DNA from: an uncultured Acidobacteriota bacterium
Lineage (GTDB): Bacteria > Acidobacteriota > Thermoanaerobaculia > Gp7-AA8
Assembly (NCBI GenBank): GCA_963822445.1
Contig: CAWGHO010000003.1
Span: forward strand, 288,001 to 352,000
Direction of reading: 5' to 3'
Length of the DNA: 64,000 nucleotides
In this document: positions 1 through 64,000 of the stretch, piece after piece
Position numbering within the stretch: the stretch's first letter is position 1
Layout of the letters: the number at the start of each line of letters is the position of its first letter
Program-made: the position numbers and the translations under genes
The notes under the pieces: generated by a model
The model's database searches: none
What the model saw: only the letters and a program-made list of their open reading frames with translations
Told to the model about the DNA's origin: nothing

Positions 1-6
1 GCGACG

Positions 7-1848
7 GTGGCATTCAGTTCCTGCCTCCACAACGAAAAGGTCACCCTGCCGGTGAACGTCGGCAACGACGGCATCCTGAGCTTTCCGCTGGTTGTCCCCT
101 GCCGGTCGCTGACGGTGAATTTCGGCAGCGCCGGGGCCCTCGGTCTGACAGCAGCCGTACGCGCGGGCGAAGAGAAGTGGTTCGGCGATCACAAGCTCTC
201 CGCGTCCGCGTCCGCTGAAGTCCACGCGGTGTACGCCGGGGCGAACGCGCCGGACGTCGTGATCAAAGCGACGGTCATGCGCGAGCGGCAGACCGTGCCG
301 GTCGGGGAAGCGATCGCGGACGCGCAGGGACGGGCCGTGCTCGAAGGATTGCCTGCCGGTGAAGTCACGTTCGAGGCCCGCTTCCCGGAAACGCAGCATG
401 CCGGCACGACCACCGTGACCATGGAGCCGGGCAAGCGGATCGTGGTCGATCCGCTGGAGATTCCCGAGCCGGCGTCGCTCACGATCGCGGCGGCCTTCGA
501 CCCGGCCTTCAAGAGCGAGAACCCGGACGCGAAGCTGTTCGGCCTCCTGCTCGAGCGCGAGGACACCGGACGGACGAGGGACAATCGCGAGGCGGACTTC
601 CGCGAAGGAATCAAGGACGTGACCTTCGGCGATCTGACACCCGGCTGGTGGCGGATCGTGGCCATGGTTGCCGTCGAAGAGTCGGCGCAGCCGATCGAAG
701 TGGAACGCGTGGAGCTACAGGCCGGCGATGACCGGAAGGTGAGCGCGCGCATCAAGCCGCTCGTCTTCACGGGGCAGGTGGTGTCGCAGAACGCGGGTGT
801 CGCCGCTTCGGTCGGCATCGGCGATCCGCCCGGACCGAGCTCGATACGACGCGACATCCGCACGACCGCCGACGGGAAGTTCAAGGTCGCGTTGCCGAAG
901 AGCGGCGCGTACACCGTCACCGTCCGGCGCGCTTCGAATGACCCGATCGACATCGGACCGGTAGCGTTCGATTCCGCGTCGCCGTTCGTTCGCATCGAGC
1001 TTCCCGAGGGAGCGCTTGCGATCCAGGTGCGCAAGGACGACCAGCCGCTCGGTGATGCCGTCGTCAAGGCGACGATGCGCGTCGACGGCGCCGATGGACG
1101 CGGGCCGGCACGCCTGACCCGAACAGTGAAGACAAACGCCGCGGGAACGGTGACTCTGGAGAATCTGCAGGCCGGCGCGTGGACGATCGAAGCACGCGAG
1201 CCACGCACCGGGCGGATGGCGGAAAAAGTGGCGATGGTTCCCAAGTCGAGCCGTGCCGAGACCACGATCGAGATCGCTGACGGCGAGCTCCTCAAAGGCG
1301 TGATCATCGACGAGAACGGCGGCCTCGCGGCGGGTGCGAGCATCTCCTGCGTGTTTCCCGCGGCCGGCGGCACGCTGCGCACGATTCAGGCTGACGCGAA
1401 CGACCACGGCGCGTTCTCGATCGCTCTGCCCGATCCGCCTCCGGCGCGGCTCGATTGCGGTGTGGCCACGGCGAGCGGCGCCATCGGCGCGTTCGTCACG
1501 GCGCCTGGCGAGAATCCCGAGCTCGTGCTGCCGCAGGCGGCCGGACGCATGACCATCGTCGACTGGGGAGAGCGGGTGATTCCGGATCGTTTCTGGCTCG
1601 CCGCGCCGGATGGACGCCTGTTCAATCTGTCGTGGGCGGCCAAGAAGTTCGGACGGGCCTGGTCACCCTTGACCATCGCCCGCATGCCTGCCGGTCCGTG
1701 GAAGATCGTTCGGGCCGACTCCGCAGCGGCACTGAGCGCGATCGCGGCAGGTCATGCCCGCTCGTTGCCCGCCGCGGCCGAGGTGCGGCTCGAGGAAGGA
1801 AAGAGCACCGATATTCGCATCCAGGATGGTCCCGTGGCTCGACGGTGA
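7..1848 (+). CDS. Carboxypeptidase-regulatory-like (repeated beta-sandwich) domain protein, probably truncated by the window edge
   Basis: Repeated units such as ADAQGRAVLEGLPAGEVTF, TTADGKFKVALPKSGAYTV, TNAAGTVTLENLQAGAWTI; frame is open from position 1. Confidence 0.6.
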   Translation: MAFSSCLHNEKVTLPVNVGNDGILSFPLVVPCRSLTVNFGSAGALGLTAAVRAGEEKWFGDHKLSASASAEVHAVYAGANAPDVVIKATVMRERQTVPVGEAIADAQGRAVLEGLPAGEVTFEARFPETQHAGTTTVTMEPGKRIVVDPLEIPEPASLTIAAAFDPAFKSENPDAKLFGLLLEREDTGRTRDNREADFREGIKDVTFGDLTPGWWRIVAMVAVEESAQPIEVERVELQAGDDRKVSARIKPLVFTGQVVSQNAGVAASVGIGDPPGPSSIRRDIRTTADGKFKVALPKSGAYTVTVRRASNDPIDIGPVAFDSASPFVRIELPEGALAIQVRKDDQPLGDAVVKATMRVDGADGRGPARLTRTVKTNAAGTVTLENLQAGAWTIEAREPRTGRMAEKVAMVPKSSRAETTIEIADGELLKGVIIDENGGLAAGASISCVFPAAGGTLRTIQADANDHGAFSIALPDPPPARLDCGVATASGAIGAFVTAPGENPELVLPQAAGRMTIVDWGERVIPDRFWLAAPDGRLFNLSWAAKKFGRAWSPLTIARMPAGPWKIVRADSAAALSAIAAGHARSLPAAAEVRLEEGKSTDIRIQDGPVARR

Positions 1849-1876
1849 CCGAGATCAGAGAGAAAGGAAGAGTGAC

Positions 1877-2203
1877 ATGAAGAGAGTGTCGTTTCTCAGT
1901 GCGGCCGCTGTTGCGGCGGGCGCGGCCCTCATCGCTCCCGACGCCCAGGCCTGCGAAGACTGCATGGGCGGCGGAACGGATGTGCAGTGCGATTCGATGG
2001 CTTCGAGTGGATTCGGCTCCTGTCAGATCAAAGAGGAGTACGACGAGTGCGGCGAAGTGATCTACACGGATTGCTACGTTTCCTACGACGCCTGGTGCGA
2101 TCAGGGATCGGGCAGTGACTGGGGCGGTTTCATGTATTGGCAGGATTGGGTTTGCTTCGCGTATACGTACGACGATTGCGGTCGCAGCTGGGCCGCGGAG
2201 TAA
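1877..2203 (+). CDS. Small secreted cysteine-rich acidic protein
   Basis: AAGGA upstream of ATG 1877; signal peptide MKRVSFLSAAAVAAGAALIAPDAQA; mature part has 9 Cys and many D/E/Y/W. Confidence 0.7.
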   Translation: MKRVSFLSAAAVAAGAALIAPDAQACEDCMGGGTDVQCDSMASSGFGSCQIKEEYDECGEVIYTDCYVSYDAWCDQGSGSDWGGFMYWQDWVCFAYTYDDCGRSWAAE

Positions 2204-2214
2204 CGTTCATCACC

Positions 2215-2255
2215 GGCCCGGGTCGTGCTGACGAGCCGCTGCACGCGCCCGGGCC
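2215..2255. terminator. GC-rich hairpin after the Cys-rich gene
   Basis: GGCCCGGGTCGTGC...GCACGCGCCCGGGCC imperfect inverted repeat; no clear U-tract. Confidence 0.4.
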
Positions 2256-2272
2256 TCGATTAGTCTCCCTTC

Positions 2273-3403
2273 ATGTTCGAGATCCTCTGGGCTTTGCTGC
2301 TGTCCACGATCCGCCTTCTGGCGCTCGAGGCGATGTGGTGCGAGGCCGCCGCCGCGGTCATGGAGCGGTATCCGGAATCGCGAGTGCCGTTCGTCGTCAC
2401 CGAGCCGGTTCTGCAGGTGGCGATGGCCGGCGAAGACGTCATCGTCGTCTCCGGAGTGAGCTCGGACCGGCGTCTGGTGCGATCGACGCCGCACCACGAG
2501 ATCGAGGAGCTGATGCCGCGGACGCAGCGGCTCCCCATGGGCGGGGAATACCTTTTCGCCCGCGGATCGCGCTGGTGGTACGGGCTGGCTGGTTCGCGCC
2601 ACGGCGTGAGGGGCACGTACTTCGTCTCGGATGACGGGAGCTCGAGCGTGGTTCCGACAGCGGGTCGCGGTCCGCTGTTCTGGCTTCCGCTGAATGGGGA
2701 TGTTCCACGCGCCCTGGAAGTCTCCGACGGCGACGAAGGCTTGCTGGCGACCGAGATCGCGGCAGGCGGTCCGTTGCGCACCTGGCACCTGCCGTTTCCT
2801 CTCGGACGCCTGACCTCCGCGGAGTACCTCCCCGACGGCCGCATCGCCGTCGTCACGCAACACAGAGAGTCGGGCCGCGTGACCATCCTGCTGCTCGCCG
2901 ATGACGATCACATCGACATCCGCGCCCTGGGATACAAGATGGCCATTCAGCTTGCGACGGCGATCGATTCATCAGGGCGCCTCGCGATCGCGACCGCGAC
3001 GATGGATCGCCGCGTTGACGGAGCGGTGGTCGACCCGACGCGCGCCGCCGACCCGAAGTGGCGGGAGCTCAGACGCGGCATCCGGCTCCAGGGTGGTACC
3101 GGCGAGCTGCAGGTGACGCCGGTCTCCGATGGATTCGTCGTGGCCTGGATCAACCGCTCGGAGTCGCCTCCTCGCCTCGAATCGGGAAATCTGCGCGCCG
3201 GCTCTGCCGGAGGATTCTTCACGATCGGCGACCTGCTCGAACGAAAAGGCGGCGAAACGTTCTTCTCGCTGCGAAGCGAGGACGGCGAGCCGGTCTTCAT
3301 CCGGGACGACGGCGTTCACATCCTGACGCGCCGCCTGCCGGCGTCGGTCATCGGCTTCGACCTGATCCGGCGGCTCTCGGCGAGATGGTGCGGCCGCGCA
3401 TAG
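2273..3403 (+). CDS. Hypothetical protein, possibly exported and beta-rich
   Basis: 376-aa ORF with hydrophobic N-terminus; no family recognised. Confidence 0.5.
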   Translation: MFEILWALLLSTIRLLALEAMWCEAAAAVMERYPESRVPFVVTEPVLQVAMAGEDVIVVSGVSSDRRLVRSTPHHEIEELMPRTQRLPMGGEYLFARGSRWWYGLAGSRHGVRGTYFVSDDGSSSVVPTAGRGPLFWLPLNGDVPRALEVSDGDEGLLATEIAAGGPLRTWHLPFPLGRLTSAEYLPDGRIAVVTQHRESGRVTILLLADDDHIDIRALGYKMAIQLATAIDSSGRLAIATATMDRRVDGAVVDPTRAADPKWRELRRGIRLQGGTGELQVTPVSDGFVVAWINRSESPPRLESGNLRAGSAGGFFTIGDLLERKGGETFFSLRSEDGEPVFIRDDGVHILTRRLPASVIGFDLIRRLSARWCGRA

Positions 3404-3414
3404 CTGGCTGGAAC

Positions 3415-3428
3415 TTGGTAGCGCATAC
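3415..3428 (-). repeat. Short copy of the tRNA-Glu 3' end (decayed att core)
   Basis: TTGGTAGCGCATAC is identical to 63337-63350; intergenic, same orientation as the other copies. Confidence 0.55.
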
Positions 3429-3721
3429 CGATGATGTTGGGACTTGCCGGCGCGGCGTCAGCGGCATGCTGAGCACGACCTAGTCGCTCGCCGTACGACT
3501 GCGCGATCGCGTCGTCGACGGCTCGGCGAACTCCAGGCGGCATCGGCGTCCGTCCCGATCGACAACGCGACGTCTGGCGCCTCGCGGCGCCGGAGCTCGA
3601 GCGGAACTCGGGGGGATGACGACGAGGCGCAGCGAGCGAGGAAGAATCACGCCCCGCTCCCGGTGCAGCGCGTGCATGCTGGCGAAATTGCGCTCGCCGC
3701 CGGCATATACGAGATGAGGCC

Positions 3722-4315
3722 ATGCGCGACAACGAACAACCGCCCGCCGATCCGCGCCTGCTCGCCGCGCTGGCGAAGGCGGACCTGGACGAGCTCGCGA
3801 GCAGGCTGCTCGGGCTCGCACGCAAGAAGATGTGCCGCCGATGGAAGGGCTTACCGCCGTCCGGCGAGACGCCGGAAGACGTCGTCCAGAAGGCTTTCCA
3901 TCAGGCGCTGAGCGGCGTCCGCAAGTTTCCGGAGGGGAACGTCGATCTCTACGTCTTCCTCGTGATGGTGGTGAGGAGCCTCATCAGCCATCTCGCCGAA
4001 AAAGAGGAGAACCGCTGCGTCCACACGCCGATCGAAGAAAGCGCGGACGTATTGATGGATTGGAAGTACACGCCGCGAGAGACGGAGCTCGCGGCAGAAG
4101 CGGATGTCGCATCCGTGCTCCGGGACTTCGCGGCGGACAAACTGATGACGGATTACATCCGCTTGCGGAGCGAAGAGCAGTGCCGGAACGCCGCCGAATA
4201 TGCCGGCGCTCTCGGCGTCACCGTCGATGCGATTCACAACATGAACCGTCGCCTCGCGCGCTACCGCGACCGGCAGAGACGCGAAACGAGACCGACCGAT
4301 GAACGACCGAACTGA
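3722..4315 (+). CDS. ECF-type sigma-70-like factor
   Basis: Region-2-like TPEDVVQKAFHQAL...FLVMVVRSLISH; region-4-like HTH AAEYAGALGVTVDAIHNMNRRL. Confidence 0.65.
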   Translation: MRDNEQPPADPRLLAALAKADLDELASRLLGLARKKMCRRWKGLPPSGETPEDVVQKAFHQALSGVRKFPEGNVDLYVFLVMVVRSLISHLAEKEENRCVHTPIEESADVLMDWKYTPRETELAAEADVASVLRDFAADKLMTDYIRLRSEEQCRNAAEYAGALGVTVDAIHNMNRRLARYRDRQRRETRPTDERPN

Positions 4316-5357
4316 ACATCGCCCATACCGCGAGCTCGATGACGACGAGCGTTACTACGCGACGGCTCCGATCGACGAGATCCGTCGCGAGCTGAAGCAC
4401 TACGGCGTGCGCGTGGAGCCGGCCATCGTCGCGGTACGGGCACTGATCGACGAGCAGACTCCGCGCGTGCCGGCGGCGTCCGCGCGCCGCGTTTCCGCGC
4501 TCGGTCCCGAGACGACGTATCTCCAGCACCTGACATTGTTCGAGCGAATCGCTGCGTTCACCGCGCACCGAGGCCATTTGACCGCTGACGAGACCGTGGA
4601 GTTCGTCCAGATCGTGCTCGTGAAACTGTTAGAGAACGACTACGAGATCATCCGCAAATTCGAGGGCCGCAGCAGTTTCTCCACCTATCTCACTACCGTG
4701 ATCATGCGTCTGCTCCACCAGTGGCGCGTCGAGCAGTGGGGGAAATGGCGGCCCTCCGCCGAGGCAAGAGCGCTGGGGGATAAGGCCATCGCGCTCGAAC
4801 GCATGGTGAGTCGCGACGGCTTGTCGTTCTCGGAGGCCGTGACGGTGCTCACGCAGCACCGTCCGCAGTACTCCTCCATCAAAGAGCTCGAAGCCATCTA
4901 CCTCCGACTCCCACTCCGCAAACCCCGGCCGGTGCTCCTCTCGGACGACAGCGTGCTGGCGGAGCTTCCCAGCGAGGACTCGGCGGAGGAACGCGTCCGC
5001 GCCGGCGAGCGCGAGATCGCAGCGCGCTCCGCTGCCGCCGCTGTCGATCGCGCGATGGGCGGCTTCAGCCCGGAAGACCGGCTCATTCTGCAGTTGCGGT
5101 TCTGGGATGCGAAGACGGCGCCGGAGATCGCGCGGGTCATGCACCTCGAGCCGAGGAAGGTCTACACGCGCCTCGAACGCTTATTCAAGGGGCTGCGGCG
5201 GGCTCTCGAAGACGCAGGGATCGACCATGCGGCCGTCGGCGAGTTGATAGACCGGCCGGCGTTGGATCTTTCGTTGGAGCCGCGGCCGGAGCGGACCTCT
5301 ACTCCACAATCCGCAAGCGGTCGAAAAGCCCCAGAATCAAACGGCACTCGGCGCTGA
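4299..5357 (+). CDS. ECF sigma-70 factor with N-terminal extension
   Basis: IIRKFEGRSSFSTYLTTVI (region 2); FSPEDRLILQLRFWDAKTAPEIARVMHLEPRKVYTRL (region 4). Confidence 0.8.
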   Translation: MNDRTEHRPYRELDDDERYYATAPIDEIRRELKHYGVRVEPAIVAVRALIDEQTPRVPAASARRVSALGPETTYLQHLTLFERIAAFTAHRGHLTADETVEFVQIVLVKLLENDYEIIRKFEGRSSFSTYLTTVIMRLLHQWRVEQWGKWRPSAEARALGDKAIALERMVSRDGLSFSEAVTVLTQHRPQYSSIKELEAIYLRLPLRKPRPVLLSDDSVLAELPSEDSAEERVRAGEREIAARSAAAAVDRAMGGFSPEDRLILQLRFWDAKTAPEIARVMHLEPRKVYTRLERLFKGLRRALEDAGIDHAAVGELIDRPALDLSLEPRPERTSTPQSASGRKAPESNGTRR

Positions 5358-5802
5358 CGATGTCCGCGTCGCCGCGCAGCTTCTGTGGAAGGCGAGGCGG
5401 CACTCCTCCCGACGAGGGCGGCGAACCGCGCGAAGAAGATCTTTCTCTCGTCAACAGCGCAGGACTTGGTGGCTACCGCAAAGTGGCCGAGGATGTTGTG
5501 CACGAACCGGAGAGCTACGTGTACGGGAACGCGCCAACAATGTCCGCGCTCCACTTATCGGCATACAGCGACATGAGCGCATCGCTGGCCACCGTCGAAC
5601 CGAATCCGTTCAACTACGGGCAGGTCCAGCCTTGCGATGCGCCATTGTTAGTGCGTCCTGGCAAGTCCGCAGACATGCGTCGCAGAAAGGGGGATGGACA
5701 GGCGCTGGGCAAGAGTGCAGAAGCTCCCTTTCCGCCGCTGACAGGGACCGATTTTCAATGCTCGAATGTGCAGTGGCTACCCTGATCGTTGGGAGGAGGT
5801 TC

Positions 5803-5847
5803 GGTAGCCCATACGGGATTCGAACCGCTGTTACTGCCGTAAGAGGG
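5803..5847 (-). repeat. Degenerate copy of the tRNA-Glu 3' half (old att site)
   Basis: GGTAGCCCATACGGGATTCGAACCGCTGTTACTGCCGTAAGAGGG aligns with tRNA 63339-63383 with a few substitutions. Confidence 0.85.
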
Positions 5848-6187
5848 ACAGAAGAAATACGCTGAGTTTCTGCATCTACGCCCGGGCACGTCGGACGAGC
5901 TGCTCGACATCTTCGACCGCGAGATCTCGCTCTAGTCGATGGGTCAGCATCGGGTCGCCCTGCCATCGCGCGTCCGAAAAACGTGCGGTGGCCGATTCAG
6001 AATGGCCGTCGGCTTCGATTGCCGGTACGCGCAAATCGCGCGCTCGGTCCATTGCACGGGCCGGAAACTCATGAAAAACGTCTTCGCCACCATCCGCATT
6101 ACCTGAAGTGTGGAAGGGTAGGGATCAGGCGTCGTTCGGGCTCTCCTCTGTTGATACGGTCTCCAGGTTTGCCGAGAGAGAGGTCCG

Positions 6188-7516
6188 ATGGCTCATCGGG
6201 TGCTGGCCGTTGGTGCCGGCTCTGCCGCGCCGCGGATGGTTTCTTCATTTGCAAAGGACGACGTGCGGTTCGTCTTCGTCGACGCCGACCGGGAGAACTT
6301 CGCCTTCGCCGTGTCGCAGCACCGCCCGCAACTCGTCGTGCTCGACATGACTGTCGCTCCGCCGGGCGGCGTGATGGAGTGGCTTGCGGCGCGGAAGCGA
6401 CTGCACGCCGCCATCGCCATCGTCCCCGCGTGCGATTCCGCGCCCGAGTTGCTCGAGCTCGTGGACGATTTCGTGATCGCCGGCGACGGTTTCGAGGACG
6501 AGCTGCGGCATCGCGCGTTGCGGCTCCTCGGACTCTCGAATGATCTCGACGCGGTTGCGTCGCGGCTCAGCGAGGAGCTCGCCCTGCGGCAGCTCGTCGG
6601 CGACGATCCGGTCTTCGTCGACGTGCTGCGGCAGATCGCCCGTTACGGCCGCAGCGAGACGCCGGTGCTGATCATCGGCGAGACGGGCACCGGGAAGGAG
6701 CTCTGTGCGCGTGCATTGCACCACATCGGTCCGCGGCGCAACTTCCCGTTTTTTCCTGTCGATTGCAGCGCGCTGCCCGATCACCTCTTCGAGAACGAAA
6801 TGTTCGGGCACGCGCGCGGCGCGTTCACCGACGCCGCGTCGGATCAGAAAGGGCTGGTCGCCCTCGCGGAGCATGGAACGCTGTTCCTCGACGAGATCGA
6901 CTCGCTCTCGCTCAGCGCGCAGGGGAAGCTGCTGCGATTTCTCCAGGAGCGGATGTACAAGCCGCTGGGTGGAGAGAAGCTCGTGCGGGCGGATGTCAAC
7001 GTGCTCGCGGCGTCGAATCGCGACCTGCACGCCGCGATGCGCACGAAGAATTTCCGCGCCGACCTTTTCTACCGGCTCGACGTCCTCGAGATTCGCATGC
7101 CGCCGCTCCGCGAGCGCCGTGGCGACATCCCGCTGCTCGCGCGGCACTTCCTCGCCGCGGCGGCCGGCCGCGCGGGATGCAGGCGCGGATTCGCCGCCGC
7201 ATCGCTGCGAAAACTGTCGGCGTACGACTGGCCGGGCAACGTGCGCGAGCTCGCGAACGTCGTGCAACGCGCCGCCGTCGAGAGCGATGGCGAGGTCGTT
7301 CTGCCGTGCCACATCATCCTTCCGGGCGCGCCCAGGGACGACGAGATGAGGACGACGTTCCGCGCGGCTCGCTCGCTCACGCTCGAGACCTTCGAGCGAA
7401 TGTACGTGCAGTCGATGCTCGAAAAGCACGCCGGCAACGTCACGCGCGCGGCGCGCGAGGCAGGCCAGGAGCGCCGCGCGTTCGGACGGCTGGCGAAGAA
7501 GTACGGGCTGTCGTGA
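6188..7516 (+). CDS. Sigma-54-dependent enhancer-binding protein (degenerate receiver, AAA+, Fis-type HTH)
   Basis: Walker A GETGTGKE, GAFTDA loop, Walker B LFLDEI, FRADLFYRL, WPGNVREL, GNVTRAAREAG. Confidence 0.93.
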   Translation: MAHRVLAVGAGSAAPRMVSSFAKDDVRFVFVDADRENFAFAVSQHRPQLVVLDMTVAPPGGVMEWLAARKRLHAAIAIVPACDSAPELLELVDDFVIAGDGFEDELRHRALRLLGLSNDLDAVASRLSEELALRQLVGDDPVFVDVLRQIARYGRSETPVLIIGETGTGKELCARALHHIGPRRNFPFFPVDCSALPDHLFENEMFGHARGAFTDAASDQKGLVALAEHGTLFLDEIDSLSLSAQGKLLRFLQERMYKPLGGEKLVRADVNVLAASNRDLHAAMRTKNFRADLFYRLDVLEIRMPPLRERRGDIPLLARHFLAAAAGRAGCRRGFAAASLRKLSAYDWPGNVRELANVVQRAAVESDGEVVLPCHIILPGAPRDDEMRTTFRAARSLTLETFERMYVQSMLEKHAGNVTRAAREAGQERRAFGRLAKKYGLS

Positions 7517-9039
7517 CGAGGCGCACCTCCCTCCCGCCCGAGCAGCAGTCGCAGGTGCCCCTGCGGCCGAGCGGCAGTGCTCCCGATTCGAGCGCGCGGC
7601 ACGAGCCGCTCCTGCAGCTCCAGCAAACCGCGGGCAATCGCGCGGTCACGGAGCTCGTCGAAGCTCAGGAGCCGGCGCAGGAAGTGCCCGCGCGCGACCC
7701 GCTCGATCTCGACGGCGCAGTCGGCGAACGTGGAGAGAACTGCGCCGCGGATCTCGCCAAAGTGCAGCGCCGTCTCGTCGAAGTCGGAGCCCTGCAGGAA
7801 TCCGACGTCATCGCTGCTGCGCCGGATTCCTGCGTCGATGCATCAGCGCTCGCGGCCACCATCAAGGCGATCCGCTCCGTGCAGCGCACGCTCTTCGACC
7901 GCGACAACGTGGACGGAACCATCGACCCGCTCGGCCGGACATGGAGCCGCCTGCGAACGCTCGATGCCGCCACCCTCGCCTCGATCGCCGCGGAGCGCGT
8001 CGCGAGAAAACAGAAGAAAAAGGAGAACGCTCTCGCCCTCGAGGCGGAAAAGAAGCAAGTCGCCGCCGCCAGGCTTGAGCAATGGAACACATCCTTCGCT
8101 GAGAGGTTGCTCGCGAAGTACGCGGTGTATCTGCCGTTCGCGACGGATTACGTGAGCCTCGACGAGAGCGGCCTCGCGGCGGCCCTCGCTCCGTTCGTGA
8201 AGAGCAATCCCGGTCTGCTCGCAAAAGTCTTCGAGCGTCTGGACGACAGCGACACCGACGACGTTGCGTACGAGCTCGCGGCGGGTGCGTCGGATGCGGA
8301 GCTCGCAGGATTCGACCGCGGCGTTCTCGAGACGATGCAACGCGCGATGAGCGGCGGAGTGAGGACGAGCGGCGAGGCCGGGCAGATCGCGCGTCTGGCT
8401 CGTGCGCTGAATCCGGAGATGTCCGCGAAGAGCACGGGCGTCGAGAAATCGAAATCCGCTGCCGGGGGCGAGGTCGTCGCACCGCCGGTGATCGAAGGGG
8501 AGACTCTCGCGGACCGGATCCGGTTCATTCACGAGCAATACGACCGCTATTTCGTCACCAGGGCGACGACGAACAACTGTCACGCGGCGACGAAAGCGGC
8601 ACTCAACAAGATGGGATGGGATATCGGCGGCGCGGGGTCGGCCTTTCTTCAAAAAGATCTCGCCGATGAAGGTCTGTCAAAGGAGCAGTCGGCCGCGCTT
8701 CTCGCGGGTCTGCTCGCGGAAGTTCAGGCAGGGCGGCCGGTCGCAATCGGCATCGATTACCAGGCCGGCTCATCGAGCCCTCGTACGCTGGCGATTGTCG
8801 ATCACTGGCTCTACATCGTTGCCGTCACCGTGGATGACGGCGGGGCGATGGTCCTGGTCGCATACGAGAACGTCGACGTCACGTCGACGATCACGGACGG
8901 GAACATCATCGTCTTCCGCATCGACGAGGTCGGGCGCATCCATCACGGTGCGTTTCGCGAGGAATCGAAGAACAAGTTCTCGAACACTCCTCACGTCGTC
9001 GTGAACTTCAAGCCCGTTCACCGCATCGCCAAGCCATGA
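7513..9039 (+). CDS. Putative eCIS effector with peptidoglycan-binding-like and papain-fold-like domains
   Basis: GTG overlaps the upstream stop (GTGA); LQQTAGNRAV; DLAKVQRRL...DGTIDPLGRTW; NNCHAAT...DHWLYI...YEN. Confidence 0.6.
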   Translation: MTRRTSLPPEQQSQVPLRPSGSAPDSSARHEPLLQLQQTAGNRAVTELVEAQEPAQEVPARDPLDLDGAVGERGENCAADLAKVQRRLVEVGALQESDVIAAAPDSCVDASALAATIKAIRSVQRTLFDRDNVDGTIDPLGRTWSRLRTLDAATLASIAAERVARKQKKKENALALEAEKKQVAAARLEQWNTSFAERLLAKYAVYLPFATDYVSLDESGLAAALAPFVKSNPGLLAKVFERLDDSDTDDVAYELAAGASDAELAGFDRGVLETMQRAMSGGVRTSGEAGQIARLARALNPEMSAKSTGVEKSKSAAGGEVVAPPVIEGETLADRIRFIHEQYDRYFVTRATTNNCHAATKAALNKMGWDIGGAGSAFLQKDLADEGLSKEQSAALLAGLLAEVQAGRPVAIGIDYQAGSSSPRTLAIVDHWLYIVAVTVDDGGAMVLVAYENVDVTSTITDGNIIVFRIDEVGRIHHGAFREESKNKFSNTPHVVVNFKPVHRIAKP

Positions 9040-9044
9040 GCCAT

Positions 9045-9875
9045 CTAACGGGCATCGCCGATGATCTCGACGCGAGGATTGGCGGCACGGAATGCAGCCA
9101 CCGCCGCCGCATCCACCGGCGTGTTTTCGATCCGCACCACGCGGAGGGTCGCAAGACGGGCGAGCGGGCCGAGATCGCGCACGCCGGTGTTGTAGAGAAA
9201 CAGCTCCTCGACTTCGCGCGCGTTCTCGATTCCCGCGAGATCGGTGATGCGCGTGCCGCTCAGGTCGAGCCGGCGGACAGTGCGGAACCAGCGCAGATCG
9301 CGTAACACGTCGAGTGAGTCGATGCGGGTCTCGTGGATGGCCAGCACTTCGAGCCGATCGAGGCCGCGAAGCGGAGCGAGATCCGCGACCGCGGTTCCCT
9401 CGATGTACAACTCGGTCAATGCGGGCAGTTCCTCGACCGGCGCAAGATCCGCGACCGGCGTATGGGCCACGTCGAGGTGAACGAGCTCGCTCAATCCGCG
9501 CAGAGGCTCGAGGCTCCGTACTTTCGTCGCTCGTGCGCGAAGTACGCGGAGATGTTCTTTCCCCTGAACCGGCGAGAGATCGTCGATGGGTGTGCTGCTC
9601 ACGTCGATCTCGCGAAGCAGCGACAGCGCGCGGAGCGGTGCGAGATCGCGGACGGCGAGCCCGGGCAACACGAGGACTTCCAGCCGGTCGAGCTTCGCCA
9701 GCGGCTCGAGGCTCAACGGGAGTTGCACCGGGCTGCGATGGGGATTCGTCTGAATCACGCGCAGCTCCCGAAGCCGCGTCAGCTTCGCGAGTGGCGCGAG
9801 ATCCGGCGGGGACACGTTGACCACATCGACGACCTCGGAATCGAGTGGGAAGTTGCTGCCGCCAAAGAGAGCCAT
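9045..9875 (-). CDS. Leucine-rich repeat protein (internalin-like repeats)
   Basis: Repeats of DLAPLxxLxxLxxLxLxxTxV; ATG 9875 overlaps the upstream stop (TGATG). Confidence 0.9.
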   Translation of the reverse strand: MALFGGSNFPLDSEVVDVVNVSPPDLAPLAKLTRLRELRVIQTNPHRSPVQLPLSLEPLAKLDRLEVLVLPGLAVRDLAPLRALSLLREIDVSSTPIDDLSPVQGKEHLRVLRARATKVRSLEPLRGLSELVHLDVAHTPVADLAPVEELPALTELYIEGTAVADLAPLRGLDRLEVLAIHETRIDSLDVLRDLRWFRTVRRLDLSGTRITDLAGIENAREVEELFLYNTGVRDLGPLARLATLRVVRIENTPVDAAAVAAFRAANPRVEIIGDAR

Positions 9876-11323
9876 CAATACATGCTCGGCAGCGCCCGGT
9901 AGTGCGCGTTCAACCAGTCGATTAGTGCCTTGTCCCTGGCCGCATTCTTGAGGAGCGCACCGTACTTCACGACTGCGTCTGCAATGATCGCGTCCCTCAA
10001 CTGATCGTCCGTCATCCAAAACGCGGCAAAGGAGAACGGGAAAGGCACGCTGTCGACGAAGCTATCGACGGCGCTGACACCATGGGCAATGCTTTCGGCC
10101 AGCGTGACGTCGAGGGTCGTGATCAGCGCCTTCCCGGCCGCCTGCTCATGCACCGTTAGATCCATGAGCTTCGACATCTCCATGATGAGAGGCTCATTGT
10201 CCGTGAACGGCTTGTTGTTGCCGGCCAGGTACGCCTTCCGCACTCCGCGGATGAGAACATGCGCGTCGACCGATGCGTCCCATGCCTCGCGCGTGTAGTT
10301 CTTGGCAGCGGCCCGGATCTGCTGGTCGCGAGTCTGTGGGGTGCCCGCCGCGGTCACGCCTGGCGTGAATTTTCCGGGGAACTTGCTCGTGCCCATGTCG
10401 CGGCGCGGCAGTTCCTCGTAGTGTGCGGCATTGTCGATCTTCGTCGCCTCCTCGGCCTCGAAGAACCCGGATGTGCCGTAATAGACATGATCGTCGACCG
10501 CGGCCGAGCTGAGGTGAGCCCCTTCGTGGATGATCGTCGCCTTCGTCTCGTTCGGGTCGATCACCTTCGCGACGTCCAACAAGAGGTGCATCTTCTTCTT
10601 TCCGTGGAGGGCGTAACCGCCAAGACCGATCTCGGGGTCGTCGAGGTTGTAATCGGTGGTGACGTGCGGGTCCATATCCTTGGCGATGTCTTGGAGCGCC
10701 TTCTTCGTCGCTCCGTATCTCGTCTTCGCCAGACTGGCCTGTGCGCCGAAGACCTCGGTCATTCCTGTAGCGTCGGACTCGACCTTCGCGACCACCTTGG
10801 CGGCATCTTCGAACGCAGTCTTGAGCTTCGGTTTGTCCGCCGTCTTCACTTTGGTGTCGGCTTCGAGGATCGATTTGTACATGTTCTCGCGATCGGTTAC
10901 GTCGATGGCCTTGTTGAACTCCTTCTCGTCGATCACGCCTTTGCCGGGAAAGATTTTCGCGATGATCGTCGCCACCGGGTCCTTGCTCTTCAGCTTTCCT
11001 TCGTACTCCATCCGCCCGAGCAACTGCGCAACGCGATCCTTGATCACGGCCTCGGGGATTTTCAGGTCCTTGTCCGTGTAAGCAGCCTTCAAACGCTCGA
11101 ACGACGGCACCCGGAAGTGCACGCCGGGGTCTGCCATTGCAGCGGCAACGGGATGCACGATGCCTTGCAACGGGAGCTTGATCATCGCGTTCGAGACGGC
11201 CTGGTTGCCCGCGGCGCGCTGAAGGTCGTGCAGCGGGTGCGCGGGCGTCACCGGCGTCGAGCTCGCGGTGGTCGCCGAGGTTGTCTTCTCAGGCGGATTT
11301 TTCTTTTGAAGTGACTCGCGCAT
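9875..11323 (-). CDS. Putative effector, M35/aspzincin-like zinc metalloprotease, copy 2
   Basis: IIHEGAH...DDHVYYG...NAAHYEE; N-terminal LQRAAGNQAV. Confidence 0.7.
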   Translation of the reverse strand: MRESLQKKNPPEKTTSATTASSTPVTPAHPLHDLQRAAGNQAVSNAMIKLPLQGIVHPVAAAMADPGVHFRVPSFERLKAAYTDKDLKIPEAVIKDRVAQLLGRMEYEGKLKSKDPVATIIAKIFPGKGVIDEKEFNKAIDVTDRENMYKSILEADTKVKTADKPKLKTAFEDAAKVVAKVESDATGMTEVFGAQASLAKTRYGATKKALQDIAKDMDPHVTTDYNLDDPEIGLGGYALHGKKKMHLLLDVAKVIDPNETKATIIHEGAHLSSAAVDDHVYYGTSGFFEAEEATKIDNAAHYEELPRRDMGTSKFPGKFTPGVTAAGTPQTRDQQIRAAAKNYTREAWDASVDAHVLIRGVRKAYLAGNNKPFTDNEPLIMEMSKLMDLTVHEQAAGKALITTLDVTLAESIAHGVSAVDSFVDSVPFPFSFAAFWMTDDQLRDAIIADAVVKYGALLKNAARDKALIDWLNAHYRALPSMY

Positions 11324-11329
11324 CAGCGG

Positions 11330-12778
11330 CTAATCCAGGTCCGGAAGACTTCTGTAGTGCGCCGCGCACCAGTCCACGAGCGCCTTGTCCCTTGCCGCAT
11401 CCTTGAGGAGCTGTCCGTACTGTGCGACGGCATCCGCAACGACCTTGTCCTGGATTTCGGTGTCCGTCATCGCAAGCATGTCGGCCGCGGACGGAAAGGC
11501 CACGGTCGTGACCTTGGGTCTCGTGAGGTTGATGCCGCGGGCGATGCTTTCCGCGAGGGTGACGTCGAGCGTGGTGACGAGCGCCTTCCCGGCCGCCTGC
11601 TCGTGCACCGTCAGGTCCATGAGCTTCGAGATCTCGAGGATGAGAGCTTCGTTGTCCTTGAATGGCTTCGCGTCGCCCTTCAGGTACTCGCGCCGCACGG
11701 CGCGGATCAGCATGTGGACGTCGCCCGCCGCATCCCATGCCTTCCGCAAGTGGTCCTCGGCCGCGGCCCTGATCTTCTCCTCGCGCGTCTGTGGTTTGCC
11801 CGTCGGCATCTGGCCGGGAGTAAACGTCATCCCGTCGAAGCTGCTCGTTTTCATTTCGCGGCGCGGCAGCTCCTCGTAGTGCGCGGCGTTCAGGACCTTC
11901 GTCGCTTCGTCGCGCTCGAAGAACCCGGGTCTGCCGTAATACACGTGGTCGTCGACCGAGGCGTTGGCGAAGTGAGACGCCTCGTGGATGAGCATCGCTT
12001 TCGTCTTGTTGACATCGATGACCTGCACCACCCCCAGCAGCAGGTGCATTTTCTTCTTCGCATGGCTGGCAAAGCCTCCGAGACCGATCTGGGGATCGTC
12101 GAGGTTGTAGTCGGTGAAGACCGGGTCCATGTTCTGGGCGAGGTCTTCGAGCACCTTCTTCGTGGTCGCGTAGTTCGCCTTCGCCGCGGCAGCCTCCCCG
12201 CCGAAGACCTCTTTCAAGCCCTTGTCGTCGGCTTCGACCGTCGCGACCAGCTTCGCGGCGTCTTCGAACGCAGTACTGAGCTTCGGTTTGTCAGCCGGCT
12301 TGATCTTCGTATCGGCTTCGAGCACTGATTTGTAGATCTTCGATCGATCGTTTACGTCGACGACCTTGTTGAACTGGACCTCGTCGAGCAAGCCGGGACC
12401 GGGAAAGATTTTCGCGATGATCGCCGCCACCGGCTCGGTGCTCTTCAGCCTTCCTTCGAGCTGCATGCGTCCGAGCAGCTGCGCGACGCGATCCTTGATC
12501 ACGGCCTCGGGAATCTTCAGCGTCTTGCCCTGATACACCTTCCACAACTCCTGGAACGAGGGCAGCCGGAACCGCACGCCGGGATCCGCCATCGCGGCCG
12601 CAACGGGATGCACCATGCCTCGCAACGGCAGCTCGACCATCGCGCCCGCTACCGCGCGGTTTCCCGCAACGCGCTGCAAATCGATGAGCGGATGCGCGGG
12701 CGTTACCGGCGTCGAGCTCGCGGTGGTCGCCGAGGAGTTTCTCTCAGGCTGACTCTGTTTCTGAACCGACTCGCGCAT
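11330..12778 (-). CDS. Putative effector, M35/aspzincin-like zinc metalloprotease, copy 1
   Basis: LIHEASH...DDHVYYG...NAAHYEE; N-terminal LQRVAGNRAV; colinear 482-aa paralogue of the neighbouring gene. Confidence 0.7.
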   Translation of the reverse strand: MRESVQKQSQPERNSSATTASSTPVTPAHPLIDLQRVAGNRAVAGAMVELPLRGMVHPVAAAMADPGVRFRLPSFQELWKVYQGKTLKIPEAVIKDRVAQLLGRMQLEGRLKSTEPVAAIIAKIFPGPGLLDEVQFNKVVDVNDRSKIYKSVLEADTKIKPADKPKLSTAFEDAAKLVATVEADDKGLKEVFGGEAAAAKANYATTKKVLEDLAQNMDPVFTDYNLDDPQIGLGGFASHAKKKMHLLLGVVQVIDVNKTKAMLIHEASHFANASVDDHVYYGRPGFFERDEATKVLNAAHYEELPRREMKTSSFDGMTFTPGQMPTGKPQTREEKIRAAAEDHLRKAWDAAGDVHMLIRAVRREYLKGDAKPFKDNEALILEISKLMDLTVHEQAAGKALVTTLDVTLAESIARGINLTRPKVTTVAFPSAADMLAMTDTEIQDKVVADAVAQYGQLLKDAARDKALVDWCAAHYRSLPDLD

Positions 12779-12884
12779 GACTGACGACGTGACGCAATGT
12801 CGGTTCGCAGTACGTCTTTGTCGAGTGAGCGAAATCCCCCCACCGCCGGGTCGGAAATGCGCTCTCGCGGACGCGCTGCGCGGC

Positions 12885-12900
12885 GGGTCGATTCCGACCC
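12885..12900. promoter_or_regulatory. Palindrome, candidate upstream activator site
   Basis: GGGTCG-ATTC-CGACCC in the divergent intergenic region; another GGGTCG half-site at 12848. Confidence 0.4.
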
Positions 12901-12941
12901 ACCCGTGAAGTACCTTTCCTGCATTTTCAGTAACTTACGGT

Positions 12942-12956
12942 TGGCTGCGCGCTTGC
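12942..12956 (+). promoter_or_regulatory. Sigma-54 (-24/-12) promoter of the eCIS operon
   Basis: TGGCTGCGCGCTTGC has exact TGGC-N7-TTGC spacing; IHF-like TTTCAGTAACTTA at 12925-12937. Confidence 0.65.
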
Positions 12957-12975
12957 GAAGACCTCCCCCCGATCC

Positions 12976-13248
12976 ATGGTCTTTTCCGAGGTTTCTGGAG
13001 TCGTTCGCGACGTCATGCGCTACTTCGTGGAGCACCCCACTGCAATCGATTCCCTCGAGGGAATCGCACGCTGGCGCCTCCTCGAACAACGCGTGCGCAA
13101 TGTGGTCGCGGAGACCGACGCCGCCCTCTCGCTCCTCGTCGAGCACGAGATTCTCGACGAGATCCGGGTGGCCGGCGCGCCGACGCTCTTCCGCCTGAAT
13201 CCGGAACGATCCGACGCCGCCCAGCGGCTGCTCGAGGGACGCGAATGA
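12976..13248 (+). CDS. Small winged-helix-like protein, first gene of the eCIS operon
   Basis: YFVEHPTAIDSLEGIARW...ALSLLVEHEIL; stop overlaps the next ATG. Confidence 0.65.
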   Translation: MVFSEVSGVVRDVMRYFVEHPTAIDSLEGIARWRLLEQRVRNVVAETDAALSLLVEHEILDEIRVAGAPTLFRLNPERSDAAQRLLEGRE

Positions 13249-13838
13249 GCGACTACACCTCCGTGCGTGCCGCCAGCCTCGCCCTCCAGTCGCTGCTGAA
13301 AGCGGAGATCACGAACAGTACGGATCCGCAGCTCAAGACGAACGACGTCTTTCTCTACTCGCCGAAGCTGATGAAAGAGAAAAACAAGAGCGGCATCTCG
13401 CTCTGGCTCTATCGCATCACGCGCGAGAGCGACACCCTGAATCGCGAGCCGGAGCGCGTCGGGCCCACGCATCTGCGGCGGGTGCCGTTTCCGCTCACGC
13501 TGTTCTATCTCGTCACGCCGATGCGCACCGAGCCCGAGGACGAGCAGATGCTCCTCGGCAAGATCGTGCAGGTCATGCACGACCACGGCGTCTTACGCGG
13601 CGCGCAGGTCGGGCCTGTGCTCGCCGCCGACGACACCGAGCTGCGCATCGTGTTTGACGCTCTCGGGCTCGAAGAGCTCGCGCGGGTGTGGGACGTTCTC
13701 AAGGAGCCGTATCAACTCTCGATCTGCTACGCGGTGCAGTGCGTCGCGATCGATTCCGATCTCGACGTCGCCGTGCGGCCGCCGGTGCTCACCAGCGACG
13801 AGCGCATGCACCAGATCGTCGGAGTGGGGGCGATATGA
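13245..13838 (+). CDS. DUF4255 / Afp16-Pvc16-like cap (tail terminator)
   Basis: ISLWLYRI, LFYLVTP, EQMLLGKIVQVMHD, ELARVW...PYQLSICY; position before the sheath. Confidence 0.85.
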   Translation: MSDYTSVRAASLALQSLLKAEITNSTDPQLKTNDVFLYSPKLMKEKNKSGISLWLYRITRESDTLNREPERVGPTHLRRVPFPLTLFYLVTPMRTEPEDEQMLLGKIVQVMHDHGVLRGAQVGPVLAADDTELRIVFDALGLEELARVWDVLKEPYQLSICYAVQCVAIDSDLDVAVRPPVLTSDERMHQIVGVGAI

Positions 13839-14875
13839 CGGCGGTGATCAAAATCGCAACCGACACCGTCATTTACAGCGTCGTCCCCGACACGTCGATC
13901 GAGCGCGTGGCGTTCGTGACAGGCTCGGTCGTCGACGAAGTCACGGGCAAGCCGGTCGAGCGCGCGAGCGTTCGGGTGGACCGCCGGTCGGTGCTCGCGA
14001 GCGTTGTCACCGGCGGCTACTTCGCCGCGTCGGGATCGCTCGGACGCGTCGCACCGGATCACGCGACCGTCGCGTGGTCGATCGCGTTCACCTTCACCGC
14101 GCCACGTTACCGGCCGCGGACAGTGACCGTGCCGATCGCCGCGGCTGCGCTGTTTCCCGTGAACGGCGGAATCGTGAGACTGCGTCCGCTTCCCGTGCGT
14201 CTCGAAGGGCGCGTGTCGAAGGAAGCAGACCGCACCGCCATCGCCGGGGCGACGGTCGCGGTGAAGAGCGCGCAGAAGGCGTTGCTCCTGCGCACGACCG
14301 CGCATGCCGATCACGCATCCGGCATCAGCATCACCCCGGTTACGCTCGCGAATGCGGGACTGCTGCGCCATGTCGCTGCCGCGGTGAAGGGTGGCGCGAC
14401 GCTCATCCAGCTCGACGACGTCGGCGTTCTCGGCGCCGGCAGCGTCCTTCGCTTCGGCACCGCGCAGTTCGAATACGCGGTCGTCGATTTCGTCGACACG
14501 ACGGCGAAGACGGTCGCGCTGCGCGATCCGCTCACGCGCTCGTACGCGAGCGGCGCCGAAGTGCAGGGTGTGACGGCGACCGCCGATCCGGGCGCGGTTG
14601 CGACGACGCGCAGCATCGACGCCGGCGACGGCCTGCTCGTGCTCGCGGCGCCGCTCGCGGCGACCGTCATCGAGATCAGCGATCCGCCGCATCTCGAATA
14701 TCACGAGGTCAACGCCGTCTCCGACGGCGGCGGCTTCTTCGCGGCGGACGGCATCGCCGGCATTCACACACTCACGCTCACGGCATCGGCGGCGGGATTC
14801 CAGCCGCTCGATCTCGAGTGGACGATCGATACCAGCCGGCCCGTGGCCGCGCTCGGTTTCAGGCTCGAGCCCTGA
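13835..14875 (+). CDS. eCIS-associated protein with carboxypeptidase-regulatory-like domains
   Basis: VTGSVVDEVTGKPV, LEGRVSKEADRTAIAGATV; coupled by ATGA. Confidence 0.65.
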   Translation: MTAVIKIATDTVIYSVVPDTSIERVAFVTGSVVDEVTGKPVERASVRVDRRSVLASVVTGGYFAASGSLGRVAPDHATVAWSIAFTFTAPRYRPRTVTVPIAAAALFPVNGGIVRLRPLPVRLEGRVSKEADRTAIAGATVAVKSAQKALLLRTTAHADHASGISITPVTLANAGLLRHVAAAVKGGATLIQLDDVGVLGAGSVLRFGTAQFEYAVVDFVDTTAKTVALRDPLTRSYASGAEVQGVTATADPGAVATTRSIDAGDGLLVLAAPLAATVIEISDPPHLEYHEVNAVSDGGGFFAADGIAGIHTLTLTASAAGFQPLDLEWTIDTSRPVAALGFRLEP

Positions 14876-14909
14876 CGGATAACGGAGTTCTGGAAAAAGG
14901 AGACCAGCA

Positions 14910-17012
14910 ATGCCTGAATACCTCGCACCGGGCGTTTACGTGGAGGAGGTCGACACCGGGATCAAGACGATCGAGGGGGTGAGCACGAGCGTGGCCGGGT
15001 TCGTCGGCATGACGCGCCGCGGCCCGCTGGCGGGACTGCCGCAGTTCGTGACGAGCTTCGCCGAGTTCCGGCGCCTCTTCGGCGGCTTCACCGACTTCGG
15101 CCTCGGCGCGCAATACAACTCGCTGCCATACGCGGTCGACGGATTCTTCGCCAACGGCGGGCGGCGGCTGTTCGTCAAGCGCGTCGCGAGCGGCGCCACG
15201 AAGGCGTCGAAGGCGACGACCGGCGGCATGGTCACGCGGCTCCAGCCAGGTGCCAACGCTCCGACCGGCGCGGGAAACAAAACCATCACGCCTCAGTCTC
15301 TGCGCGGCATCCAGGTCGCGCCCACGAAGACGAAGGTCAACCTGGTGATGGTCAAGAACGGCGTCACGTTCAAGTCGGCTGTGCTCGATGTGGACGCGAT
15401 CAATGAAGCGACGGGGGTGGTGACACTCAGCGCCGACCTCGACACGGTACCCGCGGGACAGCTCCCGGGCGGCTTCGAGGCGCAGTACACGACCGTCCTG
15501 ACCGACGTCGACGCGCTCGATGGCGCCGGTTTGGCCACTCCGCTGGCCAACATCAATGGCCCCCGCGATCCATCGTTCACCGTTCGCGCGAAGGAAGAGG
15601 GGAGCTGGGGAAAAGAGATCGTCGTCACCGTGGCGCCCGAGAACGGTGCACAAACGACGGTGGATGAGACGCGCAACGTCAGCGCAGCCAATACCGCTCT
15701 CGTCGTGCCCGTAGTTTCGACCGCCGGCTTTTACAAGGACGCATGGGTCGAGCTCAATCGCGGTGACGAGAAGCGTTACCATAAAGTCAAATCCGCGGAC
15801 GCGCTGCTGAAAACGCTGACCATCGATGCTCCGCCGCTCACCGACACGCAAGTCAGGCACGATGCAGGCGGAACGGTAACGGTCATTACTGTCTGCGAGT
15901 TTCGCCTCACGGCGAGCTTCGAAGGAGCCAGCGAATCGTTCGGCGGGCTGACGCTGGAAAACGTGAACGGCCGCTACGTCGTCGATCGCATCAACAACGA
16001 GTCGACGCTGATCGAAGTCGTGACGCCGCTGCCGGGACCGACGAATCCGTTCGTCTTTCCGTCGCCTGACGACGGCATCCAGATCGTTTTCGACACCGGC
16101 GGCATCGACGGCGCCGCGCCGAACGACAACGACTTCGTCGGCGGCGGCCTGCCCGGCGTGCGCACCGGGATCAAGGCCCTCGAGGACATCGACGAGATCA
16201 GCATCATCGCCGCGCCCGGACTGACGGGAGTGCTCGTGCAGAACGCACTGATCGAGCAATGCGAGCGGCTCAAGGACCGCTTCGCCATTCTCGATCCGCG
16301 GCGTAAGCCGGCCGGCACCGCGCCCGACATCAACGACATCCAGACGCAGCGCGGGCAGTACGACACGAAATACGCCGCGCTCTACTACCCGAGCCTGATC
16401 ATGAACGATCCGCTCACGAACACGGACGTCCCCGTGCCGCCGAGCGGACACATGGCCGGCATCTACGCTCGCGTCGACATCGAGCGCGGCGTGCACAAGG
16501 CCCCTGCGAACGAAGTCGTGCGCGACATCCTCGGCTTCGAGACGACGGTCAACAAGGAGACGCAGGAGATCCTCAATCCGAGCCCGAGGAACATCAACGT
16601 CTTCCGCGATTTCCGCGCGGACGGCCGCGGCCTGCGCATCTGGGGCGCGCGCGTGATCACCAGCGACACGTCATGGAAGTACATCAACGTCCGCCGGCTC
16701 TTCATCTTCCTCGAGGAGTCGCTCGACCAGGGGACGCAGTGGGTGGTCTTCGAGCCGAACGACGAGAAGCTGTGGGCGCGGGTGACGCAGTCGATCACCG
16801 CATTTCTCACGCGCGTGTGGCGCGACGGCGCGCTGATGGGAGCGAAGGTGGAGGAAGCGTTCTTCGTGAAGTGCGACCGCACCACGATGACGCAGGACGA
16901 CCTCGACAACGGACGCCTGATCGTCCTGGTCGGCGTCGCCCCGGTGAAGCCCGCCGAGTTCGTGATCATCCGCATCGGCCAGTGGACCGCCAGCGCGCAG
17001 CAGAACGAATAA
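14910..17012 (+). CDS. Contractile tail sheath protein 1
   Basis: MPEYLAPGVYVEEV; AALYYP; PPSGHMAGIYAR; HKAPANE; YINVRRL; VFEPN; KPAEFV. Confidence 0.97.
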   Translation: MPEYLAPGVYVEEVDTGIKTIEGVSTSVAGFVGMTRRGPLAGLPQFVTSFAEFRRLFGGFTDFGLGAQYNSLPYAVDGFFANGGRRLFVKRVASGATKASKATTGGMVTRLQPGANAPTGAGNKTITPQSLRGIQVAPTKTKVNLVMVKNGVTFKSAVLDVDAINEATGVVTLSADLDTVPAGQLPGGFEAQYTTVLTDVDALDGAGLATPLANINGPRDPSFTVRAKEEGSWGKEIVVTVAPENGAQTTVDETRNVSAANTALVVPVVSTAGFYKDAWVELNRGDEKRYHKVKSADALLKTLTIDAPPLTDTQVRHDAGGTVTVITVCEFRLTASFEGASESFGGLTLENVNGRYVVDRINNESTLIEVVTPLPGPTNPFVFPSPDDGIQIVFDTGGIDGAAPNDNDFVGGGLPGVRTGIKALEDIDEISIIAAPGLTGVLVQNALIEQCERLKDRFAILDPRRKPAGTAPDINDIQTQRGQYDTKYAALYYPSLIMNDPLTNTDVPVPPSGHMAGIYARVDIERGVHKAPANEVVRDILGFETTVNKETQEILNPSPRNINVFRDFRADGRGLRIWGARVITSDTSWKYINVRRLFIFLEESLDQGTQWVVFEPNDEKLWARVTQSITAFLTRVWRDGALMGAKVEEAFFVKCDRTTMTQDDLDNGRLIVLVGVAPVKPAEFVIIRIGQWTASAQQNE

Positions 17013-17024
17013 CGGAGGCTCGAC

Positions 17025-17462
17025 ATGGCAACAGGACAACGCATCGATCCGGTCCGCGGCTTCAACTTCGAAGTGCAGATCGACTCCACGCCCGTCGCTT
17101 CGTTCCGCGAAGTGGGCGGGCTGAGCTTCACCACCGATCCGGTCGAATACCGCGAAGGAACCGACCAGCCGCTGCACGTGCGCAAGCTCACCGGCCTGCG
17201 CAAGTTCGCGAACCTCACGCTGAAGCGCGGTTACACCCAGAACCACGATCTGTGGAACTGGTACAAGAACGTGCTCAACGGAGTGGAGGACCGCCGCAAC
17301 GGCGCGATCATTCTGAAGGACGAGCTGCACGCGCCGGTGATGCGGTGGAACTTCGAGAACGCCTGGATCACGAAGTGGGAGGGGCCGGCGCTCAACGCCA
17401 CGAGCAACGACGTGGCCATCGAGTCGCTCGAGCTCGCGGTCGAGCGGGTGGAGCTGCAGTAA
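17025..17462 (+). CDS. Tail tube protein (T4 gp19-like, Afp1/Pvc1-like)
   Basis: DPVRGFNFEVQID; YREG; NLTLKRG; WNFENAWITKWEGPALNA. Confidence 0.95.
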   Translation: MATGQRIDPVRGFNFEVQIDSTPVASFREVGGLSFTTDPVEYREGTDQPLHVRKLTGLRKFANLTLKRGYTQNHDLWNWYKNVLNGVEDRRNGAIILKDELHAPVMRWNFENAWITKWEGPALNATSNDVAIESLELAVERVELQ

Positions 17463-17474
17463 GCGGAGCGCTCG

Positions 17475-19835
17475 ATGCCGACCTACGTCACCCCCGGCGT
17501 CTGGTTCGAGACGCTCGACAGCGGCGCGCAGCGGATCGATCCGCTGCGCACCGACATCGCCGCGTTCATCGGCGTGGCCGAGCGCGGGCGCCTCGACGTC
17601 CCGGTGCGCGTCAATTCGATCGAGCAGTTCCGCAGCGAGTTCGGCGAGCTGATTCCGAACGCGCTGATGGCGTACGCGGTCAAGGCGTTCTTCGAGAACG
17701 GGGGACGGCTCTGTTCCGTCGTGCGCGTCGCGGCGCCGCTCGTGGCCGCCGATGCGATCGGCGTCCAGCCGCCGGATCGCGCGTCCTCGCTCGTGACGTC
17801 GACGAACGGATTCGCAAAAGGCGCGGCGGCGACGATCGCGCAGACCATCGTCGCGGCCACCGCCGGCGTGCAGCCCGCCGACCGGCTGTCGTCGATCGCC
17901 GCTTCCGTCGACGGATTCACGCAACGCTCGCTCGTTCGCTTCGAGCAGGCGGGCAAGCCGACCACGCACCGCCATGTCGCCGCGGTCGACGCCGGCGCGA
18001 AGACGATCTTCTGGGATTCGGCACTCGACGCCGCGTACGACCTTCTCCTTCCGATCACGCTGACGACCACGCGGCAGATCGATCGCCTCATCGACGACGT
18101 TTCGAGCGGCACGCTCACCTGGGCGCGCCCGCTCGACGAGGCGATCGTGCTCACCGCGCCGATCCACTTCGAATCGGGCGCGAGCGTCGCGTCGTTCGAT
18201 CTCATCGACGACGTCGCCCGACCGACGCTGCGCGTGACGGCATCGAGTCCCGGCGCGTGGGGCAATCAGCTCACCGTGCTCGTCGTCCGCACGAATCTCC
18301 ATTCGACGCGCAGCAGCGGCGATCAGCCGTCGCACGGCATGTGGACGGTGGTCGAGAGCGTGGTCGGCTTCGACACCGGCACCGTCGTGCGGCTCGATCA
18401 GCAAGGCCTGACGAAGGAAGTCCACGCGATCGTGAAGGGCGTCGATCCTTCGGAGCGGCAGATCTTCTGGACCGCCGCGCTCGATTCCGCGATCGACCTC
18501 GCTCCGGCGGCGCCGGCGATCGCGATCGAGTCCGCCGAATTTGCGCTTTCGGTCTACGAGAACGGCCGGGTGCGCGAGACGTTCGAGGCGCTCTCGCTCG
18601 TCGCCGAAAACAGGAATCACTACGCGCCGGATGTGATCGCGAAGGCGTCGGCGTTCATCCGCCTCGAGAATCGCAACTCGTCCACGCCGGCGCCGCACAA
18701 TTTTCCCGACGCGCAGTTCCCCGCGCTCGAGAACGGCCGCGCGACGCTGCGCGGAGGACGCGACGGGATCGCCGCGCTCTCGCCACGCGAGCTCACCGGC
18801 GATCGCTCGGCGGACGAGCGCCGCGGACTGCGCACGCTGGAAGTGATCGGCGACGTCTCCGCGATCGCCGTGCCCGACGTGCTCATCGAGCGCGTCGAGC
18901 CGGTCGACTTCGTTCCGCCTCCACCCCCGCCCGAGCCCGACCTCTGCGATCCGTGCGCGCTTCCTCCTCCGCCCATCGCCGATCCGCCGCCGCCGCAGAT
19001 CCAGGAGATGTCGGCAACGTTCACGCTCGATGAGGTTTTCCGCGTGCAGCAGGCGATAGTCGAGCACTGCGAGCTCCTCCGCGACCGCATCGCGCTCATC
19101 GATCCTCCGAATTTCAAGCCGACGCAGCTCGCCGAGATCCAGAGCTGGCGCCGCCGCTTCGACTCGAAGTACGCCGCGCTGTATTACCCGTGGGTCATCG
19201 CGCTCGACCCGGCGGCGCGCGGCACCACGCTGACCCGGGCAATCCCGCCGAGCGGCCACGTCCTCGGCATCTACGCCCGCACCGACCGCAGCGTGGGCGT
19301 GCACAAAGCACCCGCGAACGAGGAGCTGGAGTGGGCGCAGGACCTGACCATCGAGGTCTCACCCGCGTTGCAGGGACTGCTCAATCCGATGGGCATCAAC
19401 GCCATCCGTCCGTTCGCCGGCCGCGGGCTGCGCGTGTACGGCGCTCGCACCGTCAGCAGCGATCCCTCCTGGCGATACGTGAACGTGCGGCGGCTCTTCA
19501 TCATGATCGAGCGCGCGCTCGAGAAGTCGCTGCAGTGGGCGGTCTTCGAGCCGAACGATTTTCAACTTCGCGAAAAGATCACGCTCGCGATCTCCACGTT
19601 CCTCACCGGGCTGTGGCAACGCGGCGCGTTGGCGGGCGACGTCGTCGATGACGCGTTCTACGTCCGCTGCAACGACGCGAACAATCCGGCGGATGCACAA
19701 GCGGAAGGACGGCTGCTCGCCGAGGTCGGCGTTGCGCCGGTGATCCCGGCGGAGTTCGTCGTGCTGCGCATCGGGCGCGTCGAAGACGTCCTCGAAGTGA
19801 CCGAGGAAGTGGAAGGGGTGGCGGCATGGCGGTAG
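17475..19835 (+). CDS. Contractile tail sheath protein 2
   Basis: TPGVWFE; AFFENGG; PPSGHVLGIYAR; HKAPANE; YVNVRRL; PAEFVVLRI. Confidence 0.95.
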   Translation: MPTYVTPGVWFETLDSGAQRIDPLRTDIAAFIGVAERGRLDVPVRVNSIEQFRSEFGELIPNALMAYAVKAFFENGGRLCSVVRVAAPLVAADAIGVQPPDRASSLVTSTNGFAKGAAATIAQTIVAATAGVQPADRLSSIAASVDGFTQRSLVRFEQAGKPTTHRHVAAVDAGAKTIFWDSALDAAYDLLLPITLTTTRQIDRLIDDVSSGTLTWARPLDEAIVLTAPIHFESGASVASFDLIDDVARPTLRVTASSPGAWGNQLTVLVVRTNLHSTRSSGDQPSHGMWTVVESVVGFDTGTVVRLDQQGLTKEVHAIVKGVDPSERQIFWTAALDSAIDLAPAAPAIAIESAEFALSVYENGRVRETFEALSLVAENRNHYAPDVIAKASAFIRLENRNSSTPAPHNFPDAQFPALENGRATLRGGRDGIAALSPRELTGDRSADERRGLRTLEVIGDVSAIAVPDVLIERVEPVDFVPPPPPPEPDLCDPCALPPPPIADPPPPQIQEMSATFTLDEVFRVQQAIVEHCELLRDRIALIDPPNFKPTQLAEIQSWRRRFDSKYAALYYPWVIALDPAARGTTLTRAIPPSGHVLGIYARTDRSVGVHKAPANEELEWAQDLTIEVSPALQGLLNPMGINAIRPFAGRGLRVYGARTVSSDPSWRYVNVRRLFIMIERALEKSLQWAVFEPNDFQLREKITLAISTFLTGLWQRGALAGDVVDDAFYVRCNDANNPADAQAEGRLLAEVGVAPVIPAEFVVLRIGRVEDVLEVTEEVEGVAAWR

Positions 19836-20293
19836 GCCGGCTCGATCCCGTTCGCGCCTACAACTTCGTGGTGTCGCTCGTCGACAGCTCGGGAGCTTCC
19901 TCGCTCGCGCAGAACGTCGTCGTGGGCGGCTTCTCCGAATGCTCGGGCCTGGAGATGTCGCTGAAAACCGAGGATTACGAGGAGGGTGGCAACAACGGCA
20001 CGGTGCTGCACTTTCCGAAGCGCATCAACTGGACGAATCTGCGCCTCAAGCGCGGCGCCGCGCTCAGCGACGAGCTGTGGAAGTGGCACTTCGGCTTCGT
20101 CGAGGGAAACGGAAAGCGGCGCGACGGCATGGTCGTGCTGCAGGACGACGAGCACGAGCCGGTCGCGGTCTGGCACTTCCGCCGTGGGTTGCCGGTGAAG
20201 TGGAGCGGCCCGTCGCTCAACGCCGCGCAGAGTCAGGTCGCCATCGAAGAGATCGAGATCGCACACGAAGGGCTGCGCATGCAGCTCGTGTGA
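19826..20293 (+). CDS. Tail tube protein 2 (Afp5/Pvc5-like)
   Basis: DPVRAYNF; GFSECSGL; YEEGG; NLRLKRG; PVKWSGPSLNA. Confidence 0.95.
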   Translation: MAVGRLDPVRAYNFVVSLVDSSGASSLAQNVVVGGFSECSGLEMSLKTEDYEEGGNNGTVLHFPKRINWTNLRLKRGAALSDELWKWHFGFVEGNGKRRDGMVVLQDDEHEPVAVWHFRRGLPVKWSGPSLNAAQSQVAIEEIEIAHEGLRMQLV

Positions 20294-20304
20294 AGGAGTC
20301 AGGG

Positions 20305-20505
20305 ATGGAGCTCCACGTCGGAGAGATGAACAGCAACGTGCGGATGACCGACTCGCAGTCGGCGCTCAGCCCGGAAGTGTTCGAGCGCATCGTGCGCTCG
20401 GTGCTGGAGCGCCTGCGCGAGGACCAGGCCCACGAGCGGCGCGTCGAATCCGAACGGCGCGTGCGCCCGGGCGTCTCGATGAACGAAACCTCGAGGTGGG
20501 AGTGA
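20305..20505 (+). CDS. Small eCIS protein in the Afp6/Pvc6 position
   Basis: AAGGAG then MELHVGEM...ERIVRSVLERL; synteny. Confidence 0.6.
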   Translation: MELHVGEMNSNVRMTDSQSALSPEVFERIVRSVLERLREDQAHERRVESERRVRPGVSMNETSRWE

Positions 20506-20506
20506 G

Positions 20507-21217
20507 ATGAGCAAATCGAGCGCGCGGTTCCAGCGGCTCAAGCGCAATCTCGTCGATTTCGAAGATGAGATCGAGGTGCAGTTCAACCCCACCGAGCTCA
20601 CCCTCAACAAGAGCGCGCAGTTCGCGGAGGTGGCCATTCCCGGGCTCGACGCGCCGGTGCTGCAGTTCGTGCGCGGGCAGTCCGAGACGCTCAGCGTCGA
20701 TCTCTTTTTCGATTCGACGGAAGGCGGCACGCTCGGCAACGCCACTCCCGTCACGGAGAAAACCGACCGCTTCTATCAGCTGATCAAGATCGACCGCGAG
20801 ACGCACGCGCCGCCGGTGTGCCGCTTCGTGTGGGGCGACCGCGGCTTCGCCGGCTCGCAGATGAACGCGCAGTGGCAGAGCCAGAACGCCAGCCGCACGA
20901 ATGGATTTCAGTGCGTCGTCGAAAGCGTGCGGCAGCGCTTCACCATGTTCGCGACGAACGGGCGGCCGCTGCGCGCGACGCTCACGGTCTCGCTCAAGGA
21001 ATACAAGACGCTCGACGAGCAGATCGCCGAGATCTTTCTGCAGTCTCCCGATCACACGCACTCGCACATCGTGCAGCGCGGCGACACGCTCGCGCGCATC
21101 GCCGCCGCGCGCTACGACAACCCGCGGGAGTGGCGCGCGATCGCCGATCACAACCGGCTCGACGATCCGCTCGATCTCCAGCCAGGACAAATCCTGGAGG
21201 TGCCTCCGCTCCCGTGA
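20507..21217 (+). CDS. Tube initiator with LysM (Afp7/Pvc7-like)
   Basis: VQFNPTELTL; PPVCRFVWG; GRPLRA; LysM HIVQRGDTLARIA...WRAIADHN. Confidence 0.92.
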   Translation: MSKSSARFQRLKRNLVDFEDEIEVQFNPTELTLNKSAQFAEVAIPGLDAPVLQFVRGQSETLSVDLFFDSTEGGTLGNATPVTEKTDRFYQLIKIDRETHAPPVCRFVWGDRGFAGSQMNAQWQSQNASRTNGFQCVVESVRQRFTMFATNGRPLRATLTVSLKEYKTLDEQIAEIFLQSPDHTHSHIVQRGDTLARIAAARYDNPREWRAIADHNRLDDPLDLQPGQILEVPPLP

Positions 21218-21229
21218 GGCGGAACCCGC

Positions 21230-22408
21230 ATGACCACGAAACCGATCTACCGCGAAGGGGAGAACTTCTTCGTCCCCAGCTTTCAGGTGACGCTCGACGG
21301 CACGCGTCTCAAGGCCGGGATTCTGCGCGACGTCCTTTCCGTGACGTACAAGGACAGCGTCTCCGACAGCGGCACCGGCGGGAGCGGCGACGCGCTCGAT
21401 TCGTTCGAGATGACGATCAACAACTGGGACGCCGAAGCGCGCCGGTTCAAGTACGAGCCGCATTCCAGCTCCGATTACCAGGGCCTCTTCGAGCCCGGCC
21501 GCGAGCTCGACCTGTCCATGGGCTACTTCGACAACATGCGCCTAATGCTCCGCGGGCTGATCACGTCGCTGGAGCCGAACTTCACCGAGTCGGGACCGGC
21601 CACCCTCTCCATTCGCGGCCTCAACGTCCTTCACAAGTTCAAGAAGCGCCAGCACACCTGGACGTGGCCGGACACGAAGAAGGACAGCGAGATCGCGTTC
21701 GAGCTCGGTGAGCAGCGCGAGACCTCCAGCCGCCCCGGCCTTGGCATTCCCGTGCGCATCGACGAGAACGCGAAGCAGCGCGAACCATCCGAATTCGTGT
21801 TCATGAACAACCAGTTCGACATCCTCTTCCTCATCGAACGCGCGCGCCGCCGCGGCTACGCCTTGCACCTGCGCAAGGACACCGGCGGCGGCGAGTACCT
21901 CTATTTCGGACCGAGCCAGGAGATCCGCCGCGTGGAGTACGAGCTCGAGTGGGGTCGCTCGCTCTGCTCGTTCCGTCCGACGTTCACGACCGCGAATCAG
22001 GCTTCGTCCGTCACGGTGCGCGGATGGGATCGCGCGACGCAGAAGACCATCGAGGGGAAGGCGCAGATCCCCGACGACTGCCGGCTCAACAGCGATCAGT
22101 CGCCGGTGGCGCTGAAGGCGAGCCAGAGCGAAGAGGTCGTGACGAACCGTCCCGTGCGCAACGAGCAGGAAGCGCGCGAGCTGGCGAAGAACATCCTCAA
22201 CGACGTTGCCCGCGACCTGGTGCGCGGCAGCGGCGCGACCGTCGGATTGCCCGATCTCCGCGCCGGCAGCCGCGTGGTCATAAAGGGTCTCGGCCCGCGC
22301 TTCAGCGGCAACTACTTCGTCACCTCGACGTCGCACACCATCGATTCGAATGGCTACCGGACGACGTTCGACTCGCGCCGCGAAGGTCCGGTCGAAGGAG
22401 GCGCGTGA
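21230..22408 (+). CDS. Baseplate hub (late control D / gp27-like)
   Basis: VTVRGWD; GLPDLRAG; GLGPRFSGNYFVTSTSHTI. Confidence 0.9.
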   Translation: MTTKPIYREGENFFVPSFQVTLDGTRLKAGILRDVLSVTYKDSVSDSGTGGSGDALDSFEMTINNWDAEARRFKYEPHSSSDYQGLFEPGRELDLSMGYFDNMRLMLRGLITSLEPNFTESGPATLSIRGLNVLHKFKKRQHTWTWPDTKKDSEIAFELGEQRETSSRPGLGIPVRIDENAKQREPSEFVFMNNQFDILFLIERARRRGYALHLRKDTGGGEYLYFGPSQEIRRVEYELEWGRSLCSFRPTFTTANQASSVTVRGWDRATQKTIEGKAQIPDDCRLNSDQSPVALKASQSEEVVTNRPVRNEQEARELAKNILNDVARDLVRGSGATVGLPDLRAGSRVVIKGLGPRFSGNYFVTSTSHTIDSNGYRTTFDSRREGPVEGGA

Positions 22409-22650
22409 TGGCGGTGCTGAAACCGGGACGCATCGACTCCGACGGCAACTGGCTCGAATGGGACGCCATGGCGCGATACATCGAGGAGGCGCTTCCGCCT
22501 CCGAACGATCCCGAAGACTCGGGGAAAGCCGGCCGCCGCGAGTTCTTCATCGCCATCTCCACGGGAGTCATCGAGTACCTGAAGGTCCATCAGGGCGATG
22601 CATTCGTCGTCCACGTCAACAACGACGTTGGCACGCTGGAGATCCGATGA
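22408..22650 (+). CDS. Small hypothetical protein between hub and spike
   Basis: GGAGG; coupled on both sides (TGATG, ATGA). Confidence 0.65.
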   Translation: MAVLKPGRIDSDGNWLEWDAMARYIEEALPPPNDPEDSGKAGRREFFIAISTGVIEYLKVHQGDAFVVHVNNDVGTLEIR

Positions 22651-23165
22651 GCACGCGATTCGAAGGTGTGATGGTGGGCAGAGTCGTGGAGGTCGAAGAC
22701 CCGGATGGCCAGGGCCGCATCCGCGTCGACTTCCCGTGGCTGGGTGGGCAGAGCAAGAGCTACTGGGCCGCGATCGCGGCGCCGATGGCGGGCGGCGGAC
22801 GCGGCGCCTTCTTCATGCCCGAGAAGGACGACGAAGTGCTCGTCGCCTTCGACCGCGGCGACGTCAATCACGCTTACGTCATCGGCTTTCTGTGGAACGG
22901 CCGCGACAAACCGCCGTCGACGTCGGTGCGCGAGCGGATGATCCGCAGCGTCAACGGCCACGCCATCCGCTTTCTCGACTCCACGCCGGAGAACGGAAAC
23001 AAGGGCGCAATCATCATCGAGGACGCCCACGGCAATCGCATCACGCTCTCCAACGCGAAGATCACCATCAAGAGCGTGGCCGTGCTGGAGCTCGACGCGC
23101 CGACGATCGTCATCAAAGGTCCCGGATATCAACGGGTCATTTCGCCGAACAACAACCCGATCTGA
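22647..23165 (+). CDS. Spike protein (gp5 / gpV OB-fold with short beta-helix)
   Basis: DPDGQGRIRVDFPW; FFMPEKDDEVLVAF; YVIGFLWN. Confidence 0.92.
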   Translation: MSTRFEGVMVGRVVEVEDPDGQGRIRVDFPWLGGQSKSYWAAIAAPMAGGGRGAFFMPEKDDEVLVAFDRGDVNHAYVIGFLWNGRDKPPSTSVRERMIRSVNGHAIRFLDSTPENGNKGAIIIEDAHGNRITLSNAKITIKSVAVLELDAPTIVIKGPGYQRVISPNNNPI

Positions 23166-23182
23166 GCGAGGGAAACGCGCGC

Positions 23183-23950
23183 ATGGGCAATCTCGACATC
23201 GAAGTCAGCGCCGAAGTGCAGGCGATGTTCGACCTGCCGAAGTGCGCCGATGTGAAGCTGCCCATGCCGGCGCCGATGCAGATCACGCTGCCGACCGGCG
23301 CGGTGATCAAAGCGGTCGCGGATGTTTCGAAAGGCATCCCGACCGATTGCGCGGCAACGTTCAGCCTGATGGTGCAGCTCAATCCGCTGCTCGCGAGCAT
23401 GGAGTGCCTGCTCCGCATTCTCAAGCTCCTCGGCGCGCTCATCAAAGTCATCAAGGGGCTGCCGTTCCCGCCGGTGCAGGCGATCAAGGATTTCGTCGAC
23501 GCCGCAACGGAGCTCGCGCCGTGCATCGCCATCCCCTTCAACATCCCCGCGCTCAAGGCGATGATCCACGACATCCTCTGCCTGATCCTGAAGACCCTGA
23601 AGTGCGTCGTCGAGGGGCTCTCCAGCATCGTGAAGACGATGAAGGGGTTGTCGATTCAGCTGGAGATCGCCGAGGCCGACAACAACCAGGATCTGCTGCA
23701 GGCCATCCAGTGCGCGCAGGAAAACGCGCAGATCTCCTCGCAGCACCTGATGCAGTCGGTCGAGCCGATCACCGCGCTCCTCGGCCTCGTCTCTCCGATC
23801 ATGCAGCTGGCCGGGCTTCCGGCGATCGAAATGCCGGCGGTCGGCGGCAGCACCGACGTCTCCGGCCTCGAGAAAGTCGTGAAGACGCTCGAAGACCTGA
23901 TCAAGACGCTGTCGGACATCAACGAGGGATTGGGAGGGCCGTGCTCATGA
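23183..23950 (+). CDS. Hypothetical helical, Cys-containing protein in the usual PAAR position
   Basis: 255-aa ORF, amphipathic helices, coupled to the gp25 gene. Confidence 0.7.
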   Translation: MGNLDIEVSAEVQAMFDLPKCADVKLPMPAPMQITLPTGAVIKAVADVSKGIPTDCAATFSLMVQLNPLLASMECLLRILKLLGALIKVIKGLPFPPVQAIKDFVDAATELAPCIAIPFNIPALKAMIHDILCLILKTLKCVVEGLSSIVKTMKGLSIQLEIAEADNNQDLLQAIQCAQENAQISSQHLMQSVEPITALLGLVSPIMQLAGLPAIEMPAVGGSTDVSGLEKVVKTLEDLIKTLSDINEGLGGPCS

Positions 23951-24351
23951 CCGGCCGCGAGTTCCTCGGGCGCGGCTGGCAGTTTCCGGTCCGCATCAAT
24001 CCGCACGGCGGTCTCTCGTACGTCAGCGCCGAGCAGGACATCGTCGAGGCGCTCTGGATCATCCTCTCCACCTCGCCCGGCGAGCGGCAGATGCTGCCGC
24101 GGTTCGGCTGCGGGATCCACGACTTCGTGTTCGCGCCGAACAGCGCGGCGACGCGGGGCACGATCGCGAACGCGGTGCGCAAGGCGCTCACGACGTGGGA
24201 GCCGCGCATCGATCTCGTCGACGTTCGCGTGGAGGCGGGAGCGGGCGAGGACAACAAGCTTCTCATCCGCATCGACTACCGCATCCGCTCGACGAACGCG
24301 TACCACAACCTCGTCTATCCCTTCTACCTGAAGGAAGGAAAAGGAAGCTGA
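23947..24351 (+). CDS. GPW/gp25-family baseplate protein (Afp9-like)
   Basis: FLGRGWQFP; TSPGERQMLPRFGC; WEPRI; NLVYPFY. Confidence 0.95.
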   Translation: MTGREFLGRGWQFPVRINPHGGLSYVSAEQDIVEALWIILSTSPGERQMLPRFGCGIHDFVFAPNSAATRGTIANAVRKALTTWEPRIDLVDVRVEAGAGEDNKLLIRIDYRIRSTNAYHNLVYPFYLKEGKGS

Positions 24352-24353
24352 TC

Positions 24354-26336
24354 ATGCCCCTGGCCGCGCCGAATCTCGATGACCGCAACTTCGCGCAGAT
24401 CGTGGCCGAAGCGAAGACGCTCATCCCGCGGTACACGCCGGAGTGGACCGACTTCAACGAGAGCGATCCCGGCATCACGCTCGTGCAGCTCTTCGCGTGG
24501 ATGACGGAGATGCTGATCTACCGGCTCAACCGCGTGCCGGACCGCAACTACATCGAGTTCCTCCGCCTCCTCGGCATCGAGCTGGAACCGGCGCAGCCGG
24601 CCAGCGCCGAGCTCACGTTCACCCTCGCGCGCAACGACCTCGACGTCGTGATGGTGCCGAAGGGAACGCAGATCGCGGCCGCGTCGTCGGGCGGCGGCGC
24701 GCCGGCCATCTTCGAGACGAACGAAACACTCATCGCGCTCGGGGCGAAGCTCGTGGCGATCCAGAGCTTCGACGCCTACAGCTTCTCGAACGAGACCACG
24801 AAGAACGGCGCGGCCGGACAGACGTTCTACCCGTTCGGAACGCGCGCACGCGCGGAGTCGGCGCTGCTTCTCGGTTTCGCGTCGCCGCTGCCGTTTACCT
24901 CGCAGCAGGTAAATCTGCTCGTGTACGTCCACACCGGCGAAGACGAGCGCGAGACGCATTGCGAGCTCGATCTCGGCGTGGCGCCGCCGCCGGCGACGTT
25001 CATCTGGGAGTACTACGACGGCCGCGACTGGCAGCGCTTCGAGATCGACAAGGACGAGACACGAGCGTTCACGCGCAGCGGGCACATTTATTTCCCCGGG
25101 CCGGGCACGCGCGTCGCGAAAGCGATCATCGGCGACACCACCACCCCGCTCTACTGGATCCGCGCGCGGCTCGCCGCGGCGACGTACGAAAAAGCGCCGC
25201 AGCTCGAGTCGATCCTGACGAACACGGTCACCGCCACGCAGGCGCTCACGGTGCGCGGCGAGATTCTCGGCAGCACGGACAGCCGTCCCGGACAGATGTT
25301 CAAGCTCGCCAGCGCGCCGGTGGTCGTGCGCGAGCGGCCGGAGACGGTGAAGACCTCCGCGGGCATCGTGACGGTCACGAGCCTGCGTCTCGAGATCGAC
25401 GAAGGACGCGGCTTCGAGGTATGGCAGGAGGTCGACGACTTCCACGCGTCGACTCCCGACGACCAGCACTACAAGCTCAATCGCAACACCGGCGAGATCG
25501 CGTTCGGCGACGGCGAGCACGGGCGGATTCCGGTCGCGAACTTCACGCCCGATCCGAACGTGATCGCGCGCGAGTACCGCTTCGGCGGCGGCAAGGCGGG
25601 AAACGTCGCCGCCGGAACGGTGACGTCGATGCAGACGACCGTCGAGTCGGTGTCGGGCGTGGCGAATCTCCGCGCCGCGTATGGCGGCTCGGAAGAAGAG
25701 ACGCTCGCCAGCGCGAAGCTGCGCGCGCCGCTCGCGCTCAAGAGCAAGAACCGCGCGGTGACCGCGGAGGACTTCGAATACCTCGCGATGGCCACGCCCG
25801 GCGCAAGGCTCCATCGCGCGAAAGCGCTGCCGCTGATCCATCCGCGATTCGGAAACGTCGGCGTGCCGGGAGTGGTCAGCGTCGTCGTCGTTCCCGACGG
25901 CGATGCGCCGAACCCGATGCCGAACGAGACGACGCGCCTTCTCGTCTGCAAGCACCTGAATCAGCACCGCCTGCTGACGTCGGAGGTCTACGTGGTCGCC
26001 CCGACGTACCGGCTCGTGCGCATCGAAGCGGACGTGATCGTCGATCCCGCCGGCGATCTCGCCGAAGTGAAGCGCACGCTCGACGCCGCGATTTCCAGGT
26101 ACTTCCACCCCCTGACCGGCGGCAATGACGAGCAGGGATGGCCGTTCGGCGGAACGATTTTCTATTCGGACGTGTACCGCGTTCTGCTGCAGGTGCCCTA
26201 CGTCCTGCGCCTGCGCGACAACCAGCTCGTGATCTGGCTCGACGACGAGCGGCAGACGTTCTGCCGCGACGTCGAGATCAACCAGGGAGAGCTCGTCTAC
26301 AACGACGGCCACAACATCAGCGTGGCGTATCTGTGA
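24354..26336 (+). CDS. Baseplate J-like protein (Afp11-like)
   Basis: PNLDDR; PEWTDFNESDPGITL; FGDGEHGRIP; RAVTAEDFE; HPLTGG...GWPFG. Confidence 0.95.
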   Translation: MPLAAPNLDDRNFAQIVAEAKTLIPRYTPEWTDFNESDPGITLVQLFAWMTEMLIYRLNRVPDRNYIEFLRLLGIELEPAQPASAELTFTLARNDLDVVMVPKGTQIAAASSGGGAPAIFETNETLIALGAKLVAIQSFDAYSFSNETTKNGAAGQTFYPFGTRARAESALLLGFASPLPFTSQQVNLLVYVHTGEDERETHCELDLGVAPPPATFIWEYYDGRDWQRFEIDKDETRAFTRSGHIYFPGPGTRVAKAIIGDTTTPLYWIRARLAAATYEKAPQLESILTNTVTATQALTVRGEILGSTDSRPGQMFKLASAPVVVRERPETVKTSAGIVTVTSLRLEIDEGRGFEVWQEVDDFHASTPDDQHYKLNRNTGEIAFGDGEHGRIPVANFTPDPNVIAREYRFGGGKAGNVAAGTVTSMQTTVESVSGVANLRAAYGGSEEETLASAKLRAPLALKSKNRAVTAEDFEYLAMATPGARLHRAKALPLIHPRFGNVGVPGVVSVVVVPDGDAPNPMPNETTRLLVCKHLNQHRLLTSEVYVVAPTYRLVRIEADVIVDPAGDLAEVKRTLDAAISRYFHPLTGGNDEQGWPFGGTIFYSDVYRVLLQVPYVLRLRDNQLVIWLDDERQTFCRDVEINQGELVYNDGHNISVAYL

Positions 26337-26343
26337 GCCGGCG

Positions 26344-28452
26344 ATGACCACGATGCGCAACGACACGCTTCTGCTCGATGCCCGGGCCGGCTGGCGCAAG
26401 GGCTGGGCGGAAGCGGCGATCGAGACCAGCGGCGCGATCCGTCTGCGGCGCCAGCCCGCGTCGATCCGGCCGCTCGCCGACGCATCGGGATCGTTCGGCG
26501 GCCTAACGAATCCCGGCGGACTCGCCATCGATCGCGACGGGCGGATCTACGTCCTCACCGAGGATGGCACGCGCATCCGCCGCTTCGATCCGTGCGCCGG
26601 CGCGTTCGAGACGCTGAGGTGCATCGGCACGCGCGGCGGCGCGCCGCGGCAGCTCGATGGCGCGAAGGGCATCGACATCTCGTGTCACGGCGATCTTTTC
26701 GTCGCCGACACCGGCAACGCGCGCGTGCAGGTTTTCTCGCTCAAAGGACTCGCGTTGCGCGCGATCTGGACGCGTCCGGAATGGGAGCCGTGGGACGTCG
26801 CCGTCGCGCGCGACGGCTGCGTGTTCGTCACCGACCGCGCGAACGGGCTCGTGCACCGCTTCGACTGTCATGGCGTGTGGCGCGCGGCGTACGGTGGCTT
26901 CGAGCGGCCGACGCATCTCGCCATCGACCGCGAATGCCGGCTCTACGTGATCCAGGAGGGGAGCGATTCCGTCGTCGTCCTCGACGCGAACGGCAAGATC
27001 CTCGAGACGATCGCGCGAGCGAACGAAGCCGAAGAGCGTTTCTGTCCGACCGGGCTCTCGGTCGACGCGGACGGGAACGTGTGCATCGCCGATTCTTCGG
27101 GGCTGCTCTTCGTCGCCGACAAGGACGGCGAGACACACGGCGCCGCGCGTGCGTGTCGTCTTCCGGCGATGCAGGCCGGCGGCGTCGTGTTCGATCGCGA
27201 CGGCAATCCGGTCGTCGCCGACGCCGATCGGGAGCGCATCTGCTCGATCGACGCGAGCGCCGCGTACGAAACGAGCGGCGTGTTCATCTCCGACTCTCTC
27301 GACAGCCGCATCTACAACTGCCAGTGGCATCGCGTCGTGTTGCGCGGCTCGCTGGTCTCCGGCACGCGCGTGCGCGTCGACACGTTCACATCCGAGTCGC
27401 TGCGGGCGATCGACGAGATCCTCGCGCTTCCCGACTCGCGTTGGGCGACGCGCCAGCTCGATACGAGCGTCGGCGACGGCGAGTGGGACTGCCTCGTGAT
27501 CAGCCCGCCGGGGCGATACCTCTGGCTGCGCATCACGCTCGCCGGAAACGGCACTGCGACGCCTTCGCTGGCGAGCGTGCGCGCGTTCTTCCCCCGCGCG
27601 TCTTCGCTGCGGTTCCTCCCCGCCGTCTACACCGAAGAACCGGTCAGTCGCGAGTTTCTCGGCCGCTTCCTCTCGATTTTCGACAGCGTCCGCGCGACGG
27701 TCTCCGATCGCATCGCCGATCTCGAGTCGTACTTCGATCCCGCGTCGGCGCCTGCGGAATCGGGCTCGCCGCGCGCCGCCGATTTTCTGTCGTGGCTCGC
27801 GTCGTGGGTCGGACTGGCGCTGGAGCGCCACTGGCCGGAGTCGAAGCGCCGCGCTCTGCTGAAGAACGCGCACAAGCTCTACGAGCTGCGCGGCACACCC
27901 GAGGGATTGCGGCTGCACGTCGAGCTGTACACGGGACGCTCGCCGCGCATCCTCGAGCATTTCCGCCTGCGCCGCTGGACGTTCCTCGGCGAATCGCGCC
28001 TCGGCGATTGTTCCGCGCTCTTCGGCGCGGCGATCGTGCAGCGGCTGCAGCTCGGCGTGAACGATCGCATCGGCCAGTTCCGCCTCACCGACACGGGCGA
28101 CCCGCTCCGCGATCCGTTCTACGTCTACGCGCACAAGTTCACGGTGGTCGTGCCGGCGCTGCGCGGCGAAGACGCCGAGCTGCAGCGGCGCACGCTCGAA
28201 CGGATCATCGAGATGGCGAAGCCCGCACATGCGCAGGGCGATCTGCAGGTGACCGAGGGACGGCTGCGGATCGGAATTCAGTCGTTCGTCGGCGTCGACA
28301 CCATCATCAGCGACTACCCGCGCGACGTGGTCGAAGGAGAGCGGCGCCTGGGATTCGACGCCGTCCTCGGCCAATCAGAAGACGAAGCGAACCCGCCGGC
28401 GATGCGCGTCGGCGTGCGAACGAGGATCGGCGCCACGACTTTGCTGCGCTGA
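26344..28452 (+). CDS. Tail protein I-like baseplate subunit with N-terminal NHL repeats
   Basis: LFVADTGNARVQVF; FLPAVY; FLSWLASWVG; YELRGT; KPAH. Confidence 0.85.
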   Translation: MTTMRNDTLLLDARAGWRKGWAEAAIETSGAIRLRRQPASIRPLADASGSFGGLTNPGGLAIDRDGRIYVLTEDGTRIRRFDPCAGAFETLRCIGTRGGAPRQLDGAKGIDISCHGDLFVADTGNARVQVFSLKGLALRAIWTRPEWEPWDVAVARDGCVFVTDRANGLVHRFDCHGVWRAAYGGFERPTHLAIDRECRLYVIQEGSDSVVVLDANGKILETIARANEAEERFCPTGLSVDADGNVCIADSSGLLFVADKDGETHGAARACRLPAMQAGGVVFDRDGNPVVADADRERICSIDASAAYETSGVFISDSLDSRIYNCQWHRVVLRGSLVSGTRVRVDTFTSESLRAIDEILALPDSRWATRQLDTSVGDGEWDCLVISPPGRYLWLRITLAGNGTATPSLASVRAFFPRASSLRFLPAVYTEEPVSREFLGRFLSIFDSVRATVSDRIADLESYFDPASAPAESGSPRAADFLSWLASWVGLALERHWPESKRRALLKNAHKLYELRGTPEGLRLHVELYTGRSPRILEHFRLRRWTFLGESRLGDCSALFGAAIVQRLQLGVNDRIGQFRLTDTGDPLRDPFYVYAHKFTVVVPALRGEDAELQRRTLERIIEMAKPAHAQGDLQVTEGRLRIGIQSFVGVDTIISDYPRDVVEGERRLGFDAVLGQSEDEANPPAMRVGVRTRIGATTLLR

Positions 28453-28464
28453 TCGGAGGAGCCC

Positions 28465-31161
28465 ATGACCGAGACATTGCACCTGCGCCGCACCGAGCAC
28501 GAGCACGATCACGATCACGACCGCGCCTGCGTCGAGTGCGAGGTCCCTCAGCTCGCGCGCAATCACTACTTCACCGGGAAGCTTCTCGTCGAGCGCGACT
28601 TCACCGACGAGCAGCGCTACTTCATCGGGAAGGACCGCCGCCACAACCAGCGCCTGCACGGGTGGGGAACGGTGTGCGGTCTGAAGGTCGAGCCGCACGC
28701 GAATCCCGCGTGCCGCGCGAAGTACGTGGTGGTGCGTCCCGGCACTGCGATCGACTGCTGCGGACGGGAGATCCTCGTGCAGCGCGACGACACGTTCGAT
28801 TTTCGCGAGCGCGTCGAGGAGCTGCTGCGCGCGAAGCATCACACGCCCGACGACCAGGAGCTCGCCGATACCGACAGGCACCGGCTGCAGATCTGCCTGC
28901 GCTATCGCGAGTGCGCGGCCGAGGATGTGCCGGCGGTGTTCGACGAGTGCGGATGCGATGACAGCGGCTGCATGCCGAACCGCGTCCTCGAGTCGTACCA
29001 GCTCGACGTGCTGCTCGATCCGAAACCGAAGGCGCCGCCGCATGATCCGAAGCACGTCGAGCTCGCATGGGACTCGACGGTGAACGTGAACCTCGCCTCG
29101 ACGGTGGTGCTCGACCAGAGCCGCAAGCGGCTGTGGGTGGCGGGGCTGGCGTCGTTGAGCGAAGCGATCGCGTACTCCTACACGACCGAGAACTACAGCC
29201 TGCTCACCGTCGGATCGATCAAGGATCCGCGCGCGTTCCGCGTGTCGCGGGACGGCACGCTGCTCTACATCGGCCGTGCCGTCGCCGGCAAGATCGTCGT
29301 CGAGCTCTTCGACGCGCTGACGTACACACCGGCATCGGCGCCGATTCGCTCGATCACCATTCCGGACGCCGGCGCGAGCGGACTGGTGATGGCGCCGTCG
29401 ATCGACGGCCGCGTCTACATCTACGTTCATCTGCAGGAGACGAATCAGAAGACGCATGTCCTCGTGTACGACCGCGAGCTGAAGACGAAGCTCGGCGACG
29501 TCGCGGTCGGCGCGGGCGGCTTCGGCATCACCCTCACGGACGACGGCAGCTCGCTGTTCGTGACGAATTCGACCGACGGCACGATCACCGAGATCGACGC
29601 GGCGACGCTGACCGCGAAAACGATCGTCACAACGCCGGGCGTGCGCTACGCGAGGGTGGCGGCGATCGAGACCACGGCGGACACGCGGCTCGCCGTTGCG
29701 GATCCCACCGCGAAAAAGCTCTACCTCTTCAGCGTCAAAGCGGGCGTCGCGACGCAGCTCGGCGATCCGTTCGCGCTGGACGGCACGCCGCGCGACCTGA
29801 TCTTCTCGACGGGAGGCGTGTGGATTTACGCGCTCGTCGAGGACGCGGCGAAGAAAGGCACGCTGCAGGCGGTCAACGCGCACGCGATCGAGTTGAAGAA
29901 GCCCCAGACGCCGCCGACGGTGACGATCGGAGAGCAGCCGCGCGACATCGCCATCACCAACAATGGCCGGCGCATCTTCGCCGCGTACCTCGGTCCCCTC
30001 GATCCGCCGGCGTCGGGAACCACGCCGCCGGTCAGCGGCGGCGTCGCGGTCATCGACGTCATCGAGCACGACTGCTCGACGATTCTCGACGGCATCATCG
30101 GACCGTGTCCTTCGTGCGGCGATGAAGACGAGTGTCTCGTCCTCGCGACGATCGACGATTACGTGCTCGGCGATGCCGTCGAAGAAGACGACATCGACAA
30201 TCTCACCGACCGGCGGCTGCTTCCCAGCACGAGCGTGCTGACGGACATCGTCCGTTGCCTGCTCGAACAGCCGGGAGGAGGAGGCGCGCCGGGACCGCAA
30301 GGACCGCCGGGTCCGAGCGGCCCGACGGGACCTGCGGGTGTGACGGGCGCAACGGGACCCGCCGGCCCGACAGGTCCCGGCGGAGCGGGAAGCATCGGAC
30401 CAACCGGACCAACCGGGCCAAGCGGACCAACGGGACCAATCGGACCAACCGGGCCTGCCGGGATCGGAAGCATCGGTCCGACCGGACCAATCGGACCGAC
30501 GGGACCAATCGGACCGACGGGCCCGATCGGACTGACGGGCCCGATCGGCCCCACCGGTCCCGCGGCGCCGGAGCTCAAGCTACCGCGCATCGTGGCGACC
30601 AGCTGGGAGCACGGCCAGATCTTTCCGGGCGACGCGATCGGCGCGGGTCCCGACAGCCTTCTCGTCGCGTTCGACCAGAGCATTCCCGTGAAGGCGGAGA
30701 CGCTCCATGGGTTCACGTTCGAGGTTTACGTCCGAGGGCAGCCGACGCCGAACGTTCCGCTGTTCCAGGCGCCGTACAACAAACTCTACGGAGTCGTCGA
30801 AGCGCTGCAGCTGAAGGCGGATTGCAGCTCGGGCATCACCATCTCCAACCCGAAGGTCGTGACGACGGGTCCGGTCACCGGCATGCGCTTCCGTCCGATC
30901 CCGGCGAATGCCAACACGCCGGCGCGATTCTTCATCGGCGAATACGTGGTTCTCATCGACGGCAACTTCATCCTCGGCAACGACAAGATCGACATCGCAG
31001 GCAGGAAGGTCTTCCCCGCGCTCGACGGCGAACACTTCGCTCCGGGTCTCCGCGGGACGGACTCGCGCTGCCCGAGCGGCGACCGCATCGAGGGCGGTAC
31101 GTTCCGAAGCTGGTTCTGGGTGGGGCAGCCCTTCCGTCCCGACACGAACGCGATCAAATGA
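28465..31161 (+). CDS. Tail-fibre-like protein 1 (beta-propeller plus collagen-like region)
   Basis: [10 protein letters not shown]...EQRY...[10 protein letters not shown]; propeller-like blades; GPT repeats. Confidence 0.75.
30283..30564 (+). repeat. Collagen-like Gly-X-Y coding repeat
   Basis: [12 protein letters not shown] triplets with 9-bp periodic DNA. Confidence 0.9.
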
Positions 31162-31186
31162 CATCCGCGGGCTCACGGAGGAAATG

Positions 31187-33103
31187 ATGGCCAGAATGAC
31201 ATACACGACGTCGACGTCGATCCGTAGCTACGCGAGGCTGTCGTCGAAGCGCAAGACGAGCGCGAAGTCCGATTGCGGATGCCCGGCGTGCCGCGGCCTC
31301 GAGTGCATGGAGCGCCCGCGCTACTTCGCCGGACAGCTGCTGACCGAGGCGGAGCTGAACAGCGAGCAGGCGTACGTGCTCGCGAAGAATCGCCTGCACA
31401 ATCGCTATCTCCATGGCTGGGGTGTCGTGTGCGGATTGGAAGTCGTCTGCTCGCAGTGCGACGGCTGGGTGACGGTCAAGGAAGGGTACGCGATCGATCC
31501 GTGCGGAAACGACATCGTCGTCTGCAAGCAGACCGACTTCAACCTGATCGAAGAGATTCGCAAGTGCATCGACGCGCGGCGCCGCGCAGCCGAGGTCTGC
31601 CCGCCCTGGCAGGACCCGAACGCCGATTGCGTGGACCAGGAAGATCACTGGTGCGTCACGATCCGGTACATCGAGACCGAGGCGCGCCCGACGATGCCGT
31701 TGCGGCAGGAAGGCACGTCGACCGGCTGCGACAACGGCTGCGGCTGCGGCGGGAATGGGAAGAAAACCGCGCGCGCCTCGGCGACGAAATCGGGCTGCTC
31801 GTGCGGCGGCGGATGCGGTGACGCGCCTTCCGCGCCGAAGGCGAAAGCACGCGGCGTCGCCTGCGAGCCCACGCGCATCCTCGAGCAGTTCCGCCTCGAG
31901 ATCGTGCCGCAGCCCGCGGAGTGCCGCGACGTCCATGCGAAAACGATCGGCGGCGTCGCGACGACGGCCGTGGAAATCGACCGGGCCAGCCAGACCCTGC
32001 GCCTCGCTGCGATGAATCAGAGCATCGGAACCGCGCTCCTCCGCACGTTCGTTCCGGACGAGTTCTTCGCGAGCCGGTGGTTCGCGCTCGGCGGCCCGGA
32101 GAGTCCGCCGGATTCGCTCTTCAATCAGATCGTCGACATCGTCAACGACGTCGACGAGTTCCTCGCCGAGCGGATGCGCGATGACGAGCTGCGCATCCTG
32201 AATCATCTGTTCGCGATGGTCATTCGCGACGAGCAACGCGACACGGGGGGGGTGATTTTCACTCCGGAGGAACGCAGCGCAACGCTGTTTGGCGGGATCC
32301 CCATCTCTCAACCGTCGACGACGAACAACGACGATCGGTTTTCGCTGTACGACTTCTGCTGCCGCTTCCGTCGCGTGTTGTGGGAGCTCTACGCCGAGAA
32401 CCCGCTGAACGTCCGCTGCGCGGGATTCGAGTGTCCGCCATGCCTCGGCACGCCCGGGCCGACCGGATCCACCGGTCCGGCGAGACCCACCGGTCCCACC
32501 GGACCTGCTGTTGGAACAGTTAAGGTCGCAAAGGAGGGGGGATTCGTCACGGAACGCTTCGACGGCAACTTCGAGCAGGACATCACATTTCGCGATGGTC
32601 CGGCCTCGCTCGCGATGAGCGACATGTCCAATCTACGTAGCGGCGCGACTTTCAGCACCGGCGGCGGCGGTGCCACCGGCGCTACCGGGATGCCTGAGAC
32701 GCGTGCCGACCGCGAGCCGCTCCTCTGCCTCCTGAACGCGCTCATCGACTACATCGTCGACGCGGTCTGCATGAAGCTGCTCCCGCCGTGTCCGGCGTCG
32801 CCGTGCGACGACCGCCTCATCCTCGCGTGCGTCACCATCAAGAACGACAAGATCGTCCACATCTGCAACTTCGCCTGCCGCCATTACGCGGGTAGCTTCA
32901 ACTCGCTTGCGTACTGGACCTCGGTCGTACCGGTCGTTTCCGCGATCAATTCCGTGGTGCGGAAGATCTGCTGCGCGCCTCATGCGCTGCCGGGCCTCTT
33001 CGGTCTGCGGCGGCGCAAAGGGCGGGTCATCGACAACCCCGGAGCAACGGGAACCACCGACAGCGGCGGCGGGATCGCCACCCCGGTCAACCCCAATCGG
33101 TGA
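31187..33103 (+). CDS. Tail-fibre-like protein 2 (Cys-rich)
   Basis: GGAGG (alternative ATG 31184); ERPRYFAGQLL...EQAY...LHGWGVVCGL; short GPT run. Confidence 0.75.
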   Translation: MARMTYTTSTSIRSYARLSSKRKTSAKSDCGCPACRGLECMERPRYFAGQLLTEAELNSEQAYVLAKNRLHNRYLHGWGVVCGLEVVCSQCDGWVTVKEGYAIDPCGNDIVVCKQTDFNLIEEIRKCIDARRRAAEVCPPWQDPNADCVDQEDHWCVTIRYIETEARPTMPLRQEGTSTGCDNGCGCGGNGKKTARASATKSGCSCGGGCGDAPSAPKAKARGVACEPTRILEQFRLEIVPQPAECRDVHAKTIGGVATTAVEIDRASQTLRLAAMNQSIGTALLRTFVPDEFFASRWFALGGPESPPDSLFNQIVDIVNDVDEFLAERMRDDELRILNHLFAMVIRDEQRDTGGVIFTPEERSATLFGGIPISQPSTTNNDDRFSLYDFCCRFRRVLWELYAENPLNVRCAGFECPPCLGTPGPTGSTGPARPTGPTGPAVGTVKVAKEGGFVTERFDGNFEQDITFRDGPASLAMSDMSNLRSGATFSTGGGGATGATGMPETRADREPLLCLLNALIDYIVDAVCMKLLPPCPASPCDDRLILACVTIKNDKIVHICNFACRHYAGSFNSLAYWTSVVPVVSAINSVVRKICCAPHALPGLFGLRRRKGRVIDNPGATGTTDSGGGIATPVNPNR

Positions 33104-33115
33104 CGCGAGGGAGCC

Positions 33116-34996
33116 ATGTCCGAAGACATCGAACGGGTCAACTACTACCAGCTCCAATACCTCGGCGCCGAGGATTTCAAGGCCGAGCAGGCATACCACC
33201 GCGACATGCGGCGCCGGCACAACGTCGGACATCATCTCCTCGGCATCGTCGCCGGACTGGAGATCCTCGAAGTGCAGAAAGGGAGCGGCAACGGATTCGA
33301 CGTCTACGTGCAGCCGGGCCTCGCCATCGACGGCTTTGGCCGCGAGATCGTCGTCACCGCGCCGTACAAGCTCGACGCCACGGATTTCCGTTCGTTCAAA
33401 GACACCCGCTCCCATGAAGTCTGGATCGCGTATCGCGAGCAGCTCGACACCCCGCCCGGCGCCGGCTACAACGCGTGTGAAGACGAGGATCAGAACAAGC
33501 GCGTGCGGGAGGAGTTCCGCATCGTCATCGATCCGCCGTCGCCGAAACATCCGGCGGTGATCGTCGGCGGAAAACCCGCGGTCGTGAAGAGCGATCCCGC
33601 CGCGGCTACCGCCGCCGTCGTCATCCCCGACGACGAATCCGTCCCGTATCAGGACTTTCCCGATGACCGCGAGCGGTGGCTCATTCGCCTGGGAAGGGCG
33701 ACGTGGAATCCGAGCGGATTCTTCGAGCCCGACGCGAATCTCGACGACGGTCGCGTCTACACCGGCGTCATTGCGGAGAACGTGCTGTCGCCCGCGGCGA
33801 AGCTTTTTCTTCGTCCACGCAATTTCACGGCCGGCAAGGAAGACGATGCCGAGTTCGCCGAGATCCAGGGGCAGCTGCAGGTCGACGGACGCATCGTCGC
33901 GAAGAAGGACGTCCATCTCCACGGCGGCAAGCTCCTGCTGCAAAGAGCCGGCGGTGACGACGACAAAGTTCCGTTCTGGCTGCAGCGCAAGTTCGATCAG
34001 GCGTATGACTTCCGCGTCGACATCGGGCCCGAGAAAGGAACGCAGCGTTTATCGATCGGAACCGACGGCGATGATCCGGCCAAGGCGAAAACGCTTCTGG
34101 CCGTGCGCGCCGACGACAACGTCGACATCGCCACGGGGAAGTTGAATTTCGGCACGGCGCCGCTGCGCCAGATGCTGAATCTCAAGGACGAGGACTACGG
34201 CATCGGCGTGCAAGGCGGCACGCTCTACAACCGAAGCCTCAGTGCCTACGCGTGGTATCGCGGTGGAAAGCACGACGACACGCCCGCGCCGGCGGGCCCC
34301 GGCGGCGCGATGGCCATGGAGCTCACGTCCGCGAACAAACTGAAGGTCTACGGCGCGATCGAAGGCACGAGTCTCAGTGCGCCGAGCGTGCAGACGACCG
34401 ACGTTTACGTCGACGGCGGCAAAGTCCATCTGCGTCTGCCGGGCGGCGTCATCGACACGGACGAGATCTCGATCGGGCGCGTGAACCACGCCGCGAACTT
34501 TAACGAGCTCCGCGTCATCATCGGCGACGAAGCTCTCGGGCTGGACGCGTTCACCGTCGGTCCGATGCAGGGCAACAGTTATGTGACGGCGTTCCGCGTC
34601 GCGAACAACGGCAATGTGTCGATGGGGGGGCACCTCACGCTCGACGCCGGGAAGTTCATCAACATCGGCTCGATGCGCCTGGGCGGGAGCTTTCCGGTGG
34701 ACGTGATCATCGCCCGCTACTTCCTCAACGTTCAGAATGCCTCCGACGTCTTTCCGGCGAACGCGTCTCCGCCGATCACGATCATGTCCCGCATGCCGGT
34801 GGTCTCGTCCGCGTCCGTTCACGTCGCGCTCTCGCACATTTCGAACTCCGGCCAGGCGGTCAATGCCGCCTGGGCCGTGTATCCGACGGCCGTGAGCGTC
34901 AGCGGCAATCAGGTCTCGTTTCGCATCGGCTATTCGGTGACGGATTCCGACGGCTTTCTGCATTACGCGACGGCAATCATCGTGATGGTGCCTTGA
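33116..34996 (+). CDS. Tail-fibre-like protein 3
   Basis: ERVNYYQLQYL...EQAYH...GIVAGL; beta-rich C-terminal two-thirds. Confidence 0.75.
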   Translation: MSEDIERVNYYQLQYLGAEDFKAEQAYHRDMRRRHNVGHHLLGIVAGLEILEVQKGSGNGFDVYVQPGLAIDGFGREIVVTAPYKLDATDFRSFKDTRSHEVWIAYREQLDTPPGAGYNACEDEDQNKRVREEFRIVIDPPSPKHPAVIVGGKPAVVKSDPAAATAAVVIPDDESVPYQDFPDDRERWLIRLGRATWNPSGFFEPDANLDDGRVYTGVIAENVLSPAAKLFLRPRNFTAGKEDDAEFAEIQGQLQVDGRIVAKKDVHLHGGKLLLQRAGGDDDKVPFWLQRKFDQAYDFRVDIGPEKGTQRLSIGTDGDDPAKAKTLLAVRADDNVDIATGKLNFGTAPLRQMLNLKDEDYGIGVQGGTLYNRSLSAYAWYRGGKHDDTPAPAGPGGAMAMELTSANKLKVYGAIEGTSLSAPSVQTTDVYVDGGKVHLRLPGGVIDTDEISIGRVNHAANFNELRVIIGDEALGLDAFTVGPMQGNSYVTAFRVANNGNVSMGGHLTLDAGKFINIGSMRLGGSFPVDVIIARYFLNVQNASDVFPANASPPITIMSRMPVVSSASVHVALSHISNSGQAVNAAWAVYPTAVSVSGNQVSFRIGYSVTDSDGFLHYATAIIVMVP

Positions 34997-35006
34997 GGAG
35001 GCGGAC

Positions 35007-35297
35007 ATGTGGGTCCTGCAAAACGACGTGCTGATGGAGCTTCCGGACGACGTCCCGATGCCCCCGAACGGCAAGAAGGTCGACGTGCCCGCGGACTTCC
35101 TGGTCTCGCCGCGGGACTACAAGATCAAGAACGGCGCGCTGCTCCATGAACCGCAGACGCTCGTCGTCGCGCTCTTACCGCAACTCACCTCGAACGAGAT
35201 CCAGTTCATCAAGGAGCTCGCGGCGAAGAATGCGCCCGCGCCGGCGCCAGTAGAGGACAGCGCGCGCAAACCGGGCCGCCGCAAGGAGAAGAAATGA
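35007..35297 (+). CDS. Hypothetical protein
   Basis: GAGGAGG; in operon. Confidence 0.65.
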   Translation: MWVLQNDVLMELPDDVPMPPNGKKVDVPADFLVSPRDYKIKNGALLHEPQTLVVALLPQLTSNEIQFIKELAAKNAPAPAPVEDSARKPGRRKEKK

Positions 35298-35476
35298 TCG
35301 AAGCACGGCTGCAGGAGCTACGCGGCGAATGGGAGAAGGGAGCGCGCCAGCTCGAGCTGCTCGACCGCCAGCGCGGCGAGCTCCGCGAGACGCTGCTGCG
35401 CATCGAGGGAGCGATTCAGGTGCTCGAAGAGCTCTCGCGCGCGGAGACGCGGCCGGCGCTCGCACAGATCTCGTGA
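35294..35476 (+). CDS. Small coiled-coil protein
   Basis: AAGGAG; heptads ELRETLLRIEGAIQVLEEL. Confidence 0.7.
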   Translation: MIEARLQELRGEWEKGARQLELLDRQRGELRETLLRIEGAIQVLEELSRAETRPALAQIS

Positions 35477-35483
35477 GGCGCGC

Positions 35484-36944
35484 ATGGCCGCCGCCGATCG
35501 GATGACGTTCGGGCGCGCGGAGACGACGTACTTCGTCCCGCGCGATCGCGTTTTCGAGTTGCGCGCGCGCGGCGAGACGGCGTGGCGAGCGCACCTCGGC
35601 AGCGCACTCGAAGCCGTCCTCGCTCCGATCCTGCCACGCGACGATCCGCGCGTGTGGGTCATCCGCAATCTCGACGTCGATTTCACGTTTCCCGCGGAAG
35701 TCGACGACCCTCGCGCGCTCGCATACGCGTGGGCAAGGGAGATCGCGCGGAGCCTCGCCTGCGCGATTCGCGACGGCGAGGGCGTGACGCATTTCGCGAG
35801 CCGCGCGGCGTTTCTCGCGCAGTTCGCCGCCGACGTCGCCGCAGGCCGCGACACCGGGTGCTGGTATTACGAATCGTTCGCGTCGCTCCGCGCGCTGCCG
35901 CGCAGCGCGGTGATCCGCGAGGCGATCGTGCGCGAGCCGGAGGAAGCGGCGGCCGTGCTTTTCGAGCTGGCGCGCACGCAGCGGCTCGAACCGGTGCTCC
36001 GAGTGCTTCACGAGAACAGCGCGCGCCTGATCGCCGACGCCGCGTTTCCTGCTTCCGACGCGAACGTCGCACCGTCGCCGCGCATGATCGAGAGCCTCCT
36101 CGCGCTCGCCGACGGGCTCGCGGAACGCGCGCCCGACGGTTCGTTCGCGAGCGCGCACAACGCGATCCGTCTCTGCGTCGCGCTGAGCGCGACGTCGCCG
36201 TCGCTTGCGCTCGTCGACGTTCGCACGCACGTGGACCGCGTCCTCGCGTTCACGGCGATTCTCGCGGCGAGCGCGGAGCCGTGGAGCGTCGTCGAGGCGC
36301 TCATCGACGGGGATGCGACGGCGGCGCTCGCGATGAGCGTGGCGGACGGACGCCTGCCCGACGTCGCGACGATCGAATTCTTCACGCGCCTCGCCGCCAC
36401 GCGTCCGGACGTCGTCACCTGCGCCGCGGGAACGCTCGCCCCGTCGCCGGCTGGCGAACTGCGATCGGAAAAACGCGTCGCCAGTGCGTTCGCCGGCCTT
36501 GCGCTGCTGCTCCAGCCGCTCGCCGAGCTGGAGATCGAAGACGATCGCGAGCTGCGGCGGCGCATCGCGGCGCAGTGCGCGATTGGCGTGCATCCCGCCG
36601 AGGTGCTCGGCGATGCGATCGTGGAGCTCTTTGCGGGGCCTCGCCGTGATGAAGAGGAGGAGCCCGTCGTTTCCGAAGAGCGAGTCGTCGAGCTCGCGCA
36701 CGAGGTGATGACGAGGTTCGCATCGCGTCTTTTCGGCTTCGCCGGCAGCAGCGGTGAATTCCTCTACGCGAATTTCATCGAGGGTCGCGGCGCGCTGCGC
36801 GAAGACGAGGGGACGATCGTCGTCGAGCTTCCGCAGGTCCCGCTCGAGATCATTCTCCACCTCGCCGGCGTCCACGGCCGCCGATTCCCGCTGCCGTGGC
36901 TTCCCGATCGCACGATCGAGCTGCGCCTCGGAGGCGCCGCATGA
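35484..36944 (+). CDS. Probable CIS tape-measure-like protein (Afp14 position)
   Basis: Ala-rich helical protein ending PLPWLPDRTIEL, directly before the ATPase. Confidence 0.6.
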   Translation: MAAADRMTFGRAETTYFVPRDRVFELRARGETAWRAHLGSALEAVLAPILPRDDPRVWVIRNLDVDFTFPAEVDDPRALAYAWAREIARSLACAIRDGEGVTHFASRAAFLAQFAADVAAGRDTGCWYYESFASLRALPRSAVIREAIVREPEEAAAVLFELARTQRLEPVLRVLHENSARLIADAAFPASDANVAPSPRMIESLLALADGLAERAPDGSFASAHNAIRLCVALSATSPSLALVDVRTHVDRVLAFTAILAASAEPWSVVEALIDGDATAALAMSVADGRLPDVATIEFFTRLAATRPDVVTCAAGTLAPSPAGELRSEKRVASAFAGLALLLQPLAELEIEDDRELRRRIAAQCAIGVHPAEVLGDAIVELFAGPRRDEEEEPVVSEERVVELAHEVMTRFASRLFGFAGSSGEFLYANFIEGRGALREDEGTIVVELPQVPLEIILHLAGVHGRRFPLPWLPDRTIELRLGGAA

Positions 36945-38989
36945 CGCTGCACCCGGTCGAGCCGAAAGCGATCGACGATGCGCGCGCGCAGTTTTGTTCC
37001 GCGCTGTCCCTGCTCGATCTGTTGCTCGCGCGCCACGTGCTTCGCCTGCGCGCCGCGCAACTGCTCGACGAGACAGATTTCCGCGGCCTCTACATCGCCG
37101 ACGGGCACGTCGACGCGCTACTCCGTTCCACGGGCCGTCTTGCCGAAGACGATGCCGGCGCGGCCGCGCTCACGGCGCGCATCGACGCCCTACGCGGCGA
37201 AGCGTTTCCGGTGCCGCTCGGACTCTCCCGATTCGAATATGAGCTGCTCGTCGTCGCCGCCGCGCCCGACGCCGACCTTCGCTATCAAACGCTGTTCGCG
37301 TACGCGCAGAACGACGTCACGCGCAAGCTTCCGACGGTCTCCCTCACGTTGCAGCTCCTCTGCGACGATGCCGATGAGCGTTTCGAGCGACGGCGCGCGT
37401 TCGCGGCTGGTGCGCCGCTCTTCCGCGACCGTCTAATCCGATTTACGGACGAGATCGAGGTGCCGCTTCTCGCGCAGTCGCTGCGCGCCGATACGCGCGT
37501 GGTCGATTTCCTCCTCGGCATCGACAACCTCGACGTGCGCCTGGCCGTTTGCACGCGGCGCGTCGTTCCACGGTCGAGCTTCCGCGACCTGCACCTCGAC
37601 GACGCGACTCGCGCGCGGATCGCGAATCTGATCCCGCAACTCGACGGATCCGCCGTGATCGCGCTGGAAGGTGTCGAAGGCTCGGGTCGTAAACGGATCG
37701 CGGAAGCGATCGCCGCGCAGCTCGGCCTGCGGCTGGCGGTCTTCGATGCGGCGCAGCCGATGCCGCCGGACGCACTAGCGCTTCTGCGACGCGAAGCGCT
37801 GCTCAGCGGCGACGCTGTGGTCATCGATCATCACGAGCGCATCGCGGCCGAAACGCTGCCGGCGTTTCCCGCTCCGCTGTTTCTGGTCACGACGGAGAAC
37901 CGTCGCACCGACGCCTTCACGATCGCGGTCCCGCTTCCTGATGCCGCGAGCCGCACGCTCATCTGGATGGACGCGCTTCGCGGCGATGCGGCGCCGGCCG
38001 ATGCCGAGCCGGTCGCGCAGAAATTCGCGCTCACGCCGCGGCAGATTCACGGAGCGGTCGCCGCCGCTCGCGCGAGCGCGGCGCTTCGTGCGCCCGGCCA
38101 GCGCGCGCTCACCGCGGACGATCTGCACGCCGGCGCGCGCTCGCAGTCGAGCGACGCGTTGCGCAAGCTCGCGTCGCGTGTGGAATTGAAGTACGAGTGG
38201 GACGACGTCGTGCTCCCGGCGCGTGCAATCCGGCAGCTCCGCGACGTCTGCCGCGCGATCGAGCTCCGCCACGTCGTGCACGGTGAGTGGGGCCTTGCGC
38301 GCCGCATCAGCGGCACGGGTGTGTCCGTGCTCTTCACCGGCGCGAGCGGCACGGGGAAGACGATGTCCGCGTCGATCCTCGCGCGCGAGCTCGGGCTGGA
38401 GATGTTCCGCATCGACTTGTCGGCCGTGGTCAGTAAATACATCGGCGAGACGGAGAAGAACCTCGAACGGATCTTCACCGCCGCGCAGAACAGCAACGCG
38501 GTGCTGTTCTTCGACGAAGCGGACGCGCTGTTCGGCAGGCGCTCGGAGGTGAAGGACGCGCACGATCGCTACGCGAACATCGAGACCGCATACCTCCTGC
38601 AGCGCATGGAGTGCTACGACGGCATCGTCATCCTGGCCACGAACCTCGGCCGCAACATCGACGAGGCATTCGCGCGCCGGATGTTCGACACGATCGAATT
38701 TCCCTTTCCCGACGCCGCGCACCGGCAGCGCATCTGGAGCGCCCTGCTCGCCGCCGGCGCGCCTGTCGCAAGCGACGCCGACGCGGCGTTTCTCGCGCGC
38801 CGCTTCGAGCTCTCCGGCGGCAACATCCGCAACATCGTCATCGCCGCCGCCTTCACGGCCGCCGCCGCGAAGACGCCGATCACCATGCGCGGCCTCATCC
38901 TCGCGACCGCGCGCGAGCTGCAGAAGATCGGCCGCCTGCCGTCGCGGGAGGATTTCGGCGAGTTTTACGACTCGATTCGTGAACCGTGA
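36941..38989 (+). CDS. AAA+ ATPase (Afp15/Pvc15-like)
   Basis: GASGTGKT; VVSKYIGETEKNL; LFFDEADALFGRRSEVKDAHDRYAN. Confidence 0.95.
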   Translation: MTLHPVEPKAIDDARAQFCSALSLLDLLLARHVLRLRAAQLLDETDFRGLYIADGHVDALLRSTGRLAEDDAGAAALTARIDALRGEAFPVPLGLSRFEYELLVVAAAPDADLRYQTLFAYAQNDVTRKLPTVSLTLQLLCDDADERFERRRAFAAGAPLFRDRLIRFTDEIEVPLLAQSLRADTRVVDFLLGIDNLDVRLAVCTRRVVPRSSFRDLHLDDATRARIANLIPQLDGSAVIALEGVEGSGRKRIAEAIAAQLGLRLAVFDAAQPMPPDALALLRREALLSGDAVVIDHHERIAAETLPAFPAPLFLVTTENRRTDAFTIAVPLPDAASRTLIWMDALRGDAAPADAEPVAQKFALTPRQIHGAVAAARASAALRAPGQRALTADDLHAGARSQSSDALRKLASRVELKYEWDDVVLPARAIRQLRDVCRAIELRHVVHGEWGLARRISGTGVSVLFTGASGTGKTMSASILARELGLEMFRIDLSAVVSKYIGETEKNLERIFTAAQNSNAVLFFDEADALFGRRSEVKDAHDRYANIETAYLLQRMECYDGIVILATNLGRNIDEAFARRMFDTIEFPFPDAAHRQRIWSALLAAGAPVASDADAAFLARRFELSGGNIRNIVIAAAFTAAAAKTPITMRGLILATARELQKIGRLPSREDFGEFYDSIREP

Positions 38990-40980
38990 AAACCGCGGCC
39001 ACAAAGCAGAAGCCGGATCACGCGGAGGCCGCGCGAGCCCCCGCGAAGAGCCCGTTCGAGCAGACGCGCGTCGAATCGCTCGTCGGCAACTTCGCGATGC
39101 AGCGCGCCGTCCAGGCGAGTCTCTCGGTAGGCGGTGGCGGCGACAAGTTTGAAGAGGAAGCCGATCGCGTCGCGGAAACCGCGGCAGGTCCGGCACCCGA
39201 AATCGAGCGCCGGGAAGACGAGGAGCTTCGCGTTCAGACGAAGCGCGACGCGGGAGCAGCGGCGCCGAAGGCGACCGAATCAGTCGAGCGCTTCCTCGGC
39301 GGAGCTCGCGGCGGCGGCACATCGCTGCCGGCATCGATGCGCACACTCGCGGAGTCGCGGCTGCGTCATGATTTCAGCAACGTGCGCGTACACACGGACG
39401 CGAACGCCGCCAGTGCGGCGCGCTCATTCGGCGCTGAGGCATTCACATATGGGAGCGATATCTACTTCGCGCGCGGCCGGTATCAACCCACATCGGTCGC
39501 GGGACAAAAACTCCTGGCGCATGAGCTGACGCATGTCGTGCAGCAGGGAGCGGCGGCGCCGGCCCTTCAACGGAAGGCTGCGAATGATCACGACGAAGTG
39601 GAGGCCGATCCCGACGAGGGAGGCGCTGCAGCAAGCGGACAGGAAGGCGTGACGATCAACAGGCCGGGCGTCATGGCGTGCACTCCGGCGTCACCGGAGA
39701 CTCAGTATCTGCGGAAGATACCGTCGCCGGAAGCAGGCACCAACGTCATCGAGACGCTCTCGTTCAACCAACGAGTACTGGTGGAGCAACGAGGCGGCGC
39801 CGGGAACGCCTGGTATCAGATCTTCGTCGGTGCCGGACAACACGGCTGGGTGCCGGCCGCCTCCGTCGCGCTGGATCCGCCGGAGCCGAATGCAATTCTG
39901 TATCGCGTTCAACCCGGCGATACACCGATGGGTCTCGTCGGCGCCTGGTATTGGGACGGTCGCTGGGGGAATTGGATCGGCACGGATGCGCCGGGCGGCG
40001 ACGCGCGGTTCTATGTGGGCGCACTCGCCTATGCCAACAAGGGTCGCGCGGGCATGCTCAGTCCCGAAGCTCTCACGGAACGGCCGGCGTGGAAGAGCGT
40101 GACGCTGACTGCCGGCCACACGATCTGGCGGCCGAGCAAGGCGTTTCTGCAAACGCTCCGAGGAAAGATCAGTTCCGGATCGATTACCACCGAGGTCTGG
40201 GAGGCAGTGAAGGTCGTCGCGATCTACATGGCGGGCTTCGTCGCCGGCATTCTCTATGGCGCGTACGAAGCGATCGAGGATCTGCTGACGGGCGTCGTCG
40301 GCCTGATCAAGATGCTCTGGGACATCGTGAAGAGCGTGATCGAGGGAACGATCCTCAGCGACGCCGCTGCGTGGTGGGAACAGCTCAAGAAACTCAAGAT
40401 CTCCGATCTGGAAACGTGGTTCCTCAGCAAATGGAACGCCGCCGACCCATGGGACCAGGCGTTTTTCCGCGGACGGGTGGTCGGGTACGTCATCATGGAA
40501 ATTCTCATGGCGTTGTTCTCGGGGGCAATCCTGAACGCCATCAAATGGGTCGGCAAGTTTGCAAAGATCGGTGCGCTCATCGCCAAACTGCCGGGGATCG
40601 TCAAGGGAATCGAGACGGCGCAAAAAGCCCTGAAGCTGCCGGAGAAGATCATCAAGGAGGTGAAAGCCGCTCGCGCAGCGAAAGCCGCGGCCAAAGAAAA
40701 GAAGGCGGCAGAAGCGGCGGCGAAGGCGACCCGAATACGGGCCAGCACGATGCATCACGTTTTCAGTCAGAAGAGGCACAAGTTGGATGATCTCGTGACA
40801 CTCTTCGGCTCTGAAGACAAAGCGTTCGACGCAGTTCAGAAAGCGACCAACGCCGCCGTTAAATCTCAGCGGATCGATGGGGTATTCGAGGTCGCCGTCA
40901 AGGTAGGAACAGAAGCGATCACGGTGCGCGGGAGCGTCATCGATGGCATCGTGAGGATTTCGACATTCTTCAAGCCATGA
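38986..40980 (+). CDS. DUF4157 protein with SH3-like, LysM-like and hydrophobic regions and a putative C-terminal toxin domain
   Basis: HDFSNVRVHTD...AFTYGSDIYF...LLAHELTHVVQQ; WYQI...GWV; YRVQPGDT; tip HHVFSQKRHKL...ISTFF. Confidence 0.85.
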   Translation: MKTAATKQKPDHAEAARAPAKSPFEQTRVESLVGNFAMQRAVQASLSVGGGGDKFEEEADRVAETAAGPAPEIERREDEELRVQTKRDAGAAAPKATESVERFLGGARGGGTSLPASMRTLAESRLRHDFSNVRVHTDANAASAARSFGAEAFTYGSDIYFARGRYQPTSVAGQKLLAHELTHVVQQGAAAPALQRKAANDHDEVEADPDEGGAAASGQEGVTINRPGVMACTPASPETQYLRKIPSPEAGTNVIETLSFNQRVLVEQRGGAGNAWYQIFVGAGQHGWVPAASVALDPPEPNAILYRVQPGDTPMGLVGAWYWDGRWGNWIGTDAPGGDARFYVGALAYANKGRAGMLSPEALTERPAWKSVTLTAGHTIWRPSKAFLQTLRGKISSGSITTEVWEAVKVVAIYMAGFVAGILYGAYEAIEDLLTGVVGLIKMLWDIVKSVIEGTILSDAAAWWEQLKKLKISDLETWFLSKWNAADPWDQAFFRGRVVGYVIMEILMALFSGAILNAIKWVGKFAKIGALIAKLPGIVKGIETAQKALKLPEKIIKEVKAARAAKAAAKEKKAAEAAAKATRIRASTMHHVFSQKRHKLDDLVTLFGSEDKAFDAVQKATNAAVKSQRIDGVFEVAVKVGTEAITVRGSVIDGIVRISTFFKP

Positions 40981-41372
40981 AAACTCTAACGGACTTCGAA
41001 ATGGCGGTACTCAGGAAGCTCCTGAGTGGAGACCATCACGTGCTGGCAATCCTGCGACAGCAACTGGAGGTTTGCCGCGTCAGCAAAAGAGAGACGACCG
41101 GAGTGGGAGTCTACGTCGAGCTCGATGCGAGTGCTCATCCTGGAGCGAGGCTCGCTTTGGATCTGAAATTCGGCGACGTCATTGCCGAAATCGAAGGGCT
41201 CGAGCACGGCGCGGGCTTCTTGCTCTACGTCGAGGCTGGCCTCATGGTCATGTTGGAAGGCTATACCTTTGGTGAGACCTGGCCCGAGCGAGTCGATCGT
41301 TACGAGCTCCGTTACGTGAACGAAGGAAACAGGGATCGCGCGATTGCCAAACTCCTCGGCGACTGCAGCTGA
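40977..41372 (+). CDS. Putative immunity protein
   Basis: ATGA-coupled to the toxin gene; 131 aa. Confidence 0.65.
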   Translation: MKTLTDFEMAVLRKLLSGDHHVLAILRQQLEVCRVSKRETTGVGVYVELDASAHPGARLALDLKFGDVIAEIEGLEHGAGFLLYVEAGLMVMLEGYTFGETWPERVDRYELRYVNEGNRDRAIAKLLGDCS

Positions 41373-41609
41373 AGAAACGAGAGGAGCCCTGATCAACGCG
41401 CATTCGCGCGAAGGAAAACGGGGGACCTCGGAAATGCGGCGAATCGGGCGCTGCGGCACGCACGCATCATGGCGATCCTTTCGCAGCCCTGCAGCGTAAC
41501 GTCGGCAATCAGGCGATTCAGCGGTGGGGCAGGAAGGTGGAGGGAACGCCCGACAACGTCGACGAGATCGTTCAGCGGAAGGGACCCGAGCCCGGAGCGC
41601 TGCAGCCGT

Positions 41610-42063
41610 CTACCCAGGCTCCGTCCCCGTCGCCGCCCCCGTCGCCCACTCCCGCCCCGCCGCCGGCCCCCACCCAGGCCGCGACGAGCGCGACGAGCGG
41701 CTCATCGAGAAACGCGTCCGCGCGAAACCAGCCGCTTTCCAGAGGTCCGCGCCGCGCACTGACGCGCGAAACATCGGCCGGGCATCCGATGCGAGGACCG
41801 GTCCGCGCGCGAGAAGCTCGTTCTCCGATGCCGCCGGCTCGGCGTCGCCGAGGTGGCCGTCGGAACGGCGCATGCGCGTAGAACAGATCGCACTCCGGTC
41901 ATCGAACGCCGCGTGGATGCGAGCGATCGCATCGGGAGCGATGATGTCGGTGGGATCGAATTCGATTTCGCTCGTGACCAAGGCGAATTCGCGATCGTCC
42001 TGATGCCGCAGCGACTCCAGCAAATCGTCGCATTGCGCGTCCGCGCTCACCACGATTTTGATC
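41610..42063 (-). pseudogene. 3' remnant of the IS-split glycosyltransferase gene
   Basis: Reads IKIVVSADAQCDDLLESLRHQDDREF from the target duplication, resembling a GT2 domain start; end uncertain. Confidence 0.5.
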
Positions 42064-42100
42064 GGTAGTGGGTCAATTTGATAGTTATATTGAGTGATAG

Positions 42101-42382
42101 TTACATCTCTGCGATGAACGTCTCCCGGTGTGCGGGTCCCGCATAGGCCTGCATCCGCCGCCGAACGCCGGACCCGCTCATTTCGACGTAGATCCTCGCC
42201 GCCTGCTCCAACCGCTCGCGCGTTTCTTCGAGTGTTCGCCCCTGCGCGGTGATGCCCGTCAACTCCTCAACGTATCCGAAGAAACCGCCGTCACTCTCGA
42301 AGTAGTTGCCGGTGAGCGTGGTGCGGATGACGAGATCGTCGTCTACCGCTGGTCGTTTTCGAGAACGAGGTCTAGCAGCCAT
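42101..42382 (-). CDS. HicB-like antitoxin domain protein
   Basis: GFFGYVEELTGITAQGRTLEETRERL. Confidence 0.75.
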   Translation of the reverse strand: MAARPRSRKRPAVDDDLVIRTTLTGNYFESDGGFFGYVEELTGITAQGRTLEETRERLEQAARIYVEMSGSGVRRRMQAYAGPAHRETFIAEM

Positions 42383-42681
42383 CGGTCATCGCTCCTCGCT
42401 GGTGGTGCCACGAGCATCAGTAGGTCATCCTCTTGGCAGTCGAATAGCTCCGAGAGCCACACACGGCGGTCTAGGAGCGCGATACAGCCGTCCCGAAGCC
42501 GCAGCATCACGCTCATGGTCGGGTCCATCAGGCCGTAGCGGAGGCGGTAGATGTGCTGCCTGCTGACGCAGGAAGCTAGCTGAAGCTGCGACGCCTTCAC
42601 GTGGTGAATGTCCATGAACCGACCGAGCCGCGTCCGCAGGTGACGCGAGCGGTAGGCTTCGGGTGGTGGTTTGCGCGGCAT
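42343..42681 (-). CDS. Cro/XRE-like HTH protein
   Basis: SQLQLASCVSRQHIYRLRYGLMDPT...LSELF. Confidence 0.65.
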   Translation of the reverse strand: MPRKPPPEAYRSRHLRTRLGRFMDIHHVKASQLQLASCVSRQHIYRLRYGLMDPTMSVMLRLRDGCIALLDRRVWLSELFDCQEDDLLMLVAPPARSDDRWLLDLVLENDQR

Positions 42682-42710
42682 CGAACGTCACTCCGTGAGC
42701 AGAGGCGATT

Positions 42711-42753
42711 CCTAGCCATGGGAGGGTGGAGTGTATTCCGAGCCATGGCTAGG
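42711..42753. promoter_or_regulatory. Inverted operator-like pair between divergent HTH genes
   Basis: CCTAGCCATGG (42711-42721) and CCATGGCTAGG (42743-42753). Confidence 0.55.
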
Positions 42754-42761
42754 GTGCAAGG

Positions 42762-43022
42762 ATGCCACGGCGCGCAGAGCGAAGCCCGGAAGGGAAGCAG
42801 TTCGGCGACGGTCTGCGCCGCATGCGGAAGGCTCGCGGGTGGAGTCAGGAAGTGCTCGCAGAGCGCGCCGGACTCGCGACGGATTACCTCGGCTTCGTGG
42901 AGCGCGGCGAGAACGTCCCGACGCTGACGGTGATCCTCAAGCTGGCTCGCGCGCTCGACGTGGATGCGGCGGAGCTACTCTCCGAGTTCACCAGGAGCGC
43001 GCTACGCCGGATGAAGCTGTAG
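42762..43022 (+). CDS. XRE-family HTH regulator
   Basis: LRRMRKARGWSQEVLAERAGL...VERGENVPTL. Confidence 0.9.
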   Translation: MPRRAERSPEGKQFGDGLRRMRKARGWSQEVLAERAGLATDYLGFVERGENVPTLTVILKLARALDVDAAELLSEFTRSALRRMKL

Positions 43023-43037
43023 GAGTATCATCGAGGC

Positions 43038-43190
43038 GTGAAGGCTAAGCCTGAAAAGCGCGACGTGAATCAGAACGTGAAGCGCATCTTTGACGAGATG
43101 GTCGAGCGTTCCGAGGAACCGCCCAACCGAGGGAAGCTGAAGGCCGCGCCGACTCCGGCCAAGAAGACCGGCGCGACCAAGTCGAGGTAG
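43038..43190 (+). CDS. Small basic protein (50 aa, not in the ORF track)
   Basis: MKAKPEKRDVNQNVKRIFDEMVERSEE..., followed by a hairpin. Confidence 0.45.
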   Translation: MKAKPEKRDVNQNVKRIFDEMVERSEEPPNRGKLKAAPTPAKKTGATKSR

Positions 43191-43210
43191 GCCCGGGCTC
43201 GCCCCGGGCC
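43190..43210. terminator. Hairpin between convergent genes
   Basis: GGCCCGGG-CTCGC-CCCGGGCC. Confidence 0.45.
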
Positions 43211-43259
43211 GCCTGTTGTCGTGCTTACCACGGTCACCCCCTTGGTGGTGGTGGCTCGA

Positions 43260-43814
43260 TCAGTTGATGTCGTCGTCGTCATCGTCGATGCCATCGGGAT
43301 ACGTCGTCGGCATGTTCAGCTCATCGATGTCCTTATTGAAGTCGTAGTCCATCGGGTCGAGCTTCGTGCCGTAGACGTTGTTGTCGTTGTACGACCTGAA
43401 GTCCAAGTCCATCTGCATTACGTCGCGCTCGACACCACGGCGTCGAAGCTTGAAGGACGCCTCCATGTGCTCGGGTGGCGCTTGAAACAACTTCTTGTAG
43501 AGCGGGCGAAGCTTTTCACCGTCGGGTGTCTTGACCGGGATCATGACCGGATGGTTCTCGCGGACTTCACGTCCCTGGGGATCGGTGATGTACGCGTTCC
43601 GTAGATGCCGCGAGAGATCGCGGCGAAGTTGAACGACCGGGTCAAGTGGCGGCCGGTTGTAGTGTCCGTGCCTGATCGCCCATTCGGCCACCAAGTGAGG
43701 CGCGACGGTGGCCGGATCTTCGTCGGGGTGAGCCTTATGGTAAAGCTCAATCACGTACTGCAACTCGCGGGCTTTGGTGCTGCGTGGGAATGGGACAACC
43801 GGGTTAGATGCCAT
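43260..43814 (-). CDS. Hypothetical protein with acidic tail
   Basis: GGAG upstream; 8 bp after the HTH-peptidase gene. Confidence 0.7.
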   Translation of the reverse strand: MASNPVVPFPRSTKARELQYVIELYHKAHPDEDPATVAPHLVAEWAIRHGHYNRPPLDPVVQLRRDLSRHLRNAYITDPQGREVRENHPVMIPVKTPDGEKLRPLYKKLFQAPPEHMEASFKLRRRGVERDVMQMDLDFRSYNDNNVYGTKLDPMDYDFNKDIDELNMPTTYPDGIDDDDDDIN

Positions 43815-43822
43815 GAGTCTCC

Positions 43823-44971
43823 CTAGACGAGTGTGGGGCTGATCGTGTGTCCCCAGCCGTCAGTCAAAGCGGTCCCGGTGATGATCGCCCTGACCTTCAC
43901 CAATAGATCGCGGTAAGCTCTGTAACCGACCTCGCCCCGATGCTGAAGTTGCCCAACGATCACTCCGGGATGGATCTTCATTCGGTGCGCAAACTGGATA
44001 ATTCGGTCCGTGGAGTAAAGCGGCGCAATCCGCCTGACAAACGAAGTCATTTCGTCCGCCGGTACGAGGGAGTTGGCCGCCGCCAAGTTCGCCTTCTGCT
44101 CGGCATCATCGTCGGTCAGAAGTACGCTGATCTTTCCGTCCTTCTCGCTAAGCAGGTTTGAATCGAACGACGCAGCATCGCCGTGTTCGATGTGCTTGAA
44201 CTCATGCATCAAAGTGAACCAGAACGCGTCGAGCCGGTCGTGCCGCAGCGACACGGCGATCACAGGGCTGTGGTCATCCATCCAGAAAGCAGCTCCATCT
44301 AACTTGGCACCCGGGAGCGGTTCAATGACCATGAATCGAATGCCGTGTTCCGACAGGATGCGCGGCACCTTCCTAATCTCTTTAGGAAATGCTGCGGCTG
44401 CTCGCAACTCACGTTCGGCCGATGCCAATCGTCGCGTAGAGAAAGCCGCTTGAACCGGGACCGCTGCGGCGAGTTGTCGCGCCCTGAAGCACCACGCGCG
44501 TTCTGCGCTGTTCAAGTCAGTCAGCTCGACCGTCCGGCGGGCAGCAACAGGGAACACCATATCCTCGGTCAGTGACGCTCCGAAGAACCTCGTAAGTGAC
44601 CGCTCCAGTTCCTCAGTTTCATCAGCCTCGGTTATCCACGCGCGGCGCTGCATGTCGCGGATGGGGGCAAGGCTAAAAATCCGGGCCCGGCGCTCGATCT
44701 CCGACGGGTCCGTTTCAGAGACCGCCAGTTCGTATTGCGCATTCCACCGTAGCCACTCAGCTGGATCGTTCTCGAAAGCGGCACCGAGGGCTATCGCCAT
44801 CTGCGAAGTGATGCTACGTTTGCCGGCGACGATGTAGTTGATCGTCTGACGACTCCAACCCGTGATTGCTGAGAGGTCATCCTGTGTCCATCCCTTGGCT
44901 GCCATCAACTCGTGCAGGAACTTTCCGGGATGCTTCGGCGGGCGAGGTTCAATAGTTTGATCGGCGCTCAC
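43823..44971 (-). CDS. HigA/XRE HTH fused to an ImmA/IrrE-family metallopeptidase
   Basis: HPGKFL...WTQDDLS...ITSQMAIALG; FWFTLMHEFKH...EQKAN. Confidence 0.88.
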   Translation of the reverse strand: MSADQTIEPRPPKHPGKFLHELMAAKGWTQDDLSAITGWSRQTINYIVAGKRSITSQMAIALGAAFENDPAEWLRWNAQYELAVSETDPSEIERRARIFSLAPIRDMQRRAWITEADETEELERSLTRFFGASLTEDMVFPVAARRTVELTDLNSAERAWCFRARQLAAAVPVQAAFSTRRLASAERELRAAAAFPKEIRKVPRILSEHGIRFMVIEPLPGAKLDGAAFWMDDHSPVIAVSLRHDRLDAFWFTLMHEFKHIEHGDAASFDSNLLSEKDGKISVLLTDDDAEQKANLAAANSLVPADEMTSFVRRIAPLYSTDRIIQFAHRMKIHPGVIVGQLQHRGEVGYRAYRDLLVKVRAIITGTALTDGWGHTISPTLV

Positions 44972-44978
44972 GAACGAC

Positions 44979-45056
44979 AGTATCGAGGCTAAATGTCCCG
45001 ATGTCAACAGCGAGTTGACATTTGTACTTGACGGCGAGCGGAACCGGACCCATATT
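44979..45056. promoter_or_regulatory. Divergent sigma-70 promoters with a palindrome between them
   Basis: Plus TTGACG-17-CATATT (45028-45056); minus TTGACA-17-GATACT (45007-44979); ATGTCAAC-N5-GTTGACAT (45001-45021). Confidence 0.6.
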
Positions 45057-45062
45057 GAGGGT

Positions 45063-45938
45063 GTGAACAAGCTGTCTGCCGAACGTCGCGCCGCCGTCCT
45101 GTCCTGTCTCGTGGATGGGAACTCCATCCGGGCCACCACCCGCATCACGGGCGTTGCGAAGGGAACAATCCTCCGGCTGTTGGAACAGGCCGGAGCCGTC
45201 TGCGCGGCCTATCAGGATCAGGTGCTTCGCAACCTGCCGTGCCGTCGCGTGCAGGCTGACGAAATTTGGTCCTTCGTCCTCGGGAAGGACCGGAACCTGT
45301 CCGCTGAAGTCCGTAACCATGCGCCCTCGCAGGTCGGCAGCACTTGGACGTGGACGGCCCTATGCGCCGAGACGAAATTGATGATCTCGTGGTACGTCGG
45401 CTCGCGCGACGACTACAGCGCGCGGGAGTTTGTGCGCGATCTGGAATCGCGACTTCCTCGCCGGATTCAGCTCACGACGGATGGCCTTCGCCTATACATC
45501 AACGCCGTCTCGGAGTCGTTCGGCGATGACATCGATTACGCAATGCTGACAAAACTGTATGGCCCGAGCGGTAACGACAAGTCGCCCGAAGTGCGCTATT
45601 CACCGGGCCGCATCAAAGGCATTGACCTGCGCGAGATCAGCGGCGCGCCCGATCAGCGTTTCATCAACACGAGCTACGTGGAGCGCGCGAACCTGACGCA
45701 TCGCATGGGCATGCGCCGGTTCACTCGGTTAACCAACGGGTTCTCTAAGAAGTTTGAGAATCACTGCCACGCCGTTAGCCTGCACATGATGTATTACAAC
45801 TTCATCCGCGTGCATCAGACCATTCGCCGCACTCCGGCGATGGCGGCTGGAATCACGGATCGCCAGTGGTCAATGCTCAACGTGGTCGAGCTGATCGAGT
45901 CTCGGGAGTGTGAAGCGGCGGCCTATGTACAGGCGTAA
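45063..45938 (+). CDS. IS1-family DDE transposase
   Basis: GNSIRAT HTH; QADEIWSF; LTTDG; TSYVERANL; RRFTRLTNGFSKK; YNF; TPAMAAG. Confidence 0.92.
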   Translation: MNKLSAERRAAVLSCLVDGNSIRATTRITGVAKGTILRLLEQAGAVCAAYQDQVLRNLPCRRVQADEIWSFVLGKDRNLSAEVRNHAPSQVGSTWTWTALCAETKLMISWYVGSRDDYSAREFVRDLESRLPRRIQLTTDGLRLYINAVSESFGDDIDYAMLTKLYGPSGNDKSPEVRYSPGRIKGIDLREISGAPDQRFINTSYVERANLTHRMGMRRFTRLTNGFSKKFENHCHAVSLHMMYYNFIRVHQTIRRTPAMAAGITDRQWSMLNVVELIESRECEAAAYVQA

Positions 45939-46203
45939 GGTTCGTTGTCACGGGAGGCAAGTCATGATGGTGGTACACGGTACGTTGGGTCCCTTCGGAG
46001 AAATCGTGAAGGAATATGGTGATGCTCTTCTAACGGGCGAAAGCGCGGACCTGCTGATATCCGAAGAGAACGGTGTCGTCATGGTTCTCCCGGCAGTAAC
46101 GAATCGAGCAGGGAATGCCTGCACGTTTAGGGGAGACGAGTCTAGACGCGAAATTCACGAGCGGCTGCAGGCTTTCATCGGCGAAGCAAAACAGGATGCT
46201 TAG
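45925..46203 (+). CDS. Small hypothetical protein inside the element
   Basis: ORF ends just inside the right inverted repeat; start uncertain. Confidence 0.4.
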   Translation: MYRRKVRCHGRQVMMVVHGTLGPFGEIVKEYGDALLTGESADLLISEENGVVMVLPAVTNRAGNACTFRGDESRREIHERLQAFIGEAKQDA

Positions 46204-46237
46204 ATGTAACATCAAACTGACCCACTACCTTTTGATC

Positions 46238-47061
46238 CGGCCGCGGGGCGCCGCCGCGCGTTGTTCGTCTTGATGGCGGCGGCGTGATCGCCGACGTAAC
46301 ACGCCGCGGCCGCGTATTCGACGGGCATCAGGTAGTTGTAAAGACTCTGCTCGATGAACAGGCGATTGCCGGTCGGTCGCGGAACCGCCATCGCCCGCGA
46401 CAGAAAGAGATGCGAGATCGCGAATTGCCGCTCCGTCTGGTAGTGCATCGCGATGCGGAAGAGCGGTACGGCATGATCCGGACAGTACGGCCACGCCGTC
46501 AGATACGCCTGCAGCACCTCCGGCCATGGCCGCCCGATCCGCTCCCCGAGCTGCGCGATCTGGAGGTTTCCGGGTCGCGGGCGCGCGCGCCGTCATTACA
46601 CGGAATAGTGCGAATGCCCGGAAGCAAGGCCTCGGACGTCGCGGCGGGGCAGTGGATGTGCTCGTGCAGCACTCCAATTACTTCCAGGGGTGCGCGTCGC
46701 GCACGAGCTGCCTGCGCAGATACGAATAGTTGCCGTAGAGCACTTCGACGTTGTACGAGTCGGAAGTCAGATGCGGCAGCGCCAACCCGTCCATGGCAAG
46801 AGGTAGCCGGCGCGCCCCCGCGCCAGAGCGAGCGCCTCGCTGCGGTTGTGTGCGAAGTCGACCGATGGCCGCTCGACGAGCTCGCCCGGGACATCGTGCA
46901 GAAATCGCCGGATCACTTCCTGCGTGCCGTCGGTCGAGCCGGTGTCGACGATGAGCCACGCATTGATCAGCGGCTGCGCGGATCCCAGACAGCGCCGGAT
47001 CACGTGCGCCTCGCTCTTGACGTTCATTCACCAGACAGATCGACTGGCCCTGATCGTTCAC
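46238..47061 (-). pseudogene. GT2 glycosyltransferase/TPR pseudogene, 5' part
   Basis: Fragments in several frames: VIRRCL...IVDTGSTDGT...DFAHNRSEAL; GVLHEHI; TPR-like QAYL...PLFRIAMHY. Confidence 0.85.
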
Positions 47062-47097
47062 GGGAAGGAAGTTGGTACCCCGGTCGGCTCGACCGGT

Positions 47098-47138
47098 TGG
47101 TGCGCATACGGGATTCGAACCCGTGTTACCGCCGTGAG
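47098..47138 (-). repeat. Copy of the tRNA-Glu 3' half (att site)
   Basis: Matches 63338-63379 except for one deleted A. Confidence 0.95.
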
Positions 47139-47271
47139 CTGGCTAATCTGACGAAGCTATATCTATCTGATTTCACGAGTTTAACGCGAATTGTGGTTTC
47201 GAGGTGTCCACGGAAACATGCTGGTTTTGGGCGTGTCCGTGGGCAAGTATGCGAGTGGTTTTGCGAGTGGC
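47139..47271. repeat. att-arm-like sequence, copy B
   Basis: Colinear with 61002-61134; ends TGCGAGTGG-TTT-TGCGAGTGG. Confidence 0.8.
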
Positions 47272-47533
47272 AGACCGCCGGCCTGGACTCGCCGTCGCGC
47301 GGCAATAGCACCGTTCGTGTTCTGGATCTTCCCTTGGTTTCGGCTACGTCGAGGTAGGGAAAGGGACCGCTCCGTCACTCCAAGGGAAGGGACACTCAGC
47401 AAACGTCGCCGCGGAACGGGCACGCTGCCGCCTCGAATCGAACGCGGCCGTGCTGTTCGTCTACGACATTGAAGTCGAAAGGAGTACCTTTACCTATCCA
47501 GCCTAGGGAACGGTCGTTCATGAGGAACTCGCG

Positions 47534-50230
47534 ATGAGGTTACGACAGCACGCCCAAGAGATCTTCGATGCTTCCAAGCGTGCCCGGCGCGCACATGCCG
47601 GCATCAAGGTCGCTGGAACGCGACTCATCGTGTGCATTACCGTTCTGCTATTGCTCCGGTTCTTGGCGTTCACGCCGAATCATGAGCAGGTGTCGGGCAT
47701 CCTGGCTACCTATGCACTCGTGGTCATTTTTCTCGTGGTGGCCTTTGAGGAAGTCATTGACCAGCGGCGATTCCGGCTCGTCGCGACCGTCTTGGACGTT
47801 TTCGCTATCTCACTTGTGATCAAGCTGACAGGCGGTCTCGAAACGTCATGGTTCCTCCTGTACGTGTTCCCGATCATGTCTGTCGCGCGTTACCTCGGTG
47901 TCGGCTGGAGCGTCGTCGTCGCGCTCGTCGCCGCAGCGGCATATGGGGGAGCCTCGCTTCCACTGTATTCGTCCACGGAGATCGGTACGTTCTCCCTGCG
48001 CTCGGTCATGCTAGTGATGGTCGCCTTCACGGCTGCCAGACTCGCCCGGACGCGATATCGCGAGGAAGCGACCTTTGCGGAAATGTTGCAGGATGCCGGC
48101 CAGCCAATTGTGACCGATATCGAGTTCGATCGCGCTCTGGCGCGGCTTCTCCAACTCGCGATCCGAGTTACAAAGTCCGGTTTCAGCGGTGTTGTGCTGC
48201 TGGACACTGGTCATCCAAAGATTCACGCCGAAGGACGGCTCAACTTTCGCCAGAACCATCTCGAGGAGGTCAAGAAACTGTTGGCCGCTCACTATCAGAA
48301 GGCAATCGAAACGAGACGCGCCGTTTCTCTGGCAAAGAGCGGGATCGGGGCATTGTTCAGCGGCTTGCGGTCGGAAAGGACGACGGGATGGACGGGGAGG
48401 CTCGTGCCACTGTCAATCGGCGGCCCTCCTTTTGCGGTCCTCGGCGTCTTCTCGCGGCGCACGATCCACTATCGGCCCGACGACATCCTGAAACTGAGTC
48501 GCATGGCCTCGGCCATGGCCATTCTCATGCAGAACGCGGCAGTGTCGCGGCCTCTCGATGCTAGGGCCGCGGCAATCCAGCGGCTGCGAGAGGAAAACGA
48601 GGCCCGGCTCCGCATGCTGTACGAGATCGGCGACATCTTGAAGGAGGAGGTCGGTCTGAGCGACGTCTTCAGGAGAATCGTAAAGATCGTTTCGGAACGA
48701 CTGCAATCCGAGGAAGCCTCGCTGTTCTTGTGGGACGAGCATGAAGAGCAGCTATTCAAGAAATCCGTGGCCGGTCCCGATGAGGTGACGACCAGAAAGC
48801 TCTCCGCCATCGAGGTGTCATATGCGAGCGGCGAAAGTCTCACGGGAGAGGTTTTTGCGACGCGTCGCGAGAAATTGATCGACAAGGTTCTTGCGAACGT
48901 CAGTCATGTCGAGGACTACGCGATCGCGTTGCCGTCGCGCTGCATCAAGCACTATCTCGCCGTGCCTCTCGTCATCGGCAACGAAATTCTCGGTGTGATT
49001 CGCGTTCTCAACCGGAAATCGGCGACGTACGCGCCTGAGCCGGAGGCGGCGACGATCCCGGACGACGGATTCGACGAGGCGGATCTCCATCTTCTGAGGA
49101 TGACTGCGCGCCTGATCGCGGTCGCGATCAGGAGTGCGGGATTCGTCGAGCAGAAGCGTTACTTCGAGAATCTCGTCTATCAGTCGCCCGATCCGATCAT
49201 CGTTCTCGACGAGAACAAGAAGATCAAGAACTTCAATCGAGCGTGCACTGCTCTCTGGAATGTGGAAGAGAAAGAGGTCCGCGGGCAGTCGGCCGAACAA
49301 TTCTACAAATCGCCGGATCACGCCCGGCAGATCGGAAAGGCCCTCGGAAAAGCCAAAGATCACATGATTCGCGACTACAAGACATGGATTCGAGACCCGA
49401 GCGGAAAGATCGTTCCGATTCGGTTGTCCGCGACCGAGTTTCGCTCGAAGAGCGGTCGATTCACAGGCAGCGTCGGCATATTCAACGATGCACGGGGCGA
49501 GCACGAGGACAGGCTAAAGGCGCTCGCGAATCTGTCGCGGGACGCAAGCCACGACATCAAGAACGACGTCCGGGCGATTACCTACTATTTCGAGGACCTC
49601 GAACGGCTGTCGCGGACTTCCGCCGAACTGCTCCCGATCTATCAGGCAATTCGCGCGGCGGCGGAGGCGGCGCTGAGCAAACTGCAAAGTCTACTCATGA
49701 CGGCGGCCCCCCCTCCCGCGCGAGCTGCCTTGATCCCGATCGTGGCCGAACTGGCCGAGTGGCTAGCGTCCATGCAGGAGAGGATGGAGGCGGCGAACAT
49801 CCTATTGACGTTCACGCGGCCGGATGACGATGCAATTGTGAGCGCCGACAGGGAACAGTTGAGACACGTGCTGTCCAATCTGCTCGGCAATTCCGTGGAC
49901 GCGATCCTGGAAGCCAAACGGGAACTGGACAATCGCCGGATCCACGTCACGATCGAGCTCGCCGATGAGCAGGCCATTCTGCAATGGCGTGACAACGGTA
50001 TCGGGATGCCGGAAGGAGCGGCTCGAGACGCATTCACGGCATTTTATACTACTAAAGAAAATGGTAATGGGCTTGGACTCTCGATCAGCAGGAATATCGT
50101 GAAGAGTCACGGCGGCGACATTGGCATCGAGTCGACGACCGGCAAGGGAACCTGCATCACCATCACCCTTCCGTTGATCGTCGCTTCCACGTCTCTGGCC
50201 TCCACCGCAACAGGCAATGCCCATGTTTGA
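47534..50230 (+). CDS. Membrane sensor histidine kinase (TM, GAF, GAF, PAS, kinase)
   Basis: Several TM helices; PDPIIVLD...FNRAC; ASHDIKN; NLLGNSVDA; DNGIGM; FYTTK..GNGLGL. Confidence 0.92.
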   Translation: MRLRQHAQEIFDASKRARRAHAGIKVAGTRLIVCITVLLLLRFLAFTPNHEQVSGILATYALVVIFLVVAFEEVIDQRRFRLVATVLDVFAISLVIKLTGGLETSWFLLYVFPIMSVARYLGVGWSVVVALVAAAAYGGASLPLYSSTEIGTFSLRSVMLVMVAFTAARLARTRYREEATFAEMLQDAGQPIVTDIEFDRALARLLQLAIRVTKSGFSGVVLLDTGHPKIHAEGRLNFRQNHLEEVKKLLAAHYQKAIETRRAVSLAKSGIGALFSGLRSERTTGWTGRLVPLSIGGPPFAVLGVFSRRTIHYRPDDILKLSRMASAMAILMQNAAVSRPLDARAAAIQRLREENEARLRMLYEIGDILKEEVGLSDVFRRIVKIVSERLQSEEASLFLWDEHEEQLFKKSVAGPDEVTTRKLSAIEVSYASGESLTGEVFATRREKLIDKVLANVSHVEDYAIALPSRCIKHYLAVPLVIGNEILGVIRVLNRKSATYAPEPEAATIPDDGFDEADLHLLRMTARLIAVAIRSAGFVEQKRYFENLVYQSPDPIIVLDENKKIKNFNRACTALWNVEEKEVRGQSAEQFYKSPDHARQIGKALGKAKDHMIRDYKTWIRDPSGKIVPIRLSATEFRSKSGRFTGSVGIFNDARGEHEDRLKALANLSRDASHDIKNDVRAITYYFEDLERLSRTSAELLPIYQAIRAAAEAALSKLQSLLMTAAPPPARAALIPIVAELAEWLASMQERMEAANILLTFTRPDDDAIVSADREQLRHVLSNLLGNSVDAILEAKRELDNRRIHVTIELADEQAILQWRDNGIGMPEGAARDAFTAFYTTKENGNGLGLSISRNIVKSHGGDIGIESTTGKGTCITITLPLIVASTSLASTATGNAHV

Positions 50231-50732
50231 GGAGATGCCTATGATCACACAGTCTTTGTTGGCTGGATCGGTTTCGCCGACGATTCACGCATGGCTTGGT
50301 AAGGGAGAGCCGGTCTCGCTCGCGGATGCGGCTGCCGGACACGAAGCGGTATTGCGAAAAATCAGAGAGCTAGCGCTCAAGGTACTCGTAGTGGACGACG
50401 ATCGTACTGTTCGGCAGGCATTATGCCACCGGCTCGAGAACGACTACGGCGCAGAGGTGGTTGACGTCCCCTCCGGCGATGCTGCGCTGCATGCCGATCT
50501 CGCTCAGTACGACGTCCTGCTCGTGGATGTGGTGATGCCAGGAATGAGCGGCGTCGTCACATGCGAGAAGATGATCGAGCTTCGGATCAAGGGAGTAATC
50601 GTGTTAATGTCGACCAACTCGGAAAACCAGGATGCGGCGACTGCGCACGATGTCGCCTTCTATGACAAGAACGATTCGGTCACGGCGCTTGAGCCGATCC
50701 TACTCGGTGTGGCAGGGCGCCGGGCTTCATGA
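50217..50732 (+). CDS. Single-domain response regulator with N-terminal extension
   Basis: VLVVDDD...LLVDVVMPGMSG; start uncertain. Confidence 0.8.
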   Translation: MPMFEEMPMITQSLLAGSVSPTIHAWLGKGEPVSLADAAAGHEAVLRKIRELALKVLVVDDDRTVRQALCHRLENDYGAEVVDVPSGDAALHADLAQYDVLLVDVVMPGMSGVVTCEKMIELRIKGVIVLMSTNSENQDAATAHDVAFYDKNDSVTALEPILLGVAGRRAS

Positions 50733-53504
50733 GTCGGGAAGTTTTGCTGGTCGACGACGAGAAGCGCTTCCGCATGGCGCTGATGCAGAAATTGCCGGAG
50801 TACACGTTCCTCGAAGCGATCTCGCCTGCGGATGGAAGGAAAGCGATTGACGCGAATCTCCAAATTCACGTCGTGCTTCTAGATCTCGACTACAAGGGAG
50901 TCGGTGACGCGACTTCCGTCATCGATCACGTCAAGGAACGCGCTGGCGATTATCGCTTCATCGTCCTCACCGCACACCAAGAGATGCTCGGCGCCGATGC
51001 CGCCGGCGAGCATGCCGTCTTTCGCTATCTGTCGAAGGACGAGCGAGTCGAGACCATTAAGTTCGCGCTCGATCAGGCATTCAAAGACCTGGAACGACAG
51101 CATCTCGCCGCGAAGTTGAGTTACCACCTCGACATCCAGGAGCGGATCGGGAGGAATGAACAACTCACCGACGTCCTGAACCTGATCTGCGAGGGAGTGC
51201 AGAGAATCGTCGGCGCATACACGTGCCACATCCGTATCTACGACTTTGCCCGGGGCGACTTTCCACTCGGAGGTTTCGCCGGCCCGAAGACATTGCGCGA
51301 GGTGCTCGATCAGCCGAAGGTGAGCGGCACGCTTTTTTCCGGAAGAGCCATCTCCACGGGATTCGAGGAGGTCATCGATGACCTTCAGACGATGCCGGAG
51401 TTTAGCGAATTCGCGAAAAAATCTCGTGAATCGCGCCGTCTGATCCCCGAACCCGAACAGAGGTACTGGCAGACCGTCCGCTCGTGTTACCTCGTTCCGA
51501 TCCGTACCGGAGTGCTCGGCAGGCGCGTGGACGCGGTTCTTAATGTGAGCAGCGAAAAACGCGCCTTCTTCACCGAGGAAAAACAAGCCCTGGTGAGGGA
51601 GTTCGTCACGCAGGCGTCTCTCGCCCTCGCCAAGCGCTGGCTCGAGCAGAAGCGCTCGGAGATCCACGAAGATCACAGCGAGATCGGCAAGATGTTTAAC
51701 GAGATGAGCGAGCTGAACAGTCTCGGCCAAATCTTCGACGTGGTGACGTCCGGCATCGCGAAACTCATCAGCGCCGAAGTCGTATCTATTTTTCTCTTCG
51801 ACGAGGAAGACGGTGTATTGAAGAACTTCGCCAGCTACAGTGGAAGCGACTATGTAAGCGACGATGATCTGGTCAAGGAGGTATACAAACCCGGCGAGAG
51901 CTTCACGGGCACCGTCTATGCCAAAGAAGATACGATCATGCGCCCCGACCCGCGCGAGGAAAAGCAGCTCAAGCCGGAAGAGGATCCTCTGCACGAATAC
52001 GAGATGCTCAAGGTGCACTTGAAGGGGATTCCGTGCGGGAAGCTGGAGCACTACGTCGGTGTGCCGCTGAGGGTTCGGGGGAAAACGCGCGGAGTGCTGC
52101 GCGCGGTGAACAAGAAGTCGAAGTATTACGACACGAAGAGGGCCCGCGGCGGAGATCCGGCGGTCCTCCTAGAGCGCGGCTTCAGCGTCGACTGTCTCAA
52201 TGCATTAACGCTCACCGCAGGCCACTTGGCAGTGACCATCCGTAATGCCGAGCTGCTCGAAAAAGAGGGACGAGCGTGTCCGGCAGGTCGAGACGCTCGT
52301 CGCGGTCGGCAAGATCGTTAACCAGACATTAGAGATGAATGATGTCCTCGCGCGCACCATCGAACAGATGGCGACGGTGATGCGGGCGCGAATCGGCATG
52401 CTCTTCCTCAAGGACGATCACGATTCCGACCGGGTCGTATTGAAGGCATGTTACGGAATGCCAGTTATCAATGCGTCATACAAGAAGGGCGAAGGCACTA
52501 CAGGGCGCTGCTATGAGAGCAACAGTCCGATCTTGATCTCCGTGGGTAGCCTGAACGACGGAAAATACAACGACCAAATCCGCGAGCACTTGCAGTCCGC
52601 GGACGGCACACCCGCGGAGATCGAGTCGTTGATGGTGGTGCCGGTCAATGTCAAGGGCATGGCCTTCGGCGTCATGAAGGTCGTGAACCGACAGGAAGGG
52701 CATGGCCCTTTCACGGTCGAAGACCTTGAGCTCTTCCAGATGTTCGCCGAATTGGTGGCGGTGACCATCGACAATGCGCAGATCTACAAGGCGGCAAACG
52801 AAAATGCGGTGCTTTCTCTGATGGTCTCCGTCGCCGCGCACGAGATCGGCAATACGTCAGGCGTCATTCCCGCCAATGTCGCCGGCATCCGCGATGCGCT
52901 CGGTACGCCGCCGCCGGAAATTGAGAACATGCTCGCCACCATTGAGGCGTCGGCCCTGGAAGCGACCGACTTCGCTAAGGAAATCTCCGGGTTCTCTCCT
53001 ACCCGTCCAGATCAGAAAGAAGATCTCGACCTAAATGAACTCGTCGACAGTATGGTGACGACATTTAAATTCGATCTGCAACGCCACAAGCAGTCGCCGC
53101 AGAGTAGGCTGGAGATCATCCCGTCGGCCGAGACGCTCATGTGCCGGATTTTTCGGCGGCCGTTCGAACAGACGATCCGGAACATCATCATCAACGCATT
53201 CCAGGCTCTCGGCGATAAGGACGACGGCTACGTGCGGGTCTCGATGGCTTCCGAGGAGCGCGAAGACGGCAGGTTCGCGGCAATCTCGGTCGAGGACAAC
53301 GGCTGCGGCATTGACCCCAAAGACACTTCCAGGATCTTCGACGGCGGCTTCACGAGAAAACCGCGCGGGAGCGGAGTGGGACTGTGGCTCGCACAGAAAC
53401 ACTTGGCACTCCTGAACGGAACGATTGCCGTCGACAGCGAACTGAATCGAGGATCGAAATTCACTGTCCGCCTTCCTCTGATCGCGGGAGGGCAGGGGGG
53501 GTGA
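50729..53504 (+). pseudogene. Hybrid kinase REC-GAF-GAF-GAF-kinase split by a 1-nt frameshift near 52260
   Basis: ORFs 50729-52321 and 52245-53504 together are colinear with the intact paralogue 57192-59945; AAHEIGN, DNGCGI, GSGVGL. Confidence 0.85.
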
Positions 53505-54745
53505 TCCAACGTGCCCGCGTATTGATCATCGACGACCGGCTCGGCGTGCGCCAGACGCTTCGCAATGTCCTGTTCGGCCTCGATTGCATCTTCACCGAGG
53601 CGGTGAGCGGCGACAGCGCGCTCGCGATTCTGAGCAGTCAGAAATTCGACATTACGTTTCTCGATCTGTCGCTTCCGGACATTTCCGGTCTCGAGGTTCT
53701 GAAGCAGGGCAGCGAGAACGCCGACGCCATGGGAAAGGTGATCGTGCTGACCGGACTCCCAGAGGAATCTACGCGCGCGCATGCGATGGCGCTCGGGGCG
53801 TTCGCCTATCTGTCGAAAGATCCGATCGATCGAACCGCGATCCGGCAGACGTTCACGAAAGCGGTTAAGCCCGCTCGACCGTCGACGACACAGTCCCTCG
53901 CGCTGCCCGCTACTCCCGAGAAAGCCCCGTCCAAACGGAGAGCGCGTAGGATCTCACGCCCTCAGACGACAACGACACCGCAACGTCGCAAGCTCCTCGT
54001 GTTGGACGATAAGGCGTATTGGCTCGAAACGATTGAGCGTTTGTTACAGGATGAGTTCGAGGTCGTCGGCGCAGCGACCCCGAACGAGGCCTACGCGAAG
54101 ATGAAAAAGGGAAATTTTGCGCTGGTGGTGCTCGATATGAAACTGCCGGGGGACGAATCCGGTCTCGATGTCCTGAGCCGCATGCGCCGCGCGCGGCACG
54201 ATCTCCGCGCGATCATTCTGACCGAATACCCCGATTGGAAAGAGGCCGTCGAGAGCGGCAGGCGGGGCGCAATCGACTATGTGTCGAAGGCCGATCCGAC
54301 GATGCTGAAGAGCGTCGTGACGCGCATTCTAGGCGAGCGCCCGCCCACCCGCGTTTTTCTCTCCTATGACCGCCGCGACAAGGCGCGGGTACTCCAACTC
54401 TACCAACGTCTGATGACGCGCGGTTTCATTCCGTGGATCGACGTGAAGAGCCTCATCCCCGGACAGCGGTACGTGCTGCAGATCGAGGATGCGATCAAGG
54501 ATTGCGACTACTTCGTATTCTGCGTTTCCCATCACTCGGTCGAGTCAAGGGACGGGCTAATCCAGCAGGAACTGCGCGTCGCGCTCGATCTCGAGAGGCA
54601 GAAGCGTCGCGGTTCGAGTTTCCTGATTCCAGTCCGGCTTGAGCCCTGCGAGGATCATCCCGATCTGGAGGATTTTCAAGCCGTCGATCTCTATCATCGG
54701 GAAGGCTTCGCGAGTTTGATGAAGGCGCTTTCGTCGAAGCGTTAA
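53501..54745 (+). CDS. REC-REC-TIR response regulator
   Basis: GTGA coupling; FLDLSLP and VLDMKLP receivers; VFLSYDRRD...PWID...QQELRVAL...LIPVRLE. Confidence 0.9.
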   Translation: MIQRARVLIIDDRLGVRQTLRNVLFGLDCIFTEAVSGDSALAILSSQKFDITFLDLSLPDISGLEVLKQGSENADAMGKVIVLTGLPEESTRAHAMALGAFAYLSKDPIDRTAIRQTFTKAVKPARPSTTQSLALPATPEKAPSKRRARRISRPQTTTTPQRRKLLVLDDKAYWLETIERLLQDEFEVVGAATPNEAYAKMKKGNFALVVLDMKLPGDESGLDVLSRMRRARHDLRAIILTEYPDWKEAVESGRRGAIDYVSKADPTMLKSVVTRILGERPPTRVFLSYDRRDKARVLQLYQRLMTRGFIPWIDVKSLIPGQRYVLQIEDAIKDCDYFVFCVSHHSVESRDGLIQQELRVALDLERQKRRGSSFLIPVRLEPCEDHPDLEDFQAVDLYHREGFASLMKALSSKR

Positions 54746-54762
54746 ACGAATAGGTGAGACCA

Positions 54763-55635
54763 ATGACGGATCGTCGAAGAATTCTCATCGTCGATGACAG
54801 CGAATCGTGGCTGCAGACCATACGACTGATTCTTGGCGCACAATACGATCTCACATGTGTGACCAGCGCCGCCGAAGCTCAGGCTCTGATTGCGACGGAG
54901 AGATTCAACCTCGCCATCCTCGATCAGAGGCTTCCCGGGGGGCCTTCCGGTGTCGAGCTGTTTATGGTGCTGCGTGCGGTCCAGCCTGATCTGCGCGCCA
55001 TCATCCTGACCGCGCACGCCGAGGTCGGCGACGCAGTCCACAGCATAAAAAGCGGCCTGTACGACTACATTTCGAAGAGCGATGGAGCAGATCTGCGGAC
55101 AGAGCTACGCTCGCGCGTCGAACAAGCATTGCAGACCGCCCCGCGTGACGTAGACGTTGCGACTCTGCTGCAATGCGACGAAGGTGACCTCCTCGAGTTC
55201 AAGTCATCCGCACGATGGGACATGCGCGCGGCGCGCGCCAGCCATGACATCGAGACGATCATCGTGAAGGCCGTGGCCGGCTTCCTCAATTCCGACCGCG
55301 GTGGCGTGCTTCTGATCGGCGTTGATGACAATCACAACGCGATAGGTCTCGAACATGATTACCGCACGTTCAAAAAGTCGGGCCGCGATAGTTTCGCCAA
55401 TTTCCTGCGCACCCTCTTGCTCGACGCGTGCGAGAAAGACATCAGCCGGCTGATTGAGATCGACTTCCACGACATCTCCGGCAAAGACATTTGCCGTGTC
55501 CGCATCGGTCCATCTCCTCGCCCAGTCTTCGTCAAAGAGGGCCCGACCGAGGTTTTCTACCTGCGAACCGGAAACTCGACCCGGCCACTGAAGCCAAGGG
55601 AGCTCTTGGAGTTCAGTAAAGTGCGATGGAAGTAG
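54763..55635 (+). CDS. Response regulator with AlbA_2 (Schlafen-like) output domain
   Basis: ILIVDD...ILDQRLP; EGDLLEFKSS...AGFLNSDRGGVLLIGVDD...FYLRTGNST. Confidence 0.88.
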   Translation: MTDRRRILIVDDSESWLQTIRLILGAQYDLTCVTSAAEAQALIATERFNLAILDQRLPGGPSGVELFMVLRAVQPDLRAIILTAHAEVGDAVHSIKSGLYDYISKSDGADLRTELRSRVEQALQTAPRDVDVATLLQCDEGDLLEFKSSARWDMRAARASHDIETIIVKAVAGFLNSDRGGVLLIGVDDNHNAIGLEHDYRTFKKSGRDSFANFLRTLLLDACEKDISRLIEIDFHDISGKDICRVRIGPSPRPVFVKEGPTEVFYLRTGNSTRPLKPRELLEFSKVRWK

Positions 55636-55971
55636 CGTGTGCGAATTACGCCCTCGCTCCCGGCTCAGCGCGAATGATCTCGTCTTCTAATGCGGCGCTT
55701 CGACAAGATCACACCCACAAGCTCCAAATACGCATAGATCGTGTCTTTCACGCCTTGCGAATTGCGCGTAGACATCTTGGATCGCGAAACGCTCCGTCGT
55801 GGTGGTCGTTCGTGGAGGCGGAACTTTACGCTCCATCCGGCAAAGAATTGCAGCGGGAGCCGGAGGCCCGCTGCCTTAACGAGCTCTGTGCCTTGCCGCA
55901 CGCGCAAGCTCTTCAAAGCAAACTTTAGCGCTTGAAGGTTTTTCGCCCGCGCTCAGTAGCGCGTTGTGGTG

Positions 55972-57195
55972 CTACCCGGCGCGCGGCACTTTTGGTGGCG
56001 ACAACGCGTCGAGGAGTGCAGCAAACCCGTTCCTTTTGAAAATATCGACGTGTTGGAAGCGATGGAGCGACGGTTCCCGTGGACAGTCTTCGAGCCGTGC
56101 CGGGATGAAGAATGTTGCACCATCCGCCTTCTCATCCTGACGGCGTAAAGCGAGCTTCACTTCGCGACGCATCACGCCCTCACGTCCCACGGAATTTCTC
56201 GAGACGAAGAAAACGAAGTAATGCGAATCTTTGATCGCTCTCTCGATCTCGAGTTCCCACTCGCTTCCCACGCGAAGCGATTTTTCGTCCATCCATGGAT
56301 AAAACCCTATCTTCGTCAATCTGCTGTGCAGCCGGGAGACAGTGGCGAAGTCCGCTCGCGCGTAACAGAGGAACACCTTCGTGGCAGGGCGCTGATCATT
56401 CAGGATGCTGTTAATCATCGCTGGAAGGGAAGTCAGCCGGTTCTTGAGGATGTGTTTGAGAGCACCGCGCCGCGCGCTTTCGAACACGGCGTCGGGGTCG
56501 TTCTCGTCCGAGATCATGATCGCCCGCAAATCGGGAACGCGCTTCCGCAGGCGCATCAGCAGGTCCAACCCAGAGACATGGCCAGCGAGGTTCACATCGA
56601 CGATGGCGAGGGCTGGGGGGTGCTGAGTGAACTTTCTGAACGCGTCATCGGCATCCGTCGCCGCGATCGGCTCGAATTCTTCGCTGAGGATGTCGAGCAT
56701 TTGCTCAAGCGAGGACGGATCGCTGTCGACGAGGAGTAAGGCGGGACGCGACTCATTTGGCACGAAACATCGCTTCTGTCCGCGTGATGCCCGCACGCTG
56801 GTCGGAGCAACGGTAGCAGGTGCAATGCCGATCGCGTCCTGAAACGCACGGCGGATGCCGCTCCATGACATCGAGCCCTTCGACAAATACCGAAACGCGC
56901 CGAGTTCATCGGCCTCCTTCGCGGAGTCCAGGTCGGGATAGCCCGTCAGAACGATAACTTTTCCAACCGCCAAATGCCGTCTGCGGGCTTCTTTGAGAAT
57001 GTCGAGTCCGGACATGTCACGCAATTTCAAATCGAGAACGATGACATCAAAGACGTTGGACTCGATCAACTCCAGTGCTCTCGAGCCGTCGTCGGCTTCG
57101 GTGAATACGCAGTCGAATCCCGTTAGCGTACTCCGCAGCATGTTGCGGATGTCGTCGCGATCGTCCACGAGCAATACTCGTGAGCGCCGCGTCAC
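55972..57195 (-). CDS. REC-REC-TIR response regulator (paralogue)
   Basis: GTG 57195 overlaps the kinase stop; VFLCYARAD...PWMD...RREVKLAL...FIPARLE. Confidence 0.9.
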   Translation of the reverse strand: MTRRSRVLLVDDRDDIRNMLRSTLTGFDCVFTEADDGSRALELIESNVFDVIVLDLKLRDMSGLDILKEARRRHLAVGKVIVLTGYPDLDSAKEADELGAFRYLSKGSMSWSGIRRAFQDAIGIAPATVAPTSVRASRGQKRCFVPNESRPALLLVDSDPSSLEQMLDILSEEFEPIAATDADDAFRKFTQHPPALAIVDVNLAGHVSGLDLLMRLRKRVPDLRAIMISDENDPDAVFESARRGALKHILKNRLTSLPAMINSILNDQRPATKVFLCYARADFATVSRLHSRLTKIGFYPWMDEKSLRVGSEWELEIERAIKDSHYFVFFVSRNSVGREGVMRREVKLALRRQDEKADGATFFIPARLEDCPREPSLHRFQHVDIFKRNGFAALLDALSPPKVPRAG

Positions 57196-59945
57196 CGCGT
57201 TGCTCCACGTTCGGCGTCTGGGAGTGTGATGACGAACCGGGAACCGCACTCTGCTCCACCGTAGACCTCGATGTTTCCGCCGAGCGTCTGCAGCTGAGCC
57301 CGCGCCAGCCACAGTCCCAACCCATTTCCCCTCGGTTTCGTGGTGAAGTCTGCGTCGAAGATTCGCCGCAGGTGCTCAGGTTTGATTCCGATTCCGTTGT
57401 CCTCGACAGATACCTCAGCCATTCCATGACTCCCTACGGCAGTGCTGATGCGAACGACGCCGGGCCTCGTGCCATCCAAAGCCTGAAAGGCATTGAGAAC
57501 GACATTGCGGATGATCTGTTTGAAGGGCGCCGGGTAAATGCCTCGAACGATCGGGCGCTCGCTCAGGGCAAGCTCGAGCCTTCCGTCATAGCGATCGAGT
57601 GTCGGAGTGAGCTCGCGGATCGTCTCCGTAATCACTTCATTGAGCTCGGATGGTTCCTTGTCGCGCACTCGTCCGGAAGAAAACCCGGCGATCCCGTTCG
57701 CAAAATCGGTTGCCTGCTCCGCGACGTTCTCGAGCCGCGAAAGCATTTGCACCACGTGCATGTTAGGGTCGCGGAGCTCCGCGCGGATCGCGGCGACTGT
57801 TACCGGGATGATGCCGATGGTGTTGTTGATCTCGTGCGCGACCGCCGCGACCATCGTCGATAGAGCTGCATTTCGTTCGGCTATCGCGAGACGCTCGTTC
57901 TGGTGCTCGTAAATCTGCGCGTTGTCGATGGCCACGGCTACGTGATCGGCGAACGTGCTGAAAAGCGCGAGATCGCTGTCCGCTTGCCCGCTCTGCACGC
58001 CGGTTCTCTTGATCACTTTCATCACGCCTATGACGCGGTGTCTGGCAACGACCGGCACGATCATCAGGGAAAACATTTCCGCGGAGAGACCATGTTTGGT
58101 TCGGAGGAAATCAAGCACGATCTTGTCGTCCTTGCTGTTCACGACCTCCGCGGCCGGCAGCAGGAGGGGATTTTGGCTCTCAGCGACCGTGCCAGTGAGG
58201 GCCTCTCCAATGCGATAAGACGCGCGCTCCACCAGCGACCGCGGGATGCCGAACGACTCCTTCAATACAAGTCGGTCGCCGTCGAGCAGGAAGAGTAAAC
58301 AGATATCCGCCTGCATCACTTCGGCGGCTTTTCCGATCGTGAGCTTCAGCAGTTCATCGATGTCAGTTTCGGAGTTGATGATGTGCGCGACTTCGCTGAG
58401 AGTTCGGGTCTGCTCGACCTGCCGGTTTTTGTCGTGCAGCAACTCTGAATTCTGAATGGCAATGCCAAGATGATTGGCCGCTATCTCCAGAACGACGAGG
58501 TCATCGCGTACGAAGCCGCGCTCCAGGAGCGCTTGGCGGTCTGTCATCGCGGTGGCACGGTCGTAATAAATCGACTTCTTGTTAATCGCGCGCAACACTC
58601 CGCGAACGTGGCCGCCGATGCGGATCGGCACTCCGAGATAGTGATCGACTCTGGCCGATGGAATGTGCCTCATCGAGACATGACGGCCTTCGTGATCGAA
58701 ACGCGTATCGTCATGCGCCCGTGAGATCGGAGTATGAGTCAATTCGGGCAGTAGCACCGACTTCGCGCTAGTGAATACATAGCCGGTCAGACTCTGGCCG
58801 GGTGCATATCCTTCTTCGAGTCCGGTAATGGTTTCGCCGCTCAGATCGACGACCTTCCGGAGAACTCCGTCTTCAAGGTCATATAGGAACACCGAGACGA
58901 CTTCGGCACCGATGATTCCCGCTATGCGGCGCGCCACGATCTCGCACAAGCTCGTGACGTCGCTGAGCTCCAGCCCATTGCTGATCGAAGCGAGCATCCA
59001 CGCGAGCGCGTCGTAGCGAGACTGAAGTTCCTCGCGCCTGTGGTGGAGCCAATGCTTTGAAATCGCCAGCGCCGCCTGATCGACGAATTCGCTGATCAGT
59101 GCGCGCCGTTCTTCGCTGAAGTAATTCGCGAGCTCGCTGCTGACATTCAGCGCGGCATCGACGCTCTGGCCGTAGAGACCAGTCCGGATCGGAACGATGT
59201 ACGCCGCACGCGCCGTTTCGAAATAGGCCCCCCCGCTGTCCATCGCTGGGTCGCGCATCTGTCTGAACTCGGGTAGTGCTTGCAGGTCGTCGAACAGCTC
59301 TGCTGAACCTGATTCCACGACTCTGCCGGAGAACAGCTCACCTTTCTTGCGCGGGGGTTCGAATGCGGAGCGCAGCCGGGCATCGCCGGCGTATCCGCGG
59401 AGCTGGTAATCGCCCGCCCGCGTGTCGTAGACGCGAATGTGACACGTGTAAGCACCGGCAGTGGTCCGTACAGCTTCGCAGATCTGGTCGAGAGTCCGGG
59501 TGAGTTCGTAGCCTTCATTGATGCCGCGCTGAATGTCGAGCAGCATTCGCATTTTGCGGTCGAGGGCCTGACGCTCCAGATCGGCGAACGCCTGATCGAT
59601 GGAGAATCGCAGCGACTCGGCGCCGTTGTCGGACTTCGAGAGGTACCTGAAAACGTCATAGTGATGCGCACTCTCCGCGCTAAGCGACGTCGAATGTGCC
59701 GTGAGAATGATGACCCGGTAGTTATCCGAGCGCGGACGGATGTGATCCAAGACTTCGGTTCCCGAACCAGGACCGAGAAACAAGTCAAGAATGATCACCT
59801 TGATCTGAGGATCGGAGTCGATGATCTCTATCGCTTCAGTCACCGATGTGGCGTTGACAAAGCGATAGTTGCGTTTTCGGAACATTCGAATGACGGTCTC
59901 GCGATACGCCCGATCGTCCTCAATGAAAAGGACATCTTTGCTCAT
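57192..59945 (-). CDS. Hybrid kinase REC-GAF-GAF-GAF-kinase
   Basis: MSKDVLFIEDD; three GAF-like repeats; VAHEINN; NAFQA; DNGIGI; GNGLGL. Confidence 0.92.
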   Translation of the reverse strand: MSKDVLFIEDDRAYRETVIRMFRKRNYRFVNATSVTEAIEIIDSDPQIKVIILDLFLGPGSGTEVLDHIRPRSDNYRVIILTAHSTSLSAESAHHYDVFRYLSKSDNGAESLRFSIDQAFADLERQALDRKMRMLLDIQRGINEGYELTRTLDQICEAVRTTAGAYTCHIRVYDTRAGDYQLRGYAGDARLRSAFEPPRKKGELFSGRVVESGSAELFDDLQALPEFRQMRDPAMDSGGAYFETARAAYIVPIRTGLYGQSVDAALNVSSELANYFSEERRALISEFVDQAALAISKHWLHHRREELQSRYDALAWMLASISNGLELSDVTSLCEIVARRIAGIIGAEVVSVFLYDLEDGVLRKVVDLSGETITGLEEGYAPGQSLTGYVFTSAKSVLLPELTHTPISRAHDDTRFDHEGRHVSMRHIPSARVDHYLGVPIRIGGHVRGVLRAINKKSIYYDRATAMTDRQALLERGFVRDDLVVLEIAANHLGIAIQNSELLHDKNRQVEQTRTLSEVAHIINSETDIDELLKLTIGKAAEVMQADICLLFLLDGDRLVLKESFGIPRSLVERASYRIGEALTGTVAESQNPLLLPAAEVVNSKDDKIVLDFLRTKHGLSAEMFSLMIVPVVARHRVIGVMKVIKRTGVQSGQADSDLALFSTFADHVAVAIDNAQIYEHQNERLAIAERNAALSTMVAAVAHEINNTIGIIPVTVAAIRAELRDPNMHVVQMLSRLENVAEQATDFANGIAGFSSGRVRDKEPSELNEVITETIRELTPTLDRYDGRLELALSERPIVRGIYPAPFKQIIRNVVLNAFQALDGTRPGVVRISTAVGSHGMAEVSVEDNGIGIKPEHLRRIFDADFTTKPRGNGLGLWLARAQLQTLGGNIEVYGGAECGSRFVITLPDAERGATR

Positions 59946-60883
59946 TCGAGCTCCGAGGATGTCGGGCGCGGCAGCTCGATGGTGAAATACGCACCGGCTC
60001 TCTTGCCCGATCCAACTGAGATGTTGCCGCTGTGCGCTTCGACGATGCGCCGCGCCGCAAACAGCCGCAGGCCGATGGTCCATTGATAGGTCGTAAAAAA
60101 CAGCTTGAAACATTTCTCCTCGACTGCCTCGAACATCCCGCAGCCATTGTCTCGCCAGAACAACAGGACGTCACGCGCTGTAACATGCGACGGGATATGG
60201 ATTGCCGCTCGTGCCCCCGCGAGGGCGATGGCATATTTCGAGTTCGCCAGTGGAATTTCCAACACGAACGTCATCTGATCCGGGTCCGCGACGACGAGTA
60301 TCTCGTCATCGGGCAGGACGATTGAGACGCCGATCCCTTCGATGCCCAAGGCGAATCGCGACAGCATCGATCGCATCGACACAATTTCGCGCTGGGGCGG
60401 CTCGGGATTCAGTGCGAGCTGCCGTTGTTGCAACCGCCCGATAGCTTTGCGCGTTGCGGCGCGAATCGCCTCGCACACCTTTTTGATTTCATCGCTCGGG
60501 GGGCCGTTCAGTTCCAGAGTCTCGACCCATCCGCGAATGATCCCGATGGTATGTTTCAAGTCATGCGCGAAAAGAGAAGCAAACCCGGACACCATTCTCA
60601 GAGCCAGCGCATCCGCCTCAGCGCGCACCTTCGCCGGCCGCAAGCGGACGAGGCGTCTCTGTAGAGCAACGAAACTTAGGAACTGCCCTCGTATCATGTC
60701 GATGCGGAAGTATGATAGAGCCCTCAGCTTTGAGAAGGCAGAAGACTTCACAGCGCTATTCCTCTCGACGCGTTCCCCAGCGCGCGGGCTCTTCCAAGTC
60801 GGTCGCCAATATTGGCGGATCAACGCGAGAGCTATCTCGATCCCGCGTCGGCAACGAGACATGACCTGGCGATGCTCGCGCAC
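59942..60883 (-). CDS. Sensor-less, partly degenerate histidine kinase (possible pseudogene)
   Basis: FAHDLKH and DNGCGM present; N and G2 boxes altered; start uncertain. Confidence 0.6.
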   Translation of the reverse strand: MREHRQVMSRCRRGIEIALALIRQYWRPTWKSPRAGERVERNSAVKSSAFSKLRALSYFRIDMIRGQFLSFVALQRRLVRLRPAKVRAEADALALRMVSGFASLFAHDLKHTIGIIRGWVETLELNGPPSDEIKKVCEAIRAATRKAIGRLQQRQLALNPEPPQREIVSMRSMLSRFALGIEGIGVSIVLPDDEILVVADPDQMTFVLEIPLANSKYAIALAGARAAIHIPSHVTARDVLLFWRDNGCGMFEAVEEKCFKLFFTTYQWTIGLRLFAARRIVEAHSGNISVGSGKRAGAYFTIELPRPTSSELE

Positions 60884-60959
60884 TCGCTACGGAAGAGCGG
60901 AGCAAGTTGCATGTTGCGCTCCGAATACTTTTCGGTTCTCTCCTCCGATGGGGTTTCTT

Positions 60960-61001
60960 TGGTAGCGCATACGGGATTCGAACCCGTGTTACCGCCGTGA
61001 G
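60960..61001 (-). repeat. Exact 42-bp copy of the tRNA-Glu 3' half (att site)
   Basis: Identical to 63338-63379. Confidence 0.97.
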
Positions 61002-61134
61002 CGGGGCAGCAGAAGAGAGCTACATCTCTCTGATTCCACGTACTTAGCGCAGTGTGATCGATTTCGTGCGTCCACGGAGATACGCCGTTTTAGGCGCCCG
61101 GGTGGCCAAGTATGGAAGTGGTTTTGAGAGTGGC
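61002..61134. repeat. att-arm-like sequence, copy A
   Basis: Shares AGCTA.ATCT, TCTGATT.CACG, GTCCACGGA, CAAGTATG..AGTGGTTTTG.GAGTGGC with 47139-47271. Confidence 0.8.
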
Positions 61135-61148
61135 GAAATCGCCGCTTT

Positions 61149-61787
61149 TCAGAGGAGAGATGGCGATGATTCGACTTTTGTTGGTGATGGCGGTGAGTTG
61201 GTTTGTTCGGCTTCACTCGCTGCCTCGAAGAGGTCAATTGCGAGACTGCTCGTTCGGTACGTAATGCGGCCGAGGACGAAGGGCTCGACGCTCGCCGCCC
61301 GGAGTTTCCAGTCGCGACGTAGGTAGACGAAGAGCCGGTGCGTGAGCAGCTCGTGCACGATGAGGTCCGTTCGAAGCACGAAGTTGCGCGGAGTCGCCTG
61401 TGACGGTGGAACGAGGGCCGCCGTCACGTAGAGATGTGCGACGCCTGCTCCCGAATGCCCGGCACCTGGCTCGATGACGATCTCGACGTCACCCACTTCG
61501 GTGCACCACACCGTGCCGTCCCGATTGGAAGCGGTCAGGTGATCGGCGACGTAACGTGCGATGTCGCGCCGCAGGCCGGCGGAGAGCGCTTCGCTGGTGC
61601 GAGGCACCGGTTTGCCGAAGCCGATCTCGAACTGCGCGGCAGGGAGACGCAGCTCCGCCTCGACGTGCCCGCGACCGACGTCGAGAAAGATCGTGCTGTC
61701 GGGGAGAGGATGGCTGAATACCTCGGGCGCTGCGAACAGCATCGAAGCAATCAGCAGCATGGCAGACCCCAGACGCATCGCCTTCAC
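61149..61787 (-). CDS. Exported hypothetical protein
   Basis: Signal peptide ending VFS-HP; coupled to the upstream gene. Confidence 0.6.
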   Translation of the reverse strand: MKAMRLGSAMLLIASMLFAAPEVFSHPLPDSTIFLDVGRGHVEAELRLPAAQFEIGFGKPVPRTSEALSAGLRRDIARYVADHLTASNRDGTVWCTEVGDVEIVIEPGAGHSGAGVAHLYVTAALVPPSQATPRNFVLRTDLIVHELLTHRLFVYLRRDWKLRAASVEPFVLGRITYRTSSLAIDLFEAASEAEQTNSPPSPTKVESSPSLL

Positions 61788-63232
61788 TCTGAGTGCCGGA
61801 CCGTGCGGCGTCGCCCGGCCGGTTCGTCGTCGTGGATCGTCAGCATGGTCGAAGCCGGACTGCCGAGCGCCGCGCCACCGGCAGCACTGCTCAGCGTGAA
61901 GACGACGGTCTCCGGGCCTTCAACCAACTGGTCGTCGAGGATCGGAATCTGAAAGCTCTTGCTGCCGCTCTCACCATCGGCCCAGGTCAGCACACCGCTC
62001 ACTGATTCGAGATCACTCCCTGCGGTTGCCGTCCCTCCGGCCACTGCGTATGCGACGCTCACCGCTCCGGTCGTGCCGCCGATGCGCTGAATCTGAATCG
62101 TCGCGACGCCGGCACTCTCGGCGACCTCGTAGCTCGTCTCCGCGAACGTGATCGTTCCAGGCTCGAGCACGAGCGTGCCGTCACCTCCGTAGTCGAGGGT
62201 CTGATCGCGCCAGATCGCGTGATAGTGAACCTGGTCGGGGATCGCCGCGGGGCCCTGCACGACGATCTCCATCCACGCACGGGGCCCGTCGATGCGGATG
62301 TACGAGCCTTGCGTCGCGAGAGTGGCGTTGCTTCCCGCCCAGCCGATATATGTGTTCTCGAGTGCGCTACTGCTCGTGTAAGCGGCGAGAAAATCCGAAG
62401 CGACGCCGCTCGGCGTGTCATTCACCCAGGCCTCCATCGCGTCGACGACGAGTGCCTGCTGCGTCGCCGACAGTGTCGAGACCTTCAGGCCGGATGGCGT
62501 CGGGAAAAGATTGTCGTCGCCTGGACCGAGCAGAACGTCGCCGAATGTACCGCTGAGCTTCGCCGCGGCGCGCTGCGTCGCATCGAGGCCGGCGATCATC
62601 GCGACCATCACGTCCACCTTCGGTTTGAGCGGCTCGTAGCTCTGACCGTTGAGCGTGAATCTCTGCGGATTCATGCCGGTGAAGTACGGCGTCGGGCTCT
62701 CGACGGAGCCGTGATAGTAGAAATTGAGCGCGTAGTGGTGTCCGCCGAGCTGGAGGATCCACTCCCCGGTCGACGAGGGCGTGCCGATGAAGGCGATGAA
62801 GTAGATCCCGCTGTTGTACGTGGAGCTCTGGCCGAGGGAGCCTAAAAAGTCGTCGGCCATACGGATGCCGTGGAAAGTGCCGTAGCCCGCACTGGAGAGC
62901 GCCGCCTGGGCGACGGCGAGCGCGGCCTCGAGCTGCGTCGCAGACAACGTGCTGAATCGCAGACCGTTGTTGCAGGCAGCAGCGCATGGAAGGTTCGACC
63001 ATTTGCTCGATGCCGTGGCGCGGTTGAAGGCGTATTGAACGCCGTTCCTCTGTGTCGCCGAGAGTGTCGCGAGGAAACTCTCGGCAGCGCTGCAGACCGC
63101 TTTGGCCGGAGCGCTGCTGCCCGCGGTGCAGTTGCTCGTCTGTGCGGTAACCGTCGTGGCGCTCAGCAGGAGCGCGAGTGCAAAAGTGCATGCGATCAAG
63201 ACCTTCGATGGCTGATTCGGCATGGTCGCCAT
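61784..63232 (-). CDS. Secreted DUF3500 plus Calx-beta domain protein
   Basis: Signal peptide; WSNLP; QLGGHHYALN; YIRIDGP...HYHAIWRD; Calx-beta GTATAGSD...IPILDDQLVEGPET. Confidence 0.85.
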   Translation of the reverse strand: MATMPNQPSKVLIACTFALALLLSATTVTAQTSNCTAGSSAPAKAVCSAAESFLATLSATQRNGVQYAFNRATASSKWSNLPCAAACNNGLRFSTLSATQLEAALAVAQAALSSAGYGTFHGIRMADDFLGSLGQSSTYNSGIYFIAFIGTPSSTGEWILQLGGHHYALNFYYHGSVESPTPYFTGMNPQRFTLNGQSYEPLKPKVDVMVAMIAGLDATQRAAAKLSGTFGDVLLGPGDDNLFPTPSGLKVSTLSATQQALVVDAMEAWVNDTPSGVASDFLAAYTSSSALENTYIGWAGSNATLATQGSYIRIDGPRAWMEIVVQGPAAIPDQVHYHAIWRDQTLDYGGDGTLVLEPGTITFAETSYEVAESAGVATIQIQRIGGTTGAVSVAYAVAGGTATAGSDLESVSGVLTWADGESGSKSFQIPILDDQLVEGPETVVFTLSSAAGGAALGSPASTMLTIHDDEPAGRRRTVRHSE

Positions 63233-63337
63233 TCTGGTCGTTCAAGAGGCGTTTCGCGGCAACCGACCTGCGACAATCCAGGAAATCGAGGCGATTCACC
63301 GCATCGTCGCGGCGGACGTGGAGCGGGGGGAAGGGTT

Positions 63338-63413
63338 TGGTAGCGCATACGGGATTCGAACCCGTGTTACCGCCGTGAGAGGGCGGCGTCCTGGACCCCT
63401 AGACGAATGCGCC
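63338..63413 (-). tRNA. tRNA-Glu, anticodon CTC
   Basis: 76 nt; anticodon arm CCGCC-CTCTCAC-GGCGG; GGTTCGAATCC T-loop; encoded CCA. Confidence 0.97.
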
Positions 63414-63457
63414 GGATCGGGTGGGACGCGGAGAGTAGCCGGGGCTTCTTCCGCGTG

Positions 63458-64000
63458 TCAAGCCGGTCTAACTCCTGCCGCCCCAGCCACATTCCCGCGT
63501 TTCAGCACCTCTTCCGCCGGCGTCGGGGTTACGCCGAACTCCCGAGCGAGATCGCTCATCTCGATCACCACGTCCTGCTGCTCCAGGCTGGCCGCGAGGT
63601 TGCCGATCAGCTGATCGATCGGCGGCGGGAGGGTGGGGATGGGCGAGCCGGGCGGGATCGATTCGGTTTCGATCGGCCGGCCGGCGATCGCGCTCGCTTT
63701 CGCGACGATGTCCGTCCACGAAAGCGCTTCCGGGCCGCCGAGGACGAGGCGGCGATTCATCGCGGCGGGATTGCCGACGGAAGCGACGGCGAACGCGGCG
63801 ACATCCTGCACGGCGATGAACGAGTGGCGGCGTTTCCCGCCCCCGACGAGCGGCACTGGTCTGCCCGCGGCGAGCGCGCTGCCGATGATCATCGGGAACC
63901 AGACGTCCATGAACACGTGCGGCGCGACGATGGTCCAGTTCATCCCGCTTTCGCGCAGATGACGTTCCGCGCGTGCCTTCGCGGCGAACAGCGGAACGGG
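63458..64000 (-). CDS. NmrA-like / atypical SDR oxidoreductase, 5' end outside the window
   Basis: WTIVAP..FMD; SFIAVQDVA; LGGPEAL. Confidence 0.8.
   Translation of the reverse strand, partial: PVPLFAAKARAERHLRESGMNWTIVAPHVFMDVWFPMIIGSALAAGRPVPLVGGGKRRHSFIAVQDVAAFAVASVGNPAAMNRRLVLGGPEALSWTDIVAKASAIAGRPIETESIPPGSPIPTLPPPIDQLIGNLAASLEQQDVVIEMSDLAREFGVTPTPAEEVLKRGNVAGAAGVRPA

Follow-up and report, generated by a model that had tools for sequence, protein, structure and literature searches.

Integrase-less gene modules bounded by copies of a tRNA-Glu(CTC) 3' end in an acidobacterial genome: a probable case of tandem accretion

In the genome of an uncultured, soil-type acidobacterium belonging to a Thermoanaerobaculia genus, foreign gene blocks are stacked behind one tRNA-Glu gene, which raises the question of how they came to be arranged there and by what enzyme. 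The 64,000-nucleotide stretch of contig C3 analysed here (the window) had been proposed to hold four modules lacking integrases and captured serially by an integrase acting in trans, in the manner of an integron. Our analysis indicates that the architecture is real but of a known kind, with no new mechanism revealed. What it offers is an uncultured, little-studied lineage in which one tRNA gene orders at least 60 kb of accessory DNA, including an injection system, TIR/Schlafen signalling, sigma factors and defence genes, into att-bounded modules.

The tRNA-Glu(CTC) gene (63338-63413, minus strand) is the sole tRNA detected in the window by ARAGORN and Rfam, is single copy genome-wide and, as the attB-side target of integration, is still intact. 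All four sites named in the original prediction hold copies of the tRNA 3' end, each on the minus strand and oriented like the original. Copy 1 (60958-61001) is exact over 44 of 44 positions, which comprise 42 nt of the tRNA 3' end and 2 flanking T; copy 2 (47098-47138) has 37 exact nt plus 4 nt past a 1-nt deletion; copy 3 (5798-5847) matches at 44 of 50 positions and has no recognisable arm of the kind described below; and remnant 4 (3415-3428) matches at 14 of 14. Copies 1 to 3 are far beyond chance, with E values of 2e-18, 3e-14 and 1e-7, respectively (blastn-short, 6-Mb genome), and nhmmer agrees. The 14-mer at 3415 is weak alone (it fell below E<1 in the same search): an unanchored match of at least 14 arose in 3 of 60 Markov shuffles, and one anchored at the tRNA terminus in none of 60. 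Because a 25-bp core in a relative (G011:C69) lies upstream of homologues of window positions 3540-3584 and 3628-3668, we accept the 14-mer as a decayed att site.

Within the window, decay of the copies rises with distance from the tRNA, as had been noted. This gradient is no longer monotonic once a fifth, inverted copy is considered, which matches at 38 of 39 positions (C3:258295-258333) and lies 29.7 kb to the left of the window. The explanation proposed below does not account for the inverted copy, which is a point against it.

Two of the cores adjoin a conserved arm of ~145 bp, beyond which divergence is total and differing cargo starts. The arm of copy 1 (61002-61146) shares 81-82% identity with those of G014, G042 and G050, and that of copy 2 (47139-47280) shares 91% with the G043 arm but only 76% with the arm at 61002, a difference that points to separate acquisition of the two. 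Together with the same core, the arm occurs at 60958, at 47098 and, inverted, at C3:258203-258333 in this genome, and in the relatives G007, G014, G042 (two copies), G043 and G050; overall, it adjoins this core in at least seven other genomes and 11 metagenome contigs. All nine of the stretches in genome_contigs that matched an arm pattern had the arm, as did 11 of the 15 metagenome stretches, and viral_contigs gave 0 matches. These findings support the view that site-specific integration left the copies behind as true att scars, in line with what tRNA 3' duplications had been taken to mark, and that two of them carry an attP-type arm.

The intervals between these scars measure 2,336, 13,819, 41,250 and 2,369 bp, in agreement with the predicted ~2.3, 13.8, 41 and 2.4 kb, and all four modules sit core-to-core or core-to-tRNA, that is, with attL/attR-type flanks. 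Nearest the tRNA, Module D (61002-63337, minus strand) encodes a 212-aa protein of no known family (61149-61787) and a DUF3500 and Calx-beta protein (61784-63232). Module C (47139-60957; GC 0.583) is a signalling cluster with histidine kinases bearing GAF/PAS domains, receiver proteins, two REC-TIR proteins and one REC-Schlafen/AlbA_2 protein. Module A (3429-5797, plus strand), the most distal, contains two ECF-type sigma-factor-like genes (3722-4315 and 4299-5357). Each block had been described as functionally coherent, which fails for the 41-kb Module B: this block is a composite whose GC content steps near 40 kb, where no core was found. Its first part (5848-12975) carries a sigma-54 activator (6188-7516), an LRR protein (9045-10019) and a pair of 482-aa paralogues that match no known family. 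The second (12976-40980, plus strand) is an extracellular contractile injection system (eCIS) with Pvc16, two sheath and two tube proteins, a VgrG-related protein, baseplate J, P2-I/NHL, a CIS13-like protein, an AAA+ ATPase and a DUF4157 eCIS_core protein. The third (40981-47097; low GC, 0.611) is of mixed content, namely a HicB-like protein, an XRE HTH protein, an HTH-M78 protein resembling PD-Lambda-2_B (43823-45148), and debris consisting of an IS1-family transposase-like gene (45015-45938) and an 86-aa glycosyltransferase fragment. The GC of 0.583-0.611 over 40981-60957, against 0.646 across contig C3, indicates foreign composition. For the 2.3-kb DUF3500 block, the idea that the newest block lies nearest the tRNA is doubtful, since in G023 this block also holds the place next to the tRNA, with a full tRNA-like copy at its flank, and the adjacent 13.8-kb block has the most foreign GC.

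Searches with Pfam, PHROGs, NCBIfam and six-frame profiles found no tyrosine or serine recombinase, nor a remnant of one, anywhere in the window, which bears out the earlier impression that no integrase is recognisable in the modules. Pfam in particular detected none among the 70 called ORFs of the window or the 129 stop-to-stop frames flanking the cores. Six-frame searches of the whole genome with PF00589 and PF00239 gave five matches and one match, respectively, none of them on this contig, and a profile of the relatives' tRNA-Glu integrases run against the six frames of C3:250000-352000 reached a best E of 0.09. The sole relative in this genome (42-45% identity) has two frameshifts and adjoins tRNA-Asp; the proposed genome-wide search for an integrase beside the same core yielded none. 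The only mobility relic in the window is the IS1-like gene of Module B; none of the modules showed conjugation or relaxase genes, and conjugation genes did not turn up elsewhere either. A prophage or phage satellite was considered and rejected: the genes for sheath, tube and baseplate are those of the eCIS (Pvc16, eCIS_core, CIS13), and PHROGs matches were limited to regulators, with no phage structural, replication or packaging genes among them.

The tRNA-Glu(CTC) site is a hotspot throughout the genus, and modules without an integrase are the rule there. Twelve further core-bounded modules in nine genus genomes (among them two each in G002 and G023, and others in G006, G007, G008, G018, G020, G024:C27 and G043) showed no integrase by Pfam or by a local integrase profile run over the relatives' loci. 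Among the genes they carry are AbiEi/AbiEii, STAND/NACHT NTPases and GT4-conflict genes (the AbiE comparison being based in part on the unpublished genome G002), and some are merely 1.9-3 kb long and filled entirely by cargo. The 41001-61000 region of the window is patchily distributed, with any match in 7 of 34 other genus genomes, and the interior of Module C matches in two of the 34 (G050 and G024) at 66-72% identity. Four relatives (G003, G014:C442, G042 and G051) possess an intact tyrosine integrase that directly adjoins tRNA-Glu(CTC) and is transcribed toward it; the integrase ORF of G014:C442 continues into the core, and the contigs that carry integrase and tRNA side by side in G042 and G051 also hold a core with its arm. 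No complete delimited element of modest size, with core and arm, cargo, integrase and tRNA, was recovered, so the link between arm and integrase is one of co-occurrence.

In addition, we compared individual modules between species. Copies of the sigma module (window 3671-5385) with 82-90% identity occur in G045, G024 (two copies), G006, G010 and G011, and in these 5-6 other species they sit beside cores or the tRNA; whereas the module is distal in this genome, G010 has it in a tRNA-proximal position. Module D is 84-87% identical in G023, G012, G022 and G019. For the DUF3500 module, identity in G012 reaches 87%, compared with a core-gene baseline of ~75% that is based on three genes and covers none of G045, G010, G023, G022 and G019. 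At every locus seen, the sigma and DUF3500 modules were without an integrase. The recurrence of these modules by the same core or tRNA, their differing ranks and identities of 82-90% over a baseline of ~75% fit the movement of at least two modules as integrase-less units. Module ends are imprecise, which weighs against the accretion reading given next, as does the composite nature of the 41-kb block: the right end of the sigma module lies 39-415 bp from a core or intact tRNA at five of the six loci aligned there, its left parts vary among genomes, and 5.1 kb separate it from the nearest core in G045.

Taken as a whole, these observations lead us to favor, with moderate confidence, a reading of the array as the tandem accretion of non-autonomous, CIME-like modules at the tRNA-Glu(CTC) 3' end. 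The maker would most likely be a tRNA-Glu-specific tyrosine integrase family, each integration leaving a displaced tRNA 3' end (the 24-50-bp core) at the module's far end, and one element lineage probably also leaving the ~145-bp attP-derived arm next to the core. All modules here are now non-autonomous, with att sites kept and the integrase absent, which is the definition of a CIME. The sigma-pair and DUF3500 modules, at least, appear to have spread among species without an integrase, which may have been supplied by a neighbouring or co-resident element, either through accretion followed by composite excision or through action in trans. The cores and arms, the lack of integrases, the distribution among relatives and the relatives' own integrases are observed, whereas we infer which integrase made these junctions, whether movement was in trans or in cis, and in what order the events fell. 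As no cognate integrase is present in this genome, the array would presently be a fixed fossil.

This pattern is already known as CIME formation or tandem accretion (PMC5704250, PMC3146451). In the streptococcal CIMEs and ICESt1/ICESt3-type tandem accretions described in PMC5704250, attL and attR are kept while integration and transfer genes are lost or lacking; the modules here are alike in this respect (att-type flanks present; integration, excision and transfer genes absent), but they have no ICE/IME partner in the genome and reside in an acidobacterial MAG rather than a firmicute. The Dehalococcoides ssrA islands, as described in PMC3146451, are arranged in tandem within ~100 kb downstream of a single-copy small-RNA gene with direct repeats of its 3' end; 16 have an integration module and 15 lack one, for which the authors suggest CIMEs. 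Stacked 3'-end repeats and extra conserved sequence beside them are common to both systems, whereas theirs involve tmRNA, a 20-bp repeat and a CcrB-like serine recombinase, and ours tRNA-Glu, 24-50-bp cores and tyrosine integrases in relatives, with no integration module in any of this genome's own modules. tRNA and tmRNA genes are described as integration hotspots with defence systems, many occupied sites having no recognisable mobile element, and tandem accretion has been invoked for rearranged islands (E. coli defence, PMC10121019; pipolins, PMC11551731). Those hotspots are defined in these accounts by flanking core genes or a marker gene, whereas the modules here are individually bounded by att scars and also hold eCIS and regulators. 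Of the features of a tRNA island, the tRNA with direct repeat and the foreign, patchy DNA are present, and an internal integrase is absent. The locus provides exact module borders for annotation, a candidate integrase family with a conserved arm, and a natural data set on how non-autonomous cargo moves.

Ordinary decayed islands, in which the modules came with their own integrases, all later deleted, and no capture in trans took place, are a less probable account that we nonetheless take seriously. Decayed integrases do lie beside cores in two relatives: in G007:C52 (8054-8263) the C-terminal 79 aa with a stop, and in G014:C727 a copy with stops at 70% identity to the G042 integrase. These relics show loss by decay, which could account for every module here and is thus a point against accretion. 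The debris in the third part of Module B is of similar import, and the homology of Module D begins at 61208, within the 212-aa ORF and 59 bp in from its 3' end, a position suggestive of a deletion breakpoint. Remnants in each module had been named as the counter-evidence to look for; none of the four modules has a trace of an integrase, the twelve additional integrase-less modules of the relatives are in some cases all cargo, and the sigma and DUF3500 modules, always without an integrase, are closer between species than core genes are.

A bolder extension of the accretion reading, that tRNA-Glu(CTC) serves as a cassette commons and functional integron analogue in which a small family of tRNA-Glu-specific tyrosine integrases, present in some genomes only, routinely inserts and removes integrase-less cassettes that circulate between species, appears unlikely to us; the cassettes would consist of a 24-50-bp core, with or without the ~145-bp arm, and defence systems, sigma-factor pairs, eCIS or signalling clusters.

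Still less probable is a homologous-recombination hotspot at which strains swap modules via the tRNA, cores, arms and neighbours, site-specific events having made only the first scars. Core and arm do form ~190 bp of homology common to several species, spacers between modules and cores vary, and defence hotspots of E. coli and Pseudomonas are described without an identifiable mode of mobilisation (PMC10121019). Against this, many modules (G024:C27, G006, G018, G045) are bounded by armless cores of 24-28 bp, short for such exchange; synteny outside the array is poorly kept across the genus; and the occurrence of the same module at differing ranks is more easily explained by site-specific events.

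The integron-like platform of the original prediction, a resident integrase at a fixed primary site capturing promoterless cassettes with a structured site, is very improbable. An ordered stack with some short cassettes, a repeated recombination site and core decay growing away from the tRNA recall chromosomal integrons, but the defining features fail: there is no IntI-type integrase, attI, Pc promoter or attC hairpins, and no integrase by the array or cognate one genome-wide. The modules are multi-gene and bidirectional, 2-41 kb in size with their own regulators and genes on both strands, and the repeated site is a tRNA 3' end. In relatives that have the integrase, its gene belongs to the newest element and separates the cassettes from the tRNA, and an alignment fold of core and arm supported no hairpin covariation in the arm (covariation term +1.08; compensatory pairs 2 of 42). 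That the copies are tRNA pseudogenes by duplication, or chance matches, can practically be dismissed, for although in G023 and G008 the true gene has another full-length tRNA-Glu-like copy next to it and the 14-mer by itself is near chance, every copy is a 3' fragment in one orientation, E values run from 1e-7 to 2e-18, and the conservation of the arm that two copies abut, over many genomes with different cargo, contradicts it.

An eCIS is likewise found by this site in relatives, lying between two core-and-arm copies in G042 and beginning ~5.5 kb from the tRNA 3' end in G024.

By ARAGORN and Rfam, the only tRNA gene of the window is the minus-strand tRNA-Glu(CTC) (63338-63413); the source genome holds one tRNA-Glu with this anticodon and one with TTC. 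Because the gene lies on the minus strand, islands at its 3' end must lie to its left. Word matching, MAFFT and blastn-short located copies of the 3' end (cores), all in the same orientation as the tRNA, at 60958-61001 (44/44 identical), 47098-47138 (a single A deleted), 5798-5847 (44/50) and 3415-3428 (14/14), confirming the four copies of the original prediction; the measured block sizes agree with the proposed 2.3, 13.8, 41 and 2.4 kb. Against the 6-Mb genome the first three cores have E values of 2e-18 to 1e-7. The 14-mer at 3415 is marginal by itself (of 60 shuffles, 3 gave a match of at least 14 somewhere and none gave one anchored at the tRNA terminus); because in contig C69 of the relative G011 the homologues of window 3540-3584 and 3628-3668 have a 25-bp core upstream of them, we nevertheless take it to be a true, decayed att.

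The claim that each block is functionally coherent fails for module B, which is composite, but is fair for modules A, C and D. The two proteins of module A (3429-5797) are sigma-like, of ECF type, and were rejected as a hidden recombinase because both match ECF sigma models only. Module C (47139-60957), with a GC content of 0.583, forms a coherent signalling cluster in which histidine kinases carrying GAF/PAS domains accompany receiver proteins, two REC-TIR proteins and a single REC-Schlafen/AlbA_2 protein. In module D (61002-63337) a 212-aa protein is encoded together with one of DUF3500-Calx-beta type. Module B (5848-47097) opens with genes for a sigma-54 activator, an LRR protein and a pair of 482-aa paralogues, continues with a 28-kb extracellular contractile injection system (eCIS, 12976-40980) and ends in a 6-kb low-GC stretch with HicB-like, XRE and HTH-M78 proteins, an IS1-like gene and a glycosyltransferase fragment. 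The 482-aa paralogues, in tandem at 9875-12778 between the LRR protein and the eCIS, had no match in Pfam, NCBIfam, PHROGs or PADLOC. The final eCIS gene (38986-40980) encodes a DUF4157 eCIS_core protein, probably the payload; its GC3 of 0.74 is below that of the remainder of the eCIS, and the GC drop of the region starts at this gene and not at a core. The HTH-M78 protein (region 43260-45938) matches PD-Lambda-2_B at 1e-43, with no match of its neighbours to the PD-Lambda-2 A or C models, and the start of its gene is overlapped by the IS1-family transposase-like gene (9e-14, below cutoff).

That the window lacks a tyrosine or serine integrase was borne out by Pfam, PHROGs, NCBIfam and six-frame profile searches: no recombinase was found by Pfam in 70 ORFs or in 129 six-frame stretches adjoining cores, nor by PHROGs (25 unknown proteins) or NCBIfam. 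Six-frame search of the whole genome returned five PF00589 and one PF00239 matches, none on the window's contig C3, and a profile of relatives' tRNA-Glu integrases reached a best E value of 0.09 over C3:250000-352000. The only homologue of these integrases in the source genome (C1:496415-497701), missed by PF00589 at E<=0.01, lies about 0.9 kb from tRNA-Asp(GTC); with 42-45% identity, two frameshifts and this position, it is unlikely to be a trans-acting enzyme.

The search for an integrase beside the same core, fruitless in the source genome, succeeded in four relatives (G014:C442, G003, G042 and G051), where a tyrosine integrase directly adjoins the tRNA and is transcribed towards it. The arrays of G042 and G051 are long, at about 127 kb and 74 kb. 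The G003 enzyme is 74% identical to that of G014, and G042 carries a second type (25% to G014). The G014:C442 ORF (L037:1840-3156) ends in the core, so that its last ~13 residues are att-encoded. An N-terminal PPI(V/T)HP..C..C motif is common to the G014, G003 and G042 integrases. No complete small integrase-bearing element was found, G003 being without a distal core within about 20 kb of the contig end. Genus-wide, tRNA-Glu(CTC) is an integration hotspot: G002, G006, G007, G008, G017, G018, G020, G023 and G043 have partial cores at distances of 0.1-18 kb from the tRNA, and so do G026 and G035, which belong to other families of the same class. In G035 a large serine recombinase gene (L019:5392-6906), heading an 18-kb island with RHS toxins, overlaps the tRNA 3' end by 41 bp, and a second recombinase class therefore targets the same tRNA. 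Pfam and a local integrase profile found no integrase in 12 core-bounded modules of 9 genus genomes, whose cargo includes AbiEi/AbiEii, STAND/NACHT NTPases, a GT4-conflict/STAND pair and metabolic genes. The AbiEi/AbiEii cassettes (1.9-2.0 kb, 70% identity) begin exactly at the core in G020 and in unpublished G002, a genome that also contributes to 2 of the 12 modules, one core-gene baseline value and an 88% kinase match. Among species representatives, synteny round the tRNA is too poor to define an unoccupied site for an empty-site comparison.

A conserved non-coding sequence of ~145 bp (armR) follows cores 60958 and 47098 and an inverted fifth copy, with total divergence beyond. Core and arm also occur together in G007, G014, G043, G050 and twice in G042, with 31 kb between the two copies there, and a core-plus-arm profile (nhmmer) run over the whole source genome revealed no decayed cores beyond the known set, the GC step near 40 kb included. 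From the geometry of integration, an arm on the right of a displaced core is part of the right-hand element, and armR is therefore attP-derived. The two window arms share only 76% identity, whereas the 47098 and G043 arms share 91%; this indicates that the window arms were acquired separately, from different lineages within a single family of elements. A degenerate arm motif matched 9 stretches in the species-representative collection, all with the arm present and with records titled Thermoanaerobaculia or Acidobacteriota MAGs, and 15 in metagenomes (11 with core and arm, 1 with fragments, 3 with neither). The motif had 0 matches in viral_contigs, and a phage origin was rejected on this absence. 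None of 24 arm-bearing stretches had an intact integrase within 2 kb. A structured RNA was likewise rejected, Rfam finding the tRNA alone and the alignment fold being without covariation support; no promoter-like or terminator-like sites were found at 60800-61400.

At least two of the modules recur in other species. Counterparts of the sigma module (3671-5385) with 82-90% identity occur in G006, G010, G011, G045 and, in two copies, G024, against a baseline of 71-77% for three core-like genes compared with at least 10 of the relatives, including G006, G024 and G012. At 5 of the 6 loci whose alignment spans the right end of the module, that end stands 39-415 bp away from a core or from the intact tRNA; in G024:C27 it sits between two 24-bp cores, and its rank changes from tRNA-proximal in G010 to most distal in the window. 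Counterparts of the DUF3500 module (from 61208) in G023, G012, G022 and G019 show 84-87% identity; the one in G023 has the tRNA on one side and a full tRNA-like copy on the other. The DUF3500 block of G012:C20, away from tRNA-Glu, adjoins an opposite-orientation 3' fragment of a different tRNA (L022:5460-5495). Furthermore, G042 has an eCIS between two core-plus-arm copies, and in G024 a colinear eCIS (30-54% amino-acid identity) begins about 5.5 kb from the tRNA. The module C interior matches only 2 of 34 other genus genomes (G050 and G024), at 66-72% identity.

The array appears to be the product of site-specific integration at the tRNA, and its modules, now non-autonomous, fit the definition of cis-mobilizable elements (CIMEs). 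They would have spread using an integrase supplied by another element, an account we consider somewhat probable and one favoured by the high cross-species identity and changing rank of integrase-less modules. Integrase relics do adjoin cores in G007:C52 and G014:C727, and pure decay in situ is a possible though rather unlikely account of the array, that identity and rank favouring external supply. The other main rival, exchange by homologous recombination, seems improbable. The integron-like array originally envisaged is not sustained, the defining tests of such a platform having failed.

The newest element is ordinarily expected nearest the tRNA, and core decay fits the order so predicted; that order is weakened, however, because in G023 too module D sits next to the tRNA, the GC content of module C is the most foreign, and the inverted copy, at 97% identity (38/39), is the farthest from the tRNA. 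This fifth copy (C3:258295-258333) lies 29.7 kb left of the window and, with its conserved arm (C3:258203-258333; L001:10203-10333), adjoins a Ser/Thr kinase-PD40 gene, implying either an inversion or an array formerly spanning about 93 kb.

The array matches the pattern of CIMEs and tandem accretion as outlined in PMC5704250, and resembles the Dehalococcoides ssrA islands, summarized as tandem and repeat-bounded, of which 16 have an integration module and 15 lack one (PMC3146451). The architecture is thus of a known kind, this locus being a further case in an Acidobacteriota lineage; titles and abstract openings on Thermoanaerobaculia genomic islands contain nothing on it.

Directly left of the window, C3:274476-287000 (L002:6476-19000) is accessory too, with genes for a MetRS-like paralogue, B3/4, a methyltransferase, NACHT-FGE, Mur-ligase-like, NlpC/P60 and PGA_cap proteins; only G007 and G012 among 34 other genus genomes match it, G007 near integrases. 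The 'MetRS' was dropped as a core-gene baseline, being accessory and matched only by G007, while G012 matches a neighbouring part of the query. Right of the tRNA (C3:351500-389300), a gene found 0.1-2.6 kb from the tRNA-Glu 5' side in 8 relatives lies 38 kb away, so the 5' side also has a large insertion or variable region. Within module C, 47534-60883 is an unusual phosphorelay cluster whose response regulators bear TIR or Schlafen/AlbA_2 output domains; two TIR proteins match Aga_TIR/ThsB-like PADLOC models, and the cluster is possibly a defence or NADase system under two-component control.

Follow-up and report, generated by a model that had tools for sequence, protein, structure and literature searches.

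We describe a rare cluster of genes from soil Acidobacteria in which an ordinary kinase chain is wired to immune-type enzymes, namely a TIR domain predicted to destroy NAD and a Schlafen domain predicted to cut tRNA, and which is most likely a switchable self-shutdown or anti-virus device. The best explanation is a self-contained, horizontally moving module that works in a Detocs-like manner with different parts; more specifically, we put at about one in two the probability of a Detocs-like two-component system for abortive infection or growth arrest, in which phosphorylation gates an NADase and a tRNase as effectors. Detocs already embodies the concept; the architecture and the pairing of effectors appear new against the literature searched.

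The cluster lies within the 64,000-nucleotide window (i.e. the whole stretch of DNA analysed) as two convergent operons, 42% identical, flanked by exact repeats of the tRNA-Glu 3' half. An earlier note on this DNA had counted two such att copies; the repeats are indeed real and exact, but number three: copy A (47095-47142; exact 37-nt core at 47102-47138) at the distal end of islet 1, copy B (60958-61005; core 60965-61001) at the border of islets 1 and 2, and a third in the 3' half of tRNA-Glu(ctc) itself (63338-63413, minus strand, ARAGORN; core 63343-63379). These are the sole exact copies of the core across the 6.0 Mb genome (chance expectation 0.00, 100 shuffles), and around 35 nt to the right of copy A are similar to the sequence right of copy B. 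With three copies there are thus two islets in tandem (47143-60957 and 61006-63335); the second (GC 63.3%) encodes a DUF3500-Calx-beta protein (Pfam; 61784-63232, minus strand) along with an ORF of 212 aa. GC content is 58.3% in the island, compared with 65.1% in the DNA to its left. Mobility, as previously suggested, is partly supported: the att repeats, the low GC and the detection of a REC-REC-TIR gene in none of seven other genomes of the same family (this count being a floor) speak for it, and the lack of any tyrosine integrase on the island's contig speaks against it. In favour of a defence setting, the window also contains a PD-Lambda-2_B-like HTH-M78 gene (43823-45148; PADLOC, E 1.3e-43).

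The left operon comprises five plus-strand genes in the order membrane GAF-PAS kinase, lone receiver, REC-GAF3 kinase, REC-REC-TIR and REC-AlbA_2 (Schlafen), and genes of both operons are coupled by four-base start/stop overlaps (ATGA or GTGA). Kinase 1 (47534-50230; 898 aa) contains GAF, GAF, PAS and HATPase_c domains (Pfam), five to six hydrophobic segments within residues 22-168 that indicate a polytopic membrane domain, and, by motif scan, the H-box SHDIKN plus G1 and G2 boxes. The lone receiver (50217-50732; 171 aa; Response_reg E 2.4e-14, Pfam), a candidate phosphate sink or buffer, has an aligned acceptor Asp; its Thr and Lys positions do not align cleanly, an observation that counts against the main reading. 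Its 3' end overlaps, via ATGA, the start of hybrid kinase 2 (50729-53504; REC, three GAF domains and kinase core), which is divided into two ORFs (50729-52321, REC-GAF-GAF; 52245-53504, GAF-HATPase_c; Pfam) by one extra A in an A5 run at 52260-52264. This frameshift likewise counts against the main reading in this genome. A 94.5% identical relative, the 9,596-nt contig of run X1, is without the additional A: over 51345-53300, 108 of 1,955 bases differ, and the single indel is one base missing at 52260. The REC-REC-TIR (ORF 53384-54745; TIR_2 E 1.2e-26, Pfam) likely starts at 53501, giving a 414-aa protein (53501-54745) whose start overlaps the preceding stop codon as GTGA, and the REC-AlbA_2 protein (54754-55635; 293 aa; REC-SLFN_AlbA_2 E 2.6e-16, Pfam) follows. 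Pfam confirms the single REC and REC-AlbA_2 as additional components of this operon.

The right operon, on the minus strand, is a reduced three-gene form without sensor, lone receiver or Schlafen partner, and the system may therefore not be fully functional here. Its REC-REC-TIR (55972-57195, ORF to 57312; TIR_2 E 3e-24, Pfam) is accompanied by an intact hybrid kinase 2 (57192-59945, ORF to 60113; REC-GAF x3-HATPase_c, Pfam; 917 aa from the Met at 59945), which has H, G1 and G2 boxes and is joined to its upstream gene through an ATGA overlap. That gene encodes a short kinase (59942-60883; 313 aa; HATPase_c only) beginning 75 nt from att copy B, in which a motif scan identified an H-box and G1 but no G2 box, and in which no hydrophobic segment or sensor part is present. 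The hybrid kinases (218/521 and 173/414 identical residues) and the REC-REC-TIR proteins (176/418) of the two operons are each 42% identical, and the first kinases 29% (64/220, C-terminal kinase core only). In a quick tree the right REC-REC-TIR is the sister of P0015, with an end branch of 1.12 vs 0.42 for P0015; the same tree places the twins as old paralogues in different subclades, and a recent duplication was rejected. The right REC-REC-TIR nevertheless keeps every invariant residue of the family, as row 2 of alignment A2 demonstrates. The two operons are convergent paralogues, as originally described, whereas "twin" overstates the likeness of a right copy that is reduced and divergent. 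Similarly, the series kinase, REC-GAF3-kinase, REC-REC-TIR ascribed to each operon is correct as to domains, but not as to the left hybrid kinase, which is frameshifted, or the right kinase, which lacks a sensor.

Pfam supports the domain assignments of the earlier note, including its statement that no classical DNA-binding output is present: neither an HTH nor another DNA-binding family, nor an HPt domain, was detected in island proteins. As HPt is absent from both operons, "two-tier kinase cascade" is a better term than "phosphorelay". The acceptor Asp is aligned in all eight receiver domains of the island, as had been proposed, and an H-box is present in 4/4 kinase cores. D55, T84, K106, D212, K263 and the TIR E357 are invariant in 29/29 members of the REC-REC-TIR family; this Glu, previously recognised at the expected catalytic position of both TIRs (QQEL, RREV), is also kept in 78 of 79 aligned receiver-linked TIR domains, the window's own included. 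Among solved sequences, the NADases Cat1 (E 0.0042) and SPARTA TIR-APAZ (E 0.006) come closest, and in TIR-APAZ the Glu is matched by residue 77 (counted on the alignment), where the substitution E77A is reported to remove SPARTA NADase activity (PMC9097488). The best PADLOC matches of the TIRs are to Aga_TIR-PNTD models (E 1e-15 to 1e-17). Residues D57, E143, E148, F149, K150, D191 and D192 are invariant in 12/12 REC-AlbA_2 proteins, the Schlafen domain retaining E143-x4-E148-x-K150 and GVD-D192, and SLFN11 and Slfn13 can be aligned with it over the GG-LL-GVDD segment. Ex4(E/D)xK is described as the catalytic motif of prokaryotic Schlafens, in which tRNA cutting defends E. coli (PMC13056530), and rat SLFN13, with catalytic E205, E210 and D248, as a pseudo-dimer of two lobes (PMC5862951). 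AlphaFold2 models of the left REC-REC-TIR and of REC-AlbA_2 have pLDDT values of 81.6 and 80.6, respectively.

A search for conserved neighbourhoods of kinase and REC-REC-TIR, as the earlier note had advised, yielded 14 related loci, with the core gene order kept in all that reach far enough. REC-AlbA_2 is directly downstream of REC-REC-TIR in 12/14, and kinase 1 and the hybrid kinase are upstream in 10/10 loci reaching that far, where the kinase 1 orthologues are 38-58% identical and in the same place (partial or split matches in L006, L025 and L027 being included in the ten). Seven of these ten have a lone receiver counterpart, identified by Pfam in L002 and L004-L006 and by tblastn in L001, L022 and L023. 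The hybrid kinase is a single gene of 920-946 aa in seven loci (L001, L002, L003, L005, L006, L022, L027) and one ORF, of approximately 925 and 767 aa from coordinates, in L023 and L025, respectively; in L004 it too is split. All six organism-named loci are from Acidobacteriota, and flanking genes vary from locus to locus. Among 401 genomes sampled from the phylum, at least one was found to encode full-length REC-REC-TIR and at least one full-length REC-AlbA_2. As to the association with defence islands that the earlier note had advised looking for, convincing defence neighbours occur, by raw count, in only some three to four of nine long loci (type I HsdR, E 7.5e-226, a ThsB-like TIR and a DndH/HerA-like protein in L004; a SNF2 helicase-methylase in L027; a DUF4365 nuclease in L001), and the other five (L002, L003, L005, L006, L022), surrounded by housekeeping or unknown genes, have none that is convincing, which counts against a defence role. 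So does the PADLOC scan, in which neither the kinases nor the lone receiver nor REC-AlbA_2 had a match to any named defence system, matches outside the TIR domains being weak (candidate PDC models, SduA).

From the operon order we infer the following signal path. The membrane GAF-GAF-PAS kinase would autophosphorylate upon a cue, for which infection, envelope damage or a metabolite are candidates, and pass phosphate to the head receiver of the cytoplasmic REC-GAF3 kinase; this second kinase may add a further, GAF-bound input, and would phosphorylate two response regulators with enzymes, not DNA binders, as outputs. In REC-REC-TIR, phosphorylation would pair the receivers in the manner of PleD to give the TIR oligomer needed for NAD+ hydrolysis, whilst in REC-AlbA_2 receiver dimerisation could bring two single Schlafen lobes together as a two-lobed tRNA-cutting clamp. 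NAD+ loss and a translation stop would result in growth arrest or cell death. The lone receiver may drain stray phosphate, as proposed for DtcB, and so prevent self-harm. This scheme, with its predicted phosphorylation partners, oligomers, NADase and RNase activities and anti-phage role, builds on observations, namely the domains, the conservation of gene order and of catalytic and acceptor residues, the translational coupling, the rarity and the low-GC, att-flanked position. The original suggestion of immune-type enzymes, here two, under the control of His-Asp phosphorylation is supported in that it fits the architecture and has a precedent in Detocs.

The same enzymology might instead serve a non-immune stress or developmental switch, lowering NAD+ or making an ADP-ribose-type signal and trimming tRNA to induce dormancy, in response to an environmental or envelope cue received by the membrane GAF-PAS kinase. 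Kinases of this kind typically sense the environment, and the sensor set here (six-helix membrane domain, GAF, PAS) fits that pattern, unlike DtcA of Detocs, which is drawn with TPR repeats; this also speaks against a defence reading. TIRs are widely recruited in this organism, as 17 TIR_2 matches in the genome indicate, the setting of five of the nine long loci is housekeeping or unknown, and certain prokaryotic Schlafen genes lie apart from defence genes, with possible non-immune roles (PMC13056530). We nevertheless consider this switch less likely than the main reading, given the patchy and rare distribution, the low-GC, att-flanked islet, the defence neighbours of three to four loci and the established anti-phage effectors in both families, i.e. 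SPARTA/Cat1 TIRs and prokaryotic Schlafens (PMC13056530).

Two further explanations appear improbable. In an ordinary regulatory two-component system the TIR would be a protein-interaction scaffold and AlbA_2 a DNA- or RNA-binding regulator, so that a nucleic-acid-binding output would exist after all. AlbA_2 has long been annotated as a nucleic-acid-binding domain, which weighs against the main reading; its relatives are named "RNA-binding domain-containing protein", "Putative DNA-binding domain", "AlbA family DNA-binding domain-containing protein" or "predicted HTH transcriptional regulator", in Foldseek the model has a single match outside the receivers, to the uncharacterised DIP2311 protein (3lmm), and many TIRs serve as adaptors (PMC7075850). 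However, pure binding modules would not need conserved catalytic carboxylates, and those of the TIR, and the Schlafen E, E, K and D, are strictly kept in the proportions given above; the lack of any HTH by Pfam points the same way. The other, to which we give similarly little credence, is a decaying relic in which the left operon is frameshifted and the right truncated at the att border, such that neither signals. The extra A relative to the 94.5% identical contig, the sensor-less right kinase close to att copy B with no G2 box in the scan, and the long end branch of the right REC-REC-TIR would all fit such decay. Yet one-base homopolymer errors are a common assembly artefact, L004, a separate assembly, likewise has a split hybrid kinase, the remaining genes are all open, the right copy retains all family-invariant residues, and the halves of the left kinase could still work as separate proteins.

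The view that this is not a named system holds for the architecture, which, like the pairing of TIR and Schlafen effectors, was not found in the literature searched; the principle has already been named, and tested, as Detocs. With Thoeris (ThsB TIR and ThsA effector) the module shares a bacterial TIR with a catalytic Glu, and its TIRs match ThsB models weakly in PADLOC (E 4e-5 and weaker), but neither operon encodes a ThsA-type partner (SIR2, SLOG, Macro) by Pfam, and the proposed input is phosphorylation. SPARTA TIR-APAZ and Cat1 (CRISPR-associated TIR 1), described as NADases activated by oligomerisation, are the nearest solved TIRs (E 0.004-0.007), with the catalytic Glu aligned; similarity is, however, weak (around 20 bits), and the module has no Argonaute, APAZ or CARF partner, its proposed switch being receiver phosphorylation. 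The Schlafen domain scores 60.6 against a Pfam cut-off of 25.3 bits (SLFN_AlbA_2) and shares Ex4ExK and the GVDD Asp with prokaryotic Schlafen nucleases (pSlfn) and the mammalian SLFN11 and SLFN13, but is fused to a phospho-receiver and contributes one lobe, compared with two per SLFN13 chain; the main text of PMC13056530, Supplementary Table 2 (55 architectures) aside, uses none of the words "receiver", "response regulator" or "two-component". PleD, a REC-REC-GGDEF diguanylate cyclase that ranks first in Foldseek for the full REC-REC-TIR model (9g86_A, E 9.7e-11), similarly places tandem receivers before an enzyme that needs pairing for activity, the output being TIR here and GGDEF there. The second receiver of PleD is an unphosphorylated adaptor; both receivers of REC-REC-TIR retain the acceptor Asp, Thr/Ser and Lys.

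Detocs, an anti-phage two-component system of DtcA kinase, DtcB lone receiver and DtcC receiver-effector, provides one proven precedent for a phosphorylation-gated effector, and resembles the module in its histidine kinase operon, in a response regulator that bears a cell-damaging enzyme rather than a DNA-binding domain, in its stand-alone receiver and in its exchangeable effectors (10.1101/2023.01.24.525353). The preprint text consulted, Table S5 aside, mentions neither TIR nor Schlafen effectors, and no Dtc-named model was matched in the PADLOC release used. The module differs in sensing through a membrane GAF-GAF-PAS kinase, where DtcA is drawn with TPR repeats (10.1101/2023.01.24.525353), in inserting a second, receiver-gated GAF3 kinase, in placing tandem receivers on its TIR regulator, and in combining TIR and Schlafen in one operon, where Detocs has PNP, REase, TOPRIM or TM effectors.

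The plus-strand (left) operon encodes kinase 1 (898 aa), in which five to six hydrophobic segments between residues 22 and 168 precede GAF, GAF, PAS and kinase-core domains, together with a lone receiver (171 aa), a REC-GAF3 hybrid kinase (kinase 2) that occupies two overlapping frames in this assembly, a REC-REC-TIR protein (414 aa from a GTG at 53501) and a REC-AlbA_2 protein (293 aa) carrying a Schlafen-like domain. The convergent right operon, on the minus strand, comprises a sensor-less kinase core (313 aa), an intact REC-GAF3 kinase (917 aa) and a second REC-REC-TIR gene. Consecutive genes overlap by four bases (ATGA or GTGA), suggesting translational coupling. HATPase_c was identified in all four kinase cores (Pfam), each with the H-box His and the G1 box; the G2 box was recognised by motif pattern in 2/4, the left hybrid kinase having a Val variant (read by eye) and the 313-aa kinase none. 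The island thus encodes kinases with H-box His and HATPase_c alongside receivers bearing an acceptor Asp, as is characteristic of two-component systems. The earlier note had described both operons as phosphorelays; no HPt family was found in the nine island proteins (Pfam, E up to 0.01), so this term does not apply in its strict sense, and 'kinase cascade', or receiver-gated second kinase, is the safer and simpler description, the N-terminal receiver of kinase 2 having the look of an input. The claim that no DNA-binding output is present held, in that no HTH domain was detected in the island proteins (Pfam), for which no NCBIfam model reached its cut-off.

The acceptor-column Asp is retained in 8/8 island receivers, as had been noted. 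The residues that never vary among 29 REC-REC-TIR sequences are D55, T84 and K106 in receiver 1, D212 and K263 in receiver 2, and E357 in the TIR domain, which falls in the motifs QQEL and RREV. The TIR domains score 94 and 86 bits against a TIR_2 cut-off of 28 (Pfam), and so combine this profile with the Glu on the helix that follows strand C, the sequence signature of an enzymatic TIR. Their best PADLOC matches were the Aga_TIR-PNTD1-PNTD2 models, which, from the name, we take to be Argonaute-associated TIR proteins. The nearest solved chains by sequence were Cat1 (E 0.0042) and SPARTA TIR-APAZ (E 0.006-0.007), and the QQEL Glu aligns with the Glu of TIR-APAZ KEL, residue 77 as counted on the printed alignment; the proposed catalytic position in both TIR domains is therefore borne out by invariance and alignment alike. 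According to the accessible part of the SPARTA study, E77A abolishes NADase activity (PMC9097488).

For the AlbA_2 domain, SLFN_AlbA_2 was matched at E 2.6e-16 (Pfam), and across 12 REC-AlbA_2 sequences the receiver residues D57, T86 and K108 are invariant, as are E143, E148, F149, K150, D191 and D192; the string E143-GDLL-E148-F-K150 with D191-D192, present in 12/12, conforms to the motif defining prokaryotic Schlafens (pSlfn). The accessible text on these proteins gives Ex4(E/D)xK as their catalytic motif and reports that they protect E. coli by tRNA cutting (PMC13056530). HMMER places the GG-LL-GVDD segment against its counterparts in SLFN11 (E 0.0016) and in rat Slfn13 (E 0.062), and the E-x4-E-F-K strings of AlbA_2 and Schlafen chains, whilst a few columns apart, appear equivalent on our reading of the motif. 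Slfn13 is described, in the portion of the source available, as a pseudo-dimer of two lobes with the triad E205, E210 and D248, of which bacterial proteins match one lobe only (PMC5862951).

The predicted structure of REC-REC-TIR (pLDDT 81.6) contains a disordered linker at residues 125-159 and most resembles PleD, a REC-REC-GGDEF protein, whilst the sole non-receiver match of the REC-AlbA_2 model (pLDDT 80.6) was the uncharacterised DIP2311 protein (3lmm). Whole-model fold searches were filled by receiver domains and, 3lmm aside, do not probe the TIR and AlbA_2 folds; a PDB profile search with alignment A4 likewise returned receivers only. The domain assignments of the earlier note stood in the HMM check, in which TIR_2, SLFN_AlbA_2 and HATPase_c were found (Pfam).

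In a search of 5.8 billion proteins, REC-REC-TIR relatives with E 1e-47 or better fell into 34 clusters, the window's own included. Six genome loci, located with a 12-row alignment, and eight metagenome loci were fetched. The six genome loci all derive from Acidobacteriota assemblies (Thermoanaerobaculia, Terriglobia and unclassified). REC-AlbA_2 lies directly behind REC-REC-TIR in 12/14 loci (L025 and L026 being near-identical), as confirmed by Pfam for L001-L005 and by tblastn only for L006 (47% over 288 aa); it is absent from L027, whose REC-REC-TIR extends by ~530 residues without a Pfam family, and was not seen in the 1.3 kb of downstream sequence at L029. The extended L027 protein (10001-12844, 947 aa) has the same form as cluster representative P0062. 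Kinase 1 and the hybrid kinase lie upstream in 10/10 loci reaching that far, confirming that kinase plus REC-REC-TIR neighbourhoods are conserved, and the lone receiver was seen in 7/10 of these. As flanking genes vary between related loci, the five genes move together as one unit. When 401 evenly sampled genomes of the phylum were searched, this one alone yielded a full-length REC-REC-TIR, and the same was true of full-length REC-AlbA_2; neither was found in 7 other genomes of the family, all of these counts being floors.

The architecture belongs to a wider class. An exhaustive profile search covered 1.84 billion cluster representatives, with the best 150 listed and 141 new ones classified using HMMs from our own alignment; among these best 141 new representatives, 55 are REC-TIR (mostly 250-290 aa), 15 REC-REC-TIR, one REC-REC-REC-TIR, seven TIR-REC, and 63 multi-TIR, multi-REC or mixed. 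The Glu is kept in 78/79 aligned receiver-linked single-TIR domains, including those of the window. Many representatives in the range P0073-P0202 are proteins of 1,200-2,300 aa with 3-7 TIR-like stretches. Receiver and AlbA_2 are both present in 89 of the 120 REC-AlbA_2 relatives listed, the named ones being from Acidobacteriota and Longimicrobiaceae. Several of these relatives come from contigs equal in length to those of REC-REC-TIR clusters, which is only a hint of a shared contig. One relative (P0281) and a single-receiver REC-TIR (P0077) likewise both derive from a JGI contig of 15,878 nt, no more than a hint that the pairing extends to single-receiver TIRs. Receiver-free AlbA_2 domains of the same type are encoded in further Acidobacteriota loci (L058-L066, open frames of 286-1,322 aa) and elsewhere in this genome (C2:2300159-2300647, within a 779-aa frame). 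There are 17 TIR_2 matches in the genome, seven of them within ~67 kb of contig C2 (2160190-2227568), where those at 2164461 and 2202353 agree exactly in score and in frame length, suggesting a duplicated TIR-rich region.

A 37-nt core of the tRNA-Glu(ctc) 3' half is present in three exact copies within 47095-63413, with none expected by chance: copy A (47102-47138), copy B (60965-61001) and a third (63343-63379) inside the tRNA gene (63338-63413, minus strand); no further exact copies were found in the 6.0 Mb genome. The att repeats originally described are thus real, although there are three copies rather than two, and these direct repeats of the tRNA 3' end, as in a tRNA-integrated island, delimit two islets in tandem. 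The GC content of islet 1 (47143-60957) is 58.3%, versus 65.1% for the window leftward and 68.5% right of the tRNA; this islet holds nine open frames with nothing else of size, whilst islet 2 (61006-63335; 2.3 kb) contains a DUF3500-Calx-beta gene, a 212-aa ORF without a known family, and no more (Pfam). The right flanks of copies A and B are alike over ~35 nt, i.e. the tRNA-distal end of islet 2 resembles that of islet 1, and the two islets may therefore descend from related elements. The island had been called mobile; repeats and low islet GC support this, but no integrase family, and so no integrase of the island's own beside the att site, was found among ORFs at 40.9-64 kb, and there is no tyrosine integrase on this contig, the genome's five Phage_integrase matches all being on other contigs. 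A short way to the left of copy A, within 43823-45938, are an HTH-M78 peptidase gene (43823-45148), matching PADLOC PD-Lambda-2_B (E 1.3e-43) and HigA, and, overlapping it on the opposite strand, an IS1-like transposase remnant below the NCBIfam cut-off. Promoter and terminator sites predicted in 47000-61100 were no more numerous than in shuffles (3 vs 3.9; 9 vs 11.9).

We assign a probability of roughly 0.5 to the reading that the island module is an immune (abortive infection) system with TIR and Schlafen effectors. Phosphorylation of receivers generally leads to receiver pairing in response regulators. In such a system kinase 1 would sense a cue and feed the receiver of kinase 2, which would phosphorylate both response regulators, REC-REC-TIR and REC-AlbA_2; receiver pairing would then generate active TIR oligomers and Schlafen dimers, and the resulting NAD+ loss and tRNA cleavage would stop the cell, the lone receiver serving to drain noise. 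The available parts of the relevant studies state that TIR NADases require oligomers (10.1101/2023.09.23.559129) and that the RNase site of Schlafens is housed in a clamp of two lobes (PMC5862951).

When the left hybrid kinase is aligned with its right paralogue, the match ends at residue 515 in the first frame and begins at residue 8 in the second, with the change of frame in an A5 run at 52260-52264. A 9,596-nt soil-run contig, which differs at 108/1,955 bases (94.5% identical), has as its sole indel over 51345-53300 one base fewer at 52260, indicating that an intact hybrid kinase gene is the ancestral state; the extra A is either a real mutation or a homopolymer assembly error. In L004 (7175-10004), from an unrelated assembly, the hybrid kinase is likewise split (704 + 249 aa) at a different place in the gene, so that assembly errors may account for the frameshifts in so long a gene. 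The right operon, for its part, lacks both lone receiver and Schlafen partner, and its first kinase, which starts 75 nt from att copy B, is without a sensor and without a G2 box in the motif scan, all of which mark a reduced form. The 'twin' operons are paralogous but only 42% identical, and on a quick tree the left REC-REC-TIR groups with P0002, L022, L001 and L023, and the right, on a long end branch, is sister to P0015 in a different starred clade. A split kinase and a reduced operon could mean that both copies are relics, which we regard as improbable.

A non-immune version, in which the same enzymology would serve dormancy or stress, is possible but clearly less favoured. A PADLOC scan of 77 flanking ORFs at 11 loci, run with no background rate alongside, placed a type I HsdR (E 7.5e-226), a ThsB-like TIR protein and a DndH/HerA-like protein beside L004, an SNF2 helicase-methylase and a PD-T4-6-like kinase beside L027, a DUF4365 nuclease protein and an IS21 helper beside L001, and an ABC-type ATPase beside L023; at L002, L003, L005, L006 and L022 it gave no convincing defence neighbours, the L003 matches being generic aminotransferase and methyltransferase folds. 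The check for defence-island association set out in the earlier note hence gives defence neighbours at L004, L027 and L001 but not at the latter five, which is suggestive only. A purely regulatory, non-enzymatic role for the output domains seems very doubtful beside the near-universal Glu of the receiver-linked TIRs and the invariant Schlafen motif. We also considered the island as a regulator of a complete-looking extracellular contractile injection system upstream (14910-40980), and rejected this, since the att-bounded islet does not include the injection genes and none of the related loci has them alongside. Its genes encode two sheath proteins, gp19-type and CIS tube proteins (one with LysM), a spike OB domain, gp25, baseplate J, a Tail_P2_I-NHL protein, a collagen-repeat protein, a WHD-AAA ATPase and an eCIS_core-domain protein.

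Bacterial immunity has TIR NADases and Schlafen tRNases in common with that of animals or plants, and known triggers of these enzymes include cyclic nucleotides, guide-bound nucleic acids, phage proteins and NLR-type assembly. With both enzymes in one conserved operon behind acceptor-keeping receivers, phosphorylation would be a direct on-switch. More tentatively, and with the odds against it, His-Asp phosphorylation may be a general, hitherto undescribed means of arming eukaryote-like immune enzymes in bacteria, the receiver-TIR class and its receiver-Schlafen partner forming a dual NAD+/tRNA kill switch in which tandem receivers would polymerise TIR into an active filament and dimerising receivers would bring single lobes together to restore the two-lobed Schlafen clamp. 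If so, phosphorylation would be the third major trigger of TIR/Schlafen immunity, beside nucleotide second messengers and nucleic-acid guides; if the module is instead non-immune, it would be a rare two-component system with direct control over NAD+ and tRNA pools. Small and soluble, the proteins offer obvious sites for mutation (acceptor Asp, TIR Glu, Schlafen Ex4ExK, lone receiver), and could reveal how paired receivers build an active TIR assembly and how single lobes join into a Schlafen clamp. The analysis further points to at least 70 additional receiver-TIR clusters, for which no descriptive paper was found.

Amongst known systems, membership of Thoeris was rejected for want of a ThsA-type partner, the island being devoid of SIR2, SLOG and Macro domains (Pfam), and that of SPARTA for want of any Piwi, MID or APAZ family (Pfam), the PADLOC and PDB matches being confined to the TIR part. 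In the literature outside subscription journals and supplements, no paper was found on a receiver-TIR or receiver-Schlafen response regulator, on TIR/Schlafen pairing in one operon or on a two-tier kinase design, nor was one found on Detocs together with a TIR domain and a response regulator. The main text of the pSlfn paper is without the terms 'receiver', 'response regulator' and 'two-component' (PMC13056530), though its supplementary table of 55 architectures may list such forms, as may the supplementary Detocs effector table. No island protein had a PADLOC match with a Dtc name, it being unconfirmed whether the library holds Detocs models. The proposal that this is not a named system holds for the architecture but not for the principle, which is already known as Detocs, as are both effector families as immune enzymes. 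In Detocs, per the accessible text, phage defence comes from a kinase acting on a REC-effector while a lone receiver provides buffering (10.1101/2023.01.24.525353). The system is marked by a TPR sensor and, in most members, a PNP-clade effector; the island has neither TPR nor PNP by Pfam. The three-role logic of sensor kinase, lone receiver and receiver-toxic effector is present in the left operon, with an extra kinase and a second effector, whereas the lone receiver has no counterpart in the right operon. The module would take the Detocs principle beyond a single effector family, to a design with two tiers and two effectors.
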